Assembly: GCA_963706285.1 (NCBI GenBank)
Contig: CAVPLU010000013.1
Location: 96,001-160,000 of the forward strand
Direction: 5' to 3'
Length of the DNA: 64,000 bases
Source of the DNA: Candidatus Bathyarchaeota archaeon
GTDB lineage: Archaea; Thermoproteota; Bathyarchaeia; 40CM-2-53-6
This document shows, one piece after another, positions 1 through 64,000 of this stretch. The notes under the pieces are model-generated. The model saw only the letters and a list, made by a program, of their open reading frames with translations, was not told where the DNA came from and did not search any database. How positions within the stretch are numbered: the first letter of the stretch is position 1; every line of letters begins with the position of its first letter. The position numbers and the translations under genes were made by a program.

Positions 1-109
1 CTCTTGTGCTCAGATATCTCTGGAGACTGATGTCTGCGACCTCGATGTCACTGAGGCTCCACTTGTTGAAAGCCTTGACCTCAGCGAGCCTCTTTGCTTC
101 CTTGCTCAT
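1..109 (-). CDS. rps7: 30S ribosomal protein S7, N-terminal part (runs off window)
   Basis: Hand translation MSKEAKRLAEVKAFNKWSLSDIEVADISLQRYLSTR resembles the archaeal uS7 N-terminus (F.KW....EV.D.SL..Y). Confidence 0.8.
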   Translation of the reverse strand, partial: MSKEAKRLAEVKAFNKWSLSDIEVADISLQRYLSTR

Positions 110-222
110 TCTAGACACTTCGCATCCTGTGAGTTCGCTTTCTTTTTCAAAGGTTCGCTGAACGTAGCTGCGAGCTTAATATAAGCTAAGCGTATCGCGG
201 CAACGATGCCTTCGAAAATTAA

Positions 223-548
223 GACGGTGGCGGCATCCCCAAGTGATGGACACAGTTTCCTTCCACGGTTTTTCAGATGCTTTCTATACCCTGTGATCCT
301 ATCAGCGCCAGCATGTCGACCTTACGACTGCCCTCTTCCGAGTCTCGCCGGGTTCGGCCGCAAAGAAGTCGACCCTTCCCTTCGGAAGAGCCTCTTCCTC
401 CACCGGCCCGGTAGGGCAGGATTTCATCGTTGGCAACTGAAGCCTATGAGAGGAACCAAATGCCTCTCCCTTGAGTTAACGGATCCCCGCGTAGAGCCGA
501 TTTCGGGTAACAAGGAACGGCTGACTCCTCGATCCCCCACCACCGCCG
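223..548 (-). ncRNA. ffs: Archaeal SRP (7S) RNA
   Basis: Terminal helix GGCGGTGGTGG/CCGCCACCGTC; Alu-like TTGTTACCCGAAATCGGCTCTACGCGGG; helix-8-like GAACCCGGCGAGACTCGGAAGAGGGCAG; about 325 nt; TTAAAG about 25 nt upstream. Confidence 0.88.
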
Positions 549-673
549 TTCAGAGCTGAGGACGGCTATCCTTTAACTCTTGTCTCACAGGGTCACAACT
601 GACAATCATCCACAGGAACTTTTGCCATCACGGAACAGTCTATCTGTCTTAGTTAGTCTGCAATGATAGTCTA

Positions 674-1613
674 TCAGCGGACCTCGGCAACCTCTGTTTT
701 GAGTGACCTCAGCATTTGACAAGCTTCACAGATGTCGTTAGGGGTAGGTTCACCGCAGACTCTGCATGATCGAAAATCACGTTGTCTCTCCGTTGCCTCG
801 GCTGTCTGCGAGAGCCTCTCGATGGATCGAGCGATTGTATATTTCATCCCTGGGTGTTTCAGTTCGAGTCTGTTCAGCATCACTCTGATGTCTCCTCTCA
901 ATGCATCATGTCCATGCGGGCATGGCATAGTCTGGAATCGAAGCCCAGACGAGTATGCGTACAACGTTGTCTCTCTTTCAGGCAGTTCAGCTAGAGGTTT
1001 GATTCTTGGAACGAATCCTGCAGGAGCATTAGTAGTGGAACGAGAGTTTTGGAGAATTCGTTCTACATCACCATGTAAGATGTTTATCAGGGCATGTCTG
1101 TGCTTCGTCGTCAAGATTGTGTGCCGTCGCCAGTTTCGTGGCTCCGAGTTTCATCGCGCCTTTATTGAGTGCCTTTCTTCTCAGGACCCCACAGTAGGAG
1201 CAGGGTTGCAGTTCATTCTGCTTTGCGGCCACATCATCCATTGTTACCCCGAATAGTTCCTTGAAGGAAATTACGATGTGCTCGATCTTGAGCTCGTCGC
1301 ATACTTGTTCTGAAATGGAAATTGCCTCACTTCTATAGTCGGTTATCCCTTCGTCCACGGTTAGTGCAATGATTCGAGCTGGCGGAAAACGACGTTCAAG
1401 CTTCTGAAGAATCCGCAGGAGCGTTACACTATCCTTTCCGCCTGAGAGCGCCACAGCAACTATGTCGTTGGGTTCAAGCATGTGTCTGCGCGTTATTGTT
1501 CGGCGTACCTTCGTCTCTACGCTGTCAACAAAGCATTTCCGGCAAAAACTGACTCCCTCATGCTCTCTACGGTAGTAGATTTGGCTCACACCACATCCGG
1601 AACATGTGGCCAA
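674..1613 (-). CDS. TtuA/Ncs6-family tRNA 2-thiolation protein (1-nt frameshift near 1095)
   Basis: PP-loop SGGKDS, CxxC motifs (PCSYC), TAHNLDDEAQT, C-terminal Zn finger; split over ORFs 1068..1613 and 674..1114. Confidence 0.88.
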
Positions 1614-1629
1614 TTGCAGTCGATCTCTC

Positions 1630-2802
1630 TCAGAGCTTTATGAATCCGAAACGCACTATGGACAAGAGGAAGTTTAGACCTAGAATCGCCAACGAAACAG
1701 AACTTGCAAACATCCGTATTTCCTTAGCTCGCCTAATACCTGAGGCTTTCAGGAGAGTCTCTAGGAATCGATCACCATCAAACATGAATAGCGGCATCAT
1801 ATTGACCACACCTACACTGACGAAAACTATTGACGTCCAGAACTCCACGCGAAGGAGATAATACGGCAAATTGTCAGGCAAGAATGCGAATCGACCAGTA
1901 TACGTAATGACATCTTGCAATGGGCTAATACCCATGATTGCGCGAGAGGAATTCTTCGGATCTGCCGTCGTCACCACGTGGAAACTTCCACGGGCTGTTA
2001 AGAGCACCACATCTGCACCAGGTGAAAGTCCGGACATTGCGTGTTGCAGATCGGCGCTGTCGTGCACTTGGATTCCGTTGACTCCTGTGATAATGTCGCC
2101 GGTGTGTATGCCCGCAATCTCAGCCGGATAGCCTGGCATGAGCCCCCCAACCTCGACGCCTGCATAGTTGGTTGCGTAGAATGGAGCTATTGTCACGGCA
2201 AAGTTGGCGAATAGAAGAAGCACGACCATTCCTAAAGCTGCGTTCGTGAAGGACCCGGCGGCGTAGACTCTGAGTTTCGTTTGATTGGATGCTTTCTCCA
2301 GTTTCTCTTCTTCGGGTTCAACGAATCCCCCGAAGAGGATGACTGCTATGAAAACTCCAGCCGATTTCAGAGGCACATTGTCGACACGTGCCGCAACTCC
2401 ATGCGCCAGCTCATGAGTGGCTAGCACTAGCGAGATTGCGAAGATCAAGTAAGGAAAGCTTTCCCAGCTTATCGTGAGTCCTGGAAGGGGAATCACTGGT
2501 TGGATGGATGTTGCTGCCTCAACGTGGAAGAACAGATTATACAAATTGAATCCAAGTTGGTATATGGCAAAAGCCATCAAACCGATTCCGACAACGACTC
2601 CTGTATTGCCAAGGATCCTCCACAGACTTCTCCTCTTTCCGGCAAGAGATCCTATCCATTCGTTAAGAGCTGTGGTTTTGTACATGAAATATAGAGGTGA
2701 GAGGACAAAACCGAAGCGTTCAGCTTTGAGAATTCTTCCCACGAGGTAGAGTCCCGCCCAGATCGCCACATAGTAGAGCAAAGCCGTGATCGTGGGATCC
2801 AT
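1630..2802 (-). CDS. Site-2 protease (M50) with PDZ domain
   Basis: HELAH zinc motif, NMMPLFMFDGD motif, PDZ-like segment, TM helices. Confidence 0.9.
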   Translation of the reverse strand: MDPTITALLYYVAIWAGLYLVGRILKAERFGFVLSPLYFMYKTTALNEWIGSLAGKRRSLWRILGNTGVVVGIGLMAFAIYQLGFNLYNLFFHVEAATSIQPVIPLPGLTISWESFPYLIFAISLVLATHELAHGVAARVDNVPLKSAGVFIAVILFGGFVEPEEEKLEKASNQTKLRVYAAGSFTNAALGMVVLLLFANFAVTIAPFYATNYAGVEVGGLMPGYPAEIAGIHTGDIITGVNGIQVHDSADLQHAMSGLSPGADVVLLTARGSFHVVTTADPKNSSRAIMGISPLQDVITYTGRFAFLPDNLPYYLLRVEFWTSIVFVSVGVVNMMPLFMFDGDRFLETLLKASGIRRAKEIRMFASSVSLAILGLNFLLSIVRFGFIKL

Positions 2803-2893
2803 GGTTATTCCTCCGGGCGTTGAGAAGTTGCGGCGTCTACAGCAGGATGCTTGACTAAAAGCATAGCTCCGTTGCAGGCAATCGAAAACTATC

Positions 2894-3970
2894 TCACTCT
2901 TGATGAAGCCGGTATCTCAGTAGAGCTGCAACACCGCCGAGTGAACGTAGCATCTTTCCAGATTCTTGTTCGCTGCTCACCAACGCAACCTTGCCTCCGC
3001 GTTCTTCTACGATTCTCATTGTTCCTTCAATTTTCAATCTTTCCTCATCCTCAGCTTCTCTGACTATTTGGTCAGACACTATCATTGTGTCCACGGCGCC
3101 CGCTTCACCGTCGGCTTGAACTCGATCAAGCCCATAGGAAACATCTCCACTTGAAGCCCCGAGTCTCCTCAACGCCTCGTTGACAAGTTCTATCTCTTGA
3201 GTGGCACGTGCGTCTCTTTTGATTTTGCTGGCAGCTCCAACTCTAATTGCTTCGTGCACACCGGCAACACCGCCGCTTCCAACACTCTTGACGGCAATCT
3301 TTCGTTCCCCAAGATACTTCGCTTCCGATCTAAGTTCTGTCACGAAATGATCTTTTGTGAAACCTGGCCCAACGATCAGGATCGGCCCGGGCAGTTCAGC
3401 GCAAATGGTCTCCAGCAAGCTCTCGATTCTGCGGAAGTAGTCTTTCATCGCGACTTGGCGTTTCTCGGCCTCATTCTTTCCGGGGAGGCGTGATCGTACC
3501 TCGCCCTTGAAGTCCAAGCCAAAAGACCGAAGTATCGCAACTGACGCCTCTTCGGAGTCAAGTGCCAGAATGATTATTGGCTCCTCAGCGATAACAGCCT
3601 TATCCACTCTTTCGACTTGATGGCTGAGCCATTTGTCCTTCAAAATTGTGACAATGTCCTCGGGTCCTACGCTCAGGGTGTGATGGGACCCCGTCACCCT
3701 AACCTCCTCAGGAGCTTCGAAGACTATTCCGTGAATTCTGAGCCTATCAAGATCGCGATCGAAGTACACCTTCTGCACTGTAACCCCGAGCGTAATCGTG
3801 ACTCTTCTGCTGAATGGTCTAGCACTCTCTGTGGACTTCACCTCACGTGTGGTCTTTCCAAGAACCCGATCATTCTTTTGGATGACGTTGTACAGCGCCC
3901 AAAGGTCGTCTATATTGCGAAGCTCCAGCTTCATGATGCCATGCTTGACATCTTTCAGGAGTATTTTCAA
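2894..3970 (-). CDS. pelA: mRNA surveillance protein pelota
   Basis: DDLWALYNVI, GSHHTL, GPGF, LGGVAALLRY; probable TTG start at 3970. Confidence 0.93.
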   Translation of the reverse strand: MKILLKDVKHGIMKLELRNIDDLWALYNVIQKNDRVLGKTTREVKSTESARPFSRRVTITLGVTVQKVYFDRDLDRLRIHGIVFEAPEEVRVTGSHHTLSVGPEDIVTILKDKWLSHQVERVDKAVIAEEPIIILALDSEEASVAILRSFGLDFKGEVRSRLPGKNEAEKRQVAMKDYFRRIESLLETICAELPGPILIVGPGFTKDHFVTELRSEAKYLGERKIAVKSVGSGGVAGVHEAIRVGAASKIKRDARATQEIELVNEALRRLGASSGDVSYGLDRVQADGEAGAVDTMIVSDQIVREAEDEERLKIEGTMRIVEERGGKVALVSSEQESGKMLRSLGGVAALLRYRLHQE

Positions 3971-4215
3971 GGGCTGACGCCTGGGGATGGAGAACCACTT
4001 GCTAGTGACCTTTTTATACGATTGAATAATGGACAGCTTGACTGAACGGGACAACAAACTCGTACCTCACGTAACGACTCAGAGTAAGCCAGTAGTCGCC
4101 ATATTACACTTGCCAGAAAGAATGGAAAAAGCTAGCCTTTGCGTTTCTAACACACCAGAGCTATGTTGAACCTTCTGTTCAGAGCCCACCCCCGGTGCTT
4201 TGTATCCTCACCTGT

Positions 4216-4431
4216 TCAAACGTGCGCGAGAAATTCGTCTCTTGACACGTTGCAGTCTTTCAGTATCCTATTCAATAGGCCGACACGTATTTCCTTCATT
4301 GGAACCGTGACGAAAGTTTCGTTCCGCTGCAACGTCACGTGGCTGCCTTTCTGCCTAACCTTGATGAAACCGAACTTGTTGCAGAGAATCCTAATCAGTT
4401 CCCTACCGTTTACCGGCCGTAGACGAGTCAA
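4216..4431 (-). CDS. hicA: HicA-family toxin
   Basis: GF..VRQKGSHV motif, 71 aa. Confidence 0.88.
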   Translation of the reverse strand: MTRLRPVNGRELIRILCNKFGFIKVRQKGSHVTLQRNETFVTVPMKEIRVGLLNRILKDCNVSRDEFLAHV

Positions 4432-4448
4432 TGACTCGCCCCGATGGA

Positions 4449-4649
4449 TCAGCGGGCTACGACCGTCGCAAGCTCTCTTCTTGCCTTCTCCCGCAGAACG
4501 GACAGGTGCAGATCGAGAGCATCCTGGAAATTCCGTTTAGCTTCCTTGAGGGTCTTGCCGACCGAGTAGACGCCGAGAGCTGAACACGCGACAGCGTACG
4601 ACCCATCATCCTCTCGTATTACCTCAGTCCTGACGTCTCTCAGTTTCAA
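4449..4649 (-). CDS. hicB: HicB-family antitoxin (short, no obvious DNA-binding domain)
   Basis: EDDGSYAVAC..LGVYSVGKTLKEAKRNFQDAL; directly upstream of hicA; TTG start inferred. Confidence 0.82.
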   Translation of the reverse strand: MKLRDVRTEVIREDDGSYAVACSALGVYSVGKTLKEAKRNFQDALDLHLSVLREKARRELATVVAR

Positions 4650-4735
4650 TGCCAACCCACAGACCCCTAACGCGATGAATTGATGAAAGCCGCCTATAAG
4701 TAATTCAATGCGTCGGAGGAGCGCTTGAACCTTGA

Positions 4736-4762
4736 GTTCAGCGTCCACCCCCAACGCTGAAC
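4736..4762. repeat. Perfect 9-bp inverted repeat upstream of hicBA
   Basis: GTTCAGCGT-N9-ACGCTGAAC. Confidence 0.6.
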
Positions 4763-5103
4763 CCTCTTGGTCGCGTAACGTGGATCATTACCATTCATAG
4801 TCAACCAGAGAATAGAAGCAAGCCCCAAGCGAACCTACCCTGAGAACCCCCAAAGAGGGCAAAAAGCCCACAGAAACGGTAAATACATATACGATTGTCC
4901 GTTACGTTGCGATCGACCCTTCGATGAATCCTGATGAAGAGGACAAGATCGTTGAGGCAATGGAGCAACTGCGAATAAACTATAACCTGCGTCAATGGCG
5001 GGTTTGCTCGCTAATCTGCGAGTCACTTGCTGAGAAGTTCAAGTCGGTATCAGAGCAGAACGCCAAGTCACCAAAATAGTATGACTTTGCTCGCGATGGT
5101 CAA

Positions 5104-5379
5104 CTACAGGGCTTTCAGCGCCTCGTTGAAGTTCATGAGCGCCTTGGTCTTCTGACTATCTTGATTGAGTGCAAGTATTTTCATTCCGCCTTCGTATCGA
5201 TCGAAGAGAACTACTCCGTGCCGAACCAACGGTTCAATGATTCTTGCAACGGTTGAGGGCGAGACTTCCAAGAAGCCCGCCAGTGTGCTTTGGTTGAAAA
5301 CTTTCCCCGGGTTATCAAGCAAATGTTCAACTAGCCTCACTTGTGCTCGCGACTGGAAGATGTCAGTCAGCCTCGTCAT
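5104..5379 (-). CDS. Winged-helix HTH protein
   Basis: NQSTLAGFLEVSPSTVARIIEPL HTH pattern; overlaps pyrH stop. Confidence 0.75.
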   Translation of the reverse strand: MTRLTDIFQSRAQVRLVEHLLDNPGKVFNQSTLAGFLEVSPSTVARIIEPLVRHGVVLFDRYEGGMKILALNQDSQKTKALMNFNEALKAL

Positions 5380-6068
5380 CGTGATCGTCTCTCGGATGAG
5401 ACAATTCTAGTTCCGACGCGTTTACGATGTAAAGCCTTCTCGATATTCGATGAATCAGTTCCGTCAACAATGACTGTGTGAATGTTAGATCTTTTGATGA
5501 TGCGAAGCGCAAGTGGATCCATAAGATCATACTCTCCAGCCTTGAATCCCTCCGTCGAAAGTATCTTCATCAATTGATCAGGAGTCACTTCGTCGAGCTT
5601 CCTTGCATTCGGATCTTTGCGCGGATCAGCAGTGTAGACGCCATCCACTTTGGTAGCGTTTACTAAGAGATCTGCATGCATGGCTTCCGCAGCCAGCGCG
5701 GCAACCGCGTTCGTGGATTGACCAGGCTGGAGTCCTCCCATCACAACCGTCAATTCCGAGCTGAGTGATTCGACCAAGTCATCGGGAGATTCAGGTATCT
5801 TTTGAACAGCGGACTCCCTGAGCACAGTTGCGAATAGCCTAGCATTCAAGCGTGAAACGTGAATGCCGATCTGATCGCAGAAGAACTCTGAGGCGCCTAG
5901 ATCCCTGGCAGCAGTAATGTACTTACGCGCAATCGAACCCCCGCCTGTCACGATGACCAGTCGGTTGCTCTTTGAGAAGTCTCTCACTATTCTTGCATAT
6001 CTATCGATATTCTTCCCGGACAAGTCCGAATCAAACGCAAAGCCTCCGAGCTTTAGGACGGCCTTCAA
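5376..6068 (-). CDS. pyrH: UMP kinase
   Basis: VLKLGG, TGGG, PGQSTNAVAA, VDGVYTADP. Confidence 0.95.
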   Translation of the reverse strand: MKAVLKLGGFAFDSDLSGKNIDRYARIVRDFSKSNRLVIVTGGGSIARKYITAARDLGASEFFCDQIGIHVSRLNARLFATVLRESAVQKIPESPDDLVESLSSELTVVMGGLQPGQSTNAVAALAAEAMHADLLVNATKVDGVYTADPRKDPNARKLDEVTPDQLMKILSTEGFKAGEYDLMDPLALRIIKRSNIHTVIVDGTDSSNIEKALHRKRVGTRIVSSERRSR

Positions 6069-6231
6069 TATTCCTCAATCTCTCGCGGTTCTGTTTGACG
6101 ATGTATGTATGAGTTGCGCATCTGACGGATGAGAGTGTCGCCCTTCGTTGTTTGTTATGTTGCGGTCTGTGTTTCGCGCCATTTATAAGAACCAGATCTT
6201 CGAACGCATCAGCCAATGGGAGTAGAAGTTA

Positions 6232-7488
6232 GTGTCGTCAGCCGACTCGGTCTCACGCTTCAAACTCAAGCGGACTTTGGAGACTCTGGCCTCCAAGGAG
6301 GGAAGAGGCACCGAATTGATCAGCCTCTACGTTCCTCCCGATAGGCAAGTACATGAGGTTATGACGAATCTCCGGGAAGAATACGGGACGGCATCTAACA
6401 TCAAGTCTCGAGTGACTCGAAAGAACGTCCAAGAGGCAATTGACAAGGTACAGCAGAAGCTCAAGCTCTTCAAGACTCCCCCGCCGAAAGGCTTGGTCAT
6501 ATTCTGTGGGGCAATCCCATACGGAGCGCCCGGAAACGAGAAGATGGAGATCTATACTCTTGAACCACCGGAGAAGATCAACGTATACTTCTACCGTTGT
6601 GACAGTCACTTCCATCTGGAACCCCTCTTCGACATGATGCGCGAGAAGGAAACGTACGGCGTACTCGTCATCGACGTCAGTGAAGCGATCTTGGCCATCT
6701 TGCGAGGTCAGCGGATGACCGTGCTGAAGGAGTTCACGTCTGGAGTTGCTGGAAAGCATCGTGCAGGAGGCCAATCAGCAAGAAGATTCGAGAGGATCAG
6801 AGAGGCCCAAATCAACGACTATTTCAAGAGAGTTGCGCGTCACACCAATGAAATGCTCGAACCAATTCCGGATCTGCACGGAATCATTCTGGGTGGGCCG
6901 GGTCCGACAAAGTACGACTTTGAACAAGGGGACTATCTCAACTACATGCTCAGACAGAAGATTATCGCAACTATTGACACATCATATGTTTCCGAAAGAG
7001 GCGTTGAGGAGATCCTGGAGAGAAGCCAAGATCTCCTCAAGGGCGTCCGCTACATGGAGGAAAAGAAGGTCGTGCAGAAGTTTCTCTATGAACTCGGCCA
7101 TGAGACTGGCCTCGGATCTTACGGGGAGACGCAAGTGAGGAGACACCTTAACGCTGGATTGGTGGATACTCTGCTGCTCTCAGAGAAGTTGGATAGACTC
7201 CATGTTCTCACGAAATGCAAGACATGCGGAGACATCGAGGATTCACTGCTTGCTCGCTCAGGCCTCACCAAATTTGAACAGGAACTGCTTTCCAGACAAT
7301 GCAGAAAGTGCAACAATCCGACCCTAGCGATCGAGAGTAATCAGAATTTGCTAGACGAGTTCGTTGAGATTGCTGAGAAGAGCTCCGTGAATCTGCAAGT
7401 GATCTCAACTGAGACGGAGGAGGGAATCATGCTGCTTGATTCATTCGGCGGCATAGCCGCAATACTCAGATACAGACCGTCGAGTTAG
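6232..7488 (+). CDS. prf1: Peptide chain release factor aRF1
   Basis: GTELISLY, TASNIKS, YRCD, GGQS motifs. Confidence 0.97.
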   Translation: MSSADSVSRFKLKRTLETLASKEGRGTELISLYVPPDRQVHEVMTNLREEYGTASNIKSRVTRKNVQEAIDKVQQKLKLFKTPPPKGLVIFCGAIPYGAPGNEKMEIYTLEPPEKINVYFYRCDSHFHLEPLFDMMREKETYGVLVIDVSEAILAILRGQRMTVLKEFTSGVAGKHRAGGQSARRFERIREAQINDYFKRVARHTNEMLEPIPDLHGIILGGPGPTKYDFEQGDYLNYMLRQKIIATIDTSYVSERGVEEILERSQDLLKGVRYMEEKKVVQKFLYELGHETGLGSYGETQVRRHLNAGLVDTLLLSEKLDRLHVLTKCKTCGDIEDSLLARSGLTKFEQELLSRQCRKCNNPTLAIESNQNLLDEFVEIAEKSSVNLQVISTETEEGIMLLDSFGGIAAILRYRPSS

Positions 7489-7700
7489 CTGGAAGTCAAA
7501 GAAGAAACAGCAATTCTGGCTCCCATGCGTTTCAGGCATATCGAACTCGGTTGAACTTTCTCGCGAGTGCAATTGTCCTCTTCTTTGCCTGGAATCCTAC
7601 GAACGGCAGCGCTCGTCACATTCTCTGAGGCTATGAGGTTCAGATACTGAACTTAGGTTGGCTGACAAGAGCCGCGCCAGCTGTTCAGTCTTGAGTGAGT

Positions 7701-8756
7701 CTAGATCCGCTTGTAGATCGTTCTCTCATCCGCGCCGTGCCCGAGTTCGGTTTCAATCTGTCTTAGCAGCAGAATACGTTTGTAGGTAGGTGGATGCGTG
7801 GAGAAAGCTTCGTTAATTCCCGACCAAGTCGATTTTGCCTCCCTCTCCATCGCAAGCTGAAGCTCTCTCTCGCTGAGTACGCCGTCGTGGTCCAAGTCAT
7901 ACTGAGTCTTTCGTTCCAAAATGCCCTGGACTTCGCTCCTGGCCAGGGAAGGATCAGAAATGTACAGTGCACGCACACCCTGCGGATCCTCTGGCCGCAT
8001 GGAAAGTCCGTAGGCGATCTTCGTCAGAGCGCTCTCAAGGCTTCTCGGGGAACCGGTCAAGTACCCAGAGTAAACATCAGCAAAGTGTTCTCTGAGCCGG
8101 CTTAGCCTCAGAACGAGAAGCTGAGCCACAAAATACACAACCATTGCAGCAATGCCAGCCAAAGCAATGTATCCGGCGTTCCTGTTCCTGTCACGCGAAC
8201 CGGTACCCAGGTACAGGGTACTCCTCGCAACCATGTATGCGAGCAACGGAATCGCGGAGAGAACCGTCATTACGATCGAGTCACGGTGTTTCACATGTCC
8301 CAGCTCATGAGCGAGTACACCCTTGACCTCATCCTCGTTTAGCTGCCTCAATAGGCCCTCATGTACCGCGAGTGTCATCTTTGATGATGAATTGCCAAAC
8401 ACGAAAGCGTTAGGAGTTGGGTTTGTGACTATTGCCAATCTAGGCACTGCCACTCCACTGGCACCGGCAAGTTCCTTGACAGTGTTCTCAAGCCAGGGAT
8501 ACTGTCCAGGCTGCAGATACTGGAGCCTGGTAGACCACGCTACAATGGATGGGCTGATCAAGAATTGTATGCCCAGAAAAATCAGCGCCAACACGAACGA
8601 TCCTACGAGAGTGCCAAATGGAGATAGATTGAGACCCGCTGCCGCACTGTACAGCAAAGAGACCGCTCCGACAAATCCCACAAATATCACCAGCGTGAGG
8701 ACAATAGTGACAAACATGCTTGTCCGAAGCTGAGATAGGCTTGCCATCTCTATCAC
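7701..8756 (-). CDS. htpX: HtpX-like M48 zinc metalloprotease
   Basis: PNAF, HELGH, SRLREHFAD, STHPP. Confidence 0.9.
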   Translation of the reverse strand: MIEMASLSQLRTSMFVTIVLTLVIFVGFVGAVSLLYSAAAGLNLSPFGTLVGSFVLALIFLGIQFLISPSIVAWSTRLQYLQPGQYPWLENTVKELAGASGVAVPRLAIVTNPTPNAFVFGNSSSKMTLAVHEGLLRQLNEDEVKGVLAHELGHVKHRDSIVMTVLSAIPLLAYMVARSTLYLGTGSRDRNRNAGYIALAGIAAMVVYFVAQLLVLRLSRLREHFADVYSGYLTGSPRSLESALTKIAYGLSMRPEDPQGVRALYISDPSLARSEVQGILERKTQYDLDHDGVLSERELQLAMEREAKSTWSGINEAFSTHPPTYKRILLLRQIETELGHGADERTIYKRI

Positions 8757-9273
8757 GCGGTGGTCACAGGGTAAACTGAAAGCGGGTAAAAACCTAGCGC
8801 TCGGCTAGCCGGCTATTTGATGAAGAGACACATTCACGCAGTCATCATGCACCTATTCCAGATAGCTTTTACATCATGCTTTTTCGTTTCGCTCGCAGCT
8901 TTCTTGATGCTAATCCCTTCCTGCATCCACACGACATTTGCAGCTCTTCTCTCGCGTCTCTGACGACCGACCAGACATCTGGAGAAGGTTAGAAGAATCC
9001 CACTATGTCGACTTTCAAGTCAATCGTCAATAGCTGGAGGAGATTTTCACTTTCGAGACCTCGGCTATGACCGGATTCACAGGAATCAAACTGAATCCGT
9101 GATTCAATGGACACTCAGGTATTGTGAGCTGGTTTCCAGGGAATTTCTCGATACAACAGCGACTACAGCGTTTCTCAGCTTCAGAAGCTAGTTGATGTCG
9201 CATTTTGCGAGATTACTCATTACGACACTTGGAGAGGAAAGAATCCAACAATCGCTGCCGTCAGGATTGAGAT

Positions 9274-9672
9274 CTAGACACGTCTTCCTCTGCGTCCACC
9301 AGGTCGGCGCGTTCCGTCGTGTGGAACAGGTGTGACATCTTCGATCCGACCGATTCTGAAGCCTGCTCTCGCTAACATTCGAATTGCAGCTTGCGCACCT
9401 GGGCCGGGTGTTCGCGCTCCGTGTCCGCCTGGCGCACGTACTCGAATATGTAGGGCAGTAATACCTCTGTCCTTCGCTGTTCTGGCAGCGGCACCAGCGG
9501 ATTGCATCGCGGCATAGGGTGAACCTTGAAGCCTGTCCGCCTTGACGTGTTGTCCACCGGAGCTTCTGGAGACCGTTTCCGCACCAGCGAGATCGGTGAT
9601 GTGTACTAGCGTATTGTTGAACGAGGAGTAGATGTTCGCGATTCCCCAACGTTCAACACGTTTCTCTGAGAT
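9274..9672 (-). CDS. rps11: 30S ribosomal protein S11 (apparent ATC start)
   Basis: Open frame (I)[20 protein letters not shown]...[21 protein letters not shown]; GGAGG 8 nt before ATC. Confidence 0.95.
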
Positions 9673-9874
9673 GTCTGCTTCCTCCTTCTGTGATGACGAG
9701 TCGTAGCGTACGACCCTACACCGTTTATTATAGGTTTGTCTGAGCCTGCAGACTACGCTAGACCTTCCGGATTAACGTAATTCGCTTAACCTGCACATGC
9801 GCTTCTGCATGGCGCCGATCGTCATGCGCGATCCGGGAAGACGAAAGCACTATTTCTCGCCAAGGACGAAACGA

Positions 9875-10360
9875 ATGGTCATGGCGGCACGCACTCGCTT
9901 GTCTTGTTTAGTTCGACTCGTAGAAGCATCAGACATACCGGGGATCTATGCGGTTGAAAGAGCTTGCTTCCCCGACCCCTATCCTTCGGTTTTCCTGGAT
10001 GACCTGATGAAATCCTATCAGGCACAGTTCTTTGTTGCTGTGGATAATGGCGAGATTATTGGATATGCCGTGGCTTCCATAGGCGACAGATATGGGCATG
10101 TCATCTCGCTTGCGGTTAGTCCGCGCTATCGTCGAAGACGTGTGGGCACGGCCCTGATGTCGGCTCTCGAAGCAAAACTGACTCAAGAAGGGGCTGAAGA
10201 GATTCATCTTGAGGTACGAAAGGGAAACGGCGGAGCTATCTCATTCTATGAGCGCTGGGGATACCAACCAGTATCGGAAATTCGACGTTACTACCCTGAC
10301 GGCGAGGACGCTTTGGTTTTTGAGCGATCCATCGAGTCATCTGCATACCGCGATCCTTAG
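9875..10360 (+). CDS. rimI: RimI/Ard1-like N-acetyltransferase
   Basis: HVISLAV, RRRRVGTALM, LEVR..N..AISFY, YYPDGEDA. Confidence 0.88.
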   Translation: MVMAARTRLSCLVRLVEASDIPGIYAVERACFPDPYPSVFLDDLMKSYQAQFFVAVDNGEIIGYAVASIGDRYGHVISLAVSPRYRRRRVGTALMSALEAKLTQEGAEEIHLEVRKGNGGAISFYERWGYQPVSEIRRYYPDGEDALVFERSIESSAYRDP

Positions 10361-10579
10361 AGGTGAACCATCTTTAAGATCCTCAGATTCTTCCTGCTAG
10401 ACCAAGAAAGACAAGATACTGTACGGGAAGGCTCAACCGTATTTTGAAGTAACCTCTGATCAAGTCGAACAGAACACTGGATTTCTAATCAAGTCGTGCC
10501 TGCAGCGACTAGAACACTAGGCGTCTTCGGCATTGGACAGGAGGAGTTACTACTTCGAGGGCAAACCTCGCTGCTGTAG

Positions 10580-11749
10580 TCAATGCCCGCCAAGTTCGGA
10601 CATTGTCAGGACCTTGACATCGGCGGGTTTCTTGGCGATTTCTGACAAGCGATCGCCTACTACGTACTTGATTTTCTTCTGGTCCGCTAGGTCAAGTATC
10701 CTTTGCGTTATGACTCCATCGAAGACTAGAGTGCTAGGCGCCTCCATGTTTGGTAGTTGGTTTGCAAGTTCGCTGACTGGTAGGCGAGCTATTTCTTTGC
10801 CCGTTTCATCAAAGATTGCTGCCTCAAGTGTTCCTTTGAGTTCCTGAGCTTTCTGAAGAATAGGTTCAGGAAAGGTCGTTTTAGCTATGACTGGCTTCGC
10901 TTCTGCTTTTGGTGCTCCGTGTGATACGCGATCGCGTAGCGCTTTCATTATCTCCTTCGGCGTGAGCTCCTCGACCTCTTTCCCAGGCGGAGCTCGCGTC
11001 AGGTAATCCAGCTCTGTCACTTGGTCGAGTTCCTTCAGTATGAGGTCTCCACCTCTGTCTCCGTCCAGAAATGCTGTGACCTCTTTGTTCTTGCACAGCG
11101 TGATGATTGTTTGAGGAATCTTTGTGCCTTCTATGGCTACTGTGTTCTTGATTCCGCATCTGAGCAGATTTAGAATGTCCGCTCTTCCCTCGACAATTAT
11201 GATTGAGCCGCTGCTCTGTACATCTGGTCCTGCGGGAAGTTTGTCAGGCCCGAATTCCACGATCTCTGCGGATCGAATGGCTCCCCCGACTTCTTTGACC
11301 ATTTCATCTGTGCTTGGTGAGCCTTCAATCACCCATTTCTTGAGGATCTCTTTGGCCTTGTCCAGGATGACTTTTCTTTTCTCTTCTCGGACATCCTCTA
11401 CCTTCTCAAGGGTAACCTTCGCCGTGCAGGGTCCGATCCTATCGACGCTCTCAATGGCCGCCGCGACTATTGCGGTGGAAACTTTGTCTAGGCTAGACGG
11501 GATCATTATCTTGCCGGTAGTCTTGTCCTGTCTGGATTCCAGTTGAATCTCGATTCTCCCAACCCTTCCGCTCTTTTGAAGTTCCCTGAGATCCAGATCA
11601 GGTCCGAATAGGCCTTCGGTCTGTCCGAAGATTGCACCGACTACGTCAGGCTTCTCAACTACACCCTCCACTTCGAACGCCGCCAAAACGACGTACTTGG
11701 TAGTGGGCGCATACTGACTTTCTGCTCCCAATTGATTGTAAACCTCCAC
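10580..11749 (-). CDS. dnaG: Archaeal DnaG (exosome-associated, Toprim)
   Basis: VEKPDVVGAIFGQTEGL, VEGRAD, DGDRGG. Confidence 0.95.
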   Translation of the reverse strand: MEVYNQLGAESQYAPTTKYVVLAAFEVEGVVEKPDVVGAIFGQTEGLFGPDLDLRELQKSGRVGRIEIQLESRQDKTTGKIMIPSSLDKVSTAIVAAAIESVDRIGPCTAKVTLEKVEDVREEKRKVILDKAKEILKKWVIEGSPSTDEMVKEVGGAIRSAEIVEFGPDKLPAGPDVQSSGSIIIVEGRADILNLLRCGIKNTVAIEGTKIPQTIITLCKNKEVTAFLDGDRGGDLILKELDQVTELDYLTRAPPGKEVEELTPKEIMKALRDRVSHGAPKAEAKPVIAKTTFPEPILQKAQELKGTLEAAIFDETGKEIARLPVSELANQLPNMEAPSTLVFDGVITQRILDLADQKKIKYVVGDRLSEIAKKPADVKVLTMSELGGH

Positions 11750-12258
11750 TTATCTATCGTATATTGCACGTAGAACGCCCCTTTCAGTCCCTACTTTCGT
11801 TCGTTACCCTTACTTCGTCGGTTAGATCGGCGACCGAAAGGATGCGAGTGAACGTGAACAGTCTATACCATGTCGGCAGGAGACATAATAAGCTACTTGC
11901 TGTCGCGTCCGTTCGCCGTGCGCTGAGACTTGCCACCTTCTCCCTGTCCCTTTGTTCGCTCTACTATCGGCCAGAGGTCACCTGACAACCTCACCACAGA
12001 TGAGGTATAGGAAGGCGGCCTCATGTTCACCTTTGAATTTGACGAGCATTTGCAGCCAGGGATGCTCGCACCTGTAAGATTGCGGAATCGAAGTCATGCG
12101 GACGAGGATTGTTCGACTCCCCCACCCATGGAACTTGAGTCTCGGACACGTGGTGACTCTTCATTCCCGCGCACAAGAAAAGTGAGAAAGAGTCAGTCAG
12201 ATACTTAGTGCCTCGAGGTTTCTTGCGAAGAAAAGGAATGTGCTGATAACAGAAAAAA

Positions 12259-12807
12259 CTAGTCTCGTCTCCACTTGATGGAGCATCCGAACGGTCTAGT
12301 TTCAGCTACGGAAGCCTTCTTTCCCGCCGTGATGGCGTCGAGAGCGTTCCTAAGATCATGCGTCGTCACTTTGGAGGAGTCCCTGTTATCATCAATGCGG
12401 CCGTGGTAGACAAGCTTCCTAGCCTTGTCGAAAACGAAGGTTTCAGGTGTGCATACGGCGGAGAGCGCTCTAGCTAGGGATTGATCCTCGTCTCTAATGT
12501 AAGGAAAATTGAATCCTTTTTCCTTTGCTCGTTTGATCATATTCTCGTAGCTGTCCTCCGGATAGTCCTTGTCATAGTTCGAATTCACGGCAACGAAGCC
12601 GACGCCTCGATCCATGTAGTCACGCTGGATGGCGATCATGCGATCCTCGTACGCCTGCACGTAAGGACAATGATTGCATGAGAGAATCAGGACCATTGTT
12701 GGGACATCTGCAAAGCTGGCGAGAGAATACCTCTTACCGTCAGTTCCGAGTAGGTCACGGAAGTCCGGTATCGTTTCTCCGATCTTCAATGCGTTCACAC
12801 TAGTCAA
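12259..12807 (-). CDS. Thioredoxin-like AhpC/TSA family protein
   Basis: CNHCPYV, YHGRIDD, GCSIKW. Confidence 0.88.
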   Translation of the reverse strand: MTSVNALKIGETIPDFRDLLGTDGKRYSLASFADVPTMVLILSCNHCPYVQAYEDRMIAIQRDYMDRGVGFVAVNSNYDKDYPEDSYENMIKRAKEKGFNFPYIRDEDQSLARALSAVCTPETFVFDKARKLVYHGRIDDNRDSSKVTTHDLRNALDAITAGKKASVAETRPFGCSIKWRRD

Positions 12808-12996
12808 TCCGGGTAGGATGGAAATGAATCATTCCGCCTCCCCACAGACATTTCTCCCCCTCACTCAGACGATTTGCCCTGCACACCAAAGGAGCTTGTT
12901 TCTTGGCACATTAGCGACTTGTGAAGCGATTTTCAATAGGATAATTCCGCTCCTAGCGAGGAGGAGTGTCACTGACGACCGCCATTAGGTTGGGGC

Positions 12997-13446
12997 TCAT
13001 CTTCTCAGACGTGACGTAATCGAATGATTAGGCGGACCCCTCTTCGCTGACGAGCCGACCGCTAGTCTCTCCATGTACTTCTCGATATTCTCAATTCCCA
13101 CGACCTCCGATCGAGCGAGAGCTTTCAACTGCTTCCAGATCTCGACGTTCGCCTTCACACGCAGGTGCGATAGCTCCGTGCGAAGCCGCCATGCAAGCGC
13201 TCTTCCTTCCTTGTCGAAATCAGTCAAGATTATCACTTCTGAGTGGACTGCAATAGAGTCTAGGAAATCAACAAGTCCCAAGCGTCGAGACTTGGCGCAA
13301 AATATCGGCCCCGAAATTCCTAATTTACGGAGCGTCTTAACGTCATTTGGACCTTCGACGACAACCGGGATTCCTCGACTCGAGTGCGAAACAACGACTT
13401 CTATGAGTTCTTTAACCGCTTCAAGGCGTCGTTCTTGAGCGCTCAA
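12997..13446 (-). CDS. Small Toprim-domain protein
   Basis: VVEGPND and LTDFDKEG motifs. Confidence 0.85.
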   Translation of the reverse strand: MSAQERRLEAVKELIEVVVSHSSRGIPVVVEGPNDVKTLRKLGISGPIFCAKSRRLGLVDFLDSIAVHSEVIILTDFDKEGRALAWRLRTELSHLRVKANVEIWKQLKALARSEVVGIENIEKYMERLAVGSSAKRGPPNHSITSRLRR

Positions 13447-13460
13447 TTCGCACTTGGGTC

Positions 13461-14564
13461 CTACCGGGTGATTTCCAAGCTCATGACACGCCTGAGCAGT
13501 TCAGGGTCTTTCCCAAGTTCACGTCTTACACCCTCAAGCCTTCTCGATAGTCCGTCGGCAACTGCGTCTTTAAGATCCTGAGGATGAAGCTGGCCAAGCT
13601 CGTATGCCTTCTTGAGCTCTTGATAATCGTCAAATCTGACGTTTCCTCCGTACTTGAGCGGCCTTTGGATTTCGAGGCTACCCACCTGAGGCAACAGGAC
13701 TAGTTGAACGATTTCTAGTACGGGATTGTTCTGAGTCTCCTTGGACGGGCAATATGCGGATCTCATTTTCTTCTTGATCTCCTCCGGTTCTTCATGAACC
13801 AGAATTGCGGTTCCAGGAATGCTTTTCGCCATCTTTGACCCAATTTCGGAGTTGTACTCAGGATTCTCATCAAGGTCGTTTGCGGTGGCTGCAGTTGCGA
13901 CGGTTTGGGATTTGCCGGCAAGGCCCGGCAGGAGAGGCGTGTGTACCGAAACTGGCTTTCTTCTCTGCAGTTTCTGAGCGGATTCCCGAGCTATAATGTG
14001 TGCCTTCCTCTGATCAATTCCCGCGCAAGCGATATCAAGATCCATCTGAAATATGTCCGCAGCTTGCATGCAGGGATAAAGCAACGCTGCTGTTTCAATG
14101 TCTTCCACGTCCATTTGTCGCCCCATTATCGGAAGTGCCCTGAGCATTCTCTTAGTTGAATTTGATTTGGCTATTCTGATTACTTTCTCCCAGTAGTCGA
14201 GAGCACCTTCAACCTCAGAGCCCAATCGATATGTGACCTTATCTCCGGTGAGTCCGAGTCCAATGAAACATTTCCTGAAATATTCGGCGCATAACCGGAT
14301 GTTGTCAAGATTGGCGCCGAGTTTGTTATTGATCCATGCGTGCCAATCCGCGAGGAAGACCGTGAAATTGCAGCCCGCGTCCACCATGTCTTTGATCTTA
14401 CCTCCGCAGACTAGCCCCGTTCCGATGTGCATGCCCCCGCTCGGCTCGAAGCCCCAGTAGGCTTTTGGGGCAACTGTTGTTTCCAAGAGTTGTCTGAGTT
14501 CGTCGCCTGTGATAATCTCTTCTGTACCTCTTGAGATAAGTTGTAGTCGTTGCTCCGCATCCAA
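13461..14564 (-). CDS. tyrS: Tyrosine-tRNA ligase
   Basis: YWGFEPSG.MHIG, ADWHA, YPCMQAAD, DQRKAH, KMAKS, LHPQDLK. Confidence 0.95.
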   Translation of the reverse strand: MDAEQRLQLISRGTEEIITGDELRQLLETTVAPKAYWGFEPSGGMHIGTGLVCGGKIKDMVDAGCNFTVFLADWHAWINNKLGANLDNIRLCAEYFRKCFIGLGLTGDKVTYRLGSEVEGALDYWEKVIRIAKSNSTKRMLRALPIMGRQMDVEDIETAALLYPCMQAADIFQMDLDIACAGIDQRKAHIIARESAQKLQRRKPVSVHTPLLPGLAGKSQTVATAATANDLDENPEYNSEIGSKMAKSIPGTAILVHEEPEEIKKKMRSAYCPSKETQNNPVLEIVQLVLLPQVGSLEIQRPLKYGGNVRFDDYQELKKAYELGQLHPQDLKDAVADGLSRRLEGVRRELGKDPELLRRVMSLEITR

Positions 14565-14617
14565 TGTGTAGACTCTCGCATGGAAGGTTTGCACGTAGAC
14601 CTCTTAAATGATAAGCT

Positions 14618-14754
14618 CAGGTTTCACCGCGGGCAAGAGTCCAGGGTTACCCGAGCTCCCGCCCTGTCGCCCACGACACTAACACGCGAACTTCATCGAG
14701 GGGCGTCGCCCCACTTGGTCGGCTCTCTCGGGGGTGGGCTGTTTCTGGTGCCTG
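14618..14754 (-). ncRNA. Structured RNA flanked by a BHB-like motif; H/ACA-like hairpin plus second hairpin
   Basis: CAGG-CACC-AGA...GGTG-AAA-CCTG; stem GCCCAC/GTGGGC followed by GACA; CCGA/GATGA K-turn-like boxes; hairpin GGGCGGGAG/CTCTTGCCC. Confidence 0.6.
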
Positions 14755-14782
14755 CAGAGAATATGTTCTCAGCTGAATTAGA

Positions 14783-16483
14783 TTAAGGGTTCGTTGCTGC
14801 AATGTGCAATGTCCGCGTGTTCAGCTCAAACGCAGCGGCGGGGTTCTGGATTCCCCAGTTCTCTAGGACTTGGGGATGAATCTCACCCATGATTCCTACC
14901 TGTGCCTCTCCAACACGTATTGCAGCTGCACGTCCGTTCACGAAGCTTCCATGCTCTAGATCGGTAACCTGAGCGCTCAGACCAAGGTTCGTGAGCAAGG
15001 CATCGATACAAGCTCTTGCTTCGGTGAATGAGGCCTCGGCGTGGCATGTGATGCCTGCAACTTTTGTGATTTCTTGGACGCCGGACCCATCTCGTATAAC
15101 GCAGTCGCCCGTCTCGAAGATCTTCTGAGGGTACGTAACATGAACATTGGCTGCCAGAATCTCCATTAGGCTTGGGATCAGCCAGTCTCTAAGACACGTT
15201 AGGGTCTGTACGCGTGGATTCTGGAGGTCAACAACATTTTCTGGTAACAAGTTCATTCGCTTGAAGAGTTTTTCCGGGTTGGAGAGAGTGAATGTGAGTA
15301 CTTCCTGGAAGCCTAGTCCGAGCATTATTTCGCGCAGCAGATCGTTGAACTCTTGTTGTCTCGTCATGCCGCCAATCGTGGGGTGCGAAGGCCATCTTGG
15401 CTTGATTCGGTTGAGGCCATAGACAATGCCGATGTCTTCAATGACATCAACGGGATGCATAATGTCCAACCGGTAACAGGGCACGATCACATTCAATGCG
15501 TTTTGTGATTTTCCGGACGCGCCGAATCTTGCTTTGCGCAGCAATTTCACTGCCTGAGCGACGGTTAAGTCAATTCCAAGTATTCTCTTCATGTAGTCTA
15601 GTTCAATTCTCACGTGACCTGTTCTCAGCGTGGGCGTCATTGCACTCTTCGTCTTGCCATACGGGTAGTGAACAATGCTCGAATAGATACTGCCGCCGCG
15701 ATCGGCCAGACTGATGGTCACCATCATGAGCGCGTTCAACACTACATCGAGCGATGTGCCGGTGACTTCGACAAGCACATTGTGTGTCTGAGGAGTGATC
15801 CGGCCGAGATCGTTCGAGTTTATGATTGGAGGAAAGGAAAGCACGTTTCCTCTCGAGTCAAGCAGGATAGGCCACAAGGGATTCAGTTCCACAATGTGTC
15901 CGTACTGAATTCCTTTGGGATGTTTGACTAGGATCTCCCGAAGACTCATTCGCTCATTTGTTCCAAGAGGAATGAAGCTAATCTCCTCCGGTCTAGCTAC
16001 AGCGTATCTGAGTGGCGGAGCTATCAGATCGAAGTCGTAGAGTCCGATTGATGATCTCTTCCTTCCTCGACCGTAGCTCTCATCGAGCTTGTCCTGGAGA
16101 TGCATGAGGCCTCGGATTGCAGCGTCCGAAAGCCGAACGCTCTTCACTACCGAGCAGCCGATGAATGGCCTGATTTTCTGCAGGCGAGGGTCAACCGTGA
16201 TTGTTACGCCAGAAGGGCCCGCTATTGTGTAAGTCTTAGGCCCGGTCTCAAGCCCAAGAAACCCCCGCAGGGCCCTCGCTATACCTTCTGGCGACCACAG
16301 GTCTGGTCGATTGGTATCCTTGTTCTCAAGACTGAGCTCCTCAACTCCGCTCTCTTCAGAGATCGTGCGCGTTACATCGCACTTGATCTGATGAAAAATT
16401 TCATTCAGAGCATTGATATCTGTTGGCAACTTGCCGCGGAGCAACTCTTCGAGGTCTTCCTGCTCTACTGATATGGTGACCAT
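14783..16483 (-). CDS. pheT: Phenylalanine-tRNA ligase beta subunit
   Basis: NRPDLWSPEGIARAL, SFPPIINS, YRLDIMHPVDVIED, GEIHP. Confidence 0.96.
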   Translation of the reverse strand: MVTISVEQEDLEELLRGKLPTDINALNEIFHQIKCDVTRTISEESGVEELSLENKDTNRPDLWSPEGIARALRGFLGLETGPKTYTIAGPSGVTITVDPRLQKIRPFIGCSVVKSVRLSDAAIRGLMHLQDKLDESYGRGRKRSSIGLYDFDLIAPPLRYAVARPEEISFIPLGTNERMSLREILVKHPKGIQYGHIVELNPLWPILLDSRGNVLSFPPIINSNDLGRITPQTHNVLVEVTGTSLDVVLNALMMVTISLADRGGSIYSSIVHYPYGKTKSAMTPTLRTGHVRIELDYMKRILGIDLTVAQAVKLLRKARFGASGKSQNALNVIVPCYRLDIMHPVDVIEDIGIVYGLNRIKPRWPSHPTIGGMTRQQEFNDLLREIMLGLGFQEVLTFTLSNPEKLFKRMNLLPENVVDLQNPRVQTLTCLRDWLIPSLMEILAANVHVTYPQKIFETGDCVIRDGSGVQEITKVAGITCHAEASFTEARACIDALLTNLGLSAQVTDLEHGSFVNGRAAAIRVGEAQVGIMGEIHPQVLENWGIQNPAAAFELNTRTLHIAATNP

Positions 16484-16484
16484 T

Positions 16485-18011
16485 CTAGACTAGCTCCTGC
16501 TTCCTCAGCCAATTGAGGTCTTGAGAGAAGAGCGTGCGCATGTCGTCGATTCCGGCCTTCATCATGAAAAGGCGCTCGACACCTAGGCCCCAGGCTATCA
16601 CTGGCACTTCAATTCCGAGCGGGATAGTGAGTTCCGGTCGGAAGATGCCGGACCCTCCAAACTCAAACCAGCCCACTCCTTCTTTGTATGCCTGAAGCTC
16701 AACGCTAGGTTCTGTGAACGGGAAATAGTCTGGATTGAACTTGACTTTGTCCGCGCCAGCTATGTCTAATGCAAATTTCTCTAATACACCCAGCAAATCT
16801 CTGAGGGTTAGATCCTCACCGACGACTATTCCTTCAACTTGATTGAATTCTGTAAGATGCGTCCTGTCGACTTTGTCTGGGCGGAAGCACCTAGCTATCG
16901 AGAAGTACTTGCCTGGGATCTGCAACTCCTTGCTGACTAGGGTTCTTGCACTCTCGGCGGTCCCGTGGCTTCTAAGAACCAGCCGAGAAGCTTCGGTCGT
17001 GGAGTAGGGGGCTCTCCAGCCTGTTGATCCCGTCTTCCAGCCGTTCTCATGCGTCTCCTTCACGTTGTCAAGAAACGCAGCGAAGGGTGCAGAGTCTCCA
17101 TGCTCCGGCGATTTTACCAGGTATATGTCGTGGACCTCGCGTGCCGGATGATCTTGGGGCATGTAAAGCGCGTCGCAGTTGAAGAACATTGATTCAACGA
17201 TGGGGCCTGTCATCTCTCTGAAGCCGAGTGCGATTAGCTTCCACTTGAGTTCGTCTAGGAATCGTCTGTATGGTTGTTTCTTGCCTGGCCAATATGGAGC
17301 TACTTCGGCTTGCACATCATACTTTCTCAGTGTGTTTTGACGCCAGCTTCCTGTGGCCAACATTTCAGGTGTTAGGCTGCTGGTCTCGTGCTGAACTGCA
17401 ATTCCTTGCTTCACGAGGCTCATGCCCTCCGGCGTGATCGATACGACCTTGTCTGCTCGCTCGCGGAGGGTCAATAGCCTTCTCTGCTTCAAGACTTGAA
17501 GCTCAACCTTATCCGCGGAATCTAGGGCGGACAAATCGGTTCCTTCAGATTCCGAGAGTGTGTGAAGCACTTTCTCGTCGTTTGATACCTCAGCTACTTT
17601 CTCCGCGATTATCATCGTCGCTCCGTCGGACTTTTCGAGCTTAGCCCAGCCCTTCTTCTTGAGCCATCCATAGACCACCGGAAGCATATCCGCTGGCACC
17701 TGTGCCAGATGGGCTGCCTCGGATGCTTCCATTCTCCCTCCGTGATCGACTACCGTTTTGACGATCCTGCGCTCGGGCAATCCTCTCTGCGAGTAGTCTC
17801 GACCTTCTGTTGTAAGAGAGGCTAGTGAAACAGGTTCGTCCTTGACCAATGCGTAGCCTCGCTCGGCGAGTGCAAGGGCCGCTCGTATCACGGCGGCTTC
17901 CTCAAGTCCGGTTTCGGCTGCAACCTCCACCGACTTGGACGGCCTTTCTAGCTTTCCGAGTGCTTGAAGAGTTCTAGCTTCATGATCTCTGAGTTCTATC
18001 ACAGTCACCAC
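16485..18011 (-). CDS. pheS: Phenylalanine-tRNA ligase alpha subunit
   Basis: PQDHPARE, THLTEFNQVEG, YFPFTEPS, GIFRPE. Confidence 0.96.
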   Translation of the reverse strand: MVTVIELRDHEARTLQALGKLERPSKSVEVAAETGLEEAAVIRAALALAERGYALVKDEPVSLASLTTEGRDYSQRGLPERRIVKTVVDHGGRMEASEAAHLAQVPADMLPVVYGWLKKKGWAKLEKSDGATMIIAEKVAEVSNDEKVLHTLSESEGTDLSALDSADKVELQVLKQRRLLTLRERADKVVSITPEGMSLVKQGIAVQHETSSLTPEMLATGSWRQNTLRKYDVQAEVAPYWPGKKQPYRRFLDELKWKLIALGFREMTGPIVESMFFNCDALYMPQDHPAREVHDIYLVKSPEHGDSAPFAAFLDNVKETHENGWKTGSTGWRAPYSTTEASRLVLRSHGTAESARTLVSKELQIPGKYFSIARCFRPDKVDRTHLTEFNQVEGIVVGEDLTLRDLLGVLEKFALDIAGADKVKFNPDYFPFTEPSVELQAYKEGVGWFEFGGSGIFRPELTIPLGIEVPVIAWGLGVERLFMMKAGIDDMRTLFSQDLNWLRKQELV

Positions 18012-18050
18012 TCACTGTTTCGAATCGCTTCTGTTTGAACTTCTGGAGCT

Positions 18051-18193
18051 GACACGTGTTTGGGCGAGATCTCGGCTCCTGACGTAGCCTGCAATTAGTG
18101 GCGTATTCAGCGGCCGGCAGGGAGCGTGAAAACGCAGTCACCGTCATCGTTGCTCCCGCATCTCATCATTAATCTCCGGAAACGTTCGTGCCC
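18051..18193 (-). ncRNA. Box C/D K-turn-closed structured RNA in pheS leader (unclassified)
   Basis: Stem GAGATT/GATCTC, 3-nt bulge, box C ATGATGA (18163-18169), box D-like CCGA (18072-18075), two internal helical arms; AATATAT upstream. Confidence 0.5.
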
Positions 18194-18231
18194 GTAGGTA
18201 CCTTTGGAACGATATATTAGTCATGCCAGAT

Positions 18232-19359
18232 TCATTCCGGTAAATCCAGGCCCTTCTTCTCAGCGAGGAATTCGTCCACATGGTCCTTTGCTCTCTCTCG
18301 CTTCGCTTGATGTTCACGGAGAAAAGGTTTCACGCGTTGAACAAGCATCTGCTTGCAATCTCCGCACAATAAGTGACCTGACATGCAGTTTCTGCGAAGC
18401 TGTTCAATCTCCTTGTCATCATCCATGAAAAGGAAATACTCATAGTAGTAGATCGGGCATATGTCTGGATTCGCGCCTAGCCGCCTCTGCTCCTCCACGG
18501 TGGCTCGCCCTCCTGTGAACGCATTCATTACTTTTCGCTCTGCAACCTCAGGTGCATCCGTTGTGAATATCGCCGTCTCCGGCATTGAGGCCGACATTTT
18601 TCCTCCCTTACCTAGGCCCGGCAGGAACTTCGAATGTATCTGGGCAGGCTTTGGAAATCCAAGTTTCGGAGCCACATCCCTAGTAATCCTCCAGTATGGA
18701 TCCTGATCGATCGCTGCTGGTATAAGACAGGGGACGCTCTTGCCGCTTGTAGCAGATGGGAGAAAGGCAGGTACCGACTGAACTGCTGGGAAGAATATGA
18801 TGCCGATATTGGAGCTATCTTGGAAACCGAATACCGCTTTGACAGTCGAAAAGGTCATGTGTTTTGCGACTTTGATAGCTATTTCATAGAGGCGCTGCAT
18901 GTTCTTGAGATCTGAAATGATCACTGTTCTCTTTGGATCGAACCCCATTGCTATTATGTCCAGTATGTTCTCGTACGTCCAGTGATGCGAATCATCAATG
19001 CTAGCTTCCTGACGGAACAGAAATTTCTCATCGTCAGTCAACTGAAAGAAGAGGTTCGCTTTGAAGACATCTTGGAGATGCTTTGTGAATACCCACGGAA
19101 CGATGTGTCCGATATGTACTGGACCTGATGGTCCCCTGCCGGTGTAGAGTGCGAACTTATGCCCCTTTTCGTATTCGTCCAGAATCCAATTCAGGTCCCT
19201 GTGAGAGAAGAATATCTTTCTGCGGAGCTGAGTATGTAGCGTTCCTGCGTGCTTCCGGACGCGCTCTAGCAGTTCAATCGTTATTGGTTCAACGCCAAAC
19301 TCACGGGTGAGCTTGTCATAGTCGATTTTCCCCGAGACTTCCCAAGGGGTTACTATCAT
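18232..19359 (-). CDS. trpS: Tryptophan-tRNA ligase
   Basis: VTPWEV, YTGRGPS..HIGH, TDDEK, DQDPY, KMSAS. Confidence 0.96.
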   Translation of the reverse strand: MIVTPWEVSGKIDYDKLTREFGVEPITIELLERVRKHAGTLHTQLRRKIFFSHRDLNWILDEYEKGHKFALYTGRGPSGPVHIGHIVPWVFTKHLQDVFKANLFFQLTDDEKFLFRQEASIDDSHHWTYENILDIIAMGFDPKRTVIISDLKNMQRLYEIAIKVAKHMTFSTVKAVFGFQDSSNIGIIFFPAVQSVPAFLPSATSGKSVPCLIPAAIDQDPYWRITRDVAPKLGFPKPAQIHSKFLPGLGKGGKMSASMPETAIFTTDAPEVAERKVMNAFTGGRATVEEQRRLGANPDICPIYYYEYFLFMDDDKEIEQLRRNCMSGHLLCGDCKQMLVQRVKPFLREHQAKRERAKDHVDEFLAEKKGLDLPE

Positions 19360-19490
19360 TTCCTCGTTATTGTTTGACAGCGATAGCCTCTCCAAGATTC
19401 CAATTACTTCATCAGTTCTAGCGCGGTCTTGCTGATCTCCCAACCCTAAATATAATGCAAGCGATAGCAATCTATTCATTTCAGGGGATT

Positions 19491-20399
19491 GTGCAACTGA
19501 TTTCCAAGGACGAGCTTGAAGCATACAGGCGAGGCGGGCAAATCATCTCACAGCTTCGAAAGACCGTGCCTACGTTCGTACACGAGGGCGGGCTTATCCT
19601 TGAGCTGTGCGAACGGGTTGAGGCAGAGATTATCTCTCTCGGAGGGCAGCCTGCCTTTCCGTGCAACGTCAGCATCAACGAAGTGGCTGCTCATTACACA
19701 TCACCTTGGGAGGATCCAAGTGTACTGCCAAAGGATTCCGTCATAAAAGTCGATTTTGGGGTGCACATAGATGGTTACATCAATGATTCAGCTGTCACCG
19801 TCTCGCTTAGCCCGATCCATCGTTCGATGATTGAAGTGGCTGAGGAAGCGCTTCGTGCTGGAATCACGAGAATCGCCCATGGCGTCCGATTCTCCGAAAT
19901 CGGAGAACAAATCGAGAAGACGATACTACAATACGGCTGTAAACCAATCCAAAACCTAACAGGGCACAAAGTGGAGCGCTACACAATCCATGCCGGCCGA
20001 TCGGTCCCGAATGTTTCTGGACCAATACCGGGGCGTTTCCAGACAGGCGATGTCTATGCAATTGAACCCTTCGTCACCTTAAAGGATGCAGCCGGAAGAG
20101 TTGAGGATTCTGCCGAGATGTACATCTACAGGGCGGTCAAAGAAAGAGGGGCACAGTCTGAATCAGCCAAGAGGATCGTGGAGCATGTTCGGAGAACGTA
20201 TAGAACCTTGCCTTTTGCATCCAGATGGCTGTACGCGTCATTAGGCAGGGATATTGTTGAGACCGGCTTTCCTGAGGCTGTTAACGCGAAATGCATCTCC
20301 GGATACTCTGTATTGGTTGAAGCAAGCGGCAGGGTCGTGACGCAAGCCGAGCATACGGTTGTGGTTAAAGAGAACGGCTGCGAGGTCTTGACGATCTAG
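19491..20399 (+). CDS. map: Methionine aminopeptidase type II
   Basis: AFPCN, AAHY, DFGVHIDG, NLTGH, AIEPF, QAEHT. Confidence 0.95.
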   Translation: MQLISKDELEAYRRGGQIISQLRKTVPTFVHEGGLILELCERVEAEIISLGGQPAFPCNVSINEVAAHYTSPWEDPSVLPKDSVIKVDFGVHIDGYINDSAVTVSLSPIHRSMIEVAEEALRAGITRIAHGVRFSEIGEQIEKTILQYGCKPIQNLTGHKVERYTIHAGRSVPNVSGPIPGRFQTGDVYAIEPFVTLKDAAGRVEDSAEMYIYRAVKERGAQSESAKRIVEHVRRTYRTLPFASRWLYASLGRDIVETGFPEAVNAKCISGYSVLVEASGRVVTQAEHTVVVKENGCEVLTI

Positions 20400-20797
20400 G
20401 AACGATTCTTGGCGGGTTCTTCAGCATATATCGAGTCGACACGCATTGTTCCGTTGCACTGCTGACATTTGCCTACTTCTTTGTATACGAAATCGCCTTC
20501 TGAGAAGCCCCGTACCACCTTGAATCCGCAGCTTGCACAGAGGACCACGGAGAGCACCTTTACCGCAAGGTTCCGCAGCAGTATGACTCTTCTTCGCATC
20601 TGCATGATCGAAGATACAGCTAGCACAATTGCCACTGAACTGGCGGCTGCGTAGAAGTAGAAGCTATCCATGTTGCCTTGTTGTTGGAAGCTGAAGGCGG
20701 AATACATTGCCCAAATGGCCCATGCGAGTATTATGATGCTGAATATTACCATCAGGTAACTGTACATGCTATTCTTCTTTGCTTCCACATCCGTCAC
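20396..20797 (-). CDS. Hypothetical membrane protein with C-terminal Zn ribbon
   Basis: Two TM helices, CASC and CQQC. Confidence 0.7.
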   Translation of the reverse strand: MTDVEAKKNSMYSYLMVIFSIIILAWAIWAMYSAFSFQQQGNMDSFYFYAAASSVAIVLAVSSIMQMRRRVILLRNLAVKVLSVVLCASCGFKVVRGFSEGDFVYKEVGKCQQCNGTMRVDSIYAEEPAKNRS

Positions 20798-21925
20798 CTA
20801 CTGTGCGATACCCACTGTGTTCCCGATGCCGGCAACGATTACCAATTCGCCTTCCTTCGTTCTTTCCTGGATAAGGACCTTGATTCTCTGAATGACGCCC
20901 TCCGCGGCTTCAGCAATCTCCTTCTTCATTGGCGTAATTGCCTCCTGAATGCTCTGCTTGACTATGACCGCGTAGACCGGAATCTTGTACTTCGTAGCCT
21001 CCTCCTCGATCTTGAATCGTTCCGTTCCAACTCCCCCAATTGCTGCTCCGATACCTTCTGTTATCTCTCCGGTCTTTTCGCCTTCGAATTTCAATGCGGC
21101 ATCGACCATTATGACCATTGCAACCTTCCCATTGTTTTCCTCAATGACAGTTCGAATTGCATCTCCAGGCTTGCCGACGTTGCCTCCGGGGCCTTTTGCC
21201 TTCAAGGCTATGACACGACGCCCTTCCATCGTTGTTTCTGCAACCATGACATCCTTGTCGACCTCGCGCTTCTCGTGGTCTCTCATCAGTCTCGCCGCCA
21301 CCAACGCGCCGGCTCCATCTCCGACCGGTTGACCTTGGGCGAAGGCTTTTGCAGCACCTGAGTATGCTTCTGCCTCCTGCATGATCATGGGGAGAAGCAT
21401 CTGGAGCTGAAGTATCACATAGAAACTTGAAGTCTTCTTTCCAAGAAGATAGAAGTGTCTAACTATCTTGTAGAGTAGATTGAGTGCCCAAGATGCCTCG
21501 ACCAAGTTCTCGAGGTTGTTTGACTGTGCATCTGTCGCTTCTGGAGCAATTTTCTTTACATCTGATTTGAACTTTAGATCACGCACATCCAATAGATGGT
21601 CAAGCTTCCCAATTACTCCAGCTGGATCGAGAGCAACTGGATCTATGAAGAACTGCTCAAGAAGGCCAGAGAGCGCAGGGGATGGATCATCCTTCGGTTT
21701 TCCAATCTCCTTGATTGTACGAAGAGCCAGAGCCTTCGCATCATTCTTGATGAATTCAAGTTTCCTGACAGCTCCGTCCAGCTGGAGGATCGCGATCCGG
21801 CTCTGTATCTGCTGACCAAAGAAAAAGGAGGCAAATATCATCCCGAATATAACGAGATTCATCAGATTCGAAAGAGTACTGTTTCCTCCTGTCGGGGCGA
21901 GCTGAAGCGCCAGGTCAAATATCAA
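20798..21925 (-). CDS. DUF1512 family protein
   Basis: PVGDGAGALVA, KAKGPGG.VG, DAALKFEGE, GIGNTVGIAQ. Confidence 0.85.
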   Translation of the reverse strand: MIFDLALQLAPTGGNSTLSNLMNLVIFGMIFASFFFGQQIQSRIAILQLDGAVRKLEFIKNDAKALALRTIKEIGKPKDDPSPALSGLLEQFFIDPVALDPAGVIGKLDHLLDVRDLKFKSDVKKIAPEATDAQSNNLENLVEASWALNLLYKIVRHFYLLGKKTSSFYVILQLQMLLPMIMQEAEAYSGAAKAFAQGQPVGDGAGALVAARLMRDHEKREVDKDVMVAETTMEGRRVIALKAKGPGGNVGKPGDAIRTVIEENNGKVAMVIMVDAALKFEGEKTGEITEGIGAAIGGVGTERFKIEEEATKYKIPVYAVIVKQSIQEAITPMKKEIAEAAEGVIQRIKVLIQERTKEGELVIVAGIGNTVGIAQ

Positions 21926-22004
21926 ATCAGTATCCTCAATCAATCGGGCACTACAATTAGGCGGCGTTATAAACATTCATCGATAGTTCTGATAAGAAAG
22001 GTGA

Positions 22005-22132
22005 TGGGGTTGGCAGCTGTCCAAGTTTCGCGTGGCCTTGCGGAACACACTACTGCCTGAATCGCCTGGGAGATTCACTTCCGTGTTCGGAATGGGAACG
22101 GGTCCTAGCTCCCAGCTATGGCCGCCAGCTCC
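22005..22132 (-). rRNA. rrf: 5S rRNA (not linked to 16S/23S here)
   Basis: GGCGGCCATAGC...ACCCGTTCCCATTCCGAACACGGAAGTGAA...GCTGCC. Confidence 0.95.
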
Positions 22133-22605
22133 GATAAGGAGCTTCGCCGACGCATAATTAAACATTGAGGGAGGGTTTTGCGTGACAACTTTCTTCGTCT
22201 ATTTGGAGTTCGACGTTTCGCCTGATAACGTGTTTTTGTGGCATCGACCGGAATCCGTGCTTCAAGTCGTGAGTCCGCTAGACGACGAGAGGTTGGGCGT
22301 TGTAAAGAAAACAGAAATGGTGGCCCGGGGGAAACCTTACGGCTCCATCTAATATCCACTTAATGACTTCTCTGACATCTTCTTCAAGGCTCGCATTTAG
22401 TAACTCTTTCCTTGGCATTTCCAAGAAGCCATCACACATAGCCGTCTTCCGTTCTTCCTCGTAACCCATTCAGTCCTAGACTGCGGAGCTAAGACACCTA
22501 AGAATATTATCGGAACTGCAAAGATTCTTATGAGAATACTTTCTTGCTCCAAACTTATATTATGTGAATACCGGACTTGCGGCAATAACTCAAGCTGGTT
22601 ACGAG

Positions 22606-23814
22606 ATGGGTTTTCCAGGAGCAACGAAAAACCAAACGACAGGCGTCGCACGCACCACATCCCAAAAACCACGATCCTTCCTGTTCACCTCCGAGAGTGT
22701 CACGGAGGGTCATCCTGACAAAGTCGCGGACCAAATCTCCGATGCGATCCTAGATGACATCATCTCCCAGGATCCAAAAGCGAGGGTAGACATTGAGACC
22801 CTAATAATGAAGGGCACCGTCATAGTTACGGGTCAGGTCACCACATCCGCCTATTCGCACATTCCTCGCATCATTCGAGGCGTCCTGCGAGATATTGGGT
22901 TCTATGATGCGAAGGTTGGTATCGACTGGGAGGCTTGCGGAGTCCTCGTCTCAATGGAAGAGCAATCGCCAGACATCGCGATGGGAGTCAATCGGGAAGA
23001 TATGGGTGCAGGAGATCAGGGCATGGTCTTCGGTCATGCAACAAACGAAACCCCAGAACTAATGCCCCTCCCAATAACCCTCGCACACAAGTTGGTTAGA
23101 AGGCTAGCGGATGTAAGAAAGCAAGGAATCCTCAAATACCTTCGACCCGACGGCAAATCACAGGTGACGATCGAGTACCAAAATGGCACACCCAAGAGAG
23201 TGGAAGCCATTGTAATCGCAGCTCAACACGATGAAAACGTCTCAAGGGAGGAAATGAGAAAAGACATTATCGAGAAAGTGATCAAGCCCGTTATCCCGTC
23301 AGAAATGCTCGACGAGAAAACTAAGTTCTTCATCAACGAAACTGGAAGGTTCACTGTCGGCGGTACACTTGCCGACACAGGTCTTACTGGCAGAAAGATA
23401 ATTGTCGACACTTATGGGGGAGTTGGAAGCCATGGCGGAGGCTGCTTCTCTGGAAAAGATCCCACGAAAGTCGACAGATCAGGCAGCTACATGGCCAGAT
23501 ACATCGCGAAGAATATAGTGGCCGCAGGACTCGCCGACAGATGTGACGTTCAGATCGCCTACGCTATCGGTGTGTCGAAACCCGTCTCAGTGATGGTCTA
23601 CACGTACGGCACAGGAAAAGTGCCTGATGAGAAGATTACGGAAGCGGTACTGAAAGTATTCGACATGAGGCCAAAGGCAATAATCGAACAATTGAAGCTT
23701 CTCAAACCCATCTACCGAAAAACGGCCGTTTATGGCCATTTCGGACGGGATGATCCAGACTTCACGTGGGAGAGGACGGATCGAATAGACGAACTCAGAA
23801 AACTCTGCGACTGA
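22606..23814 (+). CDS. metK: S-adenosylmethionine synthetase, bacterial/eukaryotic type
   Basis: [46 protein letters not shown]. Confidence 0.96.
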
Positions 23815-24376
23815 CATATCCCCACCGAAATCAAGATATATTTTCTGCGGGCATCGCCTGAGCAAGCAGCGAGGGCACCGCATTACTGATCTGTTGGGAC
23901 TTCAGTGCAAGCGGTCCTGAGAACCTGTATGTGTCACGAAAAGAATGCAGTCGTGCAGCTTCTCGCGTTGTGAAGAATCTTGCGTGATCACTATCAGGCA
24001 AACATACATCAAGCTATCATTCTGCATGTGCACAAGTAGTGTGCTATCCCACTGCTGTTCCTTGGACGTCCCGATCCTATCTCATGTGAAATACACTCTT
24101 ACTGAATTGCGGTGCTCCAAAGTCAGCTGCATTGAGCATACTGGAATTCTCTAGTTCCCTCAAACCCTCCAAATTTGGCTGACGATTTTGCCGTTCTGAA
24201 AGAGCCAATACCCGGGGAAATTCTCCATGACGAAGAATTTCGGCCTTGCTTCCTTCATAACTAACATCATCAAACGATGCATTTACCGATAGAATTTCTT
24301 CGATTGCAGCGGAAAAGTGCAACGCCAGGCGATTATGCGTGAAGAACAGCAAGCGCATCAGCGCAAAATAGTAAGT

Positions 24377-24597
24377 TGGTGGGGCCGAAGGGATTGTCAT
24401 GGCGTGCCGCCATTTTGAACCCTCGACTTCCGCCGTTTTTCTTCGTCTACGGGTTTCTCCCGCGCTCCGGAAGATCGTCATCCCACATGGTCAGCAAACC
24501 CGTTGCATGCCAAAGGCTTCTGGAGCCCTTAACGGGGGTTGTCCTGTCGTCATCCCTGGCTAGATTCCGCCGAACCTTGATCATCGCCTACGGCCCC
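24377..24597 (-). tRNA. tRNA-Trp(CCA) with five predicted introns (24565-24587, 24529-24545, 24455-24519, 24428-24446, 24394-24413)
   Basis: Removing the five segments gives a 77-nt cloverleaf ending CCA; each junction has a BHB/BHL-type 4-bp helix; anticodon at 24521-24523. Confidence 0.85.
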
Positions 24598-24648
24598 ACT
24601 GGACGACGACGCTCTGGCCCCACCGAGCTAGACTCGCACGCGAACAAC

Positions 24649-24657
24649 ATATTTAAT
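24649..24657 (-). promoter_or_regulatory. TATA box candidate for tRNA-Trp
   Basis: ATTAAATAT about 25 nt upstream of the leader repeat. Confidence 0.55.
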
Positions 24658-24798
24658 GTTTCACACAGAGCCGCGTTCTTGCGGCAATCCAACTCTAGAC
24701 GCCCGACAAGAAAAGCCATCGACCTTCGATGACTGCCTTGTGAAGAACAGGCTCGTAATCAGTTAGTTGCGACCGAGGGCCTCAGTCAAAGCGTAGAC

Positions 24799-25359
24799 CT
24801 ATACGGAGAAGACTCTCAACAAGTCTGCTTTCGTGATTATTCCCGCTACCTGCCCTCTCTTCACTACCACAACTGCCGAATGGTACTGTAAGAGAGTCGA
24901 AATCAGAGACAGCGGCGCCTTCTCGTCAATCTGAGGGAAAGCCTCAGCCATCACCTTAGAGACAGGCATACTTGAAAGTTCTCGCGGGCTAATCCCTGAT
25001 ATGAGTCGATCCATGATCACTTTCTCTGCGATGCTTCCGACAATATTTCGTCCACCAAAAACTGGCAGTTGAGAGAATCCGCTTTCCTTCATTATCGCTG
25101 CCGCTCTTGAGATAGAATCGTTCTCATCTACTCCAACAACCTTCGATTGCAGGAGATCCCTCGCATGCGGTTCCTTTTCCCTCTGCATCTTCTCCAACGT
25201 ATCAAAGATGGCTTTCGTCTTGAGATAGGATGGCTCAGTCTTTCCGGCCTCTATTTTCGCGATCATTGATTGGCTCACGCCGGCAAGCCGTGCAAGATGC
25301 TTCTGACTCAGCCCGACGATGCGTCTTCGCTTTGAGATCTCCTCAAGCCTTGGGAGCAT
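24799..25359 (-). CDS. HTH (XRE) + CBS domain transcription regulator
   Basis: LSQKHLARLAGVSQSMIAKIE; tandem CBS (GFSQLPV, GIITKADLL). Confidence 0.9.
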   Translation of the reverse strand: MLPRLEEISKRRRIVGLSQKHLARLAGVSQSMIAKIEAGKTEPSYLKTKAIFDTLEKMQREKEPHARDLLQSKVVGVDENDSISRAAAIMKESGFSQLPVFGGRNIVGSIAEKVIMDRLISGISPRELSSMPVSKVMAEAFPQIDEKAPLSLISTLLQYHSAVVVVKRGQVAGIITKADLLRVFSV

Positions 25360-25452
25360 GGACTCATCCGCCCTCGCAATATTCCTTCAGGAATATGTGG
25401 ATCAGAACTCTATTAATAGACGCTCTGGGTGTTGTGACCGCGAGGTTTCAGA

Positions 25453-25645
25453 ATGGCGAACATATCCGGCGGCGTGCTCAATCAGACTCCTGTGCAAGAT
25501 CAACCCATTGAGATATGCGAGAGAAAGGGGTTTGGCTATCCTGAAAGAAGTCTCCAAAAGCGTTCAAGAGCTCGCCGCTGCCGAACTCTCAAACATCAAC
25601 AAATTCAGCGAGGATCTTGCCTACGGGCGCATCCCAGTCTGCTGA
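25453..25645 (+). pseudogene. mat: Remnant of archaeal-type SAM synthetase with large internal deletion
   Basis: N-term MANI...NQTPVQDQPIEICERKGFGYP joined out of frame to C-term-like ELSNINKFSEDLAYGRIPVC*. Confidence 0.75.
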
Positions 25646-25741
25646 GACATAGCCGCTCACTTCCCAACATGTAGTGCCTGTTTCTCTACCCTGAGCCGGC
25701 CACCGCGCTGAATCCCAGCTTGTGAGGAGCTTCAGACAGGA

Positions 25742-26789
25742 TTGCTTTCAAGCCTGAAAGAAGAGGCTACATCAGCTTTCAGGAAAGTCGTAACAGCGCT
25801 CGTTCTGATTCTTTTGGCCTCCTACTTGATCTCGATGATCCTTGGCCCAATCCTCTTCTACACATCACGCGAGGGACTTGATGCTGCATCCAACCTGATC
25901 ACTAAGCTCCCACTAAGCCTGTTCATGATTGCTGACTTCTCGATTCCTATGGGAACCTACGTGGGCATATTCTTCTTCATGATTTGGATGCTCTTCGCTG
26001 CCGCATTTGTTTTGGCCTGGATTGATGCTCCGAGTTTCCCCATCTCGATCAAGAAAGTCACCCAACGAGTCAACGTAATCGGTTCAAACTACCTCATTGT
26101 TCTACCACAAGTGTCCACCATTGTGCTCGTCGCAATTGTGGTGCTTCAAGCGTTCCAGGAATCCGCAGGCGTCCAGACAGGCAGCATCTCTTTCGAGAAT
26201 CCAGTGATCGGTTTCCTGTCTGTCTCTTATGCTCCATTAGTGGAAGAGCTCAGCTACAGGATAACAACCCTGGGTCTTCTAGATGGGCTGTATCTTGTAT
26301 GGAGGACCCGGCACCAAGAACAGTACCAAGGCATCAAGGGTGCCGTCTACCTTCTAGCAGGTACAATGTGGAAACCGGACGGACCAAAGAGACTGTTAGG
26401 ATTCAAGACAATTCGAGACAACGGCTTGAAAGGAATCTCGCGGATCGAGTGGCTCATTCTGATTGCGACGTCAGGAGCTTTTGGAGCTGCTCACTATCTA
26501 TACGGGGGCGGATGGGAGATCGGCAAGGTTTCCACTGCGATGATATCGGGACTTGCGTTGGGCTACGTCTATCTACGCTATGGTGCATATGCTCCCATCT
26601 TGCTTCATTGGTACTTCAACTACTATTTTGGAACCTTTGATCTCGCTTCACAACTGAACATGCCCGAGCGCTGACCTGCTTGCTCTTGGTATAGAATTCT
26701 TGAATCTTGGCGGCGGAATCATCCTTGCATCAGGTTTGATTGTATCTTCCGTCGCCAGACTCTGGTCTGCCACGCGGCACAGGACCTAG
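25742..26789 (+). CDS. CPBP/CAAX family intramembrane protease (frameshift near 26670)
   Basis: APLVEELSYR, FGAAH, ILLHWYFN motifs. Confidence 0.85.
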
Positions 26790-27017
26790 ATTCGAAGAAG
26801 AACGCCAATGACCTTCCAAATATTCACGATTCGAACCCTGAAAGCCTACCATCGCAGGCGCCGGAGTGTATATCACCGCCAAGTTCATGTGCATTTGTAG
26901 GCTTTGCAGCAGACGGAACGATCCTATCAAGAGTGTATCTGCGGGAGAATCCTTGGCATGAAAACTGATACAAGAGCGATAAAACTCGATACTGAGAGAA
27001 ACGCCGGACATGATGAG

Positions 27018-29476
27018 ATGAGGCTTCCTCCTAGATATGAGCAGTCCACGCTTGAGGCGTCATGGCAGAAGAACTGGGAGCAGACTGGTATCTATCACTA
27101 TGACGCGAGCGACCGTTCGAGACCAACCTACTCGATCGACACGCCTCCACCTTACCCAAGCGGGGAATTTCATATGGGAAACGCTCTCAACTGGTGCTAT
27201 TTCGACTTCGTTGCCCGCTACAAACGAATGCGCGGATACAACGTCCATTTCCCTCAGGGGTGGGATTGCCATGGTCTTCCGACGGAGGTTAGGGCCGAAC
27301 GCACCTTCAACATCAAGAAACGAGACATATCGGTTGACAAATTCCGCGAGATTTGTGTGAAACTGACCACCGAGTATATCGAGAAAATGAAAACCGCGAT
27401 GCAGTCTATGGGATATTCAATCGACTGGAACCTTGAATACCGAACCATGGATCCCGAATACTATAAGCTGACGCAACTTTCGTTTCTACAACTCCTCAAA
27501 CGTGGACTCCTCTACAGAGGAGAACATCCAGTGAACTGGTGCCCAAGGTGTGAGACGGCAATCGCGGAGGCAGAGGTTGAATATGTCAGAAAGCAAAGGT
27601 ACCCTCCTCGACATTCCTCTTCTCCACACAAAAGGGCGACTTAGTCGTCGCAACCTCACGCCCAGAGTTCATTCCTGCCTGTGTGGCATTGGCGGTGAAC
27701 CCGACCGACACCCGTTACGCGGGATATGTTGGAAACGAAGCCGTGGTGCCTCTTGTGGATCGCAGGATTCCCATCCTGAAGGATGAGCTCGTTGACGTTA
27801 GTTTCGGCAGTGGCGTCGTGATGATATGTACGTTTGGCGATAAGACCGATGTCCGCTGGCAACACAAATATGCCCTTCCAGTTGTGAAACTCCTGGACGC
27901 GCAAGGGCGGTTAACGCAAGAAGCGGGAAAATATGCAGGACTCAAGATCCAAGAGGCACGGAAGGCAATCGTCGAGGACCTAAAGAATGCTTCAAAGATA
28001 GGTGGATCAAAACCAATTGAACGCGAGATAGGCACCTGCTGGAGATGCCACACTCCAGTCGAGATCCTGTCAGCTCCACAGTGGTTCATGAAGACCAAAG
28101 ATATGACGAACGAGATAGTCGAATGGACCAACAAAGTCACTTGGGTGCCAGATTTCTCCAAGAACAGGATGATAGAGTGGGCAAAGTCTCTCGACTGGGA
28201 CTGGGTAATTTCTAGGCAGAGACTGTTCGGAACCCCGATACCAGTTTGGTACTGTCGCAAGTGTGAGCAAATATTCGCTGGAAAAGAGGAATGGCTGCCC
28301 GTCGACCCACGCTCCCAGAAACCACCGGCAGGATCCTGCCCACACTGTGGATCAACCGAGTTCATCGGTGACCAAGATGTTATGGACACTTGGATGGACT
28401 CATCAATCACATGCGCCGTCCACGCTGGGTGGCCAGCAAAGGTTGATGAATTTCAGAGACTATTTCCCGCAGACCTCCAACCCAATGGTCTGGACATCAT
28501 ACGGACATGGGATTACTATCTGATGGCAAGACACCTTGCCCTATTTGGACAGGCACCGTACAAGACTGTCCTCGTAAACGGTATGGTTCGTGGCGCCGAC
28601 GGCAGAATGATGCACAAATCGTACGGCAACTACGTAGAAGTCACAGAGGCGATCATGAAGTATGGAGCAGACTCCGTCAGGCAATGGGCAGCGGCGGGGG
28701 GATCCACGGGCTACGACATCCCTTACAGATGGGCAGACGTTGAGTACGGCCGCAAGTTCCTGACAAAACTATGGAATGCTGCTCGGCTAATACTCTCTTC
28801 GCTCCAAGACTACGACTCCGCCCTCGCAGCTCCGAAGCTGGACTTGCTCGACAGATGGCTGTTAAGTAAACTCAACAACCTTATCAAGACCTCCACGGCC
28901 GCTTTTGAGAACTTCCAATTCAGCGTCGCCACAGAATCTACGAGAAACTTCATTTGGCATGATCTCTGTGACCAATATCTGGAAGCAGTGAAATACAGGC
29001 TATATGCCGAGCATTCCCCAGAGAGCGAAAACCGAAGAGCCGCTCAGTACACCCTATTCCAGACTCTGGAAGTTGTTCTGAGACTGCTCACCCCTATCTG
29101 CCCTCACGTCACGGACGCTCTTTATCATGAGCTCTGCCATGACCGGCCAAACGTTAGAAGCATCCACTCGGATGCCTGGCCCCTTGCAAATGATGAGCTC
29201 ATTGATCCGGAATCCGAAAGAAATGGATCGATCATTGTTCGAATACTCTCAGAAGTCCGTCGCTTGAAGTCAGAGAAACGACTCTCAATGAAGGCCCCCA
29301 TCAAGAGATTAACAGTCGAATCAACAGAAGAAGTGATGTGCGTACTCCGCGAACATGTAGACGCCATTTGTCAGATAGCCGTTGTCGAACAGGTTGAGAT
29401 CGTTCCCATCAAACGGCCAATGGATGATTTGCCCCCACAGAAGGACAACGACATCCGGCTCTCCGTACAATTCTAG
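27018..29476 (+). CDS. valS: Valine-tRNA ligase (two 1-nt frameshifts near 27588-27620)
   Basis: IDTPPPYPSG.FHMGN, GWDCHGLPTE, DWVISRQ, MHKSYGN. Confidence 0.95.
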
Positions 29477-29526
29477 GCGCGAAGTCTTTAATACATAATC
29501 TCAGTTTGTTAGGGCGGCGATCTTCC

Positions 29527-29814
29527 ATGAAGATAACTGAGCTAACACCGGGGATGAAAGGAGTCAATGTCGAGGGCAGAATTACGGAGAAGGGAGAACC
29601 CCGACAGGTCCAGACCAGATACGGCGAGAGTAGAGTAGCCGATGCTATCTTGACAGACGATTCTGGATCGATCAAGCTGTCTCTATGGAATGAGCAGATA
29701 GACAACTTCAAAATCAATGATGAAGTACGGATTGAGAATGGCTACATCACAAGCTTCAGAGGCGAAGCACAACTTTCCCCGGGAAGAACAGGGCGCCTTA
29801 CGCTAAAGCAATAG
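29527..29814 (+). CDS. ssb: Single-OB-fold ssDNA-binding protein
   Basis: MKITELTPG, D.SGSIKLSLW, IENGY..FRG. Confidence 0.85.
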   Translation: MKITELTPGMKGVNVEGRITEKGEPRQVQTRYGESRVADAILTDDSGSIKLSLWNEQIDNFKINDEVRIENGYITSFRGEAQLSPGRTGRLTLKQ

Positions 29815-29890
29815 TAGCAAGAGATAGCTTTCACGGCACCTAGCTAGCGCTCCGCGAATAACGGAGCCCCGGGTAGGAGTAATTTCTGAT

Positions 29891-30772
29891 ATGAGCGAAG
29901 ACGAGAGACTCGCCAAGATCAAAGATTTACTTGATTCTACGCTCGCTGAATTCGAGTCCGTCTTCAAGTCCGCAGGGACTTTTGATCAGTCGCGAGTGGG
30001 AAACGGTTGGACACCTTCAAACATTCGAATCCAGACGTATATGATCGACCCCATGTCATTTGATCAGGCTCGGAAGATTGCAGAATCGCGGAAAGCTAGA
30101 GCCTTTGGACCTTTTGGATGGCTACGAGTACGGCCTGGCCGAATGCACTTGATAGGTGAACCTACACTGGTCTTCTTTCCGTTTTGGCGTGTGAGGGGAT
30201 ATCACGAATGCTTCTACTTCCGAGGGAAGACGTACACGACGACTGTCCCAGATGATGTCATGGCCGTCCAAATGGGCGGGCGAATGCGAGCATTGACTTC
30301 ACAGCTCAAAGCTGAACGTTCTGTTATGGCTAGAGCAAGAAATGTGCTCAAGCGAACTCTGACGGCGCGAGCTGAGCCTAGATATTTCACAGTCGACGGC
30401 GCTATAGAACTTGCACGTCAATTCAGTGATGCATCGGTCATTGTCAACGGAGAGGGTAAGGAGGATGTTTCGATGGAGTACCTGCTTGAGAAAAAGCCAC
30501 AAATGCATCATATGGAGGAAGATCGCGAGCGAGGTGAACAGAAACCGGCTATCAAGTTCGCCCCGTTGGCTTTGCAGGCGGAAGATGTTGTGCGGGTTCT
30601 TCATGGCAGAGTGGTGAAACCACCACCTGTCTTCAACAAGATATTGACGAATAGGTTTGAGGTCACAGAACTTAGTCTTATTGAATTGCCAATCTATGTT
30701 TTCACATACAGGTATCTTGGCAGAGAGAAAGAACTCCGAATTCACGGGGTAACGGGCGAATTGCTGAGGTAG
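29891..30772 (+). CDS. Hypothetical protein
   Basis: 293-aa ORF, no family recognised. Confidence 0.65.
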   Translation: MSEDERLAKIKDLLDSTLAEFESVFKSAGTFDQSRVGNGWTPSNIRIQTYMIDPMSFDQARKIAESRKARAFGPFGWLRVRPGRMHLIGEPTLVFFPFWRVRGYHECFYFRGKTYTTTVPDDVMAVQMGGRMRALTSQLKAERSVMARARNVLKRTLTARAEPRYFTVDGAIELARQFSDASVIVNGEGKEDVSMEYLLEKKPQMHHMEEDRERGEQKPAIKFAPLALQAEDVVRVLHGRVVKPPPVFNKILTNRFEVTELSLIELPIYVFTYRYLGREKELRIHGVTGELLR

Positions 30773-32241
30773 CGCCAAATCGATGGGTGATTCGGGCGCC
30801 GTCTGAACGCGGATAGAGTCCGCTTCGTCTCAAGATACAGGCGTCGCCAGAATTTCGAAAGCAGCCATCTAGCCACAAGAAGCACAGCTGCGACTACAAT
30901 GACTATCTCGAGCAATGTGTAAGGTTCCGTGGCTACTTCAAGAAAGCTTGACCCTGAGTTGCCGTAGATATCCGTAGCCTCGACGTTCAGTCTCCAACTT
31001 CCAAGTCTTAGCAGATCGCCCCAAGAGAAGGCGTACTTGATTATCCAGACAGGGGTCGTTTTGTCATGAGTTACTGTCGCGTTCATCTTTGAGTCTGAAG
31101 CGTTCAACCAAGCTCGGACTGTTGCATTAGTGACTGTTGTGCCATCGGGGTAGGTGACTTCTGCATATGCCGTAAGTGTGTCGAACGGGACTTGGTAGCG
31201 GGTAGAATTCGAGACAGAACCTACCAAAAGCGTTGCAGGAGTCACGGTGAAGCTACTTGTCTCGACGTCCTTTCCTGGTCCAGTGTTCCCTTTCCCGTCG
31301 TCAAAGGCCTTGGCCAACATTAGGAACTTGTAGTTCACATCAAGTGATGCGTTCTGTGGGATTCTGTACTGAGCAGTCCAAATCCCACTCGTCGTCCCCG
31401 AGATTGCGAGGCTAAGATCTTCTGTTTTCAGCTGCCCTGCATACAACGCAACCGGTTTAAGGCCGCTCCTGACGCTAACAACTTCGGAAGAGTCAGGGTA
31501 TCGTATGATGAACTCGGCAGAGGCCGCCTGCGTTCTCTCGTAGGAGGTATGTGGCGCAACATTGACTGAAACATTCAGGAGTGCCGGGGTCACACTGAAC
31601 TTCGACAGAGAGACGAACTCTGCGTTTGGAGAATCATATGTCCCCACGCCATCTATGAAAACGGTGTAGGATTCAGGCATGGCGTCCGACGGAATCTTCC
31701 AAGTCGCAGCAAAAGTACCTGTTTGATTTGCTGCAATTGTTGTGTCATAGACGAAAGCTGCTGAGGGGTTTCGGATGGTAACCTTCAAACTAGCTTTGGG
31801 GAGGACACCGCCACCGACGGCCTTTACAATCTCCGTGCGTTGATATACGTACTTGTCAGTCCCCCATATTCCGTAGTGCGCACGAGCTATTGCAACATCC
31901 GATTTAGTTGAGTTGGAAATGCTGACCAAGTAGGTTCCTAGGGTAGCATTCGGTTCGATCGGCAACGAAATGGAAGGCGGGATCTGTCCCTTATCTGTCG
32001 CTGCAAATGTGAGGCCCGTTCCGCGAGTTGCGTTGTCGATTGGGCTCCGAAGCCACACTGCGTACGTTCCGTTTCGAACGAAACCGTCGCCTTGAAGCAG
32101 AACCTGCTTGTCGCGTAGCGTGTACAAAGGTTGGTCCGTTGTCAGAGAGGAGCGAGCCTGCGCCATGACAGGAAATGGAAAACATGTGACGATGACGACG
32201 GCGACTAGTGTCATGACCATTGCCATCGCTCTCAGTCTCAT
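30742..32241 (-). CDS. Secreted/membrane-anchored beta-rich protein
   Basis: Signal peptide, many N-x-S/T sequons, repeated YPD segments, C-terminal TM helix. Confidence 0.7.
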   Translation of the reverse strand: MRLRAMAMVMTLVAVVIVTCFPFPVMAQARSSLTTDQPLYTLRDKQVLLQGDGFVRNGTYAVWLRSPIDNATRGTGLTFAATDKGQIPPSISLPIEPNATLGTYLVSISNSTKSDVAIARAHYGIWGTDKYVYQRTEIVKAVGGGVLPKASLKVTIRNPSAAFVYDTTIAANQTGTFAATWKIPSDAMPESYTVFIDGVGTYDSPNAEFVSLSKFSVTPALLNVSVNVAPHTSYERTQAASAEFIIRYPDSSEVVSVRSGLKPVALYAGQLKTEDLSLAISGTTSGIWTAQYRIPQNASLDVNYKFLMLAKAFDDGKGNTGPGKDVETSSFTVTPATLLVGSVSNSTRYQVPFDTLTAYAEVTYPDGTTVTNATVRAWLNASDSKMNATVTHDKTTPVWIIKYAFSWGDLLRLGSWRLNVEATDIYGNSGSSFLEVATEPYTLLEIVIVVAAVLLVARWLLSKFWRRLYLETKRTLSAFRRRPNHPSIWRYLSNSPVTP

Positions 32242-32553
32242 TCGCTTTCGCCTCCCTTCCAATCTTTTGCCACATAACAGCTTCTGAGCTGGTAAATAAC
32301 CAAATCAGACGCATTTGGATCTGAAATGGTCAAGTTCGGAGCTGAACCATATCCGACTCACCGTTGTACCTGCGTAGCCAGGTGCCGGCAACTTCACCTA
32401 GCGATCTATCCTGTTAACTGAAAGCAAGGTTGATGCACACATTTCTTAGGTTTGGGACACGCCCTACGGACTAGGCGGACATCCTGATTTCTCTCCTACT
32501 ACCATTGAAGAGTCAACGGCATGGGAACTCGACCATTTCGAACGAAGTCTGAA

Positions 32554-32675
32554 TGGCGCCGGGAGAGGGATTTGAACCCTCGCGGCCCCAAAGGACCACA
32601 GGCTTTGTGTCCTCGATTCCAGGCCTTGGCTCCTCAAGTTGGGATCTGCCCCGTACCAGGCTCGGGAATCCCGGC
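32554..32675 (-). tRNA. tRNA-Ser(GGA) with two predicted introns (32625-32645 at 29/30; about 32605-32616 in the anticodon loop)
   Basis: GCCGGGA/TCCCGGC G CCA acceptor, long variable arm, GGTTCAAATCC. Confidence 0.82.
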
Positions 32676-32769
32676 GTCGATCAACCGTAGATGTTCGACA
32701 CCGACCAGTAGCTACTGAACCGTCATAAAGATTCTCATGAAAGCACAACTCACCCGAGGCTGCGAGTGT

Positions 32770-33780
32770 TCAGTCGCGCCACATCTTGGGGTAAGTTCCG
32801 CGAGGCATTAGGACCCTCGTCACTTTGGCAGCAAGCCCTTTCTCTTGTTGAATGATCGACTCGCTAGAGATCAGTGTCCTAGCTAGAGCCACCGCCTCGC
32901 CTTTCAGCGTCATGATAGCTGCTATCGAGTCTTTCTGAAACGGGTCCTCTACGCTGACGACTCCAGGAACCGCGAGACTGGCTCCGTGGCAAACGGAGTC
33001 TACCGCGGAATCGCGAATACAAATCTTCGGGATGTACTCCAGCGCATCCTCTACTGGTCTGACCAAATCCCTGACCATGTTCTCGTCCCCTTCAAGCAAC
33101 CTTGCATGAGCGTCGACGACTTCATGAAGAGTGTGTAGTCCAGTTGAATCCGTAAAGGGCCCCGATCTCGTTCTCCTGAGCTCCTGCATGTGAGCCCCTG
33201 GACCCAACACTTCGCCAATGTCTGAGCAAAGCTTCCGGATGTACGTCCCAGCTTGGCACCCCACTTTGTACAAGACGCGGTTTCCGTCTCTTTCTAGCAG
33301 ATCGATATAGTATATGGTTCGCTTGCGTGATTCTCGCTTAACGGAGGCTCGAAGCGGCGGTTTCTGATATATCTCTCCGGTGAATTCTCCTAAGACTCGG
33401 TTCAGGTCTTCATTCGAGACTTCGCCATGAAGTATCATGAGGCATACGTATTCCTTTCCGGACTGCAGAAAAACTTGTACTGATTTGGTGGCATCCTGAA
33501 GTGCAACTGGAAGTACGCCGGTTACTATGGGATCTTCCCAGCAGATACTGCTTCTAGGGTCCCGCCGTGACCAGCATGTTCCACTTCAAGGATCTTCTTG
33601 GCCCAAGCAGTGACTTCGTGACTTGACGGTCCGGCAGGTTTGTCGAGGTTGATTATTCCGAATCTCATGCGATCTTGAATTGGTCGATCGGCAGGCTTGT
33701 TGCCGTACTTCGGATCAGTTGACTTCCTCGCACTTCTTGACGACGGTACGCTTGACCTCCCATGGAGGCGAGATTTTCAC
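32770..33780 (-). CDS. cbf5: H/ACA RNA-guided pseudouridine synthase Cbf5 (mRNA intron 33534-33553; 1-nt frameshift near 33720)
   Basis: NLDKPAGPSSHEV, GHGGTL[D]P.VTGVLP, GTYIRKLC, PUA domain. Confidence 0.93.
33534..33553 (-). other. 20-nt BHB intron in the catalytic Asp codon of cbf5
   Basis: GGGA CCCT AG|A AGCAG TAT CTGCT GGGA AG|A TCCC; removal restores GTLDP and the reading frame. Confidence 0.88.
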
Positions 33781-33902
33781 ATATAGCACCGCTTACACAA
33801 TGCACGTCGACATATTAAGAGAAGCCCATGCCACGGACATGCCTTCCGGTATAGATCAAGAAAGCGTTGATTGCCGAGGATTTATGATGTTCTCTTGTCC
33901 GG

Positions 33903-34178
33903 TCACGGCTTCACTTCTGATTTCATGAAACCGGTCTTCTTAGCTTTCTCCAGCGCTTTAGCAATTTCCTCGTCAGCCGCGCCCTTCTTTATCTCGACTC
34001 GCTCTGGAGTAGCTTCGATATGTTGGATGTTTACTCGGCGTCGCTTCACTTCGGTCAGCTTGGGGGGGCCGGTCACCAACGCGAAGTTCTTGTCTATGAC
34101 GTCGACTACTACACATTTCTTGCCGGCCTCTCTTCCTGATAGTTTGACGCATATTCTGCCAACATCAAATCCTGTCAT
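33903..34178 (-). CDS. rpl14e: 50S ribosomal protein L14e
   Basis: [27 protein letters not shown]. Confidence 0.95.
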
Positions 34179-34268
34179 GACAGCGCCACCTTCTTCGCGG
34201 GTCTGCTTAGATCATTCGATCCACTAATAAGCTTACCACAACGGCGAGCACCCGTGACCGCATGAGAT

Positions 34269-34817
34269 TCACTGTGGATTGTGTCGACGCACGATCTCAT
34301 GAATCTTGGACAAGAGTTCTGCACTCGCATTCTCAACGGAACGGTTTCCTGTGTCAACTATGATATTGTACGGTGACAGATCATCTATGTCAATCTCATA
34401 GTACCGTTTGTACCTTTCACGCTGTATGCGCTCACGTTCGACGGTCTGTTTGCGTGCGGTTTCATGGTCTAAGTGATCCCTGTTTGCGATTCTCGCGATT
34501 CTCTCTTCGTCAGGGGCTTTCAAGTAGATACGTATCTGCGCGAGATTCTTGGCCATCCATGCTGCGAGTTGGCCTTCAATTACAGCATCTCCCTTCGCAG
34601 CCTCTGTTGCACTTCGTTCGTCGATCATGCGGTCGATTTCGGGAGAGTTCGCCGCCTCTTTGCTCAGTTCCTCTAGGCTGAGGGCTTTCTCCTCTGCGAG
34701 GGTTCTGAACAATTGGCCTGCCGAAACGTACCTGAGCTTGAACTGTTTAGCAATCATTTTGGCGTACGTGGACTTTCCTGTTCCGTGAGGGCCTCCGATC
34801 GTTACGACCAAGCCCAT
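34269..34817 (-). CDS. cmk: Cytidylate kinase (archaeal)
   Basis: P-loop GPHGTGKST, SAGQLFR, RYKRYY.ID. Confidence 0.92.
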   Translation of the reverse strand: MGLVVTIGGPHGTGKSTYAKMIAKQFKLRYVSAGQLFRTLAEEKALSLEELSKEAANSPEIDRMIDERSATEAAKGDAVIEGQLAAWMAKNLAQIRIYLKAPDEERIARIANRDHLDHETARKQTVERERIQRERYKRYYEIDIDDLSPYNIIVDTGNRSVENASAELLSKIHEIVRRHNPQ

Positions 34818-35081
34818 CTATGCGGAGCCCCGAGCTTTGGCCCTGAGTAGGCTCCTCAGACAAGTGGCACAGATGCTTCCACCATATGGGCGCGAGGGCG
34901 CTCTGCTGCTTTTCGGGACCCGATGTAATCTCGTGAAAGCGGTTCCATGAAGGATCCCGCCACAGACTCTGCACCGGGCCATTCCCTTACGTCGTCTGCC
35001 ATAGGCCAGTGATCTCCTTCCTCCAGGCAGACGTACACGTGTTCGTTTGGCAGACCTTGATCTCTTCGATCGAACTGGCAA
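34818..35081 (-). CDS. rpl34e: 50S ribosomal protein L34e
   Basis: RLPGG, CRVC, SRPYGGSICATC. Confidence 0.92.
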   Translation of the reverse strand: MPVRSKRSRSAKRTRVRLPGGRRSLAYGRRRKGMARCRVCGGILHGTAFTRLHRVPKSSRAPSRPYGGSICATCLRSLLRAKARGSA

Positions 35082-35082
35082 C

Positions 35083-35589
35083 TCAAATATCCTCCGGATT
35101 GACCCCGAGTATTCGCGATAGTGGAAGGCTAATGGTGAAGGAGCATATTAGGTACCAGTAGAAGAAGGATAGGTTAGCACCGGCAAACGGGATCTGGATC
35201 GGTGAATACGCAACAACTGCCTGCCCAAATGAACCGCTCAGCACGATCCAGACAAGCCAGAAGGGTATGATGAAGATGAAGCTAACTTTCATTCGTTCCA
35301 TTGCCACTTGGCTCTGCAACTTCATCATTGCCTGCTGTTTCTTTGTGAGTTGCGCGAGCAGTTTCTTATTGTTGCTCTTTTGGGCTGCGGCGAACTCTTT
35401 TCTCCAAGCATTGACCTCTTTTGTCACGACGGCCGCTCGCTTCACGTCAACAAGGAATCTATTGGATGCATTAGTTATCAAGGCAAGCACTCCTGCGACC
35501 ATTAGAGTGAACAGCGTTGATGCTGGGATGGAGTGGTAGGGCTGCAGCACATCCATGAGCAACTTCCAGATTGTGTCAATTGGCTCCAA
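35083..35589 (-). CDS. EMC3/TMCO1 (DUF106) membrane insertase family
   Basis: TM-coiled coil-TM, WYLICS; position after secY. Confidence 0.85.
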   Translation of the reverse strand: MEPIDTIWKLLMDVLQPYHSIPASTLFTLMVAGVLALITNASNRFLVDVKRAAVVTKEVNAWRKEFAAAQKSNNKKLLAQLTKKQQAMMKLQSQVAMERMKVSFIFIIPFWLVWIVLSGSFGQAVVAYSPIQIPFAGANLSFFYWYLICSFTISLPLSRILGVNPEDI

Positions 35590-35592
35590 TCC

Positions 35593-37013
35593 CTATTCCC
35601 CCAGGAAAGCTCTCGCTGCCGGGTAGAGTTCAGTAACTCGTTCTCGAACAAGGAGTTGGTAGTACTGTTCGATGATGCCGACAGTCAGGAGTATTCCGGT
35701 TCCCGAACCGAAGGCTCCGAGGAAATCTGCTGAAGCAGCGATTACGCCGATGATTATTGCTCCTAGTATTGTAACGACAGGGATGTATCTTTGAAGAAGT
35801 TGTCGGATGGGTATCTGTGATCGTCTGTACCCTTGAATCTGCATGCCGGAGTCCAAGAGCTGTTTCGCAACTGTGTTCGCGTCCATCCCGCCAACTTCCA
35901 CCCATGTCATCGCGAAGAAGACGCAGAATACTACCAGAAGCAGTGCGTAGATGCCTGCTCGAAGTGGATCCTCCAAGACTCCGGGTAGGTTGCGAGGAGG
36001 CACCACATAGTAGACGAGCCCCCCGGTGGGTTGGTATTGCTGGTTGGAGACAGTGAACTTCCCAAGCAAGTTCAGCCAGAAGTTCGTGTTTGCCTGATTG
36101 TATCTGGACCATATTATTTGTGAGATGAAGTAGATGTTTCCGAAGAGCGCCGCCGCAAATATGACCGGGATGTTGGACACGTAGAGTAGTTTAAGCGGGA
36201 ACTTTCCTTTGAATCCTCGGTACTTCGCGTATGAGACAGGCACTTCTACTCTCAGTCCGTTGCAGTAGATTATGACTCGCGAAGACCACGAGAGTGGTGA
36301 AGAACATAACCATGTCAGGGAGACCCTGTGAGCGGTAGAAGATGTTCAGGACCGTGTCGCCTCTTGGTTATTCCTTGAACGAAGGCTATGATGGCACCGT
36401 ATAGTTTTCCATCGCCCATCGGCCCCATTGGAGCTATCGAGTCCCACCAGATCGACTGAGCAACTCCGGCGGCGATGAAGAGGCTTATTCCACTTCCGAG
36501 GCCCCAGCCTTTTTGTAGCAACTCATCCAACAGCATCACGATCATTCCAGCGACTACCAACTGGATGAGTATGATAGCCTGGGTCTGCAGTGTGATGTTG
36601 CCGTAGGTGCCGCCTATGAGATAGGCTGAAGCCTCAAAGATCGTCATAACGACGGATAGAATCTTGCTGGCGCTCGTGAACATGGACCGATCCTCAGGGT
36701 TAGTCATGTCAATGTTTACCATCCGCGAGCCGGCAAGAACTTGCAGTATGAGGCCTGCTGTGACGATCGGGCCTATCCCTAGCTCCATCAGTGTGCCGCG
36801 GTTGGAGGCGAAGATCACTCTGAGTGCTCCCAGAGGATCCGTCTGGGTCATTCCTTGAGTGCCATACAGTGGCACATGGGACATAACGAAGTAGATTATC
36901 AGCGCCATTGCAGTCCAGAATATCTTCTCATTGAAGTTTACTTTCCTGTCAGGGGCGGAAATATTCGGGAAGAATCGCGCTAAGGGTTTGAATAGTTCTA
37001 TGAATCGCACCAT
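35593..37013 (-). CDS. secY: Preprotein translocase SecY (frameshift region about 36270-36370)
   Basis: GTLMELGIGPIVTA, GLGSGISLFIA, YVSNIPVI, GSGTGILL. Confidence 0.95.
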
Positions 37014-37025
37014 GAGGCCGTACTC

Positions 37026-37463
37026 CTATGGCGTGGCTTTTTCGACTCGGCCTCCGGCCGCTTCGATCTTCGCGGCCGCGGATTTCGAGAAACTGTCTAT
37101 TTTCACGAGCATCGGAATTTGTATCTTCCCGGAGCCCAGGAGCTTGGTGAACCCGAGGGCCTGCAAGTCCAAGAGCTTCTTTCCCTCGTGCTCGGTCACC
37201 GCGTGCGCGCAATCTCGGCGTACGAGCATGTCCTCAAGCTGGCCAACACTCGCAATGAACCTCCGCTTATCCTCCAATTTGGGCAGAAGACGCTTCTGTT
37301 TCATCTGGATTCCATAGCGGATCACTGCGCTCTTCTTGCCTCTGAACAATCCGGCATTGCCGTGGCCGCCGAGCATTCCGCTTCCTCTATGCTGTCCAGA
37401 GGTTCCCCAGCCATGGGTTCTGCTGCCTCTTTGCTTCCTCACTTTCCTCTTGCGAGTTGCCAT
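37026..37463 (-). CDS. rpl15: 50S ribosomal protein L15
   Basis: RGSRTHGWG, KLLGSG, KIEAAGG. Confidence 0.95.
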   Translation of the reverse strand: MATRKRKVRKQRGSRTHGWGTSGQHRGSGMLGGHGNAGLFRGKKSAVIRYGIQMKQKRLLPKLEDKRRFIASVGQLEDMLVRRDCAHAVTEHEGKKLLDLQALGFTKLLGSGKIQIPMLVKIDSFSKSAAAKIEAAGGRVEKATP

Positions 37464-37577
37464 GTGTTGGTCCTCTGACAGCGTGATCTGCAAACGTCCA
37501 GTATTCGGATTCGAAGCACTCACACCGACACTTCAGATAAAGGTTTTGTGAAGTATCAAGACGTAGCTGAGCAGCAT

Positions 37578-38530
37578 CTACTTAGCGAGTTTCCGCTGCA
37601 GTCGCCGGATCATGTCCTCGGTCATTCGAGGGAGGTCGAACTTGGGTTCCCAGTTCCATTCTTCCTTTGCGGCGGAATCATCCAGAGATCTTGGCCAAGA
37701 ATTCGCTATCGCCTGCCTATAATCGGGTTTGTAATCGCATGTGAATGTCGGGATGATCTTCGGTTATGGAGTCCGCGAGTTCACGAGCTAAGAAGCTCAT
37801 CGAATTGACATTAAAGACTCGATGCTTCAACCGTAAACCATCTGCCTCAGCGAGGTCCATCAGCGATTTGATCGCATCGGGCATGTACATCATCGGTAGA
37901 ACGGTGTCCTCTCGCACAAAACATGTGTAGCGTTTGCCTTCCACGGCAGCGTAGTACATCTCAACAGAGTAGTCCGTGGTGCCTCCTCCTGGCATGGTCT
38001 CGCTGCTGATGACGCCAGGAAGACGGACACAGCGATAGTCAACCCCAAACTTCCTGAAGTAGTATGTTCCCAACAGTTCTCCAGTCACCTTCGTGATACC
38101 GTACATAGTGGACGGCAATAGTACCGCATCATTCGGGTACGTTGTCGCGAGGAACCCCAGCGCCAAAGACGGCGATTGAACTTGCTGTCATAAGGCGTTC
38201 GAGTTTGTGTATTCGTGCAACTTCTAGAACGTTGAGCACTCCACCCATGTTGACCTCGTAGCACAACTGAGGGTTCAATTCGCCGACTGCTGAAAGAATC
38301 GATGCCATGTGGTATATTGTGTCAACACCATTGTCCACAACCTCCTTTTCCAGTTGATCTCTGTCAAGGACGTTTAGGTACTGAAATGGCCCCGAGTCGA
38401 TGAATTCCTTGGTCGGTTTGGTCTTGTGTCCTGCTGCAATTACGCGATCTCTTCCGTACTTCTCTCTAAGTGCCTGAACTAGTTCAGTGCCGATCTGACC
38501 GACCGCTCCTGTCACAAGTATCTTATTCAC
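37578..38530 (-). CDS. SDR/epimerase-type L-threonine 3-dehydrogenase (frameshifts near 38130 and 37750)
   Basis: TGAVGQIG, ILSAVGE, TMYGITK, PGGGTTDYSV; divergent from kbl. Confidence 0.85.
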
Positions 38531-38791
38531 CTAGCGCAACCTCCATCAAGCACAGAGCCTCACCCTTATCAACCGAAACTTCACTCGACATCATAAGCGT
38601 ACTTTTCTGACCCCGTTGGCTCCTGATTTTATCGCTTACGTTATGCCTTGTTAGGTCTCAACCTCGTTTTCTCTCTTGTCTTTTTGCCTGATGCTTTTGT
38701 TGAATTGGCTCCAGAAGGTCGAAAGCCTATTATCGGCCGTGACGTTGCAGCAGTCTGTTTTCAGAAAGTTCATAGGCTGATCATATTGGAT

Positions 38792-39976
38792 ATGCCAAAA
38801 GATAGATTGGCTTTCCTTCGCGAGGAGTATTTGTCTCTCGAAGCAGCCGGCTTGGACTGGAAGCTTCGAACGCTTCAAGGCAACAGTGCACCTCGTTGCA
38901 TAGTTGACGGCAAAAGCGTGCTTATGCTTTGCTCCAACAACTACCTGAACTTAACGAATCATCCCAAGCTGAAGGAAGCAGCAAAGAGAGCGATCGACAC
39001 GCACGGCGTGGGTTCCGGGTCTGTAAGGGCGATAGCAGGGAATATGGACCTTCATCTTCAACTTGAGAAGAAGCTGGCAGAGTTCAAGCATGCTGAAGCT
39101 GCTCTTGTGTATTCAACAGGGTTTGCAGCAAACGCTGGCCTCGTACCTCAACTTACGGGTGAGGGCGATATCATAATCAGCGATGAGCTGAATCACGGAA
39201 GCATTATCGACGGCGTTCGCCTAAGCAAGGCGGAGAAGACCGTCTACAGACACTGCGACGCCAATGACTTGGAGAGGGTCCTCAAGGAAACACGAAGCAA
39301 GTACAGAAGAACGCTTGTGATCTCAGATGGCGTCTTTAGCATGGATGGCGATATCGCGCCGTTCGACAAGATAACGGAACTCGCGTCGGAGTTCGGAGCA
39401 ATCACGTACGTTGACGACGCACATGGAGACGGAGTGCTAGGCGAGAAGGGGAGAGGGATAGCTTCTCATTTCCGGATCGAAGGCAAGATCGATATCGAGA
39501 TGGGTACCTTCTCCAAGGCGTTCGGGGTGGTGGGGGGATATGTTTCAGGAAGTGAAGACCTCAGGAGATTTGCGTTCAACAAGTCACGCACATGGCTCCT
39601 AAGCGCCTCTCATCCACCACCAGTGACTGCAGCATGCACTGCAGCTTTGGAGGTTGTGGAAAGCGAACCCGAGCATCTTGAGAATCTCTGGAAGAATACT
39701 GGTTACTTCAAGAAGAAGCTTCGAGGGATGGGCTTCGACATAGGTGACAGCCAGACGCCGATCACGCCAGTAATCGTTGGGGAAAGCTCAGTTGCACAAG
39801 AGATGAGCACAATGCTGTACGATGAGGGCGTCTTCGCGCTACCAATTGTCTTTCCGATGGTTGCACGCAACAAGGCTCGGATTCGCACGATGATGAGTGC
39901 AGGTCACACGAAAGCGGATCTTGATGAGGCACTCGCTGCCTTTGAGAAGATCGGTCGCAAACTGAGACTTCTGTGA
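38792..39976 (+). CDS. kbl: Glycine C-acetyltransferase (2-amino-3-ketobutyrate CoA ligase)
   Basis: CSNNYL, SDELNHGSIIDG, DGVFSMDGD, VDDAHG, GTFSKAFG. Confidence 0.85.
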   Translation: MPKDRLAFLREEYLSLEAAGLDWKLRTLQGNSAPRCIVDGKSVLMLCSNNYLNLTNHPKLKEAAKRAIDTHGVGSGSVRAIAGNMDLHLQLEKKLAEFKHAEAALVYSTGFAANAGLVPQLTGEGDIIISDELNHGSIIDGVRLSKAEKTVYRHCDANDLERVLKETRSKYRRTLVISDGVFSMDGDIAPFDKITELASEFGAITYVDDAHGDGVLGEKGRGIASHFRIEGKIDIEMGTFSKAFGVVGGYVSGSEDLRRFAFNKSRTWLLSASHPPPVTAACTAALEVVESEPEHLENLWKNTGYFKKKLRGMGFDIGDSQTPITPVIVGESSVAQEMSTMLYDEGVFALPIVFPMVARNKARIRTMMSAGHTKADLDEALAAFEKIGRKLRLL

Positions 39977-39985
39977 TGCGTTCGT

Positions 39986-40624
39986 TCATCGAATCCAGTC
40001 GTCATGGGTGACTGTGCTGTAGGTATTTCGCAGAGCATCATATACGGCGAGCGCGGTTGAGGCTAGTGTGCTAGTGGATCCATAGGTTCGAGTCCAGCAG
40101 TCTCTCACGCCAGCCAATGTCAACACCGTCTTCATGATTTCTCCACCAACCAGCCCAAGGCCTCGCGGGCCTGGTATGATATCAACTCGTACGCTGCCGC
40201 ACTTACCTGTGACTCGGAACGGGAGCGAGTGAGATTGGCCGCAGCCGCATTCCCAGCTACCGCATCCACGTCTGACGGGGATTATCCTGAGCTTCGCCTG
40301 AAGTGTTGCTTTGTCTATGCCTGTTCTGACTTGCTTAGCTTTTCCATCGCCTACCCCGAGATACCCGTTGCCATTCCCTACGGCAACAACTGCCCTGAAT
40401 CGCGACTTTTCTCCAGCGTCTGTTTGCTTCTGAACGAAACCGATTCCGAGAACTTCTTGCTTCAGATCGGGCAGCAGCACATCAACAATCTCAGGTTCCA
40501 TAACACGGAGTCCTTGCGTGAAGACTTCATCGAGTGACAGAACCTGGCCGATCTGCACCATCTTGCCGAGCTTGGTTTTCGGTACCCAGCCCGCTTCTCG
40601 TTGTTGTGTGGGTGTGTACGACAT
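39986..40624 (-). CDS. rps5: 30S ribosomal protein S5
   Basis: WVPKTKLG, QTDAGE, RGCGSWEC, PRGLGLV. Confidence 0.96.
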   Translation of the reverse strand: MSYTPTQQREAGWVPKTKLGKMVQIGQVLSLDEVFTQGLRVMEPEIVDVLLPDLKQEVLGIGFVQKQTDAGEKSRFRAVVAVGNGNGYLGVGDGKAKQVRTGIDKATLQAKLRIIPVRRGCGSWECGCGQSHSLPFRVTGKCGSVRVDIIPGPRGLGLVGGEIMKTVLTLAGVRDCWTRTYGSTSTLASTALAVYDALRNTYSTVTHDDWIR

Positions 40625-40628
40625 GAGT

Positions 40629-41072
40629 CTATCGCTTCCTTGATAGTTTGTGTGCTTCGATGTACTCGTTGAGATGTGAGGCGCTTCTAAAAGATCCGCC
40701 TTTCGCCATAAGGAACAGTTTCCTGTAGGTTTGTGTTGGTATCATGTGTTTGTCTCTCAATTCTCGCAATCTGTTGCGGATTGCTCGAATGCGTAGCATC
40801 CATGCAGTTTTCCGCGGAAGACTGGCACCCTTTCTTGAACCTAAGCCACTTCGTCTTCCAGCTCTTTTCTTCAACTTGACCGCACGCGCTCTTCCCCTGC
40901 TGACTCCCGTTTCAGGATGGGTACGGATTGCTCCTTCATGTATCAGCTTGCGAATCTCCGTGCGCGTTATTGCTGAACTGATTGCATCCATGTCTTCTGG
41001 GTCCAGCCAAATTCTGTTCTCGCCCACTTTTAGGATATTGGCGGCGATACGCCTTTGCGATCTAGCACTCAT
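40629..41072 (-). CDS. rpl19e: 50S ribosomal protein L19e
   Basis: QRRIAANILKVG, AITR, GSRKG, AKGG. Confidence 0.95.
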   Translation of the reverse strand: MSARSQRRIAANILKVGENRIWLDPEDMDAISSAITRTEIRKLIHEGAIRTHPETGVSRGRARAVKLKKRAGRRSGLGSRKGASLPRKTAWMLRIRAIRNRLRELRDKHMIPTQTYRKLFLMAKGGSFRSASHLNEYIEAHKLSRKR

Positions 41073-41521
41073 TCTATTTTCGCTCCAGTCGTTGCGGGGG
41101 TTTCCTCTTCCGACTTCGTAGGTTCAACGTCTTTGACTACTAGCTCTGAGGTCGGAGTAGGTTCAGGCTTCTTTGTCCTGGGATTTGCCACTTTCAGCTC
41201 TAGTGTCTGAGCTCTATCGATGATGGCGATTCTGTTTCTCTCGCCGACTGTGTGGCTAATCTTAACGATCTGAGTCTTCGCATTGATTCCTTCGAGGTCG
41301 GCCGGTCGCCTCACAATGACCTCTTCAAGACCGGAGGGATGAAGACCTCGCTCTTTTCGATTTCGTTTGTAGCCTACCTTGACGATCTTAGGCCAGCCTC
41401 TCATTCCTAGCCTCATTTTGCTGGTCTTGCCTCGTGGGCGTCTCCATGATTTCTTGACTCTGATCCAACGCCAGCTTTCTTGTCGAACAAAATGGGGGGT
41501 GCTGCGCTTTTTCTCTGTCAA
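41069..41521 (-). CDS. rpl32e: 50S ribosomal protein L32e
   Basis: FVRQESWR, WRRPRG..SKMR, RGLHPSG. Confidence 0.94.
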   Translation of the reverse strand: MTEKKRSTPHFVRQESWRWIRVKKSWRRPRGKTSKMRLGMRGWPKIVKVGYKRNRKERGLHPSGLEEVIVRRPADLEGINAKTQIVKISHTVGERNRIAIIDRAQTLELKVANPRTKKPEPTPTSELVVKDVEPTKSEEETPATTGAKIE

Positions 41522-41522
41522 C

Positions 41523-42074
41523 TCACATGCCTTCTTTGCGTTCGAAGAGGTAAATGCCGTCAAGGAAGACTCGTTGATCCTTCTCCTTGATCTTCGTGCA
41601 TTGTTCAATGTTGGCTGCCGTTTGGCTTACGTCCTGGAGACTGATTCCCTGGATGATTACCTCGTCGCCTGCCGCTTTCACTTTCGAGTCTCCAACAATT
41701 CGGGCGATACGCGGGGTCTTCTCGCCTGTGAAGTTCTCTATCAGTAATTTTCGTTCTTTGTCATTTACTTTTAGGGTGACTGGGAAGTGAGCGTGGACAA
41801 CCTTCATCTTGAATGTGAATCCTGACTCAACGCCTTTGACTATGTTGCGAATCCTAGCCGCCGCTGTTCCCGCCTTTGCGATGTCTGCCTTTCGTGGCCA
41901 CGATGATGTGACACGGACTTGCCCCTTCCCAACTTCCATGATGCATGGTAGGTGGGATAGATCCTCTTCCAACGTGCCTTTCGGGCCTGATGCTTTTACC
42001 TTTCGGTTAGGGATCTCGACTGTGACGTCCGCTGGAATCTCAACGATTCGCTCTACAAGTTCTGTCGGCGCCAT
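41523..42074 (-). CDS. rpl6: 50S ribosomal protein L6
   Basis: GPKG, AHFP, NFTGEK, DQRVFLDGIY. Confidence 0.96.
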   Translation of the reverse strand: MAPTELVERIVEIPADVTVEIPNRKVKASGPKGTLEEDLSHLPCIMEVGKGQVRVTSSWPRKADIAKAGTAAARIRNIVKGVESGFTFKMKVVHAHFPVTLKVNDKERKLLIENFTGEKTPRIARIVGDSKVKAAGDEVIIQGISLQDVSQTAANIEQCTKIKEKDQRVFLDGIYLFERKEGM

Positions 42075-42084
42075 CTCTTGTCAT

Positions 42085-42249
42085 CTACATGTACTTCTTG
42101 AATCCCAATGTCGGGGCTAGTTCCCTGAAACATTGTCTGCACAAATTAAGCCCGTACTTTCGTATGATGGCATCATATTGGCCGCAACGTCTGCACGCGC
42201 GGCTTCCTTTGCCGTATTTTTTCTTCCTCGGCATTTTCTTCTTGGCCAC
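42085..42249 (-). CDS. rps14: 30S ribosomal protein S14
   Basis: Hand translation ...[11 protein letters not shown]...[26 protein letters not shown] (below ORF-track length cut-off). Confidence 0.95.
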
Positions 42250-42797
42250 TATTGTTGACCCCCAACGATCTCTGTGCCGAAATTGCTTCGGACGAACCGG
42301 ATTGCTTCCTCTTTCGTGACCAAGTGGCTCCGTCCTACTCTGCTCTGTCTGATTCTTCGTCTCTTAACACGGAAACCGGGCCTTTCCATTGTTGCGATGA
42401 CGTCGAACCCAATTATGCCGAGTTCAGGGACGTACTTGGTGCCCGGCACTTCAATATGCTCCTTCACTCCAAATGCGAAGTTACCCTGCCGATCAAAGTT
42501 CGATTCTTTCAAGCGATTTCCAACTGCTTCCAAGGCTCTCTTCATGAACTGGGCTGCCTTTTCTCTGCGCAGTGTGACTTTGCAGGCGATAGGTTCTCCT
42601 TCTCTGATTCCAAAGTCTTTGACTGTTCGCTTTGCTCGCTGGGAAGAGGGCTTCTGCCCTGTAAGCTCGCCAAGGATCTTTCTTGCCTTCTCAAGCTCTT
42701 CCCCTGACTTTCCGACACCTATGTGGACGGTAAGCTTCTCAAGCCTAACCTGCCGCATTGGGTGTTCCTTTGCCGGGGTTTCTTGGACTGCTTGCAT
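42249..42797 (-). CDS. rpl5: 50S ribosomal protein L5
   Basis: [25 protein letters not shown]. Confidence 0.96.
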
Positions 42798-42799
42798 CT

Positions 42800-43556
42800 C
42801 TATGCCTCGCCTTCAATCTTGATTATTGGTTTCTCTTCGCCCACAACGAAGAGATAGTCGGCGATGGTTTCGAATCTGTTTCCGGAGGGGTCTTCGATCA
42901 ACGCTGTTGCTCTTCTAGCCGCAGTGCTGGGCTCAAGCTTCATGATCCTTCCGTGCCTCCCGAGGTTTCTTCCGGACGTGACGATCGCGTACGCTCCTTC
43001 AGCAAACTTCAGGTGGCCTACTATCTTTTGAGCCGGGATGCTGATCCTCACTGTATCCCTCGTCTTGTACGTGTCCTCCCTTGGGGTTCGTGAGTCTTGG
43101 ATAGGTATTGCAATGCTTCTGCCATCATGTAGATTGAGCTGGACATGGCCTTTCCTCAACGTGCTCTTGTTTTCAATCCTGCAGAGTTTGGTGTCCGCTT
43201 CGTCCTTTGATATTCGCACTGCTGTCAGGCCTTTGCCAACTGCGGGAAGAATCCGATAGCTCACGTTCGCGTCCGGGTATTCCGACAACATCCATCAAGC
43301 CTGTCGGAAACTTGTGTTCACGTCGAATCTTACCGTCTACGCTGACTCGGTTCTGAGCGAGGATAATCTTACTTTCTCGCGCGTTTCTCGCATAGCCAAG
43401 CATGTCCCTCAGTAGGCTTGAAAGTGGGATGCAGGCCTTCTGAGCGTGGGGACCAGGAATTGGCCTAATAGCCCACTGCGACTCCTTGACATGAATTCGC
43501 CAAAACCGCGGCGACTTCTCTCGCTTGAGATGCCTCTTTCCGCCCTTCTTTCCCAT
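42800..43556 (-). CDS. rps4e: 30S ribosomal protein S4e (frameshift near 43285)
   Basis: HLKR, PGPH, GLMDV, QLNLHDGR, GRNLGRHG. Confidence 0.95.
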
Positions 43557-43559
43557 TCC

Positions 43560-43953
43560 CTATTCAGCCTCCGTCTTTTCAACGACGGTCTTCGGCTCTT
43601 TGAGCGAATCTGCTCGCCATTTGTCGTCCAAGTTCAATCTCGTTATCATGACCTTTGTGCAGTGAACAGAAACCTTTTCCGAGGTGCCAGCGACCTTCTC
43701 TCGGGTCACGCCTTCCACGAAGAGCCTCTGCCTCGTAGTATCTATGTCCGAGACTTTCCCTTCTACTCCAGAGAAGTCGCCGCGGACAATTCGAACTGTA
43801 TCACCGGTTCTCACCGGGACTGATCTTCTCGCCATACGTTGTTCTGAGCTCCACCGACAGGGGTGCAGCAAGGAATTTGTGTCTCTGCCAACTGTGCGCA
43901 GAATATCGCGCTTTTCTTTGTTTGCTTGGTCGAGTCGAGGCTCTTGTATGCAT
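43560..43953 (-). CDS. rpl24: 50S ribosomal protein L24 (frameshift near 43830)
   Basis: PSKQRK, AAPLSVELR, VRTGDTVRIVRGDF. Confidence 0.93.
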
Positions 43954-43959
43954 TACTTT

Positions 43960-44397
43960 TCACACCACTATGTTCGCGATGTTGGCAACTCTAGGCCACC
44001 TCTCTGCTGCCTCTCGGGCGACCGGGCCTCTAATTTCCGTTCCCTTAAGCTCGCCCTCTGGTGTCATGATCACTGCGGCATTATCCTCGAACTGAATTCT
44101 GACGCCCTCAGGCCGGTTAAACGGTCTTCTTTGACGCACCACCACAGCCGGGAACATTTGGCGCCGGAGCTCAGGGGTCCCCTTGGATACGGAGACCATT
44201 ATCATGTCACCGACGCATGCTGCTGGAACTCGTCTGAGTCGACCGTGGTATCCCATGACGTTGATGACTTTCAACTGTTTCGCGCCGGTATTATCAGCGC
44301 AAAAAATTCTGCTTCCTAGTGGTAGACCGCGTGCTACGTGCGGCCTATACTCTACCATTCCCTTTGCGCTGACTGCTCTCGTTCTCGGCGCTGGCAT
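43960..44397 (-). CDS. rpl14: 50S ribosomal protein L14
   Basis: CADNTGAK, FEDNAAVI, GPVAREAAERWP. Confidence 0.96.
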   Translation of the reverse strand: MPAPRTRAVSAKGMVEYRPHVARGLPLGSRIFCADNTGAKQLKVINVMGYHGRLRRVPAACVGDMIMVSVSKGTPELRRQMFPAVVVRQRRPFNRPEGVRIQFEDNAAVIMTPEGELKGTEIRGPVAREAAERWPRVANIANIVV

Positions 44398-44464
44398 ATC
44401 ATGTCACTTTGGATTTTCGGCAAAGAGCGAACTATTCTTCTTTAATGTTTTGATAGTGTCGCGC

Positions 44465-44800
44465 CTAAGCACTTAGAAGGACCTTCTCGATTGCCACAAA
44501 TGTGACTTCTTTGCTGACTGGTCGACATTCCATTATTCTCACGCGGTCGCCGTCTTTCAATTCTAAGCAGGGCGGGTTGTGCGCGAGAATCCTGCTGCGA
44601 CGACGTTCGTAGCGCATGTATTTCTTTGCGTAGTGCAGGTGTCCCCTCTCGACTGTGACAGTGCCGCTCATCTTCGTGCTCACAACCGTCCCATCGAGCA
44701 TCTTTCCTCTTACTGGAAGAGTGCCGTGGAACGGACAGTTCGGATCTTCACAGGGCTTCTGAGGTCGTTTTACTCCGATTCCTATTTCTCGCATCACCAT
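44465..44800 (-). CDS. rps17: 30S ribosomal protein S17
   Basis: CEDPNCPFHG, KYMRYERR, ECRPVSK. Confidence 0.96.
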   Translation of the reverse strand: MVMREIGIGVKRPQKPCEDPNCPFHGTLPVRGKMLDGTVVSTKMSGTVTVERGHLHYAKKYMRYERRRSRILAHNPPCLELKDGDRVRIMECRPVSKEVTFVAIEKVLLSA

Positions 44801-45076
44801 TTCCTCCCTCTTGCCTTCATCCTGTTTTCAGGTCTCCCGACAAGCTTGGCTCCTTCAACTTCCACAATGGAACCATCAGGCAAATCAAACCTGAATACCG
44901 CGATCTCCTTTCGGGATCATCTTCACGCCTTCCCTCGTGCTTAGCTTGACAGTGTTCCTCGTCTCATCGACGATTCGCCCACGAGTGCCCACGATCAGAG
45001 CATTCGAACTTCGCGCAACAATTGTCTTCAATCCAATCAGCTCGTGTCTCAAGATATTCTCTGGTCTGATCGGCAT
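44794..45076 (-). CDS. rnp1: RNase P protein Rpp29 (frameshift near 44910)
   Basis: ENILRHELIGL, GRIVDETRN, ...GRPENR. Confidence 0.9.
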
Positions 45077-45291
45077 TACTCCTTCACGGGCGACTTGGTC
45101 GCCTTGGTCTCCATGGTGAGAAGTCTTGCAATTGTCTTTCGCAATTCTCTGATCCGTGCTGGGTTCTCGATTCGGCCCCCAGATTCGACTGTGGTACGCA
45201 TCTTGGCAAGCTCGATTCTAAGCTCCCTGAGCTTCTTATGCCGCTCATCTGGCAGAAGCTGAGCTCTCTCACGCTTTCGCAGTATCGGCAT
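45076..45291 (-). CDS. rpl29: 50S ribosomal protein L29
   Basis: MPILR, ENPARIRELRKTIARLLT. Confidence 0.94.
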   Translation of the reverse strand: MPILRKRERAQLLPDERHKKLRELRIELAKMRTTVESGGRIENPARIRELRKTIARLLTMETKATKSPVKE

Positions 45292-45955
45292 CTTCCTCTG
45301 TCTCCTCGCTCTTTTCTTCGGTTTCGGCTGCGGTTTCCTTTGGAGGTTCGGGTGCCTCGCCCGGAGTTCTCAGCTCAGGCTTGTCTGGGAACCGTGCTCC
45401 TGGTGGAAGGATTCGCACGGTTATACCAAATAGTCCCTGCTTCAACTGGATGTCAACCACTGCCCTCTTGACTTGCTTGAGCACGGGGTCCCCGACGCTT
45501 GGGAGGTAACCGTCCTTGAATTTCTCATATCTGGCGCGCTCGGTGGTCAATTTTCCACGGATTGCAACGTCAACTCCGAGCGCTCCTGCGCCCATCGCTC
45601 TTTGAAGTGCCCAGTAGGCGGCTCTCCTGAAGTGGATGCCGCGCTGCAAGGCGGAGGCGATTTGAGAACCAACAACCATAGGATCCAGGTCGGGGACTTC
45701 AATGGCCGCGACGGATACCTGTGGATTCTCCATTCCAAATGTCTGTTCAAAGACCTGGGTAAGATCACGAATGCTCTGACCGCGTCTTCCTATTACCATG
45801 CCCGGCTTCGCAGCGTAGATAACAACTCTCGTTCCGAGCGGGGTCTTGGTCATCTCCACTTTGCTATAGCCGGCTTTCTTGAGCTCACCGGCTAGGTAGG
45901 AGTCAATCTCGGCTTTTTTCATATTGTCACGTACAAAGTACTTGCTGACTGACAT
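45269..45955 (-). CDS. rps3: 30S ribosomal protein S3
   Basis: TPLGTRV, PGMVIGRRG, FRRA, GKL..ERAR. Confidence 0.96.
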   Translation of the reverse strand: MSVSKYFVRDNMKKAEIDSYLAGELKKAGYSKVEMTKTPLGTRVVIYAAKPGMVIGRRGQSIRDLTQVFEQTFGMENPQVSVAAIEVPDLDPMVVGSQIASALQRGIHFRRAAYWALQRAMGAGALGVDVAIRGKLTTERARYEKFKDGYLPSVGDPVLKQVKRAVVDIQLKQGLFGITVRILPPGARFPDKPELRTPGEAPEPPKETAAETEEKSEETEEDADTAKA

Positions 45956-46419
45956 CACGCTTGTGCCTCGTATCCGATCAGTTCGATATGGGTGAGAGTG
46001 TTGAAGGATGGGCTTGATCTGCCAAAGGCCCGTGGGACATAGTTCCTCGTCTTCATGCCTCGTTGACTTGCTGCGTGAATTATCCTGAGTCTGTCAACGT
46101 CTAGGCCTTTGTATTCGGCGTTCGATTGCAGTTCCTCCAGCAGTCCGAGGATCCTGGTAGCAGCTTTGGCCGGATACCGGCCTGCATGCCACCGTTCTTG
46201 GCTCTTGTGAGGTACTTCTGTCTTGTAGCGTCGATACGGGATCGGTCGTTTCTTGGAGACGACATCTTCGAGAAGCCGCTTCGCATCATCCAGTCGCATG
46301 CCTCTAATTGTGCAGCAGATTTCTGTTGCGGCTTTGGGCGAGATGCGGAGCTCGCGCCCTGAACACCTCACAGACCGTTCTGGGTCCATCTCCTTTACTG
46401 AATACGCCCAGTTTGGCAT
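45955..46419 (-). CDS. rpl22: 50S ribosomal protein L22
   Basis: ISPK, GRYPAKAA, NAEYKGLD, PRAFGR. Confidence 0.96.
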   Translation of the reverse strand: MPNWAYSVKEMDPERSVRCSGRELRISPKAATEICCTIRGMRLDDAKRLLEDVVSKKRPIPYRRYKTEVPHKSQERWHAGRYPAKAATRILGLLEELQSNAEYKGLDVDRLRIIHAASQRGMKTRNYVPRAFGRSSPSFNTLTHIELIGYEAQA

Positions 46420-46519
46420 GCTCTTCTCCGCCAGTATCTCCGAACGCATGGACGGAGCACCATAAAAACCAATGCCTTTCCCGCAGTCCTAGGAATTGAT
46501 TGAGCAATGACACGTCTTC

Positions 46520-47032
46520 GTGAGCAACGATTATTACGTCTGCTCTTCACCATCGAATTTGTTCATCACGGTGAGACACAGTTTGGCTTCTGGAAGGGAA
46601 GATCAACGAGCGATCGAAGCGGAGCTGAAGGGAACCACGCTCCGAGTCTACTGGGAAGTATTCAAATCGCCAAAGCCGGTAGGCGTCAGAGAGGTGCAGC
46701 GCCTAATCCATTTTTCTAGCCCCAGTACTGCACTCTATCATCTGGAGAAGCTCCGTGAACTCGGAGTAGTGAGAAAGGACGAGTACGGCCATTACGAGCC
46801 TCTCGAAGAAATCCAGCCCAGCCAGTTTCGCATGTTTCTTCGCATCGGCCGCGTCATCTTGCCCAGGTACGTTTTCTACGCGGTATTCTTTGTGGCAGCT
46901 GTCGTGATGTACATTGTGCAGTCGCTTCTCGCAGGCTCGGATGTGAGCGTGATGGCTCTGATCTTTGGATTTAGCGCCGCGCTGGTCTGCACCTATGAAG
47001 CGGTTAGGATTTGGAGGGACAAGATGATATGA
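46520..47032 (+). CDS. Winged-HTH protein with C-terminal TM helices (start uncertain)
   Basis: LKGTTLRVY, GVREVQR...SSPSTALYHLEKL, two TM helices. Confidence 0.78.
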   Translation: MSNDYYVCSSPSNLFITVRHSLASGREDQRAIEAELKGTTLRVYWEVFKSPKPVGVREVQRLIHFSSPSTALYHLEKLRELGVVRKDEYGHYEPLEEIQPSQFRMFLRIGRVILPRYVFYAVFFVAAVVMYIVQSLLAGSDVSVMALIFGFSAALVCTYEAVRIWRDKMI

Positions 47033-47111
47033 GCTCGGTGGGAATTTTCGACTTGTTCCAAACTCTAGATTTAATTTGCGAACGCTACCCGAGAGACAGA
47101 GGGCATTAAGT

Positions 47112-47378
47112 TTGAGGAAAGAACTATCACTCGCAATCATCGCGATAGTATTGGCGCTCATCGCTGTGCAAAGCGCGAGCCTCCTGCAGAATCCCTCAGC
47201 TGCGGCACTAGTGAAGGGCGCATCAGTGCCCGAGACGAGTCCTGTGTCCGAGACAAGTGCCCGTCTGCAGATAGATCAATCGACCTATCTCTCATTGAAT
47301 CAGACTGTCTCGTGGGTGGTCCTAGGTCCACTTGCAATAGCCGCGCTATGTTACATTCTTGTCAGGAGAAGGATGTAG
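47112..47378 (+). CDS. Small hypothetical membrane protein
   Basis: N- and C-terminal hydrophobic helices, basic tail. Confidence 0.55.
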   Translation: MRKELSLAIIAIVLALIAVQSASLLQNPSAAALVKGASVPETSPVSETSARLQIDQSTYLSLNQTVSWVVLGPLAIAALCYILVRRRM

Positions 47379-47448
47379 TCACCTGATGGCAACATAAACG
47401 CGAATTGCTGACGCGTGATGCCCCCTGAACTGTGGGGCAATCCCAAGT

Positions 47449-47841
47449 CTACTTCAGAGGAACATACATTGAGCTTCTAGACGCGCCGATGCCTGGTGTT
47501 CCATGAACCACTTTCTTGTTTGTGATAACGAACTCTCCAAGGTAATGGCCAACCATCTCAGGTCTGATAGCGAGAGAGCTGAATTCTTTGCCGCTATGGA
47601 CGAGCAGAGTCTTTCCAACCATTTCTGGAAGGATGATCATGTCCCTGCAGTGGGTCTTGATCGGTTTGGCTGCTTCTCTCCCGGATATACGTATCTGTTC
47701 AAGGAGTAGCCTCTGCTGGTCCGTGAGCCCCTTCGTGAGCGATCGTCTTTGGCGAGCTGGAAGCAGCTTGATGAACTCGTCCATGGACATCTGCTGAAGG
47801 TCATTGATCGTGTGTCCACGATACGTAAACTCTTTCGGCAT
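47449..47841 (-). CDS. rps19: 30S ribosomal protein S19
   Basis: [28 protein letters not shown]. Confidence 0.96.
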
Positions 47842-47897
47842 TACTTGATCACTTCTCTGAACCTGCTCGACATTGATTAACCAAGACAAAAGAGTTT

Positions 47898-48167
47898 CTA
47901 GAGAATGCCCAACCTAACGGCTAGGTCTGAGGCCTTGTAGTCTGAGGCAAGCTTGACGTAGGCTTTCTTTCGCCCCTCTGGGGTCACAACAGAATTCACG
48001 CGATCAACTCTCACTTCGTATAGTTCTTCAACAGCTCGGCGTATGTCATTCTTAGATGCATCAGCGTCGACAATGAAGGTGATTTTGTTCTCAGCTTCGA
48101 TCAAAGTGACTGCATCCTCGGAGACCAGCGGATATTTGATCACTTCTTGAATGCTCTTTACTGGCAT
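47898..48167 (-). CDS. rpl23: 50S ribosomal protein L23
   Basis: [18 protein letters not shown]. Confidence 0.95.
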
Positions 48168-48168
48168 G

Positions 48169-48960
48169 CTAGTTCCCCTGCGCAGCGAATCGGTTCTCAA
48201 CGAATTCTAAAGCGGACTTTGTCCAGACTGTGAGCCTTCCAGCATGAGTGCCAGGAGCAAGATCCTCGACGTTCAGATTCGATACCTCAACGATATCGAC
48301 GCCGGTCAGGTTGCGAGCTGCTTTCCCAATCCCTTCATCTTTCAATACGACGAGCAATGGACCTCGCGGATGTTTGATTCGTCTACCTCTCACGCGTCCT
48401 CTGCCTGCACGTATCTTTGCACCGCTGCGTGCCCTCGTGACATCATCCCAGAGGCCAAGTTCTTCGAAAGCCTTCCTAGCCTCCGTCGTGGTCTTCAACT
48501 TCTGGAATTCGTCTGAGACCACCAATGGGATACTAGGTACCTTCTTGAATTCGTGGCCCCTGGACGCGACGAGATCTTTGGAGGCTGTTGCGGCTATGGC
48601 TGACCAAAGAGCCAGAAGGCGCTCCTTCTTGTTGATGCGCTTCGCGAGTCTTCGCTGTGGCGACGGTGCATGAGTCAAGCGGCCTTTGACGGTCATGGGT
48701 GCGAAAGCGGCTCTATTTGCGCCCTTGATCCTCGGAACTCGAGCGAGGTCTTTGCCGACCCCAACAGACTCGGCAGTCGTTCGCTTTCCAGCCATCGGGT
48801 TCCTGCCCTGTGGTTGGTATGTTCTGCTGTGAAGAGCGACAACGACTTTCTGTATCACGTCTGGGCGGAACGGTGCTGAGAAAACGGAGGGCAAACCAAT
48901 GTTTTCATGGGGTTTGCCGCTGATATCGTAGATTTCTATGTTCTTGGAAGGAGATGTCAA
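48169..48960 (-). CDS. rpl4: 50S ribosomal protein L4
   Basis: [26 protein letters not shown]. Confidence 0.96.
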
Positions 48961-48963
48961 GGC

Positions 48964-49966
48964 TTAGCGCCCCTGAACGGATTCTAGGCTTAGGTAATCG
49001 AACGTGGGTGGAGGCGCATCTGTGCCTCTGGCTCCACGCCGGAGAGTTATCGCTCTCCTTGCCGGGCCAGGGACAGTGCCGTTTATCATTACGTATTCAG
49101 CTTTGATTTCTCCGTATCTGATGAATCCTCCCTTCGGCGTCACGTCCTTGCCCTCCTGCCCGATCTTGACCACTTGCTTGTTGTACTCGGTCCTCTGATG
49201 GAAACCCATCTGCCCTGCGCGTGGAACTGAATACATGACATAGTGAGGAGTCCATCCTCCAATCGAGCCGACCTGCCTAACCGTCTTTCTTGCCTTGTGA
49301 AACTTGCGACGAATTCCAAATCGTTTCACTGGCCCTTGAATCCCTTTACCCTTAGTTACCCCGATCACGTCTAGCCAGTCGCCTTCCTTGAAGGTGTCAG
49401 AGATCTTGACCTCCTTCCCAAGTTGATTTCGGGCATACTCGAATTGCTCTCTTGGCGTCGCAGCCGCCCAGTTTCACTTCGAGGAGTTCAGGCGTCTTCC
49501 TGCCGAGGCGGACTATCTTAGGCTGGGTTGCTAGCAGTATTCTGATCTCGCTGAGCTTTTCAAGTGAAGACTCTATTTTCGTCAGCCTTTCGCCGTGATT
49601 GATAGATTCTGGCAAGGACAGAAGACGCATCAATTCCTTCTGCGGTTTCTCCATCCAAGCCTCGCCAAGCGTCTGAAGCCCTTTCGGAGTCTTCACGTAG
49701 GCTCTCAGCGCCACTGCAACCATCGGTGGTGTCTCGACGATCGTGATTGGAAACGAAATCTCCTTTCCAAATGTGAGAGAGCCTTCTCTATTGTCAACCC
49801 CAACGGCGGTTCTCATCCCCGCCTTGTACCCAACAAATGCCAACGGCTTCGCCTCTTTGATGCCGGTCGGCCAGTATCTTACATGCCCGATCCAGCTGGA
49901 GGCTCTCGCTCTCGGAAGGTATGCAAGTGAACCTCGTCTTGGAGCAGAAACTTTCCTGTGTCCCAT
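48964..49966 (-). CDS. rpl3: 50S ribosomal protein L3 (frameshifts near 49400-49460)
   Basis: PRRGSL, GYKAGM, TKGKG.QGPVKR, GQMGFHQRTEYNK. Confidence 0.96.
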
Positions 49967-49976
49967 GTCAGCTCAC

Positions 49977-50862
49977 CTATCCGCTAATTGTATTCAAGAA
50001 TGCAAGAGCCGAGTAGACCGCTTCTTCAGTTCGGACGCTCTGCGTTCCTTGATCTGGAACAAAGTTCACAGTGAATGCTGCAACCGTGCTGAGTTTCATG
50101 ACCCTCTTGTGCGATGATCTCATGAAGTCCTCGTTTCGGGGAGCCGAATGCAAGGAGTACACTGGAAGCTCCCGTTATCGATGTCCTCAATTGCTCAAGC
50201 ACTGCGTCCACTTTCTCTCCGAGTCTTGACGTGGCGATAACCACGTCCGGCCCGCTCTCTTGAATGAACCTCCCCAGAGGAAGGTTCTTCAACGTAACCC
50301 GGAAGCCCCAATATATGTCTATCCGGCTGTGATCGATCAACTCAGCGACGATCTTCGGAGCCACTCTGTTGATCCGAACAGACACACGAGATCCACGATC
50401 GAGTCTTGCAGGGATTTCCGCGAGCGATCCAACTCCGATGTCAACCCGACTAATTTGCGCGTTCACCTCCGTCACCACTCCCTCTCTGAGGTCGCCGACC
50501 TTCAAATCGGATGGTCTGGGAGAGACTGGATGATTAGGAGTGCGAAGAGGCGGGAGAATCCCCGCGAAACGCAACTCAGGATTCATTCGCACCAGATGCT
50601 TTCTCAAGTGTTGGGGCGTTTCCATGTAGCTAAGCACTGAGTCAATGAAGTGTCCTTGACTTGCTGATTCACCAGCCGGTAGGTCGGCGTAGATCACAAC
50701 TTCGTCGACTCTGAAGATTCCGAGCGCCCGCCCAAGGAAACCGAGCCGACTCGTCTTTTCCCGGAGGTGAGGGATGTCGGCGACGAATGAACATGGAACC
50801 GCCACCGTGAGCTTCCATCGTCTCTTAAGAGGAGGAGCGTACGCCTGCCCGAGCGCGTTCAT
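49977..50862 (-). CDS. SPOUT RNA methyltransferase, DUF171 family (frameshift near 50090)
   Basis: IFRVDEV, ETPQHLRK, GILPPLRTPNH, QGTQSVRTEEA. Confidence 0.88.
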
Positions 50863-50952
50863 ATCTGAAGTACCGAGTCAAGAGAATGAAGGTTGGACTG
50901 ATGTACTTTGCTTGTCTCGGGACTAGTAGGGTGCTCGAAATCCAGATCGGGT

Positions 50953-51396
50953 TCAGAGATCAAGGATATACCGGGCGACGTACCCTTTCCGAGCAGCGCT
51001 TACTTCCATTCGATGATAGGTGACCGCCTTTATCTCAACCTTCGCAGGATGGCGACCCCTCACGAAGATGCCTCCCTGTGCCTCCGCGACAAGGCGCACA
51101 TTTTCGTTCTGTTCCTCGATCTTCTCTACATGAAACTTCGAATAGACTTTTCCATCTAGGTCAAACTTCAGCAGGAGCTGCTCAAGCCAATCGTGAAGGA
51201 GAGAGACCCGATCATGAGCAGTCACCTCAAACTGATCTGTGAATTCGGACTTGATCGCGGTCGGATCGGTCATAACATCGAACATTGCAAACGCAGACTC
51301 CTCAAAAACGGCAGCAAGCGTCGGCGCATGCACTTCGACATACGCATCAGTCATGTGTGGTAGAAGCTTGTGTCGTGAACGCCCCTGCTTTGGCAT
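50953..51396 (-). CDS. Archease (RtcB RNA ligase cofactor)
   Basis: PHMTDA, EIKAVTYH, C-terminal ILDL. Confidence 0.92.
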   Translation of the reverse strand: MPKQGRSRHKLLPHMTDAYVEVHAPTLAAVFEESAFAMFDVMTDPTAIKSEFTDQFEVTAHDRVSLLHDWLEQLLLKFDLDGKVYSKFHVEKIEEQNENVRLVAEAQGGIFVRGRHPAKVEIKAVTYHRMEVSAARKGYVARYILDL

Positions 51397-51534
51397 GAGA
51401 TCTTCGACATGACAACCGTATTCGGACGTAAATGCGTTCTTGCGCGCCTCACTTGTCAACTCGGACAGTTTCCGTCGGCAAAGTCTTTTAGATGACTCGG
51501 TCTCGATACAGATCTTGTGGTGCCGGGAACACCT

Positions 51535-51692
51535 GCCGGGATATGAGTGATAGTCTCGCATCCCGAAGGCCGAGTGGATTAACGACCCATGGTGGTCGGT
51601 CTATAGGCGCAGGCCTTGAGTCCGCAAAATGCCGGTCTGGAGAGCCTGTGGCCCTTTGGGCCTCGGGGGTTCGAATCCCTCTCCCGGCGCCA
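51535..51692 (+). tRNA. tRNA-Ser(TGA) with three predicted introns (51543-51567, 51582-51604, 51621-51642)
   Basis: Spliced GCCGGGATGGCCGAGTGGATTAAGGCGCAGGCCTTGAGAGCCTG...GGTTCGAATCCCTCTCCCGGCGCCA; BHB helices CGGG/CCCG, GGAT/GTCT, CTTG/CTGG. Confidence 0.88.
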
Positions 51693-51743
51693 AATCTACG
51701 TGACAGAGCGGCAAGACTGCACGAACCGGAGGGAGCAATACTC

Positions 51744-52222
51744 GTGCCCTACACGCTCGAAGATCTCACTCGTCTTACTGTAAAACGGAATTTCTGCATA
51801 CTTGCAACCCATGGGCTTTACGGGCCTCATATGGCTGGCGTTTGTTACTTACTCGCGATCTTGACCTCTACATTCCAACTAGCGCAAATACGTCTAAAGC
51901 TCGTAACATCCGGCGCATCCAGAGGGTAGCAGTTCACATTCCTGTGCCTTGGCCAAGGATACCTGCTCCACAATTCAGTTTCGAGGAAATGCTGAGATCC
52001 TGCCCATTAGCGATGCCAACGCCAATGGAGGCAATCGATCGAGCATCTCGTGCTATGCGTGGCGTCTTTCGTCGTCTTATTGAAAACGTCGACACACAGA
52101 AGTGGGGAGAGATTATCTGGATACATGTTCGCCCCAGAAAGCGCATCGAGACTTCCATGATCGGTGTACCCTTGACAATCATCTTCCTGACGAGGAAAAG
52201 GCCATGCTCCATTTCGACGTAA
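51744..52222 (+). CDS. Pyridoxamine-5'-phosphate oxidase-like split-barrel protein (frameshifted; end uncertain)
   Basis: FCILAT...PH, LYIPT...SKARNIRR..RVAV. Confidence 0.6.
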
Positions 52223-52269
52223 CGTGGATTGTTAGAACAGGGTGCCGTCAGAATTACGTTGAAATGAGG

Positions 52270-53254
52270 TCAAACGTACGCTTTCTTGAAGTACCTGTAC
52301 TCGGCTACTTTCTTTGCGTCATCGATGGCTCTCGCTGTTACAAGTGCCTCATCGGCACTGCATAGCGGCGCGATCACCGATCCTTTCTTGACAGATTCCG
52401 CAAAGCGTTGAAGCATGATGTTGATGGGTTCCTCCCTCGGAAGCTCAAAGGTCGTCTCCACATTCCTTGAGAGCTGTTCGAGATCCTCGAAACTTTGGGG
52501 CCTCTTGCGAAGTTTAGGTGGAGGAAACCCAATCTTAAGGGCGGCGGGGGTGTACGTAACCTCATAGTACTCCTGGTCGGTGTCAAGTTCGAGACGACGT
52601 CTACGTATGTTCGTGCGCCGAACCTCGACGTTCGATCTCGTATTTCCGTAGTCAAGTTCGACCATGCATTCGTACTCTGGTTTTCCTTCTTGCTCAGTCG
52701 TCAGAATTGCGCTCCTGACTCTAGGCTCTGCACGGAAGAGATGGTAAGCCATGTCAATACTGTGGGAACCCAAATCTAGGAGCACCCCTGCGCCATCGGT
52801 CGATGATGGAGCCATGCCAATACGGATCTCTCTCGATCTCACAACATCCTTGAGATCGGCGATTTCACGTAGCTTCACAATCGCGGGGTTCACACGCTCG
52901 ACGTAACCCACGATCACCAGCCTTCCCGATCGTTTCTGAGCTTCAACAATCTGGAGACTCTGGCCAATGGTCGCTCCCATTGGTTTCTCGACGAAGATAT
53001 CAAGACCATGTTCAAGGGCACTCACCGCAATCTTCGCATGACTTGAAGGCCACGTCGCGACCACAAGGACGGAGAGATCAAGCTTGAGGAGAGCGTCGAG
53101 ATCTGTGAAGGTTCGGAAGGGTGCTTCACTCAATTGAGCTGGATTTGAGTCATAGACACCCTCGAACTTTGAATCCAAGCTCGGCGAGTTTGCGTGCAAT
53201 GAGCTTTCCTCTGCCCCCGAAACCTGCGATTCCGAAACTCTCCACACGTTTCAC
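52270..53254 (-). CDS. Gfo/Idh/MocA oxidoreductase (frameshift near 53160)
   Basis: GIAGFGGRG, FVEKP, VGYVERVNP, GVLLDLGSHSID. Confidence 0.88.
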
Positions 53255-53409
53255 CCATCGCTGTTGACTGTGCAACGCCACCTAAAGATATGGCGTGCGC
53301 TTCAGTCGGCTCAACGGGCAAAGATCACCTCACGCCACCCACGGGGCGAGTACAATGTGTCCGCCATTTGAGCAAGTGTTTTCTGTGTACTCAGGCATCA
53401 TTCAAAGAC

Positions 53410-53661
53410 ATGGCCCCAGTGAAACCTCTGGTTTCGTACCTACTGCTATTGGTCGATGTTGGCAGGGAGCATAGCGTCGCGAAGGAGCTGCGGAGACTTC
53501 CCGGCGTCACAGAAGCGCAAGTTGTCTATGGAGAATTTGACGTCGTGGCCAGAATTGAACTAGGCGAGGTCGCACTTATGGATGAGACAATAACCATGGC
53601 TCGCAAGCTGCCGGGGGTCACAAGGACTTCAACTCTAATCTCTTCGGGGATCCAGATCTAG
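53410..53661 (+). CDS. Stand-alone Lrp/AsnC ligand-binding domain protein
   Basis: VYGEFDVVARI, GVTRTSTLI. Confidence 0.82.
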   Translation: MAPVKPLVSYLLLLVDVGREHSVAKELRRLPGVTEAQVVYGEFDVVARIELGEVALMDETITMARKLPGVTRTSTLISSGIQI

Positions 53662-53809
53662 AAATCCACTCTCATTGCGGGCCAGGGAACGTATAGGTTC
53701 TGGTTCGAGTCTGCACCTTGTGATATCGAAACGTCCGCCGCCTAGCTATTTCTGCTAGATGACAGAGAGACCACATACCCACGTTTGGCCGGTAGAGCAC
53801 CGTCTTCGG

Positions 53810-54211
53810 CTAAAGATACTTCTTCAGGACCGCTTCAATTTGCTCTTTCGGCACGGCACCAATTATCCGTTCGGCCTCGACTCCATTCTTGATGATCAAG
53901 ATCGTCGGTATGCTTTGTATATTATACTTCATTGCAGTTGACGGATTCTCGTCCACATTCAGTTTCGCGAAAGTCATCGCTGAACCATACTCTCTGGCCA
54001 ATTCCTCCACAATAGGCGCTATCATCCGACACGGGTAGCACCAAGCAGCCCAACAGTCCACCGCGACAATTGGATTTGCCTTTATTGTCGTGTCGAAATT
54101 GGCGTCAGTAATCTCGATTGGGTCTCGCTTTGGGGCCGACGGTTGGGGCTTGTCGGAACGGCTCATCATCTCACTGATCTTTCGGGTTCTTATCCGCTCC
54201 AGTTCATCCAT
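53810..54211 (-). CDS. trxA: Thioredoxin
   Basis: WAAWCYPCRMIAP, KLNVDEN, SIPT. Confidence 0.92.
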   Translation of the reverse strand: MDELERIRTRKISEMMSRSDKPQPSAPKRDPIEITDANFDTTIKANPIVAVDCWAAWCYPCRMIAPIVEELAREYGSAMTFAKLNVDENPSTAMKYNIQSIPTILIIKNGVEAERIIGAVPKEQIEAVLKKYL

Positions 54212-54324
54212 CGTGTGACGCACGGCATCAACCGGAAATGCAGGCACTGATATTAGGGTGACTATCTCCGTAAGATCAAACGAACAGCGTCCCTTCTTTG
54301 ATGGTCAAAATTCATGGATGTCGA

Positions 54325-55653
54325 CTAAGTGCTCTCGTAAGCTCCAGCAAGCGACCGCAGCTTTCCGACAGGTCTCGTGAGCATTGCGCGTTGATTCTTG
54401 GCAGACTGGGTTGAACGCGAAAACGAAGTGGATACCTGTGGAGCGGTGCCGTTCTGGGAAACGGATTCTCCGAGGCTCTTGGTGAGACTACGAAAGAGGT
54501 TCCTGGTTTGTTCCGGATATATCGTTTTGATGAACAGGGCTAGCCAGATTAGTTGCCGGCCTGCTGCAAACCATTGCACTGGACTGGTGGGAGCAAGGGG
54601 ATTTCCCAGGTTCAACGGAGAGCTGAACCATAGTACGATTACTAGTGCGTTCATTATTTCGGCGAGATAGATTATCGGCAATGAGATTGTTGGTATGAGA
54701 ACATAGAATGGGAGGAGTATGAGAGCCATTTGAGGTGTGACGACGTAGCTGCCCACAAGCCACGCTATATTCATGAGGAAAGAGCGTTCGATTACTCGAG
54801 TTGGACGATCCTTGTATTGTTTCTTGAGTGTGCCTGTGACGCCCTTGTAGACGAGGTAGAGAAGAACTGCCAGGGCTAGATAGTGGGCATTTGGATCCAT
54901 TTGATTGAAGATGAAGATAAGCCAGGAATCCTCTATCCCCCATCCTGCATGATATGTCCATGTTTCAAACCAGCCTGGGAAGTTCGCTAGAATGAAGGGA
55001 AGATTGAGCAACGCGAAAACAGCGACTGGCGCGAGGAGAGCTTTCAATCTGCCCTTCCAGTTGCTTTCCTCAAGCATGTATACTGGAATCAACATACATG
55101 GGTAGAGCTTCGCTGCTATTCCGAATCCCAGACTAAGCGCTGATTTCGTCTTGTCACCTTTCAGATGATAATAGATTGACAGAGTGGCGAAGAAGATTGC
55201 AATTATGTCCCAGTTGTAGACTGTGAACATTAGAAAAGACGGGGCAATTAGGAAGGCCTTCCAGATCCTTCCTTTCTCGACCCCGAGGAGACGAACCATC
55301 TTGTACGTGACTATGATTGTTCCAATGGCAAAAAGGTAGAGCACGCCGTCCATCGCTAGAACGTAGCAGTTAAGCGCGGTGGAGAAATCCGGGACATAGA
55401 GTCGTACTGAGGAAGTAACATACACTAGGAAACCAACGAGCACGGGATATTCGAACATGAACTGATAGTACGGTATCAGATGTGGGCCAGTTCCAATCCC
55501 GTTGCGCCAGAAGACGCTCGCTATGTCGGTGTAGTGATTTGGAACAACCGCCGGCAGGTGTTCCCACACGCCAACTAGGAAAACCATCGTCGCGGCGGCC
55601 AGTATCTCGATCAGCTCACGCTGAGATCCATTCCCTGCGCTTTGCCGATCCAT
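54325..55653 (-). CDS. GT87/DUF2029-like membrane glycosyltransferase
   Basis: EYP, YNWDI, AKLYP, TPQ; polytopic. Confidence 0.78.
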   Translation of the reverse strand: MDRQSAGNGSQRELIEILAAATMVFLVGVWEHLPAVVPNHYTDIASVFWRNGIGTGPHLIPYYQFMFEYPVLVGFLVYVTSSVRLYVPDFSTALNCYVLAMDGVLYLFAIGTIIVTYKMVRLLGVEKGRIWKAFLIAPSFLMFTVYNWDIIAIFFATLSIYYHLKGDKTKSALSLGFGIAAKLYPCMLIPVYMLEESNWKGRLKALLAPVAVFALLNLPFILANFPGWFETWTYHAGWGIEDSWLIFIFNQMDPNAHYLALAVLLYLVYKGVTGTLKKQYKDRPTRVIERSFLMNIAWLVGSYVVTPQMALILLPFYVLIPTISLPIIYLAEIMNALVIVLWFSSPLNLGNPLAPTSPVQWFAAGRQLIWLALFIKTIYPEQTRNLFRSLTKSLGESVSQNGTAPQVSTSFSRSTQSAKNQRAMLTRPVGKLRSLAGAYEST

Positions 55654-55862
55654 GCCTCTTAACCCGGCTCTAAACGAATGATGAAAAGGTGTAAGATTTT
55701 CCATATCTGTCTGTTGGTTCTCGCTGATCGATTATGAACTCCAACAAAACCTGAATAACCTGACAACGGGAGAACGCACGCCATTCCGCGAGCCATCAAT
55801 CAGGAAGTACGATTCGACAGCTCGTTTGAGCTCTCACGAGAGCGATCTGCCAAGGGCCTGCT

Positions 55863-56423
55863 TCAGGCGTATGATATTAGGGCCTTTTCTTCAAGAGTCT
55901 TCTGCAATATTCCGATGGCTCTGTTGACTTCCGCCTCCTTCTTCGCACCTGTACAAACGAGTTTGCCGCTTGCAAAGAGGAGAATGACAACTTTCGGGTC
56001 GACCATTCTGTAGATCAAACCCGGAAACTGCTCGGGCTCGTACATCGTTTTCTGCAGCGAATATGTTGATTTCTCGAGGTCGATACTGCCGCCGAGTCCG
56101 GCGGAAGCGACAATGTTCTGGATTTGGGTTTCCGGTTTTCCTAAGATGACTATTCCATTTCTCTTGAGCTCGTCGACGACTTTTGTAACTGCCTTCCTTG
56201 CCTGCCTTTCAGACTTCGCTCCAGTGCAAACCATCTTCCCAGAACTGAAGATTAACGTCGCAGTCTTCGGCTTCTTGAGACGATACACAAGTCCAGGGAA
56301 CTGTTCAGGCCTGTACTCGACTCCTGGAAACACTCGCACGATCGAGTTCAGGTCTATGTTCTGTTTCAGTGTTGCTGACGCGACGACGTTCTCTATGTTG
56401 ATGAATTCTTTCCCTTTGGGCAA
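55863..56423 (-). CDS. tbp: TATA-box-binding protein
   Basis: Two repeats ENVVAS/QNIVAS, Y.PEQFPGL, GK.VCTGAK. Confidence 0.97.
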   Translation of the reverse strand: MPKGKEFINIENVVASATLKQNIDLNSIVRVFPGVEYRPEQFPGLVYRLKKPKTATLIFSSGKMVCTGAKSERQARKAVTKVVDELKRNGIVILGKPETQIQNIVASAGLGGSIDLEKSTYSLQKTMYEPEQFPGLIYRMVDPKVVILLFASGKLVCTGAKKEAEVNRAIGILQKTLEEKALISYA

Positions 56424-56529
56424 AGGGCGTCGACTCCAGCGCTATTTAAAGGCGATTTATAAAGGAAGATTATATAAACACGCCTCAGCCCCCAGCGACT
56501 TTCTCAACTTGGACCGATCGCGACATGAC

Positions 56530-57123
56530 CTACTCATGAATTGAATTCGACAATTGGCTCCGCGACCTGCTGCTCTTTCTTGAATCGTAGTACTCGAAGA
56601 CAATCATGAGAAAGATCAGGAATGCTATCAGAATGATACCCAAGGGGCCCTGAAGCGCCAAAGTGACATATCCGACATACGGGATCTTCGTAACTAGGAC
56701 TCCTTTCACGTTGGCCTCGGGAACGCCTGGCGACCAAGGATCTGCTGCCGAATTGTGATCCCCCTTCGTTTGAAAGTACAACGTGTTCCCTTCCTTGACT
56801 ATTCCGATTACTCGATGTATGATGTCAATCGAACCGCTTGGGCTTCTGAAAATGATGATTGTACCGACCGTTATCGTACTCGGGTCTACACCTTTGACGA
56901 TCACTATGTCGCCTACGTTTAGTGTGGGCACCATGCTTGTGCTTGGGACCACCATTATCGGTGATTCTGTCTTCATTGCAACTCTCGCAACAGCCATTCC
57001 ACCATACGTGATTAGGAAGACCAGTCCTACTAGGATTGCAACACGAGCGATCGGATTCTTCTTGATGATGACGAGAATGTGACTCAGTGTGCTAGGCCCC
57101 GCAACTTTCGGGCCTCCTGTCAA
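56530..57123 (-). CDS. Signal peptidase I (Sec11 type)
   Basis: STSMVP, GDI, IIHRV, TKGDHN. Confidence 0.9.
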   Translation of the reverse strand: MTGGPKVAGPSTLSHILVIIKKNPIARVAILVGLVFLITYGGMAVARVAMKTESPIMVVPSTSMVPTLNVGDIVIVKGVDPSTITVGTIIIFRSPSGSIDIIHRVIGIVKEGNTLYFQTKGDHNSAADPWSPGVPEANVKGVLVTKIPYVGYVTLALQGPLGIILIAFLIFLMIVFEYYDSRKSSRSRSQLSNSIHE

Positions 57124-57184
57124 AGCGTCCCTTAGATATCAGTTTCGCCCTGAGAATGCAGCGCTGCTAGAAAACCCTTCATCA

Positions 57185-57526
57185 TCAATGTAGTTCGTCC
57201 TGCATGGTTTGGATTAGCTTCACAAGTTCCGCAGTCATCCTTTCGCCTGCTGAAAGGAATTCAAGACCGTTTTGCGTGATTTGATATATCCTTCTCCCGC
57301 GTCCTTTCTCGGATTCCCAGACACCTTCGATTCTGCCGCTGTCCTCAAGCGAGTGCAGCAATGGGTACAATGTTCCGGCACTAAGATAGACTTTGAACCT
57401 GTCTCGTATGGCCATGTTGATCTCGTATCCCCAACGAGGTTTCGCTTTGAGAAGGCGGAGTATGATCAAGTCTAGGTTGGCCTTAACCGAACGTTCCCTC
57501 CAAGCTTTCTCAACATCTCTGGCCAT
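57185..57526 (-). CDS. PadR-family regulator
   Basis: WGYEI, SAGTLYPLL, RRIYQIT..G. Confidence 0.9.
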   Translation of the reverse strand: MARDVEKAWRERSVKANLDLIILRLLKAKPRWGYEINMAIRDRFKVYLSAGTLYPLLHSLEDSGRIEGVWESEKGRGRRIYQITQNGLEFLSAGERMTAELVKLIQTMQDELH

Positions 57527-57682
57527 CTGGAAGAACTCCGCATCGAGTCAACTGAGACGTTTGTGCAATTGGTGGATGACCGTAAGTGGCTCGCGCATAT
57601 ATTTGAGTTGAGGCCCTCGGTGACCTGACACTTCGACTAGCAACTCTATAATAGCACACAATCAGACGCGATAGCGTGCAAT

Positions 57683-58793
57683 ATGTTCCGGCTCACCCAT
57701 CTGAATCCGAGTGATCAGGATGAGATGCACGAGAGACTCTCTTGGTATGAGAAGGTCTCAAGGAACCTTCGCCCCGCAAAATACCAAATTGCCAGACGGG
57801 TGGCATGTGACATTGATTTGGACAAAGCGCCTGACGAAATACTATGGAAAGAACACAAACGCCTCAGTGAGGCGGCCCGTACCCTGTTGAATGCACTGGA
57901 CTCAGAGAAACGCACTCTTGCGGAAACACCCCTAGCCCGGATCAGTTACCTGGATCTAAAGGTGAAACTGCTTAGACAAATGATCCGCCGATGCGTGTTC
58001 TGCGAATGGAGGTGCGAAGTCGACCGCGTCTCTGGAATGAAGAAGGGTGCGTGCAAACTCGATAGCACGAGTCGGGTGAGCACTTGGTTTCCTCATTTTG
58101 GCGAAGAACCACCACTGGTAGGTCGAGGCGGATCGGGCACGATATTCTTCAGTTCATGCACATTCAGGTGCGCATTCTGTCAAAACTGGGACATATCCCA
58201 AGATCCATTGAGTGGGGCACCTGTCGATTCTGGACAGTTGGCACTCATCATAAGAAGTCTCAGCGCGGACGGAGTCTTGAATGTCAACTTTGTCGGAGGA
58301 GACCCCACTCCAAACCTGCACACCATAGTCGAAGCGATGAACCAGCTCGACTTGAACGTACCTATGCTATGGAATAGTAACATGTACTGCTCCCAGGAGA
58401 CGATGCAGCATACTTGCAGATCTCATAGACATATGGTTGCCCGACTTCAAGTACGGGAACGACACGTGTGCCATCAGACTTTCCAAGGCCCCGCGATATC
58501 TCGAAGTTGTTGCCAGAAACCATGAATTCGCACAACTGAATGGAGACATGATCATTCGACACCTCGTGATGCCGAAACATTTTGAATGTTGCACCAAACC
58601 CGTTCTTCGTTGGGTGTCGGAGCATTGTCCGCGGGCGCTCGTGAACATAATGGGGCAATACCGTCCCGACTACAAGGTTTCGACTGAGCGCTCCAATTAC
58701 TCGGAGATCACGAGGAGACCAACTGCCGAGGAGATGAGAGCTGCCTACGAATACGCCGACGCTGTCGGTCTAGTGTATTCGCCAGTATCGTAG
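57683..58793 (+). CDS. PflX-like radical SAM protein (frameshift near 58415)
   Basis: HFGEEP, SGTIFF, CTFRCAFCQN, GGDPTP, PDFKYGND, NIMGQYRP. Confidence 0.88.
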
Positions 58794-58803
58794 GATGCGG
58801 GAA

Positions 58804-59370
58804 CTATTTCGTAGCGTATTTTGCGACTGCTTCCTTGAAGATGTCTCTTCCAGTTACGTCGTTCGCTACTATCGCCGGAAAATCGCGAACCGTTAAGCGT
58901 CGAATCGCCTCGGTCCCAAGATCCTCGAAGGCAATCAATTCAGACTTCACGACTTGTCTACCGAGCAGCGCACCAGTCCCGCCGATTGCTACCAGATAGA
59001 CAGCTTTGAATTTCTTCATAGCGTCGATTACTTCGGGGGCTCTTGGGCCTTTGCCTATAGTCGCTTTCAGGCCAAGCTCGACGAGCCTGGGAGTGTAAGG
59101 GTCCATTCGATACGATGTAGTTGGGCCAGCTGCTCCAATGGGTCTTCCCGGACGCGGCGGCGTCGGTCCCACATAGTATATGACTTCGCCTTTCAGCGAA
59201 AATGGAAGATCCTTCTTTGTTTCAATGAGCTCGAAAAGTCGCTTATGCGCTGCATCGCGTGCAGTGTAGATTGCGCCATCAATGAGGACTTTGTCACCAA
59301 TCTGAAGACTGGACACGTCTGAGTCGTTCAGAGGAGGTTTCAACTTGATTGTTCTAACCGGTTCAGACAT
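58804..59370 (-). CDS. Fe-S hydro-lyase (class I fumarase/tartrate dehydratase) beta subunit
   Basis: YTARDAAHKR, GPTTSYRMD, IGKG, DLGTEAI. Confidence 0.92.
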   Translation of the reverse strand: MSEPVRTIKLKPPLNDSDVSSLQIGDKVLIDGAIYTARDAAHKRLFELIETKKDLPFSLKGEVIYYVGPTPPRPGRPIGAAGPTTSYRMDPYTPRLVELGLKATIGKGPRAPEVIDAMKKFKAVYLVAIGGTGALLGRQVVKSELIAFEDLGTEAIRRLTVRDFPAIVANDVTGRDIFKEAVAKYATK

Positions 59371-59383
59371 CGCAATCTCCTCC

Positions 59384-60226
59384 TTACAGGACCACTGTCT
59401 TCTGTCTATGTGCGTGACAGTCCATGTTGACTGCAACAGGCAGGCTTGTGATGTGACAGGGCAGGGTCTCAATATGAACCTCGATGGCCGTGGTTCTTCC
59501 GCCTAGTCCCATTGGGCCTATCCCAAGTTTGTTGATCTCACTGAGCAGTTCCGCCTCAAGTTGTGCGTAGAAGGGATCCGGATGCGGCTCACCAACTTCT
59601 CTCAGAAGAGCCTTTTTCGCAATCATGCAACATTGATCGAATGTTCCTCCGAGACCGACCCCGACGAGAACAGGGGGGCACGGGTTACCACCTGCATTCT
59701 TGATTGTACTCACAACGAACTTTTCCACACCTTTCACCCCGTCTGCAGGAGTCAGCATCTTGAAGGCGCTCATGTTTTCGCATCCTCCGCCCTTCGCCAA
59801 GAACGATAGCTTCAGCTTGTCACCTGGGACGAGCCACAATGTGACCATCGCCGGCGTGTTGTTGCCGGTGTTCTTCCGTCTCAGAGGATCCGCAACTATC
59901 GAGAACCGAAGGTATCCCTCACGATACCCATCAGCCACGCCCTTGTTTATCGCGTCGATAAGGCTTCCGCCTTCGACGTGAACATCCTGACCTATCTCGA
60001 CAAAAAAGACTGCGTCCCCAGTGTCCTGGCAAATCGGGTAGCCTTCTTCACGGGCGATTCGTGAATTATCGACCAGCTGCTGGAGGACCTCTTTGCCAAG
60101 CGGCGATGTTTCCGCCTGCTGAGCTGATTTGAACTTCTCCACCATTTTGTCACTGAGGTTGTAGGTTGCCTCTATGCACATGCGTTTCGTTTGTTCGGCG
60201 ATGTCCTCGAACTTAATTGTCTTCAT
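59384..60226 (-). CDS. Fe-S hydro-lyase (class I fumarase/tartrate dehydratase) alpha subunit
   Basis: PICQDTG, KGGGCEN, GNPCPP, GIGPMGLGG, CHA.R. Confidence 0.92.
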   Translation of the reverse strand: MKTIKFEDIAEQTKRMCIEATYNLSDKMVEKFKSAQQAETSPLGKEVLQQLVDNSRIAREEGYPICQDTGDAVFFVEIGQDVHVEGGSLIDAINKGVADGYREGYLRFSIVADPLRRKNTGNNTPAMVTLWLVPGDKLKLSFLAKGGGCENMSAFKMLTPADGVKGVEKFVVSTIKNAGGNPCPPVLVGVGLGGTFDQCCMIAKKALLREVGEPHPDPFYAQLEAELLSEINKLGIGPMGLGGRTTAIEVHIETLPCHITSLPVAVNMDCHAHRQKTVVL

Positions 60227-60501
60227 CTACTCACTCTCTTCGCGTGTAGGACACTTGCACGAAGTGACATCGTAGCGCTCATATCTATGATGAAGGGAAA
60301 GTGAATACAGTACTTATCTCCGCTCGAAGAATATGGTAATATTATCAGAAGGATTGGACATCCACAATCGCTTGCACTCAACCCGAACTACTAAGATGTG
60401 CCGCATGGGACTGATCCGCCGTCTAACGGTGGAGGGGCATGCAAGAAAGCCTAAAATCACGTTCTTCTCAATAACGTCGACATAGCCATTGAGGGTGTAC
60501 T

Positions 60502-61905
60502 ATGAAGGCTGAGTATGACGCAGTAGTAGTCGGAGCCGGCGTCGCAGGGTGCTTGGCTGCGACTGCACTCGGTACCCACGCGAAAGAGTCTAAAGTCCTG
60601 CTGATCGACAGGAACCCCAAGACAGAGCCTGGCAAGAAGACGCCCCTGGGGTGGATATGTGGCGATGCCATGAATGCGACTCATGCCAAGTTCGTCCATG
60701 AAAGGCTCGGGATTACCTTCGGACCGCCCGAAATTGAGAATCGTGTCGACTCGGTCGTCGTTTGTTCACCTGACAAGAAGATAAGCCACCCGATCGAAGG
60801 TTCGGGATTCCTACTGGATAGACCGAAGTTTGCACGCCGCTTGCTAAATGAGGCCCTCGGAGCCGGAATCGAGTACCAAGATAAGACTCAGGCAGTGGGT
60901 CTCTTGACTGAAGGCGACTCCGTTACAGGGGTCGTCTGTCAAATTCAAGAAGGCAGCCAGACACAATCACGCAAGATTCCCTCAAGACTTGTGATAGATG
61001 CATCAGGGATGTCAACGGTACTTAGACGGAATCTCGGCATTCGAAGCTACATCGAGAAAGAGTTACACAAAGATGATGTAGAACCAACGATTCGCATGAA
61101 TGCTCGACTTGCCGATGACTCAAAAGTTGACACGTCTCGATGCGAGATATACTTGGATTCAGAAAAAGCCCCTGGAGGTTACCTGTGGATATTTCCAAAA
61201 TCAAGCAACAAAGTCAATCTGGGTCTCGGTGTCCAGCAGAGGCGGTCCGACAAACCCCTCGATACCTTGCTCAAAGAATGGATCGCTGATACGCCTGTCC
61301 TTAGAGGCTTGACACCACTCACAGATGACGGCAACGCGCCCGGAGCATGGCCGGTCTCGGTTCGACATCAGAACGATAGCTTGGTCGCAAATGGATTCAT
61401 GATAGTGGGAGACGCCGGTTGGTTTCCGAACCCCATAAGCGCCGGCGGAATAGGGCCAGCCATGACCGGCGGGGTGATAGCAGGCGAAGTCGCGGCTGCC
61501 GCGCTGCAGAGCGGCGACGTCAGCGAAGCAAACTTGTGGGAGTACAATACGAGATACGTTGAGGAGTATGGAAACAAGACTGCCGCGCTTGAGGCGTTCA
61601 GAATCTACCTGCAGACTTTGGACAATTCCGAACTCAACTATGGGCTGCGCAATTTTGTGACCAACAAGGAGGCGGTTGCCTTCACTTTTGGTGAGATTCC
61701 TGAAATGAGCTTCGCTGATAAGATCGTGAAAGTGGCCCTTGGCCTGGGCAAATTGACTGCCTTCCGAAACCTCGTGTTTTCAGTCTCAAAGATGAACGCG
61801 CTCAATCGGCTGTACAGCGAATACCCGAAGACGCCGTCCAATTTCAGCGAATGGAAGAAGAAAGCGGACGCACTCCTTAATGAGGTCAGAGCCAGGTTTC
61901 GGTAA
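60502..61905 (+). CDS. Geranylgeranyl reductase family FAD-dependent oxidoreductase
   Basis: GAGVAG, ICGDA, PGGYLWIFPK, VGDA, NPISAGGI. Confidence 0.88.
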   Translation: MKAEYDAVVVGAGVAGCLAATALGTHAKESKVLLIDRNPKTEPGKKTPLGWICGDAMNATHAKFVHERLGITFGPPEIENRVDSVVVCSPDKKISHPIEGSGFLLDRPKFARRLLNEALGAGIEYQDKTQAVGLLTEGDSVTGVVCQIQEGSQTQSRKIPSRLVIDASGMSTVLRRNLGIRSYIEKELHKDDVEPTIRMNARLADDSKVDTSRCEIYLDSEKAPGGYLWIFPKSSNKVNLGLGVQQRRSDKPLDTLLKEWIADTPVLRGLTPLTDDGNAPGAWPVSVRHQNDSLVANGFMIVGDAGWFPNPISAGGIGPAMTGGVIAGEVAAAALQSGDVSEANLWEYNTRYVEEYGNKTAALEAFRIYLQTLDNSELNYGLRNFVTNKEAVAFTFGEIPEMSFADKIVKVALGLGKLTAFRNLVFSVSKMNALNRLYSEYPKTPSNFSEWKKKADALLNEVRARFR

Positions 61906-61933
61906 TATGTAGCGGGCCCACAAGCCCCATGTG

Positions 61934-62400
61934 TTAGCCATGACCAATCGAATCATGATGCGGCATCATGTTCTCGACCCAGTACGCCTTTTCAGAAGTG
62001 ACCTCCTTTTTCCATATTGGGATCTCTTTCTTCACGCGCTCCACCGCCTCTTCCAGAACGGGAAAAACGAACTTGCGCCGAGTCCCGAGAACCACAATTG
62101 TCAAGCTCTCATCTCCAACTCCGAGCCTATCGACCACATGATGGATTGAGATGTCTACGATTCCTTCCCTCTTCGCAAGATCATCTCGGAGTTCCTGCAG
62201 CTTCTGAACTGCTACCTCCTTGAAGGCTTCGTATTCAAGATACTGAACTTTGCTACTTGAAGATACGACGGGGTCATCCCTTACTATGCCGATGAACGTC
62301 GCGATTGCGCCTGCTTTAGCGGAGTCAGGCTATTTCGGATTTCACGCATGACCTGTTCGGCACTGATATCTCCGCGAGAATGGATGCCGACGGTGCCCAA
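61934..62400 (-). CDS. moaE: Molybdopterin synthase catalytic subunit MoaE (frameshifted)
   Basis: AGAIATFIGIVR, LEYEA, VERVKKEIPIWKKE. Confidence 0.85.
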
Positions 62401-62477
62401 GAATCCCACTGTGCATGACTAGATAGGCGCTGATATGAAAACATCTCTCGCCCATGACGAGTGGATTACATTTGCAA

Positions 62478-63197
62478 CTATGGAATGAGAGGAGTAACCA
62501 AGAAGAGCACCATCGCACATGCGAACGGTACAGTGAAGTTGTCGAATGGCCTAATTGGACCGATCGTCAATGCCTCGGCAACAGTACCTACAAGGGCTCC
62601 CAAGAAGCAAAGAATGAAAATCGAAAATAGATCTGCGGATGTAATTCCTGTGAACAATGCGAGAGCGTATGAGACCAGAGCTCCCAAGAAAGCGAAGACA
62701 AACATCATCGCGGAGCCTTCAAACGACTTGTCTGAAAATGGGTAAAGATGCCTATTCTTGAGCGAAGGCGTAATCGCGGATGCGGCACCGTCGCCCCATG
62801 CCATCACCATCGTTGCAGCCATTATGATTGGCTTTTGACTCCAAAGAGCGACAAGTAAGGCGCCAATCGATATGATGTAGAAAACTGGCCCGTATGAGTG
62901 TAATCGCGAGTATCGCTTCTCATCGATCATTGACTGAGTCAGGAAGCTCTGCTTGCGGAGAGCGAATGAAAGGGCAGTAATTAGCCCCATTCCGATCGGG
63001 AGCAGAAGAGGATAGATAACACTCGAGAACAAAGGCACGAAGAGGATTGAATCTCCAGCGAACAGGTGAATAGCTCTTCGCGTCGTGTAGGCGCCGAGGT
63101 TCAGTTTCCTTCTCAGAAATTCAACTGCACCTATTAGGAGAATCACAAGCACAAAAACCAGAACCGCGAGACTCAGATCAAAAAGAGAGAGTTGCAA
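62478..63197 (-). CDS. Dolichol/phytol kinase-like membrane protein
   Basis: RRAIH, GPVFY, WGDGAA, KSFEGS, DNFTVP. Confidence 0.82.
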   Translation of the reverse strand: MQLSLFDLSLAVLVFVLVILLIGAVEFLRRKLNLGAYTTRRAIHLFAGDSILFVPLFSSVIYPLLLPIGMGLITALSFALRKQSFLTQSMIDEKRYSRLHSYGPVFYIISIGALLVALWSQKPIIMAATMVMAWGDGAASAITPSLKNRHLYPFSDKSFEGSAMMFVFAFLGALVSYALALFTGITSADLFSIFILCFLGALVGTVAEALTIGPIRPFDNFTVPFACAMVLFLVTPLIP

Positions 63198-63285
63198 GGC
63201 TCAGCACATTTCTGAAGCGATATATACTATGGTGGTTCTGCTCTGAATAAATAACATGCAATGACGATTAGAGAAAACGCAGCCG

Positions 63286-64000
63286 ATGACAGAAATGGTT
63301 GACTTCGCAATCGTACTCGTTGCCGGCGCAATTTGTGCAGCCCTCGCAGTGGGAGCTTGGAGGACTCACATCCTTGACGAAGGCGGCGCCATCAGCGCAT
63401 TTCTCATAGGCTTCGTGACTTTCGTCGTTCCTGCCGACGGCTGGAAATGGTTCGTTGTGCTCCTGGTTTTCCTTTCGGTTTCGAGCTACATGACACACTA
63501 CAAGTATCAGGCAAAACGGAAGAAAGGATTCGCACAAGAGAAAGGCGGAGCACGCGGCTGGCCGAATGTCACCGCGAACGGCGTGGTCGCTGGACTCGTG
63601 GTACTGCTCATTCCCTTCTTTCCGCGAGAAACGATAATCTTGGCTGCGTTTCTAGGCGCCGTAGCGACGGCAAACGCAGACACATTAGCGACGGAGATCG
63701 GACTCCTGAACCCAAGCGACCCGCAGATTGATCACGGACTGGAGGAGGATCGTTCCCGCTGGAACATCTGGCGGCGTCTCCCTCTTTGGCGAGCTTGCCA
63801 CGCTGCTCGGAGGCTTGGTTGTCGGTATTGTTGCTGGACTTTTGGGAATGACGGGCAATCCTGGTTGGCCCCTTGCTGTCTTGATCGGCACGACGATGAT
63901 TGCAGGCTTGGTTGGATGCTCTGTCGACAGCATCATTGGAGCCACCGTTCAGGGAATCTACAAATGCAGCATCTGCAACAAAATCACAGAGAACCGCAGA
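63286..64000 (+). CDS. DUF92 (TMEM19) membrane protein, runs off window (frameshift near 63725)
   Basis: GGARGWPNVTANG, ADTLATEIG, GTSGGVS, DSIIGATVQ. Confidence 0.85.
   Translation, partial: MTEMVDFAIVLVAGAICAALAVGAWRTHILDEGGAISAFLIGFVTFVVPADGWKWFVVLLVFLSVSSYMTHYKYQAKRKKGFAQEKGGARGWPNVTANGVVAGLVVLLIPFFPRETIILAAFLGAVATANADTLATEIGLLNPSDPQIDHGLEEDRSRWNIWRRLPLWRACHAARRLGCRYCCWTFGNDGQSWLAPCCLDRHDDDCRLGWMLCRQHHWSHRSGNLQMQHLQQNHREPQ

What the first reader, a model, noticed from the sequence alone, without database searches (positions are those of the whole stretch)
14618..14754. BHB-flanked guide-like RNA between pheT and tyrS (intron-hosted sRNA?)
Seen (minus strand): outer helix CAGG/CCTG, central helix CACC/GGTG and 3-nt bulges AG|A and AA|A. 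This is the same geometry as the tRNA introns here, though the inner helix is weak (BHL-like). The predicted excised piece is 14623-14744 (122 nt). It holds a hairpin GCCCAC...GTGGGC with an internal pocket, CCGA/GATGA K-turn-like boxes and a 3' ACA, plus a second GC-rich hairpin. Inference A: an H/ACA guide released, perhaps as a circle, from the pheS-pheT-tyrS transcript by the splicing endonuclease. Inference B: GCACCAGAAAC and GCGGTGAAAC also resemble RNase P CR-II/CR-III, the tRNA-elbow-binding T-loops. That would make it a stand-alone S-domain-like or tRNA-sensing element, since no catalytic-domain motifs flank it.
Basis: partly seen in the sequence, partly recalled or inferred. Interest (0 to 1): 0.75.

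Follow-up and report, generated by a model that had tools for sequence, protein, structure and literature searches.

The report
Circular H/ACA guide RNA beside tyrS
Between the pheT and tyrS genes of this Bathyarchaeia genome lies a small pseudouridine-guide RNA that appears to be cut out at a tRNA-intron-like motif and closed into a 122-base circle, probably to modify helix 69 of the large ribosomal RNA.

Summary

- **What it is.** Window 14618-14754 (minus strand) holds a single-hairpin archaeal box H/ACA RNA: lower stem, internal-loop pocket, 6-bp upper stem, K-turn and an ACA box. Covariation supports it (6 pairs with compensatory changes). It is single-copy in 105 of 151 genomes of the class.
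- **The frame.** An outer helix, an exactly 4-bp helix and a 3-nt A-rich bulge flank it. A strict version of this frame occurs in 31 of 39 loci of the order, against 4.8 expected by shuffling.
- **The circle.** RNA contigs from four metatranscriptome runs cover only 14622-14744 and are circularly permuted. Three are 152 nt, which I read as 122 + 30 for k = 31 assembly. The circle is 122 nt, with its junction at the predicted cuts AG|A and AA|A.
- **The target.** The likely target is 23S helix 69 (E. coli U1915/U1917). The geometry is the atypical unpaired "UVUN" with 17/19-nt spacing published for Haloferax sR-h45 SL2. This rests on conservation and precedent, not on statistics.
- **Rejected.** The RNase P S-domain reading fails: an intact RNase P RNA lies elsewhere.

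Cleavage by EndA, ligation by RtcB and the pseudouridines themselves are inferred, not shown.

The parts
14751..14754 (-). Outer helix of the frame, 5' strand (CAGG). Stays in the 5' 'exon'.
   Evidence: Pairs with CCUG 14621-14618 in the MFE and centroid fold of 14614-14758. The helix changes sequence but keeps pairing in relatives, e.g. AGUGUGGG/CCUGCACU in L006 and GCGACGU/ACGUCGC in L013.
14747..14750 (-). Central 4-bp helix, 5' strand (CACC). Stays in the 5' 'exon'.
   Evidence: Always 4 bp, with differing sequences across the order: CACC/GGUG, CGCC/GGCG, CGGC/GCCG, CGCG/UGCG, CGUG/CGCG, UUGC/GCAA, GCUG/UGGC, GCCG/CGGC. L013/L015 read GCGA/UCGC by eye or UGCG/CGCA by script.
14740..14746 (-). 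5' single-stranded stretch AGAAACA that holds the 5' cut (AG|A, or AGA|A). It is 7 nt here, not a strict 3-nt bulge.
   Evidence: The circle junction lies at 14744/14743. In genera g2, g3 and g11 this stretch is exactly 3 nt (AGA, ACA, AAA, UAG) directly before the lower stem.
14623..14744 (-). The excised 122-nt circular RNA. Equally 14622-14743, because the A at each end makes the two readings the same sequence.
   Evidence: X15 record 1 and X17 record 6 are 152-nt contigs that map 14744..14622 and then run on at 14743..14717. X18 record 7 is a 133-nt insert between Illumina adapter letters that passes the junction and covers 11 nt twice. X16 record 3 is a 152-nt contig of a relative with the same junction. 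No cover outside 14622-14744.
14669..14739 (-). H/ACA guide hairpin. Lower stem GCCCAC/GUGGGC; 5' pocket strand 14733-14723 (CCCCGAGAGAG); upper stem 14722-14718 with 14691-14686; K-turn (A14716 A14715 / G14697 A U, G14694 A14693); apical stem-loop 14714-14698; 3' pocket strand 14685-14675 (GUGUUAGUGUC).
   Evidence: Alignment A1 of 19 loci and pair counts. Model R1 finds one full-length copy per genome in 105 of 151 genomes of the class. Weak similarity to hairpin 3 of HgcG/Pab40.
14665..14667 (-). ACA box (ANA), one nucleotide after the lower stem.
   Evidence: A-N-A is invariant in 19 of 19 loci, as ACA, AAA or AUA.
14631..14664 (-). Second hairpin (GGGCGGGAG..CUCUUGCCC). Its sequence and length vary among relatives and it has no pocket.
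   Evidence: It is absent in L017, L034 and L037 and replaced by other hairpins elsewhere.
14625..14628 (-). Central 4-bp helix, 3' strand (GGUG). Ends up inside the circle.
14622..14624 (-). 3-nt bulge AAA that holds the 3' cut (AA|A, or AAA|).
   Evidence: The bulge is A-rich and exactly 3 nt in relatives: AAA, AAU, AGA, AAC, or AAG by eye in L013/L015.
14618..14621 (-). Outer helix, 3' strand (CCUG). Stays in the 3' 'exon', 24 nt before the tyrS start codon.
14776..14787 (-). A/T-rich CTTAATCTAATT overlapping the pheT stop codon (14785-14783). Possible TATA box of the RNA's own promoter (inference only).
   Evidence: Sequence. Relatives in other classes carry CTTAATAAAAAG or CCTTATAAAAC about 35-40 nt before the hairpin. 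No transcription start data.
14783..16483 (-). pheT (phenylalanyl-tRNA synthetase beta chain), the upstream neighbour.
   Evidence: Pfam PF17759 (2.7e-43) and PF03484. Upstream on the same strand in 17 of 19 loci.
13461..14594 (-). tyrS (tyrosyl-tRNA synthetase), the downstream neighbour.
   Evidence: Pfam PF00579, 1.7e-45. Downstream on the same strand in 60 of 87 loci across the phylum.

Best explanation
This is the gene of a single-hairpin archaeal box H/ACA guide RNA.

**How it matures.** Its precursor folds so that an outer helix (CAGG/CCUG) and an exactly 4-bp helix (CACC/GGUG) bracket the guide. A 3-nt bulge (AAA) lies on the 3' strand and a single-stranded A-rich stretch on the 5' strand. 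This is a relaxed bulge-helix-bulge (BHL-type) motif.
- Inferred: the tRNA splicing endonuclease cuts once in each unpaired stretch, and RtcB joins the ends.
- Shown: the product is a 122-nt circular RNA (14623-14744), found in environmental RNA.
- Shown: the circle carries the whole guide hairpin, the ACA box and a second plain hairpin.

**What it does (inferred).** Bound by L7Ae, Cbf5, Nop10 and Gar1, it pairs with 23S rRNA helix 69.
- The 3' pocket strand G-U-U-A (14683-14680) pairs with UAAC (LSU 2033-2036).
- The 5' pocket strand GAGAGAG (14729-14723) pairs with CUCUCUU (LSU 2042-2048).
- UCUG(A) is left unpaired, so U2037 and U2039 (E. coli 1915 and 1917) lie 17 and 19 nt from the ACA box.
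- This would convert one or both to pseudouridine, as Haloferax sR-h45 stem-loop 2 does.

**Why a circle (inferred).** Circularisation probably replaces the 12-13 bp terminal clamp stem that homologues in other classes carry.
For: **H/ACA identity**
- Lower stem, upper stem and apical stem keep pairing through change: 92.3% of cells paired, 6 pairs with compensatory change, 0 of 500 shuffles reaching the observed paired fraction or covariation score; slid controls pair 34-55%.
- The K-turn has an invariant G.A, is joined to the pocket by a 6-bp helix, and ANA follows the lower stem in 19 of 19 loci. These are the rules quoted in PMC2651775 (passages).
- One full-length copy per genome in 105 of 151 genomes of the class and in 43 of 151 of a phylum sample.
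- Nop10, Gar1 and a TruB/Cbf5-type gene are present.

**The circle**
- Four RNA runs of four studies cover only 14622-14744.
- Three contigs are exactly 152 nt and permuted with period 122. That 152 = 122 + k-1 for k = 31 is my reading of the assembly, from recall.
- One adapter-flanked 133-nt insert goes round the junction.
- The junction reads GGUGAA|AAAC.

**The frame**
- A strict motif (4-bp helix, 3-nt A-rich bulge, outer helix, at most 8 nt before the hairpin) occurs in 31 of 39 loci of the order against 4.8 expected by shuffling. In other orders of the class it occurs in 6 of 41 against 7.6 expected.
- Eight or more different 4-bp helices occur.
- Two EndA paralogues and RtcB are present. 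No PF09414 RNA ligase was found in a genome that is 89% complete.

**The target**
- H69 is one of the two best-scoring sites in 16S plus 23S, and the only one that is conserved.
- GGGAGUAACUCUGACUCUCU(U/C)AAGG is unchanged up to the intron or insert in all 22 genomes where the piece was found. This parallels the invariant GUUAGU and GAGAG of the guide within the order (19 of 19).
- The rival site, SSU 215, lies in a hairpin that varies among relatives.
- Spacing of 17 and 19 nt, and an unpaired UVUN, are exactly what PMC7075261 reports for sR-h45 SL2 (abstract and sections 8 and 12 read).
- Guide variants stay compatible. Genus g11 reads GAGAGUC, which pairs with GACUCUC, and its 23S carries an intron or insert just after that stretch. 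Families f22 and f19 lose A65 but gain A or G at position 61, which can pair with U2037.
Against: - The H69 match is not statistically significant on its own. 4 + 7 contiguous pairs with flexible geometry are reached in 194 of 300 shuffled rRNAs, and SSU 215 scores the same.
- Strict canonical scans (2 unpaired nt, about 14 nt spacing) found no good rRNA target.
- Invariant G14679 would face G2032, a mismatch. The A65-to-U change in f22/f19 is not compensated in their 23S.
- The 5' side of the frame in this window is a 7-nt single strand with no inner helix, so the motif is not a canonical hBHBh'.
- Eight of 39 loci of the order fail the strict test. L008-L011 have an A.C in the 4-bp helix. 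L016 and L018 have a continuous helix. L042 and L044 have a weak outer helix. Three of the 31 positives (L038, L041, L080) are AT-rich solutions other than the homologous one.
- Related genomes are not independent.
- Contigs, not raw reads, were laid, so ends, strand and abundance are not measured. No ligated-exon form was seen and no cover of pheT or tyrS.
- Rfam has no match at gathering score.
- No pseudouridine, no protein binding and no cleavage was tested.
Confidence: 0.7

Rival explanations
1. An ordinary linear H/ACA sRNA with a terminal stem. [quoted passage not shown]
For: - A circular form of an H/ACA RNA (sR109) and of many C/D RNAs was reported in S. solfataricus without a BHB motif (PMC3326292, passages).
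- Rnl-dependent circular C/D RNAs are known (PMC9014305, search listing and abstract start only).
- Homologues in other classes have a plain 12-13 bp terminal stem.
- The 5' side here is not a strict 3-nt bulge.
Against: - The junction lies exactly at the symmetric positions that the helix / 4-bp helix / bulge geometry predicts, in four runs including a relative.
- The 4-bp helix and the 3-nt bulge are held through sequence change in the order only.
- No PF09414 ligase was found, whereas RtcB and two EndA paralogues are present. The genome is only 89% complete.
Confidence: 0.15
2. A guide for pseudouridine 35 of pre-tRNA-Tyr, as in Sulfolobales. This would explain the conserved position beside tyrS.
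For: - H/ACA sRNAs guiding Psi35 of intron-bearing pre-tRNA-Tyr exist (PMC2651775, passages).
- In the candidate tRNA-Tyr at the end of contig C1, GAUGCUG before U35 can pair with UAGUGUC of the 3' pocket strand at the canonical 14-nt spacing (pairing worked out by eye).
- tyrS is adjacent in 60 of 87 loci.
Against: - Three of those seven pairs are G.U, and three of the paired letters come from an intron.
- The invariant 5' strand GAGAGAG finds no partner after A36, in the pre-tRNA or in the mature tRNA (by eye).
- A pattern search for CUGUA followed by a YUYUY run found only coding sites.
- A guide that is invariant across an order is unlikely to pair with fast-changing intron sequence.
Confidence: 0.06
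3. A cis-acting leader of tyrS, or an intergenic processing signal, whose excision mainly matures or regulates the pheT-tyrS message. The circle would then be a by-product intron, like the 5' UTR intron of HVO_1309 in Haloferax.
For: - BHB introns in a 5' UTR (HVO_1309) and in cbf5 mRNA are known (PMC7714728, abstract and passages).
- The 3' cut lies about 28 nt before the tyrS start codon.
- The tyrS linkage is widely kept.
Against: - The excised part is a complete, covarying H/ACA hairpin, single-copy across the class.
- In L014 it lies on the opposite strand to tyrS, and in L019 it lies elsewhere.
- In other orders and classes the same hairpin occurs without the bulged frame.
- The circle is seen while the flanks have no cover. 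That last point is weak, because these are contigs.
Confidence: 0.06
4. A stand-alone RNase P S-domain-like or tRNA-elbow-sensing element.
For: No tool result supports it.
Against: - A full-length RNase P RNA lies elsewhere in the genome: 183.7 bits, model positions 1-288 of 288.
- No RNase P match in the region even at E up to 10.
- The two strings are the strands of the 4-bp helix plus its unpaired A-rich neighbours, and they change with compensation in relatives.
Confidence: 0.01

Closest known systems
Haloferax volcanii sR-h45, stem-loop 2 (guide for Psi1940 and Psi1942 of 23S rRNA = E. coli 1915 and 1917; Majumder et al. 2020, PMC7075261)
   Same: - An archaeal H/ACA hairpin with K-turn and ACA box.
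- The predicted target is the helix 69 loop, with an unpaired U-V-U-N in the pocket.
- The spacing from the ACA box to the two uridines is 17 and 19 nt rather than about 15 (sections 8 and 12).
- In other orders of this class the hairpin is likewise the 3' hairpin of a two-hairpin RNA.
   Different: - In this order it is a single hairpin.
- It is framed by a bulged helix and found as a circle.
- One more target base (A2041) is left unpaired.
Archaeal bulge-helix-bulge introns outside tRNA and rRNA: the cbf5 mRNA intron of Crenarchaeota and the 5' UTR intron of HVO_1309 (PMC7714728)
   Same: - A 4-bp helix flanked by unpaired cut sites, lying within or beside a protein-coding transcript.
- The excised piece is found as a circle.
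   Different: - The excised piece here is a functional-looking guide RNA, not a spacer.
- The 5' cut site lies in a junction loop (BHL-like).
- Cleavage by EndA was shown for HVO_1309 in vitro, and not here.
tRNA-Trp intron carrying a box C/D sRNA (Haloferax, Pyrococcus, Halobacterium; cited in PMC7714728 and PMC12558985)
   Same: A guide RNA released, and circularised, by the tRNA splicing machinery at a BHB motif.
   Different: - The guide class is H/ACA, not C/D.
- The host is not a tRNA but the pheT-tyrS spacer.
Circular sRNAs of hyperthermophiles (C/D RNAs, and H/ACA sR109 in S. solfataricus; Danan et al. 2012, PMC3326292)
   Same: A circular form of a modification guide RNA.
   Different: - Those circles are minor forms without a BHB motif (sR109: 2 junction reads per sample).
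- Here the junction sits in a conserved BHB-like frame.
- The runs that hold it are labelled soil, peat and groundwater samples, not hot habitats.
The single H/ACA sRNA of Nanoarchaeum equitans (Randau 2012, PMC3491384)
   Same: It lies in the spacer next to tyrosyl-tRNA synthetase (NEQ389), the same neighbour as here.
   Different: - It is 159 nt with two hairpins.
- No circle or BHB is reported for it in the passages read.
- Sequence relatedness was not tested.

Membership tests
Archaeal box H/ACA sRNA | Hairpin / internal loop (pocket) / hairpin, with base-paired lower and upper stems | tested here: met
   18 pairs in 3 helices, 92.3% of cells paired, 6 pairs with compensatory change, 0 of 500 shuffles reaching the observed paired fraction or covariation score.
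Archaeal box H/ACA sRNA | K-turn or K-loop joined to the pocket by a 5- or 6-bp helix 2 (rule quoted in PMC2651775) | tested here: met
   3-nt bulge GAU, then G.A with invariant A (column 28) and GA (columns 51-52), followed by a 6-bp helix. Read from alignment A1. The K-turn geometry itself is inferred from sequence.
Archaeal box H/ACA sRNA | ACA/ANA box directly 3' of the lower stem | tested here: met
   A-N-A is invariant in 19 of 19 loci, as ACA, AAA or AUA.
Archaeal box H/ACA sRNA | Both pocket strands complementary to an rRNA or tRNA around an unpaired UN, 14-16 nt from ACA | tested here: not met
   Canonical scans gave no good site. Only the atypical geometry fits: 4-5 unpaired nt and 17/19 nt spacing at helix 69. 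It is known from sR-h45 SL2 but is not significant on its own.
Archaeal box H/ACA sRNA | Binds L7Ae, Cbf5, Nop10 and Gar1 and directs pseudouridine formation | not testable with these tools
   Genes for Nop10, Gar1 and a TruB/Cbf5-type synthase are present.
Archaeal box H/ACA sRNA | Match to a curated Rfam H/ACA family | tested here: not met
   No match at gathering score. Best is HgcG, 9 bits against a cut-off of 77.
Bulge-helix-bulge (hBHBh') splicing motif | Central helix of exactly 4 bp | tested here: met
   CACC/GGUG here. Always 4 bp through eight or more different sequences in the order.
Bulge-helix-bulge (hBHBh') splicing motif | Two 3-nt bulges on opposite strands, each 3' of its strand of the central helix | tested here: inconclusive
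   The 3' bulge is a strict 3 nt (AAA). The 5' unpaired stretch is 7 nt here, and exactly 3 nt in g2, g3 and g11.
Bulge-helix-bulge (hBHBh') splicing motif | Outer helix h and inner helix h' | tested here: not met
   The outer helix is present (4 bp here, up to 10 bp in relatives). There is no inner helix formed by the nucleotides next to both bulges; the lower stem of the guide and hairpin 2 meet the central helix in a junction. This makes it a relaxed, BHL-type motif.
Bulge-helix-bulge (hBHBh') splicing motif | Cuts at symmetric positions in the two bulges, and the excised piece circularised | tested here: met
   A permuted 122-nt unit with junction GGUGAA|AAAC in four RNA runs. The enzyme responsible was not tested.
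Bulge-helix-bulge (hBHBh') splicing motif | An endonuclease type able to cut relaxed motifs (heterotetramer or epsilon2; PMC5829648, abstract start only) | tested here: inconclusive
   Two EndA-domain genes, 87.9 and 44.8 bits, in open frames of 200 and 181 aa. This is consistent with a two-subunit enzyme. Subunit roles were not examined.
sR-h45-type double guide for helix 69 | Unpaired UVUN in the pocket, uridines 17 and 19 nt from ACA, ACA box present | tested here: met
   UCUG at LSU 2037-2040. G14683 pairs with C2036 and lies 16 nt before A14667. The criteria come from PMC7075261. The pairing is predicted, not measured.
sR-h45-type double guide for helix 69 | 3' hairpin of a two-hairpin RNA | tested here: not met
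   pheT ends 28 nt before the frame. A crude pattern search found no SL1-like hairpin in the genome. Other orders of the class do have the upstream hairpin.
RNase P RNA specificity domain | Match to RNase P models, with CR-II/CR-III in a T-loop fold | tested here: not met
   No RNase P hit at E up to 10 in 14400-15000. An intact RNase P RNA lies on another contig.

The most novel reading that the evidence does not exclude
In one order of Bathyarchaeia the helix-69 pseudouridine guide has become an intron-like element. It would be transcribed with tyrS, from a promoter over the pheT stop codon or from the pheT message. The tRNA splicing endonuclease and RtcB would excise it at a relaxed BHB motif. 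It would then work as a covalently closed circle. If so, this is the first archaeal H/ACA guide made by the splicing machinery, a counterpart of eukaryotic intron-encoded snoRNAs. It would also couple maturation of the tyrS message to ribosome modification. The tie between this guide and tyrS would be ancient, reaching other classes of the phylum and Nanoarchaeum.
Probability: 0.4. Interest if true: 0.8.

Novelty: new variant of a known kind. Interest (0 to 1): 0.68.

Why it matters
- **A new kind of splicing substrate.** Per the papers read here, known substrates of the archaeal splicing endonuclease are tRNA introns, rRNA processing stems and introns, the cbf5 mRNA intron and one Haloferax 5' UTR (PMC7714728). 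A conserved H/ACA guide RNA cut out at such a motif from the spacer of two aminoacyl-tRNA synthetase genes would add a new substrate class. It would also be a second route, besides the tRNA-Trp intron C/D RNA, by which archaea make modification guides through splicing.
- **Circles outside hot habitats.** A guide RNA exists as a circle in uncultured archaea whose runs are labelled soil, peat, wetland and groundwater. That bears on the idea that RNA circles are a heat adaptation.
- **A testable ribosome modification.** It gives a testable guide for the most conserved pseudouridines of the ribosome (helix 69) in a phylum-level lineage with no cultured model.
- **An unexplained gene linkage.** The linkage of this guide to tyrS spans the phylum and is recorded independently in Nanoarchaeum.

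Tried and rejected
**Target searches that led nowhere**
- Canonical target scans on 16S, 23S and 5S gave no convincing site. These allowed 2 unpaired nt, then mismatches, then RNAduplex per strand, also on RNase P and SRP RNA.
- A genome-wide two-part scan gave only sites inside open reading frames (best C14:77957, score 43). I treated them as chance.
- tRNA-Tyr Psi35 was considered because of the tyrS neighbour and rejected because the 5' pocket strand has no partner.
- SSU U215 scored as well as helix 69 but lies in a variable hairpin.

**Other negative or weak results**
- The per-locus loose BHB finder was too permissive to mean anything: shuffled flanks often did as well. I replaced it with a stricter, position-bound test.
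- ARAGORN with intron option gave no tRNA-Tyr call and mislabelled genes.
- A regex for an SL1-like upstream hairpin in the own genome found nothing convincing.
- RNA runs gave no cover of pheT, tyrS or a joined-exon form. Because contigs were laid, this is no evidence either way.
- Thermodynamic z-scores are null.

**Literature.** No paper describing a BHB-framed or spliced H/ACA sRNA, or this RNA in Bathyarchaeia, turned up. 'H/ACA' cannot be typed as a term, so 'ACA sRNA', 'ACA box' and 'ACA' were used. Supplements were closed, so tables of circular RNAs in PMC3326292, PMC7714728, PMC12558985 and PMC3491384 may hold relevant entries that I could not see.

Full report
**Setting.** The finding lies in the 188-nt spacer between two minus-strand genes. 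pheT is at 14783-16483 (Pfam PF17759 and PF03484). tyrS is at 13461-14594 (PF00579). pheS lies further upstream and a small Toprim-domain gene downstream. Relatives found by an exact pattern carry the label Candidatus Bathyarchaeia. The window also holds an archaeal SRP RNA and a 5S rRNA.

**The observation.**
- Frame: CAGG 14754-14751 / CCUG 14621-14618; CACC 14750-14747 / GGUG 14628-14625; AGA 14746-14744; AAA 14624-14622.
- Guide: hairpin GCCCAC...GUGGGC with an internal loop; GAUGA; ACA 14667-14665.
- A second GC-rich hairpin at 14664-14631.

The element folded on its own (14614-14758) gives exactly this arrangement as both the minimum-energy and the centroid structure. It is no more stable than shuffles, with z = 0.08 and z = 0.00 for the whole spacer. 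Thermodynamics is therefore silent, and the case rests on comparison and on RNA data.

**It is an H/ACA guide hairpin.**
- The core is 76-94% identical in 19 of 41 related genomes, far above what a spacer would keep.
- In the alignment of 19 loci (A1) the lower stem changes with compensation: GCCCAC/GUGGGC, GCCUAC/GUAGGC, GCCUGC/GUAGGC. So does the upper stem: CCGGGC/GUUCGG, CUCAGC/GCUGAG, CCCAGCC/GGUUGGG. So does the apical stem.
- For my 18-pair structure, 92.3% of cells pair and 6 pairs show changes on both sides. None of 500 shuffles reaches the observed paired fraction or covariation score. Slid controls pair only 34-55%.
- The 3' strand carries a 3-nt bulge followed by an invariant GA. 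That GA faces an invariant A on the 5' strand. This is a K-turn in the orientation also seen in the HgcG/Pab40 consensus, to which the region has a weak match of 9 bits, E 4.3.
- The K-turn is joined to the loop by a 6-bp helix, and A-N-A follows the lower stem in 19 of 19 loci. These are the rules for archaeal H/ACA motifs quoted by Muller et al. (PMC2651775, passages).
- A covariance model of the hairpin (R1) finds exactly one full-length copy per genome in 105 of 151 genomes sampled from the class. It finds one in 43 of 151 sampled from the phylum.
- Nop10, Gar1 and a TruB/Cbf5-type gene are present in the genome.

**The RNase P reading fails.** The genome has a complete RNase P RNA elsewhere: 183.7 bits, model positions 1-288 of 288. 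No RNase P model matches the spacer even at E up to 10.

**The frame.**
- In the order to which the genome belongs, the hairpin is bracketed by an outer helix, then a helix of exactly 4 bp. A 3-nt A-rich bulge follows the 4-bp helix on the 3' strand. An A-rich unpaired stretch follows it on the 5' strand.
- The 4-bp helix differs among lineages yet is always 4 bp: CACC/GGUG, CGCC/GGCG, CGGC/GCCG, CGCG/UGCG, CGUG/CGCG, UUGC/GCAA, GCUG/UGGC, GCCG/CGGC.
- A strict, position-bound test required four things: a 4-bp helix ending at most 8 nt before the hairpin, a 3-nt bulge beginning with A and holding at least two A, the first two outer pairs, and three of the first four outer pairs.
- That test is met in 31 of 39 loci of the order against 4.8 expected from shuffled 3' flanks. 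In other orders of the class it is met in 6 of 41 against 7.6 expected, which is chance level.
- Caveats. Three of the 31 are AT-rich solutions other than the homologous one (L038, L041, L080). Eight loci fail: L008-L011 have an A.C mismatch, L016 and L018 have a continuous helix, L042 and L044 have a weak outer helix. Related genomes are not independent.
- Each strand reads helix, 4-bp helix, unpaired, helix. By my recollection of the canonical 37/38 intron, this is the order found in tRNA introns.
- The motif is relaxed. In this window the 5' unpaired stretch is 7 nt, and there is no inner helix; the lower stem and hairpin 2 meet the 4-bp helix in a junction. In genera g2, g3 and g11 the 5' stretch is exactly 3 nt.
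- The genome has two EndA-domain genes. This is consistent with the two-subunit enzyme type said to cut non-canonical motifs (PMC5829648, abstract start only). It also has RtcB. No PF09414 RNA ligase was found, in a genome that is 89% complete.

**The circle.** One search for public runs listed 24 runs; six of the 20 that hold part of the stretch are on record as RNA. I laid four metatranscriptome runs from four studies (X15-X18), kept as assembled contigs, on 14300-15100.
- All cover falls in 14622-14744 and none on pheT or tyrS.
- X15 record 1 and X17 record 6 (word depth 43.9) are 152 nt. They map 14744 down to 14622 and then continue at 14743 down to about 14717, so the sequence repeats with a period of 122.
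- X16 record 3 is also 152 nt. It comes from a relative with a different second hairpin and shows the same joint; its 'letters between' read as ...GCCCGCGGUGAA followed by AAAC.
- That 152 = 122 + 30 is what a k = 31 assembler prints for a 122-nt cycle is my reading, from recall of how such contigs are made.
- X18 record 7 is a 133-nt insert between Illumina adapter letters. It passes the joint and covers 11 nt twice, which a linear 122-nt RNA cannot give.
- The unit is therefore 14623-14744 (or 14622-14743, the same sequence).
However, the genomic DNA here and in six relatives of the genus has a single copy flanked by pheT and tyrS.

**The target.**
- Standard rules (two unpaired nucleotides, about 14 nt to ACA) gave no good site in 16S, 23S or 5S. 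Genome-wide hits fell in coding sequence.
- Within the order, the invariant parts of the pocket are GUUAGU on the 3' strand and GAGAG on the 5' strand. Outside it a few variants occur.
- In mature rRNA, the only place where U-R-R-Y is followed within 9 nt by Y-U-Y-U-Y is helix 69 of 23S: GGGAGUAAC-UCUGA-CUCUCUU at LSU 2028-2048.
- G14683-A14680 would pair with UAAC. G14729-G14723 would pair with CUCUCUU. UCUG(A) is left free, so U2037 and U2039 (E. coli 1915 and 1917 by my alignment from memory of the E. coli sequence) lie 17 and 19 nt from the ACA box.
- This odd geometry is what Majumder et al. describe for stem-loop 2 of Haloferax sR-h45. It makes Psi1940 and Psi1942 from an unpaired UVUN at 17 and 19 nt, and it needs the ACA box (PMC7075261: abstract, sections 8 and 12).
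- On statistics alone the match is weak. 194 of 300 shuffled rRNAs give 11 or more contiguous pairs under the same freedom, and SSU U215 scores equally.
- What separates the two sites is conservation. The SSU site lies in a hairpin whose stem differs in most of the 17 relatives aligned. The helix 69 stretch is unchanged up to an intron or insert in all 22 genomes where it was found: 13 of 28 and 9 of 30 searched.
- Guide variants fit the same site. Genus g11 reads GAGAGUC, which pairs with GACUCUC one step over. Its 23S has an intron directly after GACUCUC (G142) or a 26-nt insert after UUAA (G038).
- Families f22 and f19 lose the A that pairs with U2033 but carry A or G where U or C stands here. 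That position can then pair with U2037 and would leave only U2039 free.
- Against the model, invariant G14679 faces G2032.

**Context and history.**
- tyrS lies downstream on the same strand in 60 of 87 loci examined across the phylum: 16 of 19, 16 of 20, 24 of 41 and 4 of 7 by group. Several loci are cut by contig ends.
- pheT is upstream in 17 of 19 loci of the first set.
- In L014 the RNA is on the strand opposite to tyrS, and in L019 it lies elsewhere. It is therefore a gene in its own right and not merely a leader.
- Randau (PMC3491384, passage) places the single H/ACA sRNA of Nanoarchaeum equitans next to tyrosyl-tRNA synthetase as well.
- In other orders of the class the hairpin is the 3' half of a two-hairpin RNA, each hairpin clamped by an extra helix. 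In other classes a continuous 12-13 bp terminal stem clamps it, and a TATA-like box lies about 35-40 nt upstream.
- Here CTTAATCTAATT overlaps the pheT stop codon about 25-30 nt before the outer helix. An own promoter with read-through into tyrS is therefore plausible but untested.
- My reading is that a plain clamp stem acquired the 4-bp / 3-nt bulge geometry in one order, and that circularisation took over its role.

**What is known and what is new.**
- H/ACA guides, helix 69 guides with double specificity, BHB excision and RNA circles are all known.
- Circular forms of an H/ACA RNA were seen at low level in S. solfataricus without a BHB motif (PMC3326292).
- BHB introns outside tRNA and rRNA are reported for cbf5 mRNA and one Haloferax 5' UTR (PMC7714728).
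- A guide RNA inside a BHB intron is known for the C/D RNA of tRNA-Trp (same paper, and PMC12558985).
- My searches found no report of an H/ACA guide framed by such a motif, nor of this RNA in Bathyarchaeia. Supplements were closed.
- I therefore rate it a new variant of known kinds.

**Verdict.** Inference A is largely right and inference B is wrong.

| Claim | My confidence |
|---|---|
| H/ACA identity | about 0.9 |
| Circular 122-nt RNA | about 0.9 |
| EndA/RtcB as the route | about 0.75 |
| Helix 69 as the target | about 0.65 |
| The whole statement | 0.7 |

Noticed in passing
Own genome contig C4:378576-378861 (outside the window): The RNase P RNA gene lies 135 nt after the end of 23S rRNA (C4:375383-378440), on the same strand, as if part of the rRNA operon.
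   Followed up: no
Whole window; own genome contig C1, minus strand, first ~150 bases: ARAGORN finds no tRNA in the 64-kb window and only 26 in the genome. Nearly all Rfam tRNA matches span 88-129 nt, so they carry introns. A candidate tRNA-Tyr (C1-G72 pair, anticodon loop CUGUAGA) seems to have two introns around an 8-nt exon.
   Followed up: partly
L064/L067 (G142), L124/L125 (G094), L063 (G038), L122 (G109), L123 (G110): 23S rRNA genes of relatives carry introns or short inserts inside or just after the 3' strand of helix 69: after GACUCUC, or after UUAA/UCAA. That is right where this guide is predicted to pair.
   Followed up: partly
Own genome contig C4:105729-107043 (minus strand): RtcB matches in two overlapping open frames (model positions 1-243 and 236-426). 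This suggests a frameshift, an assembly error or a split gene.
   Followed up: no
L070-L109 (other orders of the class), about 125 nt upstream of the hairpin: A second H/ACA-like hairpin (pocket strands ACGGAC and GUUUACCCA, followed by ACA) precedes the hairpin, giving a two-hairpin RNA. Each hairpin is enclosed by an extra helix. A crude pattern search found no counterpart in the own genome.
   Followed up: partly
L145-L155 (other classes of the phylum): The same hairpin sits between pheT and tyrS. It is clamped by a continuous 12-13 bp terminal stem, with a TATA-like CTTAATAAAAAG or CCTTATAAAAC about 35-40 nt upstream.
   Followed up: partly
Window about 33238-33534 (-): A TruB_N (Cbf5-type pseudouridine synthase) match lies in the same window, about 19 kb from the guide RNA. 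Only model positions 16-149 match, in a 271-aa open frame.
   Followed up: no
L036-L046, L050, L051, L080 (relatives): tblastn with the window's TyrS gives two separate pieces (a ~45-aa N-terminal part and the rest) in several relatives. This hints at a frame change, an insert or an intron near the 5' end of tyrS.
   Followed up: no
Window 225-545 (-) and 22008-22129 (-): Archaeal SRP RNA (161.4 bits) and 5S rRNA (80.6 bits). The 5S lies far from the 16S-23S operon, which is on another contig.
   Followed up: no

Follow-up and report, generated by a model that had tools for sequence, protein, structure and literature searches.

How can an intron be excised from beside the acceptor stem of a tRNA when the helix of its BHB motif draws on the very bases that build that stem? 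The question is raised by two genes, tRNA-Ser(TGA) and tRNA-Trp(CCA), in a 64,000-nt stretch of a Candidatus Bathyarchaeota archaeon (GCA_963706285.1 CAVPLU010000013.1:96001-160000; the window), both of which carry a copy of the 5' acceptor strand in the leader. ARAGORN run on the raw window calls zero tRNAs, so that the annotation by hand in an earlier note on this DNA was needed, and it proved correct. The Ser-TGA locus has the following features.

51486-51493, plus strand: TATA-like box TTTTAGAT, a putative promoter element starting 32 nt 5' of the leader copy and 49 nt 5' of G1
51518-51528, plus strand: leader copy TGGTGCCGGGA, TGGT and then GCCGGGA, complement of the 3' acceptor strand, G73 and CCA
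51529-51534, plus strand: 6-nt spacer from leader copy to G1
51535-51692, plus strand: tRNA-Ser(TGA) gene, with three introns and an encoded CCA
51535, plus strand: G1
51535-51541, plus strand: true 5' acceptor strand GCCGGGA
51537-51540, plus strand: C3-G6 (CGGG), 5' half of the central helix of the intron 1 BHB
51542, plus strand: U8
51543-51567, plus strand: intron 1, 25 nt, between positions 8 and 9
51562-51565, plus strand: CCCG of intron 1, complement of C3-G6 and 3' half of the central helix
51568, plus strand: G9
51682-51692, plus strand: 3' end TCCCGGCGCCA, TCCCGGC, G73 and CCA, partner common to the leader copy and the true 5' strand

The leader copy lies exactly where the earlier note had placed it and pairs with the 3' end over 11 contiguous base pairs, one of them U.G, in a duplex of -23.3 kcal/mol; shuffling the 60-nt leader 2000 times at constant composition never gave this length. 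The complementarity between CGGG at positions 3-6 and CCCG in an 8/9 intron, also claimed there, is present, and ARAGORN calls tRNA-Ser(tga) after in-silico removal of the 25-nt intron after U8 together with two more BHB-like introns. By sequence, A7-U8-A and A-A-G9 could form the bulges, flanked by an outer helix of 2 bp (G1-C2 paired to G10-C11) and by an inner helix that is imperfect; RNAfold, by contrast, pairs straight through the bulge, and the motif is probably a relaxed form. The promoter scan chose a box one base later than the one given above (score 5.9).

At the Trp locus, which lies on the opposite strand, the corresponding features are these.

24650-24657, minus strand: TATA-like box ATTAAATA, a candidate promoter element 33 nt 5' of the leader copy and 60 nt 5' of G1 (scan score 5.6)
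24616-24624, minus strand: leader copy GGTGGGGCC, GGT and then GGGGCC, complement of G67-C72, A73, C74 and C75 (9 bp)
24377-24597, minus strand: tRNA-Trp(CCA) gene, with five introns (after positions 10, 29, 38, 46 and 60) and an encoded CCA
24597, minus strand: G1
24593-24590, minus strand: C5-U8 (CCGU)
24588, minus strand: G10
24565-24587, minus strand: intron 1, 23 nt, between positions 10 and 11
24570-24567, minus strand: GCGG of intron 1, complement of C5-U8
24377-24387, minus strand: 3' end CGGCCCCACCA, CGGCCCC, A73 and CCA

Here too the copy and its nine contiguous pairs with the 3' end (-23.1 kcal/mol; shuffle fraction 0.009) were found at the positions claimed, as was the complementarity of positions 5-8 to the GCGG of the 10/11 intron, and the solver recovered a Trp-CCA cloverleaf once the five introns had been removed in silico. 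A third gene in the window serves as an internal control.

32554-32675, minus strand: tRNA-Ser(GGA), with an acceptor stem identical to that of Ser-TGA, a first intron not before about position 31 and no leader copy

The best leader match of Ser-GGA is merely 7 bp long, rich in G.U pairs and worth -12.5 kcal/mol, which bears out its proposed use as a gene with the same stem, no early intron and no copy. Gln-TTG and Gln-CTG form a second such pair with a common acceptor stem, and in both pairs the copy occurs only in the intron-bearing member.

Extending the comparison to our own census of 45 tRNA genes in this genome, we scored a strong leader duplex where a leader segment paired with the 3' acceptor strand at -16 kcal/mol or below (RNAduplex), and we set 10 genes with a first intron after position 3-10 (the early class, in four of which that position was read by eye and then checked with ARAGORN) against the other 35. 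The earlier note had proposed asking whether leader complementarity co-occurs with introns up to about position 12, and it does, in 8 of the 10 early-intron genes versus one gene in the remaining 35 (p=1.8e-6 by one-sided Fisher test, p=7e-5 by Mann-Whitney), in the orthologs of three tRNAs and in a second genome, although the link is not strict and has exceptions in both directions. The eight early-intron genes with a copy are Pro-GGG, Cys, Ser-TGA, Asn, Met-CAT_b, Arg-CCG, Gln-TTG and Trp, and their copies correspond to eight distinct acceptor sequences. Among the controls, the region from -120 to -61 gave a strong duplex in 1 of 45 genes, the 60 nt downstream held a complement of the 3' end at the same threshold in 0 of 44 genes tested, and 67 of 1858 mismatched leader/target pairs passed. 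A 4-bp central helix of the BHB (exon bases 3-6 nt 5' of the 5' splice site with intron bases 3-6 nt 5' of the 3' splice site) can form in Ser-TGA, Trp, Pro-GGG, Met-CAT_b, Arg-CCG, Phe and Gln-TTG, with just three of the four pairs in Cys and Asn; splicing in silico yielded cloverleaves (solver, ARAGORN) for Trp-CCA, Ser-TGA, Asn-GTT, Gln-TTG and Gly-CCC.

The exceptions are Phe-GAA, which has an 8/9 intron without a transcribed copy and a predicted BHB probability of 0.00, and Gly-TCC, which in three genomes of the genus carries TGCGGCC abutting G1 and only a 15/16 intron in the D-loop. The occurrence of a leader copy beside acceptor-proximal introns is a general observation; the copy is neither necessary for such introns (Phe-GAA and the Ser-TGA orthologs of two genera lack it) nor exclusive to them (Gly-TCC and the Trp gene of one family).

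These observations are further supported by orthologs sought in 60 relatives of the same order, which are not independent of one another, so that the following counts overstate the number of evolutionary events: for Ser-TGA a strong duplex was found in 13 of the 19 loci that have the 8/9 intron and in 0 of the 10 that lack it, and for Arg-CCG in 12 of the 12 that have the 9/10 intron and in 0 of the 10 that lack it; for Trp a copy was found in 19 of the 19 loci that have the 10/11 intron and in 2 of the 8 that lack it. Six Ser-TGA orthologs (five in genus g2, one in g3) have kept the intron with a degenerate match or none, and these are predicted to retain the native stem; the Trp genes of family f5 (L038 and L039) possess a 9-10-bp copy with a D-loop intron only. 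Within the genus the Ser-TGA copy, (T)GGTGCCGGGAAC, is kept in 8 of 8 loci (the present genome and seven relatives) while its flanks vary, and across 12 orthologs the spacer is constant in length and variable in sequence, a thirteenth having no spacer. Ortholog copies are retained despite changing spacer length and flanks, and across at least four families. In an AT-rich genome of another family (42 parsed tRNA genes), the three strongest duplexes (-19.9, -18.3 and -12.2 kcal/mol) belong to the three genes whose intron follows position 8 or 10, the remaining 39 genes all lying at -11.1 or above.

What is conserved in these copies is pairing with the 3' strand rather than identity with the true 5' strand, the only differences between copy and strand being C to U opposite G (Pro-GGG in this genome; GGGGCTG, GGGGTCG and GGGGTTT in Trp orthologs) or A to G opposite U72 (Gln-TTG). 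The base 5' of the copy pairs with N73 in 8 of 9 copy-bearing genes, and before the Ser-TGA copy one genus has U and two other families have C, either of which pairs with G73.

Promoter spacing suggests that the copies are transcribed. In Ser-TGA, Asn, Trp and Met_b a TATA-like box starts 29-33 nt 5' of the copy, and likewise in Gly-TCC, which has a copy and no early intron; where ordinary genes show a clear box, it starts 29-38 nt 5' of G1. This spacing therefore predicts transcription to start at the 5' edge of the copy, with the proviso that the automatic promoter scan was noisy in 4 of 9 copy-bearing genes. The genome also encodes a full-length archaeal RNase P RNA (183.7 bits) and two endonuclease paralogs (tRNA_int_endo), and with these present such leaders are expected to be made and later removed.

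Folding predictions tie the leader to the choice between the two helices. With its native leader present, the native acceptor stem had a probability of 0.00 in 8 of 8 genes at 37 C, and without the leader 0.81-1.00 in seven genes and 0.02 in Arg-CCG. Adding the leader raised the predicted BHB central helix from 0.00 to 0.97 in Pro, 0.99 in Ser-TGA, 0.81 in Met_b and 0.51 in Gln, with 0.56 for Trp at 70 C, so the model predicts a splice helix enabled by the leader in about five of the eight genes; shuffled leaders had no such effect on predicted folding, and Ser-TGA orthologs of four families show the same predicted flip. For Cys, Asn and Arg-CCG folding does not predict the assigned central helix; bulges of 3 nt stabilised by protein lie outside what the energy model can represent. 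The switch proposed in the earlier note, in which the leader holds the 3' strand and frees the true 5' strand for the BHB, is in this way partly reproduced: the modelled ensembles lose the native stem in every gene but gain the central helix in only some. In duplex energies, the 3' strand binds the leader copy at -16.4 to -23.9 kcal/mol versus -14.5 to -17.7 for the true strand, and the leader duplex is at least as stable in 7 of 8 genes (Pro-GGG being the exception; Ser-TGA -23.3 versus -15.8). One strand has two partners of comparable stability, and the predicted ensemble flips with the leader. In Ser-TGA, Asn and Trp the leader duplex beats the native stem by 6-7.5 kcal/mol, and release after splicing therefore needs a further factor, such as tertiary folding, RNase P capture or a helicase.

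A plausible decoy mechanism follows this course. For an intron after positions 7-10, the BHB would need bases 2-8 of the true 5' strand to pair with the 3' part of the intron, and this would therefore exclude the native 7-bp acceptor stem, itself far stabler than the 4-bp helix. The leader copy would offer the 3' acceptor strand an alternative partner that binds it at least as stably (through 7 bp and the discriminator base, in some genes also CC(A)), so that the pre-tRNA retains a closed tRNA-like frame from which the true 5' strand and intron 1 project as an extra hairpin arm presenting the BHB to the splicing endonuclease. After excision of the intron, the true strand would be left without an alternative partner and could displace the leader by branch migration, and a normal RNase P substrate would exist only from then on. 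We consider it rather probable that the copy is a transcribed, cis-acting competitor strand that lets the BHB form. Complementarity, linkage to introns, conservation and the predicted flip all point to it, and the reading supposes transcription of the leader, an endonuclease that depends on this conformer and later steps that run in the order given.

A different emphasis would make the leader/3'-end helix mainly a gate on end processing, keeping RNase P, 3'-end enzymes and aminoacyl-tRNA synthetase off the unspliced precursor and opening after splicing; it is compatible with the competitor reading and differs solely in which effect is selected. The reach of the copy into the discriminator base and CCA region in Ser-TGA, Asn and Trp, beyond the need of a 7-bp stem, would suit such a gate, as would the RNase P RNA and the copies on Gly-TCC and f5 Trp, genes without an acceptor-proximal intron but with other introns. 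A general gate on unspliced precursors would not, however, favour introns at 7-10, and 33 of the 34 other intron-containing genes of this genome (first intron at 15 or later) have no such leader, while the extension beyond the stem is absent in Cys and only 1 bp long in five other genes, so we regard the gate as unlikely to be the main role. That the copy arose as a DNA-level by-product of intron origin or upkeep, by local duplication or gene conversion and with no RNA role, is suggested by its being a direct repeat of the adjacent 5' strand, 0-18 nt away, and by decayed-looking versions (GGCGGGTT in the leader of Ser-TGA in g2, and the leaders of Trp in L045 and L046). We hold this to be quite improbable, because the extension complementary to N73 and CC(A) lies outside the repeated strand, every difference from the true strand is a transition that keeps the pairing, the promoter box stands at its usual distance from the copy and not from G1, and a neutral 7-nt repeat is not expected to last through at least four families while spacer and flanks diverged.

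The arrangement is also formally symmetrical, either copy being able to pair with the 3' strand or with the 3' segment of the intron, and the promoter spacing suits the upstream copy as a 5' end; the upstream copy might accordingly be the real 5' exon, and the downstream strand, spacer and 'intron 1' one longer intron. This is very improbable: the base after the upstream copy is A, C or G and never the near-universal U8, and that copy is imperfect in several genes (no G7 in Trp, C6 to U in Pro-GGG, G for A1 of A1-U72 in Gln), whereas the downstream strand matches by Watson-Crick pairs throughout in 8 of 8 genes, always leads into U8 and a normal position 9, and on splicing gives cloverleaves accepted by solver and ARAGORN. 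Chance resemblance among G+C-rich leaders finds some footing in mononucleotide shuffles of single leaders, 5-10% of which attain a helix as long as the one observed (Arg-CCG, Cys, Gln-TTG), and in the 3.6% of mismatched pairs over threshold, but against the joint pattern of the census and its replication in orthologs and in an AT-rich genome with background leaders of -0.2 to -11, we give it a negligible probability.

We found no published description of this leader-copy arrangement in the searchable open literature. Known archaeal BHB tRNA introns resemble those described here in their 4-bp central exon-intron helix and multiple introns per gene, and two endonuclease paralogs are present here as well; as far as the available portions of the published accounts extend, these cover intron sites and the cutting enzymes, with no leader-encoded second acceptor copy and no device that resolves the conflict between BHB and acceptor stem. 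Split (trans-spliced) tRNAs are described from Nanoarchaeum equitans, Caldivirga and Desulfurococcales, and permuted tRNAs from Thermofilum pendens and red algae (PMC4090602, PMC4033280, PMC3218864). In the parts of these papers available, the likeness is that a G+C-rich leader outside the mature tRNA pairs elsewhere in the precursor so that an endonuclease substrate can form, and that a longer leader is betrayed by unusual promoter-to-tRNA spacing (PMC3218864). According to the same parts, complementary leader and trailer there build the BHB, the endonuclease cuts them off and the gene is in pieces or permuted, whereas here the leader pairs with the mature 3' strand over an uninterrupted 8-11 bp, and it is the true 5' strand and the intron that make up the BHB, at another site. 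We rejected a split or permuted tRNA since the genes are colinear from leader to CCA, and extensions of that type forming a BHB since the helix runs on without a bulge as far as the mature 3' terminus. A pre-rRNA-type processing stem (a flanking inverted repeat with BHB) was likewise rejected, the 3' partner being the mature acceptor strand and NCCA and not a trailer, in line with the 0 of 44 downstream regions.

Mutually exclusive helices act as RNA switches in transcription attenuators, riboswitch expression platforms and toehold strand displacement. The present case is alike in that the 3' acceptor strand has two partners, the choice would decide whether the BHB forms and intron excision is the proposed irreversible reset; it is unlike them in having no ligand, ribosome or polymerase pausing, and an element of a pre-tRNA leader would control RNA processing and not gene expression. 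Leader-trailer pairing hinders RNase P in eukaryotic and bacterial pre-tRNAs, where a 5' leader paired to the 3' end region similarly affects the order of end processing, but that pairing is short, involves the trailer instead of a full acceptor-strand copy and is independent of intron position.

Somewhat more tentatively, and a little short of an even chance in our judgment, the arrangement may represent a strand-exchange switch in tRNA maturation conserved across the order, in which the primary transcript opens with the leader stand-in, this closes the frame and leaves the real strand and intron 1 to project as an arm bearing the splice signal, excision of intron 1 triggers takeover by the real strand, and RNase P can act only afterwards. 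If this is true, the order of maturation would be fixed, with splicing ahead of 5' maturation, and the persistence of introns at sites where the BHB and the acceptor stem are mutually exclusive would be explained.

Introns next to the acceptor stem pose a known structural problem, as the splice motif and the tRNA's most stable helix need the same bases. The earlier note had proposed that two tRNA genes of the window answer it with a leader copy, a segment upstream of G1 that repeats the 5' acceptor strand and is complementary to the 3' strand, and the features concerned are as follows.

Features of the window
24597-24377, minus strand: tRNA-Trp, first intron after position 10
24624-24616, minus strand: Trp leader copy, GGTGGGGCC, 18 nt upstream of G1 (from the sequence)
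32554-32675, minus strand: tRNA-Ser(GGA), a multi-intron gene
51535-51692, plus strand: tRNA-Ser(TGA), first intron after position 8
51518-51528, plus strand: Ser-TGA leader copy, the 11-mer TGGTGCCGGGA, 6 nt upstream of G1 (from the sequence)
51682-51692, plus strand: Ser-TGA 3' end, TCCCGGCGCCA, the last 11 encoded bases (from the sequence)
225-545, minus strand: archaeal SRP RNA (Rfam, 161 bits)
22008-22129, minus strand: stand-alone 5S rRNA (Rfam, 81 bits)

The leader complementarity described in the earlier note is present in both genes, with the Ser-TGA copy complementary to the 3' end over the 11-mer (one U.G pair) and the Trp copy complementary to GGCCCCACC within the tRNA-Trp 3' end. 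Its placement of the first-intron bulge-helix-bulge (BHB) motifs on acceptor-strand bases also held, as C3-G6 pair with intron CCCG in Ser-TGA and C5-U8 with intron GCGG in Trp. Because the 4-bp BHB central helix uses these bases, it excludes the native acceptor stem in both genes.

Standard tools were blind to these genes, with ARAGORN detecting none of the three multi-intron tRNA genes in the window and an Rfam search at gathering thresholds returning no tRNA there, only the SRP RNA and 5S rRNA, and the genes were therefore parsed by other means. Under standard annotation the window would carry no tRNAs, despite its three multi-intron genes. Removing BHB-like introns in silico recovered a Trp-CCA cloverleaf with five introns, and ARAGORN accepts the Ser(tga) tRNA once its introns are so removed. 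The Trp intron after position 38 (65 nt; window about 24430-24560, minus strand) holds a CTGA box and one GGATGACGA box, with a second GGATGACGA box further upstream in the D-loop. These boxes resemble the box C/D guide RNA of archaeal Trp introns in the available text of PMC4090602, and an Rfam search of the Trp region gave zero matches, the box C/D-like intron included. In the Ser-GGA gene about 54 nt separate an upstream TATA-like box from G1, which makes for a long leader (window 32676-32735, minus strand); within it, GGTGTCG is weakly complementary to the 3' end (G.U-rich, -12.5 kcal/mol) and is possibly a decayed copy.

Genome-wide (2.13 Mb in 21 contigs, 89% complete, 7.5% contamination estimate), ARAGORN with its intron option missed or mis-called most tRNA genes, and Rfam marked 16 tRNA places at its default threshold and 31 at E <= 10, against 45 census genes. 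Given this poor recovery, we built our own census, which combined a search for a T-arm plus 7-bp acceptor pairing (interrupted T-loops and relaxed T-stems allowed) with an nhmmer profile of spliced tRNAs, a BHB-splicing solver and inspection of leftovers by hand. It comprises 45 unique genes, nearly all with one to five introns and most encoding CCA; no Asp-GTC or Glu-TTC gene was among them. Ten of the 45 are early-intron genes (first intron after position 3-10), the position coming from the solver in six and from reading by eye with an ARAGORN check in four. We dropped near-identical duplicates, flanks included, of two contig C4 genes, Met-CAT and Thr-GGT (C20:1503-1613 and C20:9022-9127), which fit strain mixture within the assembly given its contamination estimate, along with an Ala-like gene whose stem is mismatched (C10:86177), two class-II 3' fragments (C4:81084 and C5:14499), three tRNA-3'-like repeats (on C9, C10 and C16) and an ARAGORN-only call resembling coding sequence (C13:35285).

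Some of these elements merit description in their own right. The class-II fragments (G000:C4:81084-81117 region, minus strand, and C5:14300-14536, plus strand, G000 being the genome under study), one Leu-CAG-like and one Ser-like, are both preceded by the same ~60-nt element starting CCCTCATTCCC and could be integration-site remnants or 3' halves of split tRNAs. The repeats resemble a T-arm plus 3' end, GACGGTTCAAATCCGG..CGCACCA, followed by a CACACACA run with no 5' half nearby (G000:C9:4112-4142, C10:52541-52565 and C16:58077-58107, all minus strand). The initiator tRNA-Met (G000:C4 about 386100-386260, minus strand), which also has T-loop and anticodon-loop introns, carries an intron within its 3' acceptor strand at positions 71/72 (CCCCGC, then 30 nt, then TACCA), and the central helix of that intron would use C66-C69. 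Its leader GTGCGGAG is complementary at 7 of 8 positions to the 3' strand plus intron start; we set this aside as chance, since such a pairing would compete with the gene's own BHB. Seven genes do not encode CCA, unlike most (Leu-TAA, Leu-TAG, Leu-CAA, Ser-GCT, Ser-CGA, His and Met-CAT_b), their tails reading ACTT, GCTT, GCCT, CCTC or ATCA, and T74 of Met-CAT_b faces an A in the leader.

To every census gene we assigned the best duplex between its 60-nt leader and an 11-mer covering the 3' strand, N73 and the three bases beyond it, and the energies were bimodal across the 45 genes. Strong duplexes (-16.4 to -23.9 kcal/mol) were found in eight of the ten early-intron genes, listed here with the positions between which the first intron lies.

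Early-intron genes with a strong leader duplex
Pro-GGG, intron 7/8
Cys, intron 8/9
Ser-TGA, intron 8/9
Asn, intron 8/9
Met-CAT_b, intron 9/10
Arg-CCG, intron 9/10
Gln-TTG, intron 10/11
Trp, intron 10/11

The other two early-intron genes reached -9.4 (Phe-GAA) and -7.2 (Gly-CCC), and among the remaining 35 genes only Gly-TCC, at -16.4, was comparable, the runner-up being at -14.2. Complementarity thus co-occurs with early introns, the association that the earlier note had put forward as a check (8/10 versus 1/35; Fisher's exact p=1.8e-6, Mann-Whitney p=7e-5). Control regions rarely passed the threshold of -16 kcal/mol, with 1 of 45 genes doing so at -120..-61, none of 44 in the downstream 60 nt, and 67 of 1858 mismatched leader/target pairs. 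Gene pairs with the same stem agree: Ser-GGA, which the earlier note offered as an internal control, has the stem GCCGGGA/TCCCGGC in common with Ser-TGA, and only the early-intron Ser-TGA has the copy; Gln-TTG and Gln-CTG share AGCCCGG/CCGGGCT, and only the early-intron Gln-TTG has it. Gly-CCC (G000:C13:56558-56728, plus strand, outside the window), with a 48-nt intron after position 3, follows a different plan from the leader-copy genes, in that leader GGT, exon GCG (bases 1-3) and intron start GTCG together supply 10 nt complementary to the 3' end CGGCCGCACC. The 3' end of this intron, CACT, mimics the 3' terminus CACC.

What the copies preserve is pairing rather than identity. The eight copies correspond to eight different acceptor stems, and where a copy departs from the true strand (the 5' acceptor strand of the mature tRNA), as at C6->U in Pro-GGG and A1->G opposite U72 in Gln-TTG, pairing with the 3' strand is kept. 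In eight of nine copy-bearing genes the discriminator has a pairing partner in the base preceding the copy, and the Ser-TGA, Asn and Trp copies extend pairing to C74-C75 (Ser also to A76); as this segment lies outside the repeated strand, simple duplication does not explain it. The leader duplex is at least as stable as the true-strand duplex in 7 of 8 genes. The leader helix exceeds the native stem in stability by 6-7.5 kcal/mol in Ser-TGA, Asn and Trp, so that a release step needs explaining. An origin as a target-site duplication or att site was rejected, since the repeats would enclose an "element" of just 0-18 nt.

Evaluating the Ser-TGA, Trp and Arg-CCG loci further, we searched 60 genomes of the same order and parsed the matches, which revealed that the copy tracks the early intron in all three sets of orthologs, with exceptions. 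Strong duplexes (-17.8 to -23.4) occurred in 13 of 19 parsed Ser-TGA loci with the 8/9 intron and in none of 10 without it (-5.7 to -12.9), counts that, like those for the other loci, serve as replication among non-independent kin rather than as a statistical test. The 13 are all eight loci of the genus (our own and seven relatives) and five from three other families; the six lacking a strong duplex belong to genera g2 (five) and g3 (one). Opposite G73 the genus has U, and families f5 and f6 have C, two different ways of retaining the pair. Arg-CCG has the copy in all 12 loci with the 9/10 intron (-17.5 to -20.8) and in 0 of 10 without, and Trp has it in all 19 loci with the 10/11 intron (15 of 18 scored loci at or below -16). 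The Trp copies read GGGGCC(G), GGGGCTG, GGGGTCG or GGGGTTT, every change being C->U opposite G. Among eight Trp loci lacking the 10/11 intron, two (family f5) have a 9-10-bp copy and two more (f6) an apparently decayed one. Across lineages the copy persists while spacers (0-19 nt) and flanks vary.

In an AT-rich, 100% complete genome of another family (G051), we started from all 42 Infernal places, retrieved 40 of these along with the Trp locus, and parsed 42 genes. The three strongest leader duplexes were those of its three genes with an intron after position 8 or 10 (-19.9, -18.3 and -12.2, the last a partial copy, GCCCCA), and the other 39 genes scored at least -11.1. When 121 genomes of the phylum were scanned with a pattern for the Trp arrangement, 22 matched. 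The seven loci inspected beyond the order, from 7 of the 19 other matching genomes, had no D-arm following the pattern and resemble chance matches in G+C-rich DNA; with the outside-order sample being those seven, tRNA-linked matches were found only in this order's G000, G043 and G051.

Folding predictions have the leader displace the native acceptor stem. With the native leader present, the predicted probability of the native stem was 0.00 in all eight genes; with it absent, 0.81-1.00 in seven and 0.02 in Arg-CCG. Adding the leader raised the predicted BHB central helix at 37 C from 0.00 to 0.97 in Pro-GGG, 0.99 in Ser-TGA, 0.81 in Met-CAT_b and 0.51 in Gln-TTG, and in Trp from 0.00 to 0.56 at 70 C, and shuffled leaders mostly left the native stem unaffected. 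In Cys, Asn and Arg-CCG the leader is still predicted to capture the 3' strand, the true strand pairing differently and the central helix not being predicted. Copy-bearing Ser-TGA orthologs from four families show the same predicted flip, and the g2/g3 orthologs lacking the copy are predicted to remain in the native stem. The predicted minimum-energy fold of Ser-TGA is closed by the leader helix; the true strand and intron 1 make up a hairpin of their own, placed between the leader helix and the D arm.

Putative promoter positions follow the copy. Ser-TGA, Asn, Trp, Met-CAT_b and Gly-TCC each have an upstream TATA-like box whose start lies 29-33 nt from the copy; in ordinary genes whose boxes are clear, the corresponding distance to G1 is 29-38 nt. 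The automatic scan is noisy, so these positions come from high-scoring boxes and readings by eye, taken as indicative, with the by-eye boxes relied on for the remaining four copy-bearing genes, where the automatic pick differs. From this spacing we infer that the leader copy is probably expressed. Unusual promoter spacing likewise served to spot atypical tRNA genes in the available text of Chan et al. (PMC3218864). The genome also carries a full-length archaeal RNase P RNA and two endonuclease paralogs (G000:C12:149004-149243 and C6:75200-75433), which fit the two-subunit type that, according to the accessible portion of PMC6379350, cuts non-canonical introns.

The explanation best supported by these observations, and one we hold to be probable, is a somewhat sharpened form of the decoy proposed in the earlier note. 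The leader copy would take the 3' acceptor strand and leave the true 5' strand free to form the BHB with the intron, and its N73/CC(A) extension would tip the balance toward the leader-paired conformer. Excision of the intron would then remove the true strand's alternative partner, and the true strand could therefore displace the leader. Exceptions in both directions count against this explanation, namely introns without a copy (Phe-GAA and the g2/g3 Ser-TGA orthologs) and copies without an acceptor-proximal intron (the f5 Trp genes, and Gly-TCC in three genomes of the genus). The central helix that the modeling leaves unpredicted in 3 of 8 genes weighs against it as well, as does the stronger leader helix of Ser-TGA, Asn and Trp, whose release would have to be accounted for.

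It is possible, at a distinctly lower probability, that the leader helix also, or instead, acts as a gate on RNase P and 3'-end enzymes. That the copy is a neutral by-product of DNA-level events is improbable, as the segment pairing with N73/CC(A) is absent from the repeated strand, and it is more doubtful still that the upstream copy is the true exon, given that no U8 follows the copy and its pairs are imperfect. Least credible of all is a chance match between leader and 3' end, which we regard as negligible. These last three alternatives all fit the data poorly.

The accessible parts of the open full-text literature describe neither a leader copy of the acceptor strand nor a device resolving the conflict between BHB and acceptor stem, and the copy is likewise not described in the available text of PMC4090602, PMC4033280, PMC3218864, PMC3728597 and PMC6379350. 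The closest known systems are split and permuted tRNAs, which differ in that, as far as the available accounts go, their complementary leaders themselves build the BHB. Priority is thus provisional, and an earlier description may exist in older papers or supplements. For annotation, a leader copy together with a shifted promoter is a strong signal of hidden multi-intron tRNAs. If the decoy explanation is true, a competitor strand encoded in the leader would be a simple, genetically encoded solution to the conflict between BHB and acceptor stem, and would give pre-tRNA leaders a new role and RNA processing a natural case of strand-displacement logic.

What the first reader, a model, noticed from the sequence alone, without database searches (positions are those of the whole stretch)
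24377..24597. tRNA-Trp interrupted by five introns
Seen: the 221-nt gene loses 23+17+65+19+20 nt to give GGGGCCGTAG TCTAGCCAGGGATGACGAC GGGCTCCAG ACCCGTAG GTCGAGGGTTCAAA TCCCTTCGGCCCCACCA, a 77-nt cloverleaf. Central helices are CCGT/GCGG (10/11), GACG/CGTT (28/29), CTCC/GGAG (37/38), CCGT/GCGG (45/46) and TTCA/TGAC (59/60, 3 of 4 pairs). Each is followed by an AA|N bulge. Established: multi-intron archaeal tRNAs are known in Thermoproteales, to my recollection with up to three introns. Five introns, including one at 10/11, would be extreme and would probably be missed by standard tRNA finders.
Basis: partly seen in the sequence, partly recalled or inferred. Interest (0 to 1): 0.88.

Follow-up and report, generated by a model that had tools for sequence, protein, structure and literature searches.

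The report
Five-intron tRNA-Trp gene in Bathyarchaeia
This is very probably a real tryptophan tRNA gene cut into six pieces by five short archaeal introns, kept that way across a whole order of uncultured Bathyarchaeia, in a genome where every tRNA gene that could be solved carries introns.

Summary
On the minus strand of 24377-24597, removing 23+17+65+19+20 nt leaves 77 nt that ARAGORN calls tRNA-Trp(CCA). ARAGORN and Rfam find no tRNA there unspliced.

That test alone is weak. [quoted passage not shown]

Comparison settles it. Of 54 distinct orthologues, nearly all from Bathyarchaeia assemblies, 37 have five introns, 11 four, 5 three and 1 two. Each non-canonical junction is confirmed by orthologues that lack exactly that insert. 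Exons are 77/77 identical within the genus, while introns vary with compensatory stem changes.

The 65-nt canonical intron is a box C/D-like guide aimed at C34 and C39. The genome has two EndA paralogues, RtcB, RNase P RNA and no second Trp gene.

A rough census gives 74 introns in 30 tRNA genes, with Trp the highest. A leader copy of the 5' acceptor strand accompanies introns at 8/9-10/11.

No spliced RNA was seen. A 2026 preprint reports up to five in Asgard archaea.

The parts
24650..24656 (-). A/T-rich TATA-like box, about 25 nt upstream of the leader element (inferred promoter)
   Evidence: Read. A similar A/T-rich box lies at the same distance in the orthologues. No archaeal promoter tool was available, so this is inference.
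24616..24624 (-). Leader element GGTGGGGCC: a copy of the 5' acceptor strand, complementary to the tRNA's 3' end (acceptor strand, discriminator and CC)
   Evidence: a Watson-Crick complement of 7 nt or more is present in 34 of 45 Trp orthologues with an intron in the 5' part and in 0 of 8 without. RNAalifold pairs it with the 3' strand in 20 of 20 sequences. Gene-specific versions occur in five other tRNA genes of this genome.
24598..24615 (-). Rest of the 5' leader (18 nt), partly complementary to the 3' end of exon 2
   Evidence: Read. The complementarity is only partly kept in other genera. Function unknown.
24588..24597 (-). Exon 1, tRNA positions 1-10
24565..24587 (-). Intron 1 (23 nt) at 10/11. 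Central helix CCGT/GCGG, intron-side stem 3 bp.
   Evidence: 34 orthologues carry it (15-33 nt) and the central helix has 4 of 4 pairs in 34 of 34. Stem pairs 2 and 3 vary AT/GC/TA and CG/AT/GC. It is absent in L011 and L013, where the exons are contiguous.
24546..24564 (-). Exon 2, positions 11-28
24529..24545 (-). Intron 2 (17 nt) at 28/29. Central helix GACG/CGTT, intron-side stem 2 bp.
   Evidence: 47 orthologues carry it (16-88 nt). The central helix has 4 of 4 pairs in 15 and 3 of 4 in 32. It is absent in L062-L067. The MFE fold shows the helix, bulge and stem.
24520..24528 (-). Exon 3, positions 29-37 (anticodon CCA)
24455..24519 (-). Intron 3 (65 nt) at the canonical 37/38: a box C/D-like guide RNA
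   Evidence: Present in all 54 orthologues (57-83 nt).
24495..24503 (-). Guide 1 inside intron 3, complementary to positions 36-43. The 5th base upstream of D' pairs with C39.
   Evidence: a run of 8-10 bp through C39 in that register in 38 of the 46 genes where the box pattern was found.
24491..24494 (-). D' box CTGA
   Evidence: CNGA in 46 of 54 genes with my pattern (CGGA 20, CTGA 19, CCGA 5, CAGA 2).
24475..24481 (-). C' box ATGACGA
   Evidence: ATGANGA in 46 of 54 genes.
24464..24473 (-). Guide 2, complementary to positions 31-37 plus the first three intron bases, with one mismatch at A36. The base pairing with C34 lies 5 nt before the 13th base after C'.
   Evidence: 9-10 pairs in 40 of 46. 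RNAalifold predicts this duplex in 20 of 20 sequences, and so does the MFE fold.
24447..24454 (-). Exon 4, positions 38-45
24428..24446 (-). Intron 4 (19 nt) at 45/46. Central helix CCGT/GCGG, intron-side stem 2 bp.
   Evidence: 52 orthologues, central helix 4 of 4 pairs in all. Stem pair 2 is AT 32, GC 12. It is absent in L070. RNAalifold counts compensatory changes.
24414..24427 (-). Exon 5, positions 46-59
24394..24413 (-). Intron 5 (20 nt) at 59/60 in the T-loop. Central helix TTCA/TGAC (3 of 4 pairs), intron-side stem 5 bp, T-stem as the outer helix.
   Evidence: 44 orthologues, with 4 of 4 pairs in 27. Stem pair 4 is CG 28, TA 13. It is absent in L062-L067, L075 and L076. The fold has z = -3.5.
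24377..24393 (-). Exon 6, positions 60-76 including the encoded CCA

Best explanation
This is the genome's only detectable tRNA-Trp(CCA) gene. It lies on the minus strand and is split by five archaeal BHB introns at 10/11, 28/29, 37/38, 45/46 and 59/60. The following steps are inferred. Transcription starts about 25 nt after an A/T-rich box, at a leader that begins with a copy of the 5' acceptor strand. That leader pairs with the 3' acceptor strand. This leaves bases 5-8 free to form the 4-bp central helix of the first BHB with the end of intron 1. A two-subunit, crenarchaeal-type splicing endonuclease cuts in the two 3-nt bulges of each motif, and RtcB joins the exons. The central helices of introns 1, 2 and 4 use bases that belong to the acceptor stem, the D-stem and the anticodon stem of the mature tRNA. 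The motifs therefore cannot all exist at once, so removal must be stepwise, with the canonical intron probably last. The 65-nt canonical intron is an ancient box C/D-like guide. With fibrillarin it should direct 2'-O-methylation of C34 and C39. RNase P then removes the leader. Shown here: the sequence anatomy, its conservation, junction-exact presence and absence among orthologues, and the enzyme genes. Not shown: any RNA product.
For: 1. The in-script splice gives a 77-nt tRNA-Trp. The same holds for 39 of 39 distinct orthologues of the first batch.

2. Of 54 distinct orthologues, 37 have five introns, 11 four, 5 three and 1 two. Each non-canonical intron is missing in some lineage, with the exons joined exactly as predicted.

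3. Within the genus, exons are 77/77 identical in 4 of 4 relatives. Intron identities are 14-17 of 23, 15-16 of 17, 58-64 of 65, 14-17 of 19 and 17-19 of 21-22.

4. Central helices have 4 of 4 pairs in 34 of 34 (10/11) and 52 of 52 (45/46) orthologues. Intron-side stems show double changes, for example CG 28 versus TA 13 in intron 5. RNAalifold finds 6 pairs with compensatory changes.

5. A spliced-alignment scan of both strands of the genome scores the locus 172.7. The next independent locus scores 116.5 and is a tRNA-Pro. The two other 'Trp' calls by ARAGORN resolve as Arg(TCG) and Gly(TCC).

6. The genome has two EndA paralogues. The 186-aa one is closest to the PDB chains 2cv8_A, 3p1z_B, 3ajv_B and 2zyz_B. 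RtcB, fibrillarin and RNase P RNA are present.

7. The guide and box pattern of intron 3 is conserved.

8. The overlapping ORFs have no Pfam match.

9. Contigs from RNA libraries of two studies contain the inserted segments contiguously, so the inserts are not an artefact of this assembly.
Against: No spliced junction and no circular intron was seen. The two RNA-library contigs that could be laid (X15, X17) are unspliced across introns 2-4, and they could derive from DNA. X16 and X19 gave nothing. Minimum-energy folds of the isolated segments do not recover the motif for introns 1 and 4 (z = 0.26 and 0.20). For intron 3 they give the guide duplex instead. Intron 3 has no intron-side stem in 30 of 52 orthologues and only 3 of 4 central pairs in 47 of 52. 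The genome is a metagenome assembly, 89% complete with 7.5% contamination, so a second Trp gene in the missing part cannot be excluded. The orthologue set is biased: the pattern used required introns 4 and 5.
Confidence: 0.88

Rival explanations
1. It is a real interrupted tRNA gene, but the true splice pattern differs from the reader's. There could be fewer or other introns, or another anticodon.
For: There are 1,406 BHB-compatible patterns. 983 of 1,401 alternative products pass ARAGORN, most often as Cys(GCA), Gly(TCC) or Ser(GCT). The score margin is 37.0 against 35.5.
Against: The exon blocks defined by that pattern are invariant, while everything between them varies. All alternatives that differ in the D and anticodon region would use stretches of intron that vary between species.
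Confidence: 0.04
2. It is a decaying pseudogene. A former tRNA-Trp has been riddled with insertions, and the working gene lies in the unassembled 11% of the genome.
For: The genome is 89% complete. Only unspliced contigs were seen in RNA libraries.
Against: The same architecture is kept in 31 distinct orthologues, with mature sequences 68-74 of 74 identical across ten families. The BHB helices and stems are maintained by compensatory change. No orthologous genome searched showed a better Trp locus in the hits. All 30 tRNA genes solved in this genome are interrupted.
Confidence: 0.03
3. It is an assembly or binning artefact: a chimeric contig, or a contig foreign to this organism.
For: Contamination is 7.5%. 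Four of the 41 named records with this gene are labelled as bacterial assemblies.
Against: The gene lies in a 168,761-bp contig beside archaeal 5S rRNA and SRP RNA. Near-identical genes are found in 6 of 9 genomes of the same genus.
Confidence: 0.01
4. The leader copy of the acceptor strand has no role in folding. It could be a promoter-proximal or initiator element, or a relic of how the introns arrived.
For: It sits where transcription is expected to start. No experiment bears on it. No BHB motif connects the two copies.
Against: Its sequence follows each gene's own acceptor stem in 6 different tRNA genes. It occurs in 6 of 7 genes with an intron at raw positions 8-10 and in 0 of 23 others. 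Among Trp orthologues it occurs in 34 of 45 with an intron in the 5' part and in 0 of 8 without. A generic promoter element would not covary with the acceptor stem.
Confidence: 0.35

Closest known systems
Multi-intron tRNA genes of Thermoproteales (for example Pyrobaculum calidifontis)
   Same: [quoted passage not shown] Positions 45/46 and 59/60 are already listed for archaea (PMC4090602, passages). Similar introns at different sites suggest transposition.
   Different: The published maximum is three per gene and 71 introns in 46 genes, which is 1.54 per gene (PMC8450103, passages). Here there are five in tRNA-Trp, five genes with four predicted introns, and about 2.5 per gene in 30 solved genes. 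The lineage is Bathyarchaeia, from soil and wetland, not a hyperthermophile order.
[quoted passage not shown]
   Same: Almost every tRNA gene is interrupted, many introns are missed by standard annotation, and there are up to five intervening sequences in one gene and 2.20 per gene (bioRxiv 10.64898/2026.10.13.758758, abstract and passages; PMC11291895, passages).
   Different: It is a different phylum, and the preprint's text does not mention Bathyarchaeia (0 occurrences). Its counts are also computational. Which gene holds five introns is not in the text I could read, and supplements are closed. No leader element is described in the passages I saw.
Box C/D guide intron of archaeal pre-tRNA-Trp (Haloferax volcanii, Pyrococcus; the 65-nt circular intron of Sulfolobus solfataricus)
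   Same: A canonical 37/38 intron in tRNA-Trp, with two antisense elements aimed at positions 34 and 39, both spanning exon-intron junctions. The length is 65 nt, as in S. solfataricus (PMC3326292 and PMC11408192, passages).
   Different: Only D' and C' are near consensus. The terminal C box is not recognisable, and the D box is CNGA or NNGA in only part of the lineages. The Rfam sR40 score is 14.8 bits against a cut-off of 50. Position 39 is C here. Whether sR40 is the Pyrococcus Trp intron is my recollection, not a tool result.
Three-intron nuclear tRNA genes of Cyanidioschyzon merolae
   Same: Several BHB introns lie in the D-arm, the anticodon loop and the T-loop, and removal is ordered with the canonical intron last (PMC3728597, passages).
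   Different: It is a eukaryote, with three introns at most, and splicing was shown there by RT-PCR.
Leader-trailer pairing of split and permuted tRNAs (Nanoarchaeum equitans, Caldivirga)
   Same: Sequence outside the mature tRNA pairs with tRNA sequence to build the structure needed for processing (PMC4090602, passages).
   Different: There the extra sequences form the BHB itself and are cut by the endonuclease. Here the leader copy pairs with the 3' acceptor strand, and no BHB is found between the two copies.

Membership tests
Archaeal BHB (EndA-spliced) tRNA introns | [quoted passage not shown] | tested here: met
   The window gene has central helices of 4, 4, 4, 4 and 3 of 4 pairs. In orthologues: 34 of 34 and 52 of 52 with 4 of 4 pairs for 10/11 and 45/46; 15 of 47 with 4 of 4 and 32 of 47 with 3 of 4 for 28/29; 5 of 52 with 4 of 4 for 37/38; 27 of 44 with 4 of 4 for 59/60.
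Archaeal BHB (EndA-spliced) tRNA introns | At least one flanking helix of 2 bp or more (hBHBh', HBh' or hBH forms) | tested here: met
   The intron-side stems are 3, 2, 0, 2 and 5 bp in the window gene. Intron 3 has the anticodon stem as its outer helix, and intron 5 has the T-stem. Outer helices of introns 1, 2 and 4 were judged by eye only and are 2 bp or less.
Archaeal BHB (EndA-spliced) tRNA introns | Removal restores a standard cloverleaf | tested here: met
   ARAGORN calls tRNA-Trp(CCA), 77 nt, and does so for 39 of 39 orthologues of the first batch. Caveat: 983 of 1,401 alternative products also pass.
Archaeal BHB (EndA-spliced) tRNA introns | The host encodes a splicing endonuclease able to cut relaxed motifs, and an RNA ligase | tested here: met
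   Two EndA paralogues, each with an N and a C domain. The 186-aa one is closest to crenarchaeal chains. RtcB is found, although in two adjoining frames. The subunit arrangement is inferred, not shown.
Archaeal BHB (EndA-spliced) tRNA introns | Excision seen in RNA (spliced junctions, circular introns) | tested here: inconclusive
   Contigs of 2 of 4 RNA runs lie on the gene unspliced, and there are no joints. Exons of 8-19 nt and contig data make junctions hard to detect.
Box C/D guide sRNA (tRNA-Trp intron type) | C and D boxes and C' and D' boxes that can form K-turns | tested here: inconclusive
   D' (CNGA) and C' (ATGANGA) are found in 46 of 54 genes. The box at the D position is canonical CTGA in one lineage and CGGA, CAGA, AAGA or CGGG in others. 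No C box was recognised.
Box C/D guide sRNA (tRNA-Trp intron type) | An antisense element of about 8-12 nt, with the target paired to the 5th base upstream of D or D' | tested here: met
   Guide 1 gives 8-10 bp through C39 in 38 of 46 genes. Guide 2 gives 9-10 pairs through C34, at the 8th of the 12 bases after C', in 40 of 46.
Box C/D guide sRNA (tRNA-Trp intron type) | Reaches the gathering score of an Rfam C/D family | tested here: not met
   sR40 (RF01297) scores 14.8 bits against 50, with E = 2.5.
tRNA-Trp | Anticodon CCA in a 7-nt loop with U33 and a purine at 37, and the sole gene for the isotype | tested here: met
   No second locus was found, and the other ARAGORN 'Trp' calls resolve as Arg and Gly. 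Aminoacylation identity elements were not tested.

The most novel reading that the evidence does not exclude
Bathyarchaeia carry one of the most fragmented tRNA gene sets known: every solved gene is interrupted, with about 2.5 introns per gene. They have also evolved a helper not described so far. For introns placed right after the acceptor stem (8/9 to 10/11), the primary transcript starts with a surrogate copy of the 5' acceptor strand. This copy holds the 3' strand, so that the real 5' strand can build the splicing motif. tRNA-Trp, with five introns kept across an order and an intron that guides its own methylation, would be the extreme case of an ordered, multi-step RNA folding and splicing pathway.
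Probability: 0.4. Interest if true: 0.8.

Novelty: new variant of a known kind. Interest (0 to 1): 0.7.

Why it matters
Peer-reviewed accounts put the ceiling at three introns per archaeal tRNA gene. Here five are kept across at least ten families, in an abundant but uncultured soil and sediment lineage. This has three consequences.

First, tRNA annotation of such genomes is badly incomplete. Rfam finds 16 tRNAs in this genome and ARAGORN finds none in this window, which distorts completeness and codon-usage inferences.

Second, heavy tRNA interruption is not confined to Thermoproteales and Asgard archaea. This bears on how such introns spread. One lineage has nearly identical introns at 10/11 and 45/46, both behind the same CCGTAG flank.

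Third, six exons of 8-19 nt have to be cut and rejoined in order. That gives a tractable system for asking how a BHB endonuclease and RtcB cope with mutually exclusive motifs, and whether leader sequences chaperone the process.

Tried and rejected
1. Sixth intron. I tested whether the upstream copy of the acceptor strand marks a sixth intron between the two copies. For the five genes where an upstream copy of the first six bases was located (Trp included; no such copy was located for Gln-TTG or Phe), no register gives a consistent BHB. Most have 2 or fewer central pairs and a stem of 1 or less. Rejected.

2. Upstream copy as the true exon. For Trp it differs at positions 7 and 8 and would give only 2 of 4 central pairs. 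This was read by eye. Rejected.

3. Protein-coding reading. The ORFs at 24077-24481 (-) and 24376-24732 (+) have no Pfam family at E<=0.1.

4. RNA evidence. The look-up of sequencing runs listed 6 RNA runs holding 19-27% of the words. Laying X15, X16, X17 and X19 gave unspliced contigs in two runs, nothing in the other two, and no joints. This is no evidence for or against splicing.

5. Thermodynamic folding of each intron with its flanks recovers the motif only partly (introns 2 and 5). It is not a useful test here.

6. De novo census. It needs a perfect 7-bp acceptor stem, U8, an encoded CCA and a gene of 340 nt or less. It therefore misses genes with introns in the acceptor stem. About a third of the expected isoacceptors were not found, including Asp, His, Tyr, Glu-TTC and several Leu, Ser and Arg. 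Isotype and intron positions rest on my own score. Real loci score 33 or more, and the reversed-genome null reaches at most 29.5 among 25 regions. Three real regions at 30.5-32 cannot be told from the null. The 27 regions still unsolved after (14 real, 13 null) were solved only with stricter intron criteria.

8. Two papers were not held: Clouet d'Orval 2001 (PMC92551) and Sugahara 2007 (PMC1852824). What I say about them comes from reviews or from recollection.

9. Supplements are closed. The per-gene tables of the Asgard preprint and Supplementary Data 4 of PMC11291895 could show which genes hold five introns.

10. Claims of 'not described' rest on searches, judged by listings and the passages named. 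They cover only the held library.
Full report
**What is there.** The finding's sequence is the reverse complement of window 24377-24597. I cut it by coordinates inside a script into exons of 10, 19, 9, 8, 14 and 17 nt and inserts of 23, 17, 65, 19 and 20 nt. This gives 77 nt that ARAGORN draws as a regular tRNA-Trp, with anticodon CCA, discriminator A and an encoded CCA end. The five central helices have 4, 4, 4, 4 and 3 of 4 pairs, and each insert ends with AA followed by one exon base.

Unspliced, the gene is invisible to the tools at hand. ARAGORN finds no tRNA in the whole window and none at this locus with its intron option. Rfam gives only SRP RNA and 5S rRNA in the window at gathering scores. 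It gives no tRNA hit even at E<=10 around the locus. None of its 16 tRNA hits in the 2.13-Mb genome lies here.

**Is it more than chance?** Not on this sequence alone. I wrote a small solver that enumerates BHB-compatible inserts: a 4-bp helix with at least 3 pairs between two 3-nt bulges, plus an intron-side stem unless all four central pairs form. It asks for a cloverleaf after their removal. For these 221 nt it returns 1,406 distinct solutions. ARAGORN accepts 983 of the 1,401 alternative products, with anticodons for Cys, Gly, Ser, Val, Ala, Arg and others.

**Comparison settles it.** A DNA search of 60 relatives in the same GTDB order found the gene widely, with a best E-value of 2e-15 or lower in 33 of 60. 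Six of nine genomes of the same genus matched at 89-94% identity: five over the full length, and one (G002) cut by a contig end. An exact pattern built from exons 4 to 6 found 41 further stretches among one genome each of 185,579 species. Of these, 36 are labelled Candidatus Bathyarchaeia or Bathyarchaeota, one 'uncultured archaeon', and four are labelled as bacterial assemblies, which are probably mis-binned contigs. The organism is therefore a member of the Bathyarchaeia.

After a spliced alignment and removal of duplicates I had 54 distinct genes. One of them (L033) is cut by a contig end.
- 37 have five introns: 31 at the same five places as here, and 6 with a D-loop intron after position 17 instead of 10/11.
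- 11 have four introns, 5 have three and 1 has two.
- This sample is biased, because the pattern demanded introns 4 and 5. The relatives are the fairer sample, and they show every class.

Every non-canonical insert is absent somewhere, with the flanking exons joined exactly as predicted:
- 10/11 in L011 and L013
- 28/29 and 59/60 in L062 to L067
- 45/46 in L070
- 59/60 also in L075 and L076

All 39 genes of the first batch give a 77-nt tRNA-Trp in ARAGORN after splicing. Within the genus the exons are 77/77 identical in 4 of 4 relatives. The inserts differ: 14-17 of 23, 15-16 of 17, 58-64 of 65, 14-17 of 19 and 17-19 of 21-22 identical. Across all 54 genes the mature sequence keeps 68-74 of 74 bases.

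The exon strand of each central helix cannot vary, but the intron-side stems do, and they vary in pairs:
- pair 4 of the intron 5 stem is CG in 28 genes and TA in 13
- pair 2 of the intron 4 stem is AT in 32 and GC in 12
- pairs 2 and 3 of the intron 1 stem switch among AT, GC, TA and CG

RNAalifold on 20 genes of the family independently predicts the central helices of introns 1 and 4, the stems of introns 4 and 5, and the T-stem. It counts six pairs with compensatory changes.

**Only Trp gene.** A vectorised spliced alignment of the mature sequence against both strands of the genome scores this locus 172.7. The next independent locus scores 116.5 and is a tRNA-Pro. The two 'tRNA-Trp' calls that ARAGORN makes elsewhere with odd 65-70-nt introns resolve in my solver as Arg(TCG) and Gly(TCC), each with three introns and high scores. 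The assembly is 89% complete, so absence of a second gene is not proven.

**Machinery.** The genome has two endonuclease paralogues, each with the N- and C-terminal EndA domains. The 186-aa protein is closest to PDB chains 2cv8_A, 3p1z_B, 3ajv_B and 2zyz_B. From memory these are catalytic subunits of Sulfolobus, Aeropyrum and Pyrobaculum enzymes. The 174-aa protein is a more distant relative. This fits the heterotetrameric type that, with the epsilon type, is the one able to cut relaxed motifs at non-canonical sites (abstract of PMC5829648 in the listing; PMC4090602, passages). RtcB is present, although read in two adjoining frames. Fibrillarin and RNase P RNA (183.7 bits) are present.

**The canonical intron is a guide RNA.** The 65-nt insert gives a weak hit to the C/D family sR40 (14.8 bits, cut-off 50). 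Its anatomy is conserved in 46 of 54 genes with a strict pattern. The remaining 8 have longer loops, or the wrong intron was picked by my script. The order of elements is: an antisense stretch, a D' box (CNGA), a short loop, a C' box (ATGANGA), then a second antisense stretch.
- The first stretch pairs for 8-10 bp with positions 36-43 in 38 of 46 genes. C39 lies opposite the fifth base upstream of D'.
- The second pairs for 9-10 positions, with one mismatch at A36, with positions 31-37 plus the first intron bases in 40 of 46 genes. C34 lies opposite the base that would be fifth upstream of a D box starting 13 bases after C'.
- That slot holds a canonical CTGA in one lineage and CGGA, CAGA, AAGA or CGGG in others. 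I recognise no C box.

This matches the tRNA-Trp intron of Haloferax and other Euryarchaeota, which guides methylation of C34 and U39 (PMC11408192, passages). It also matches the stable 65-nt circular tRNA-Trp intron of Sulfolobus solfataricus, which keeps the two complementarities without consensus boxes (PMC3326292, passages). Membership in a curated C/D family is not met. The working resemblance is strong.

**How splicing must proceed (inference).** The central helix of intron 1 uses positions 5-8, that of intron 2 uses 23-26, and that of intron 4 uses 40-43. In the mature tRNA these bases belong to the acceptor stem, the D-stem and the anticodon stem. The anticodon stem is also the outer helix of the canonical motif. 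The motifs therefore exclude one another and exclude the cloverleaf. Removal has to be stepwise, and the canonical intron probably goes last, as was shown by RT-PCR for a three-intron tRNA of Cyanidioschyzon (PMC3728597, passages). Energy minimisation of the isolated pieces does not help. It recovers the intron 2 motif and the intron 5 stem (z = -3.5). It gives other folds for introns 1 and 4, and the guide duplex for intron 3.

**A leader that mimics the 5' end.** Twenty-seven bases upstream of position 1, about 25 nt after an A/T-rich box, lies GGTGGGGCC. It is complementary to the last nine bases before the terminal A of the tRNA. RNAalifold pairs it with the 3' acceptor strand in all 20 sequences.
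- Among Trp orthologues, 34 of the 45 with an intron in the 5' part have a perfect complement of 7 nt or more within 55 nt upstream. Most of the rest have a version with one G-U pair, judged by eye. Of the 8 without such an intron, 0 have more than 4 nt. Relatives are not independent, so this is no statistic.
- The better test is within this genome. Of 30 solved tRNA genes, the six with a leader complement of 7 nt or more to their own 3' end are Trp, Arg(CCG), Cys, Ser(TGA), Asn and Gln(TTG). All six have an intron at raw position 8, 9 or 10. The seventh such gene, Phe, has only 5 nt. None of the other 23 has it.
- The element changes with each acceptor stem, so it is read as RNA pairing, not as a generic promoter word. 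No BHB links the two copies.

My reading is that the copy holds the 3' strand so that the true 5' strand can pair with the intron. RNase P removes it afterwards. I found nothing like it in the listing of one search or in the review passages, but that is a limited search.

**Context in the genome.** The census was seeded by perfect acceptor stems, U8, an encoded CCA and a T-arm. It was solved for introns and calibrated on the reversed genome. Null scores reach at most 29.5 over 25 regions, and real genes score 33 or more. It yields 32 loci and 30 distinct tRNA genes. All are interrupted and they hold 74 introns: 6 genes with one, 11 with two, 7 with three, 5 with four (Phe, Gln-TTG, Gln-CTG, Asn, Arg-CCT) and Trp with five. 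That is about 2.5 per gene. For comparison, Pyrobaculum calidifontis has 1.54 and the most interrupted Asgard families have 2.20. The census is rough. About a third of the expected isoacceptors are missing, and intron placement rests on my score, which one search shows can be ambiguous.

**Origin of intron 1.** Exons 1 and 4 both end in CCGTAG, and introns 1 and 4 both end in GGCGGA plus one base. In one lineage (L077) the two introns are 16 of 17 identical. Elsewhere the median identity is 0.54, against 0.43-0.46 for other intron pairs. This fits copying of an intron into a look-alike site, as proposed for Thermoproteales (PMC4090602, passage).

**Novelty.** BHB introns, multi-intron tRNAs and the Trp guide intron are all known. 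Five introns in one gene exceed the three stated in the peer-reviewed literature I could read. They equal the maximum in an Asgard preprint of October 2026, whose text does not mention Bathyarchaeia. A search for Bathyarchaeota with tRNA and intron gave 17 papers, none on this subject by title or by the passages I read. I therefore rate it a new variant of a known kind. It is order-wide, in a new lineage, and has a leader element that may be new.

**Limits.** There is no RNA proof. Two of four metatranscriptome runs hold contigs that cover 24405-24569 with introns 2-4 retained. These may be precursor or DNA, and no joints were seen.

Noticed in passing
window 51535-51692 (+) = G000:C13:147535-147692: My solver predicts a tRNA-Ser(TGA) with three introns (25, 23 and 22 nt, after raw positions 8, 22 and 35) and its own leader copy of the acceptor strand 13 nt upstream. 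The score is 34.0, close to my threshold of 33. ARAGORN found no tRNA in the window.
   Followed up: partly
G000: C4:155573-155736 (+), C4:264371-264535 (+), C4:313731-313893 (-), C12:127304-127468 (+), C6:70624-70793 (+): Five tRNA genes are predicted to hold four introns each: Phe-GAA, Gln-TTG, Asn-GTT, Gln-CTG and Arg-CCT. This is also above the published maximum of three. All 30 tRNA genes solved in this genome are interrupted (74 introns in total). The predictions come from my own solver only.
   Followed up: partly
G000 leaders of Arg-CCG, Cys-GCA, Ser-TGA, Asn-GTT and Gln-TTG; window 24616-24624: Genes with an intron right after the acceptor stem (raw positions 8-10) start their transcript with a copy of their own 5' acceptor strand, beginning 10-27 nt upstream of position 1. 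This holds for 6 of 7 such genes and for 0 of 23 other genes.
   Followed up: yes
L077 (G043:C5:25350-25850): The introns at 10/11 and 45/46 of the same tRNA-Trp gene are 16 of 17 identical, and both follow CCGTAG. This looks like a recent copy from one site to the other.
   Followed up: partly
L081 (G042:C37:7000-7500): A different tRNA gene (not Trp) carries a T-loop intron at 59/60 with the same stem type as intron 5 of tRNA-Trp. This suggests that the intron family is shared between tRNA genes.
   Followed up: no
G000:C4:105729-107043 (-): RtcB matches in two adjoining, slightly overlapping stretches in separate open frames (profile positions 1-243 and 236-426). This could be a frameshift, an assembly error or a split gene.
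   Followed up: no
L029, L030, L055, L057: Four records labelled as bacterial assemblies (Methylomirabilota, Acidoferrum twice, Acidiferrales) carry this archaeal five-intron tRNA-Trp. They are probably mis-binned Bathyarchaeia contigs.
   Followed up: no
window 24405-24569: Contigs from metatranscriptome libraries of two different studies (X15, X17; 95-99% alike) span exon 2 to exon 5 with introns 2-4 retained. This could be precursor RNA or carried-over DNA.
   Followed up: partly
window 225-545 (-) and 22008-22129 (-): Archaeal SRP RNA (161.4 bits) and 5S rRNA (80.6 bits). The 5S gene lies about 2.2 kb from the tRNA-Trp gene on the same strand.
   Followed up: no
G000: C1 and C6 (Arg-TCG), C4 and C20 (Met-CAT, Thr-GGT): Identical or near-identical tRNA genes occur on two contigs each. 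The Met-CAT and Thr-GGT copies are identical, and the two Arg-TCG genes differ slightly. This could be real duplication, strain variants or redundant contigs in the assembly (contamination 7.5%).
   Followed up: no
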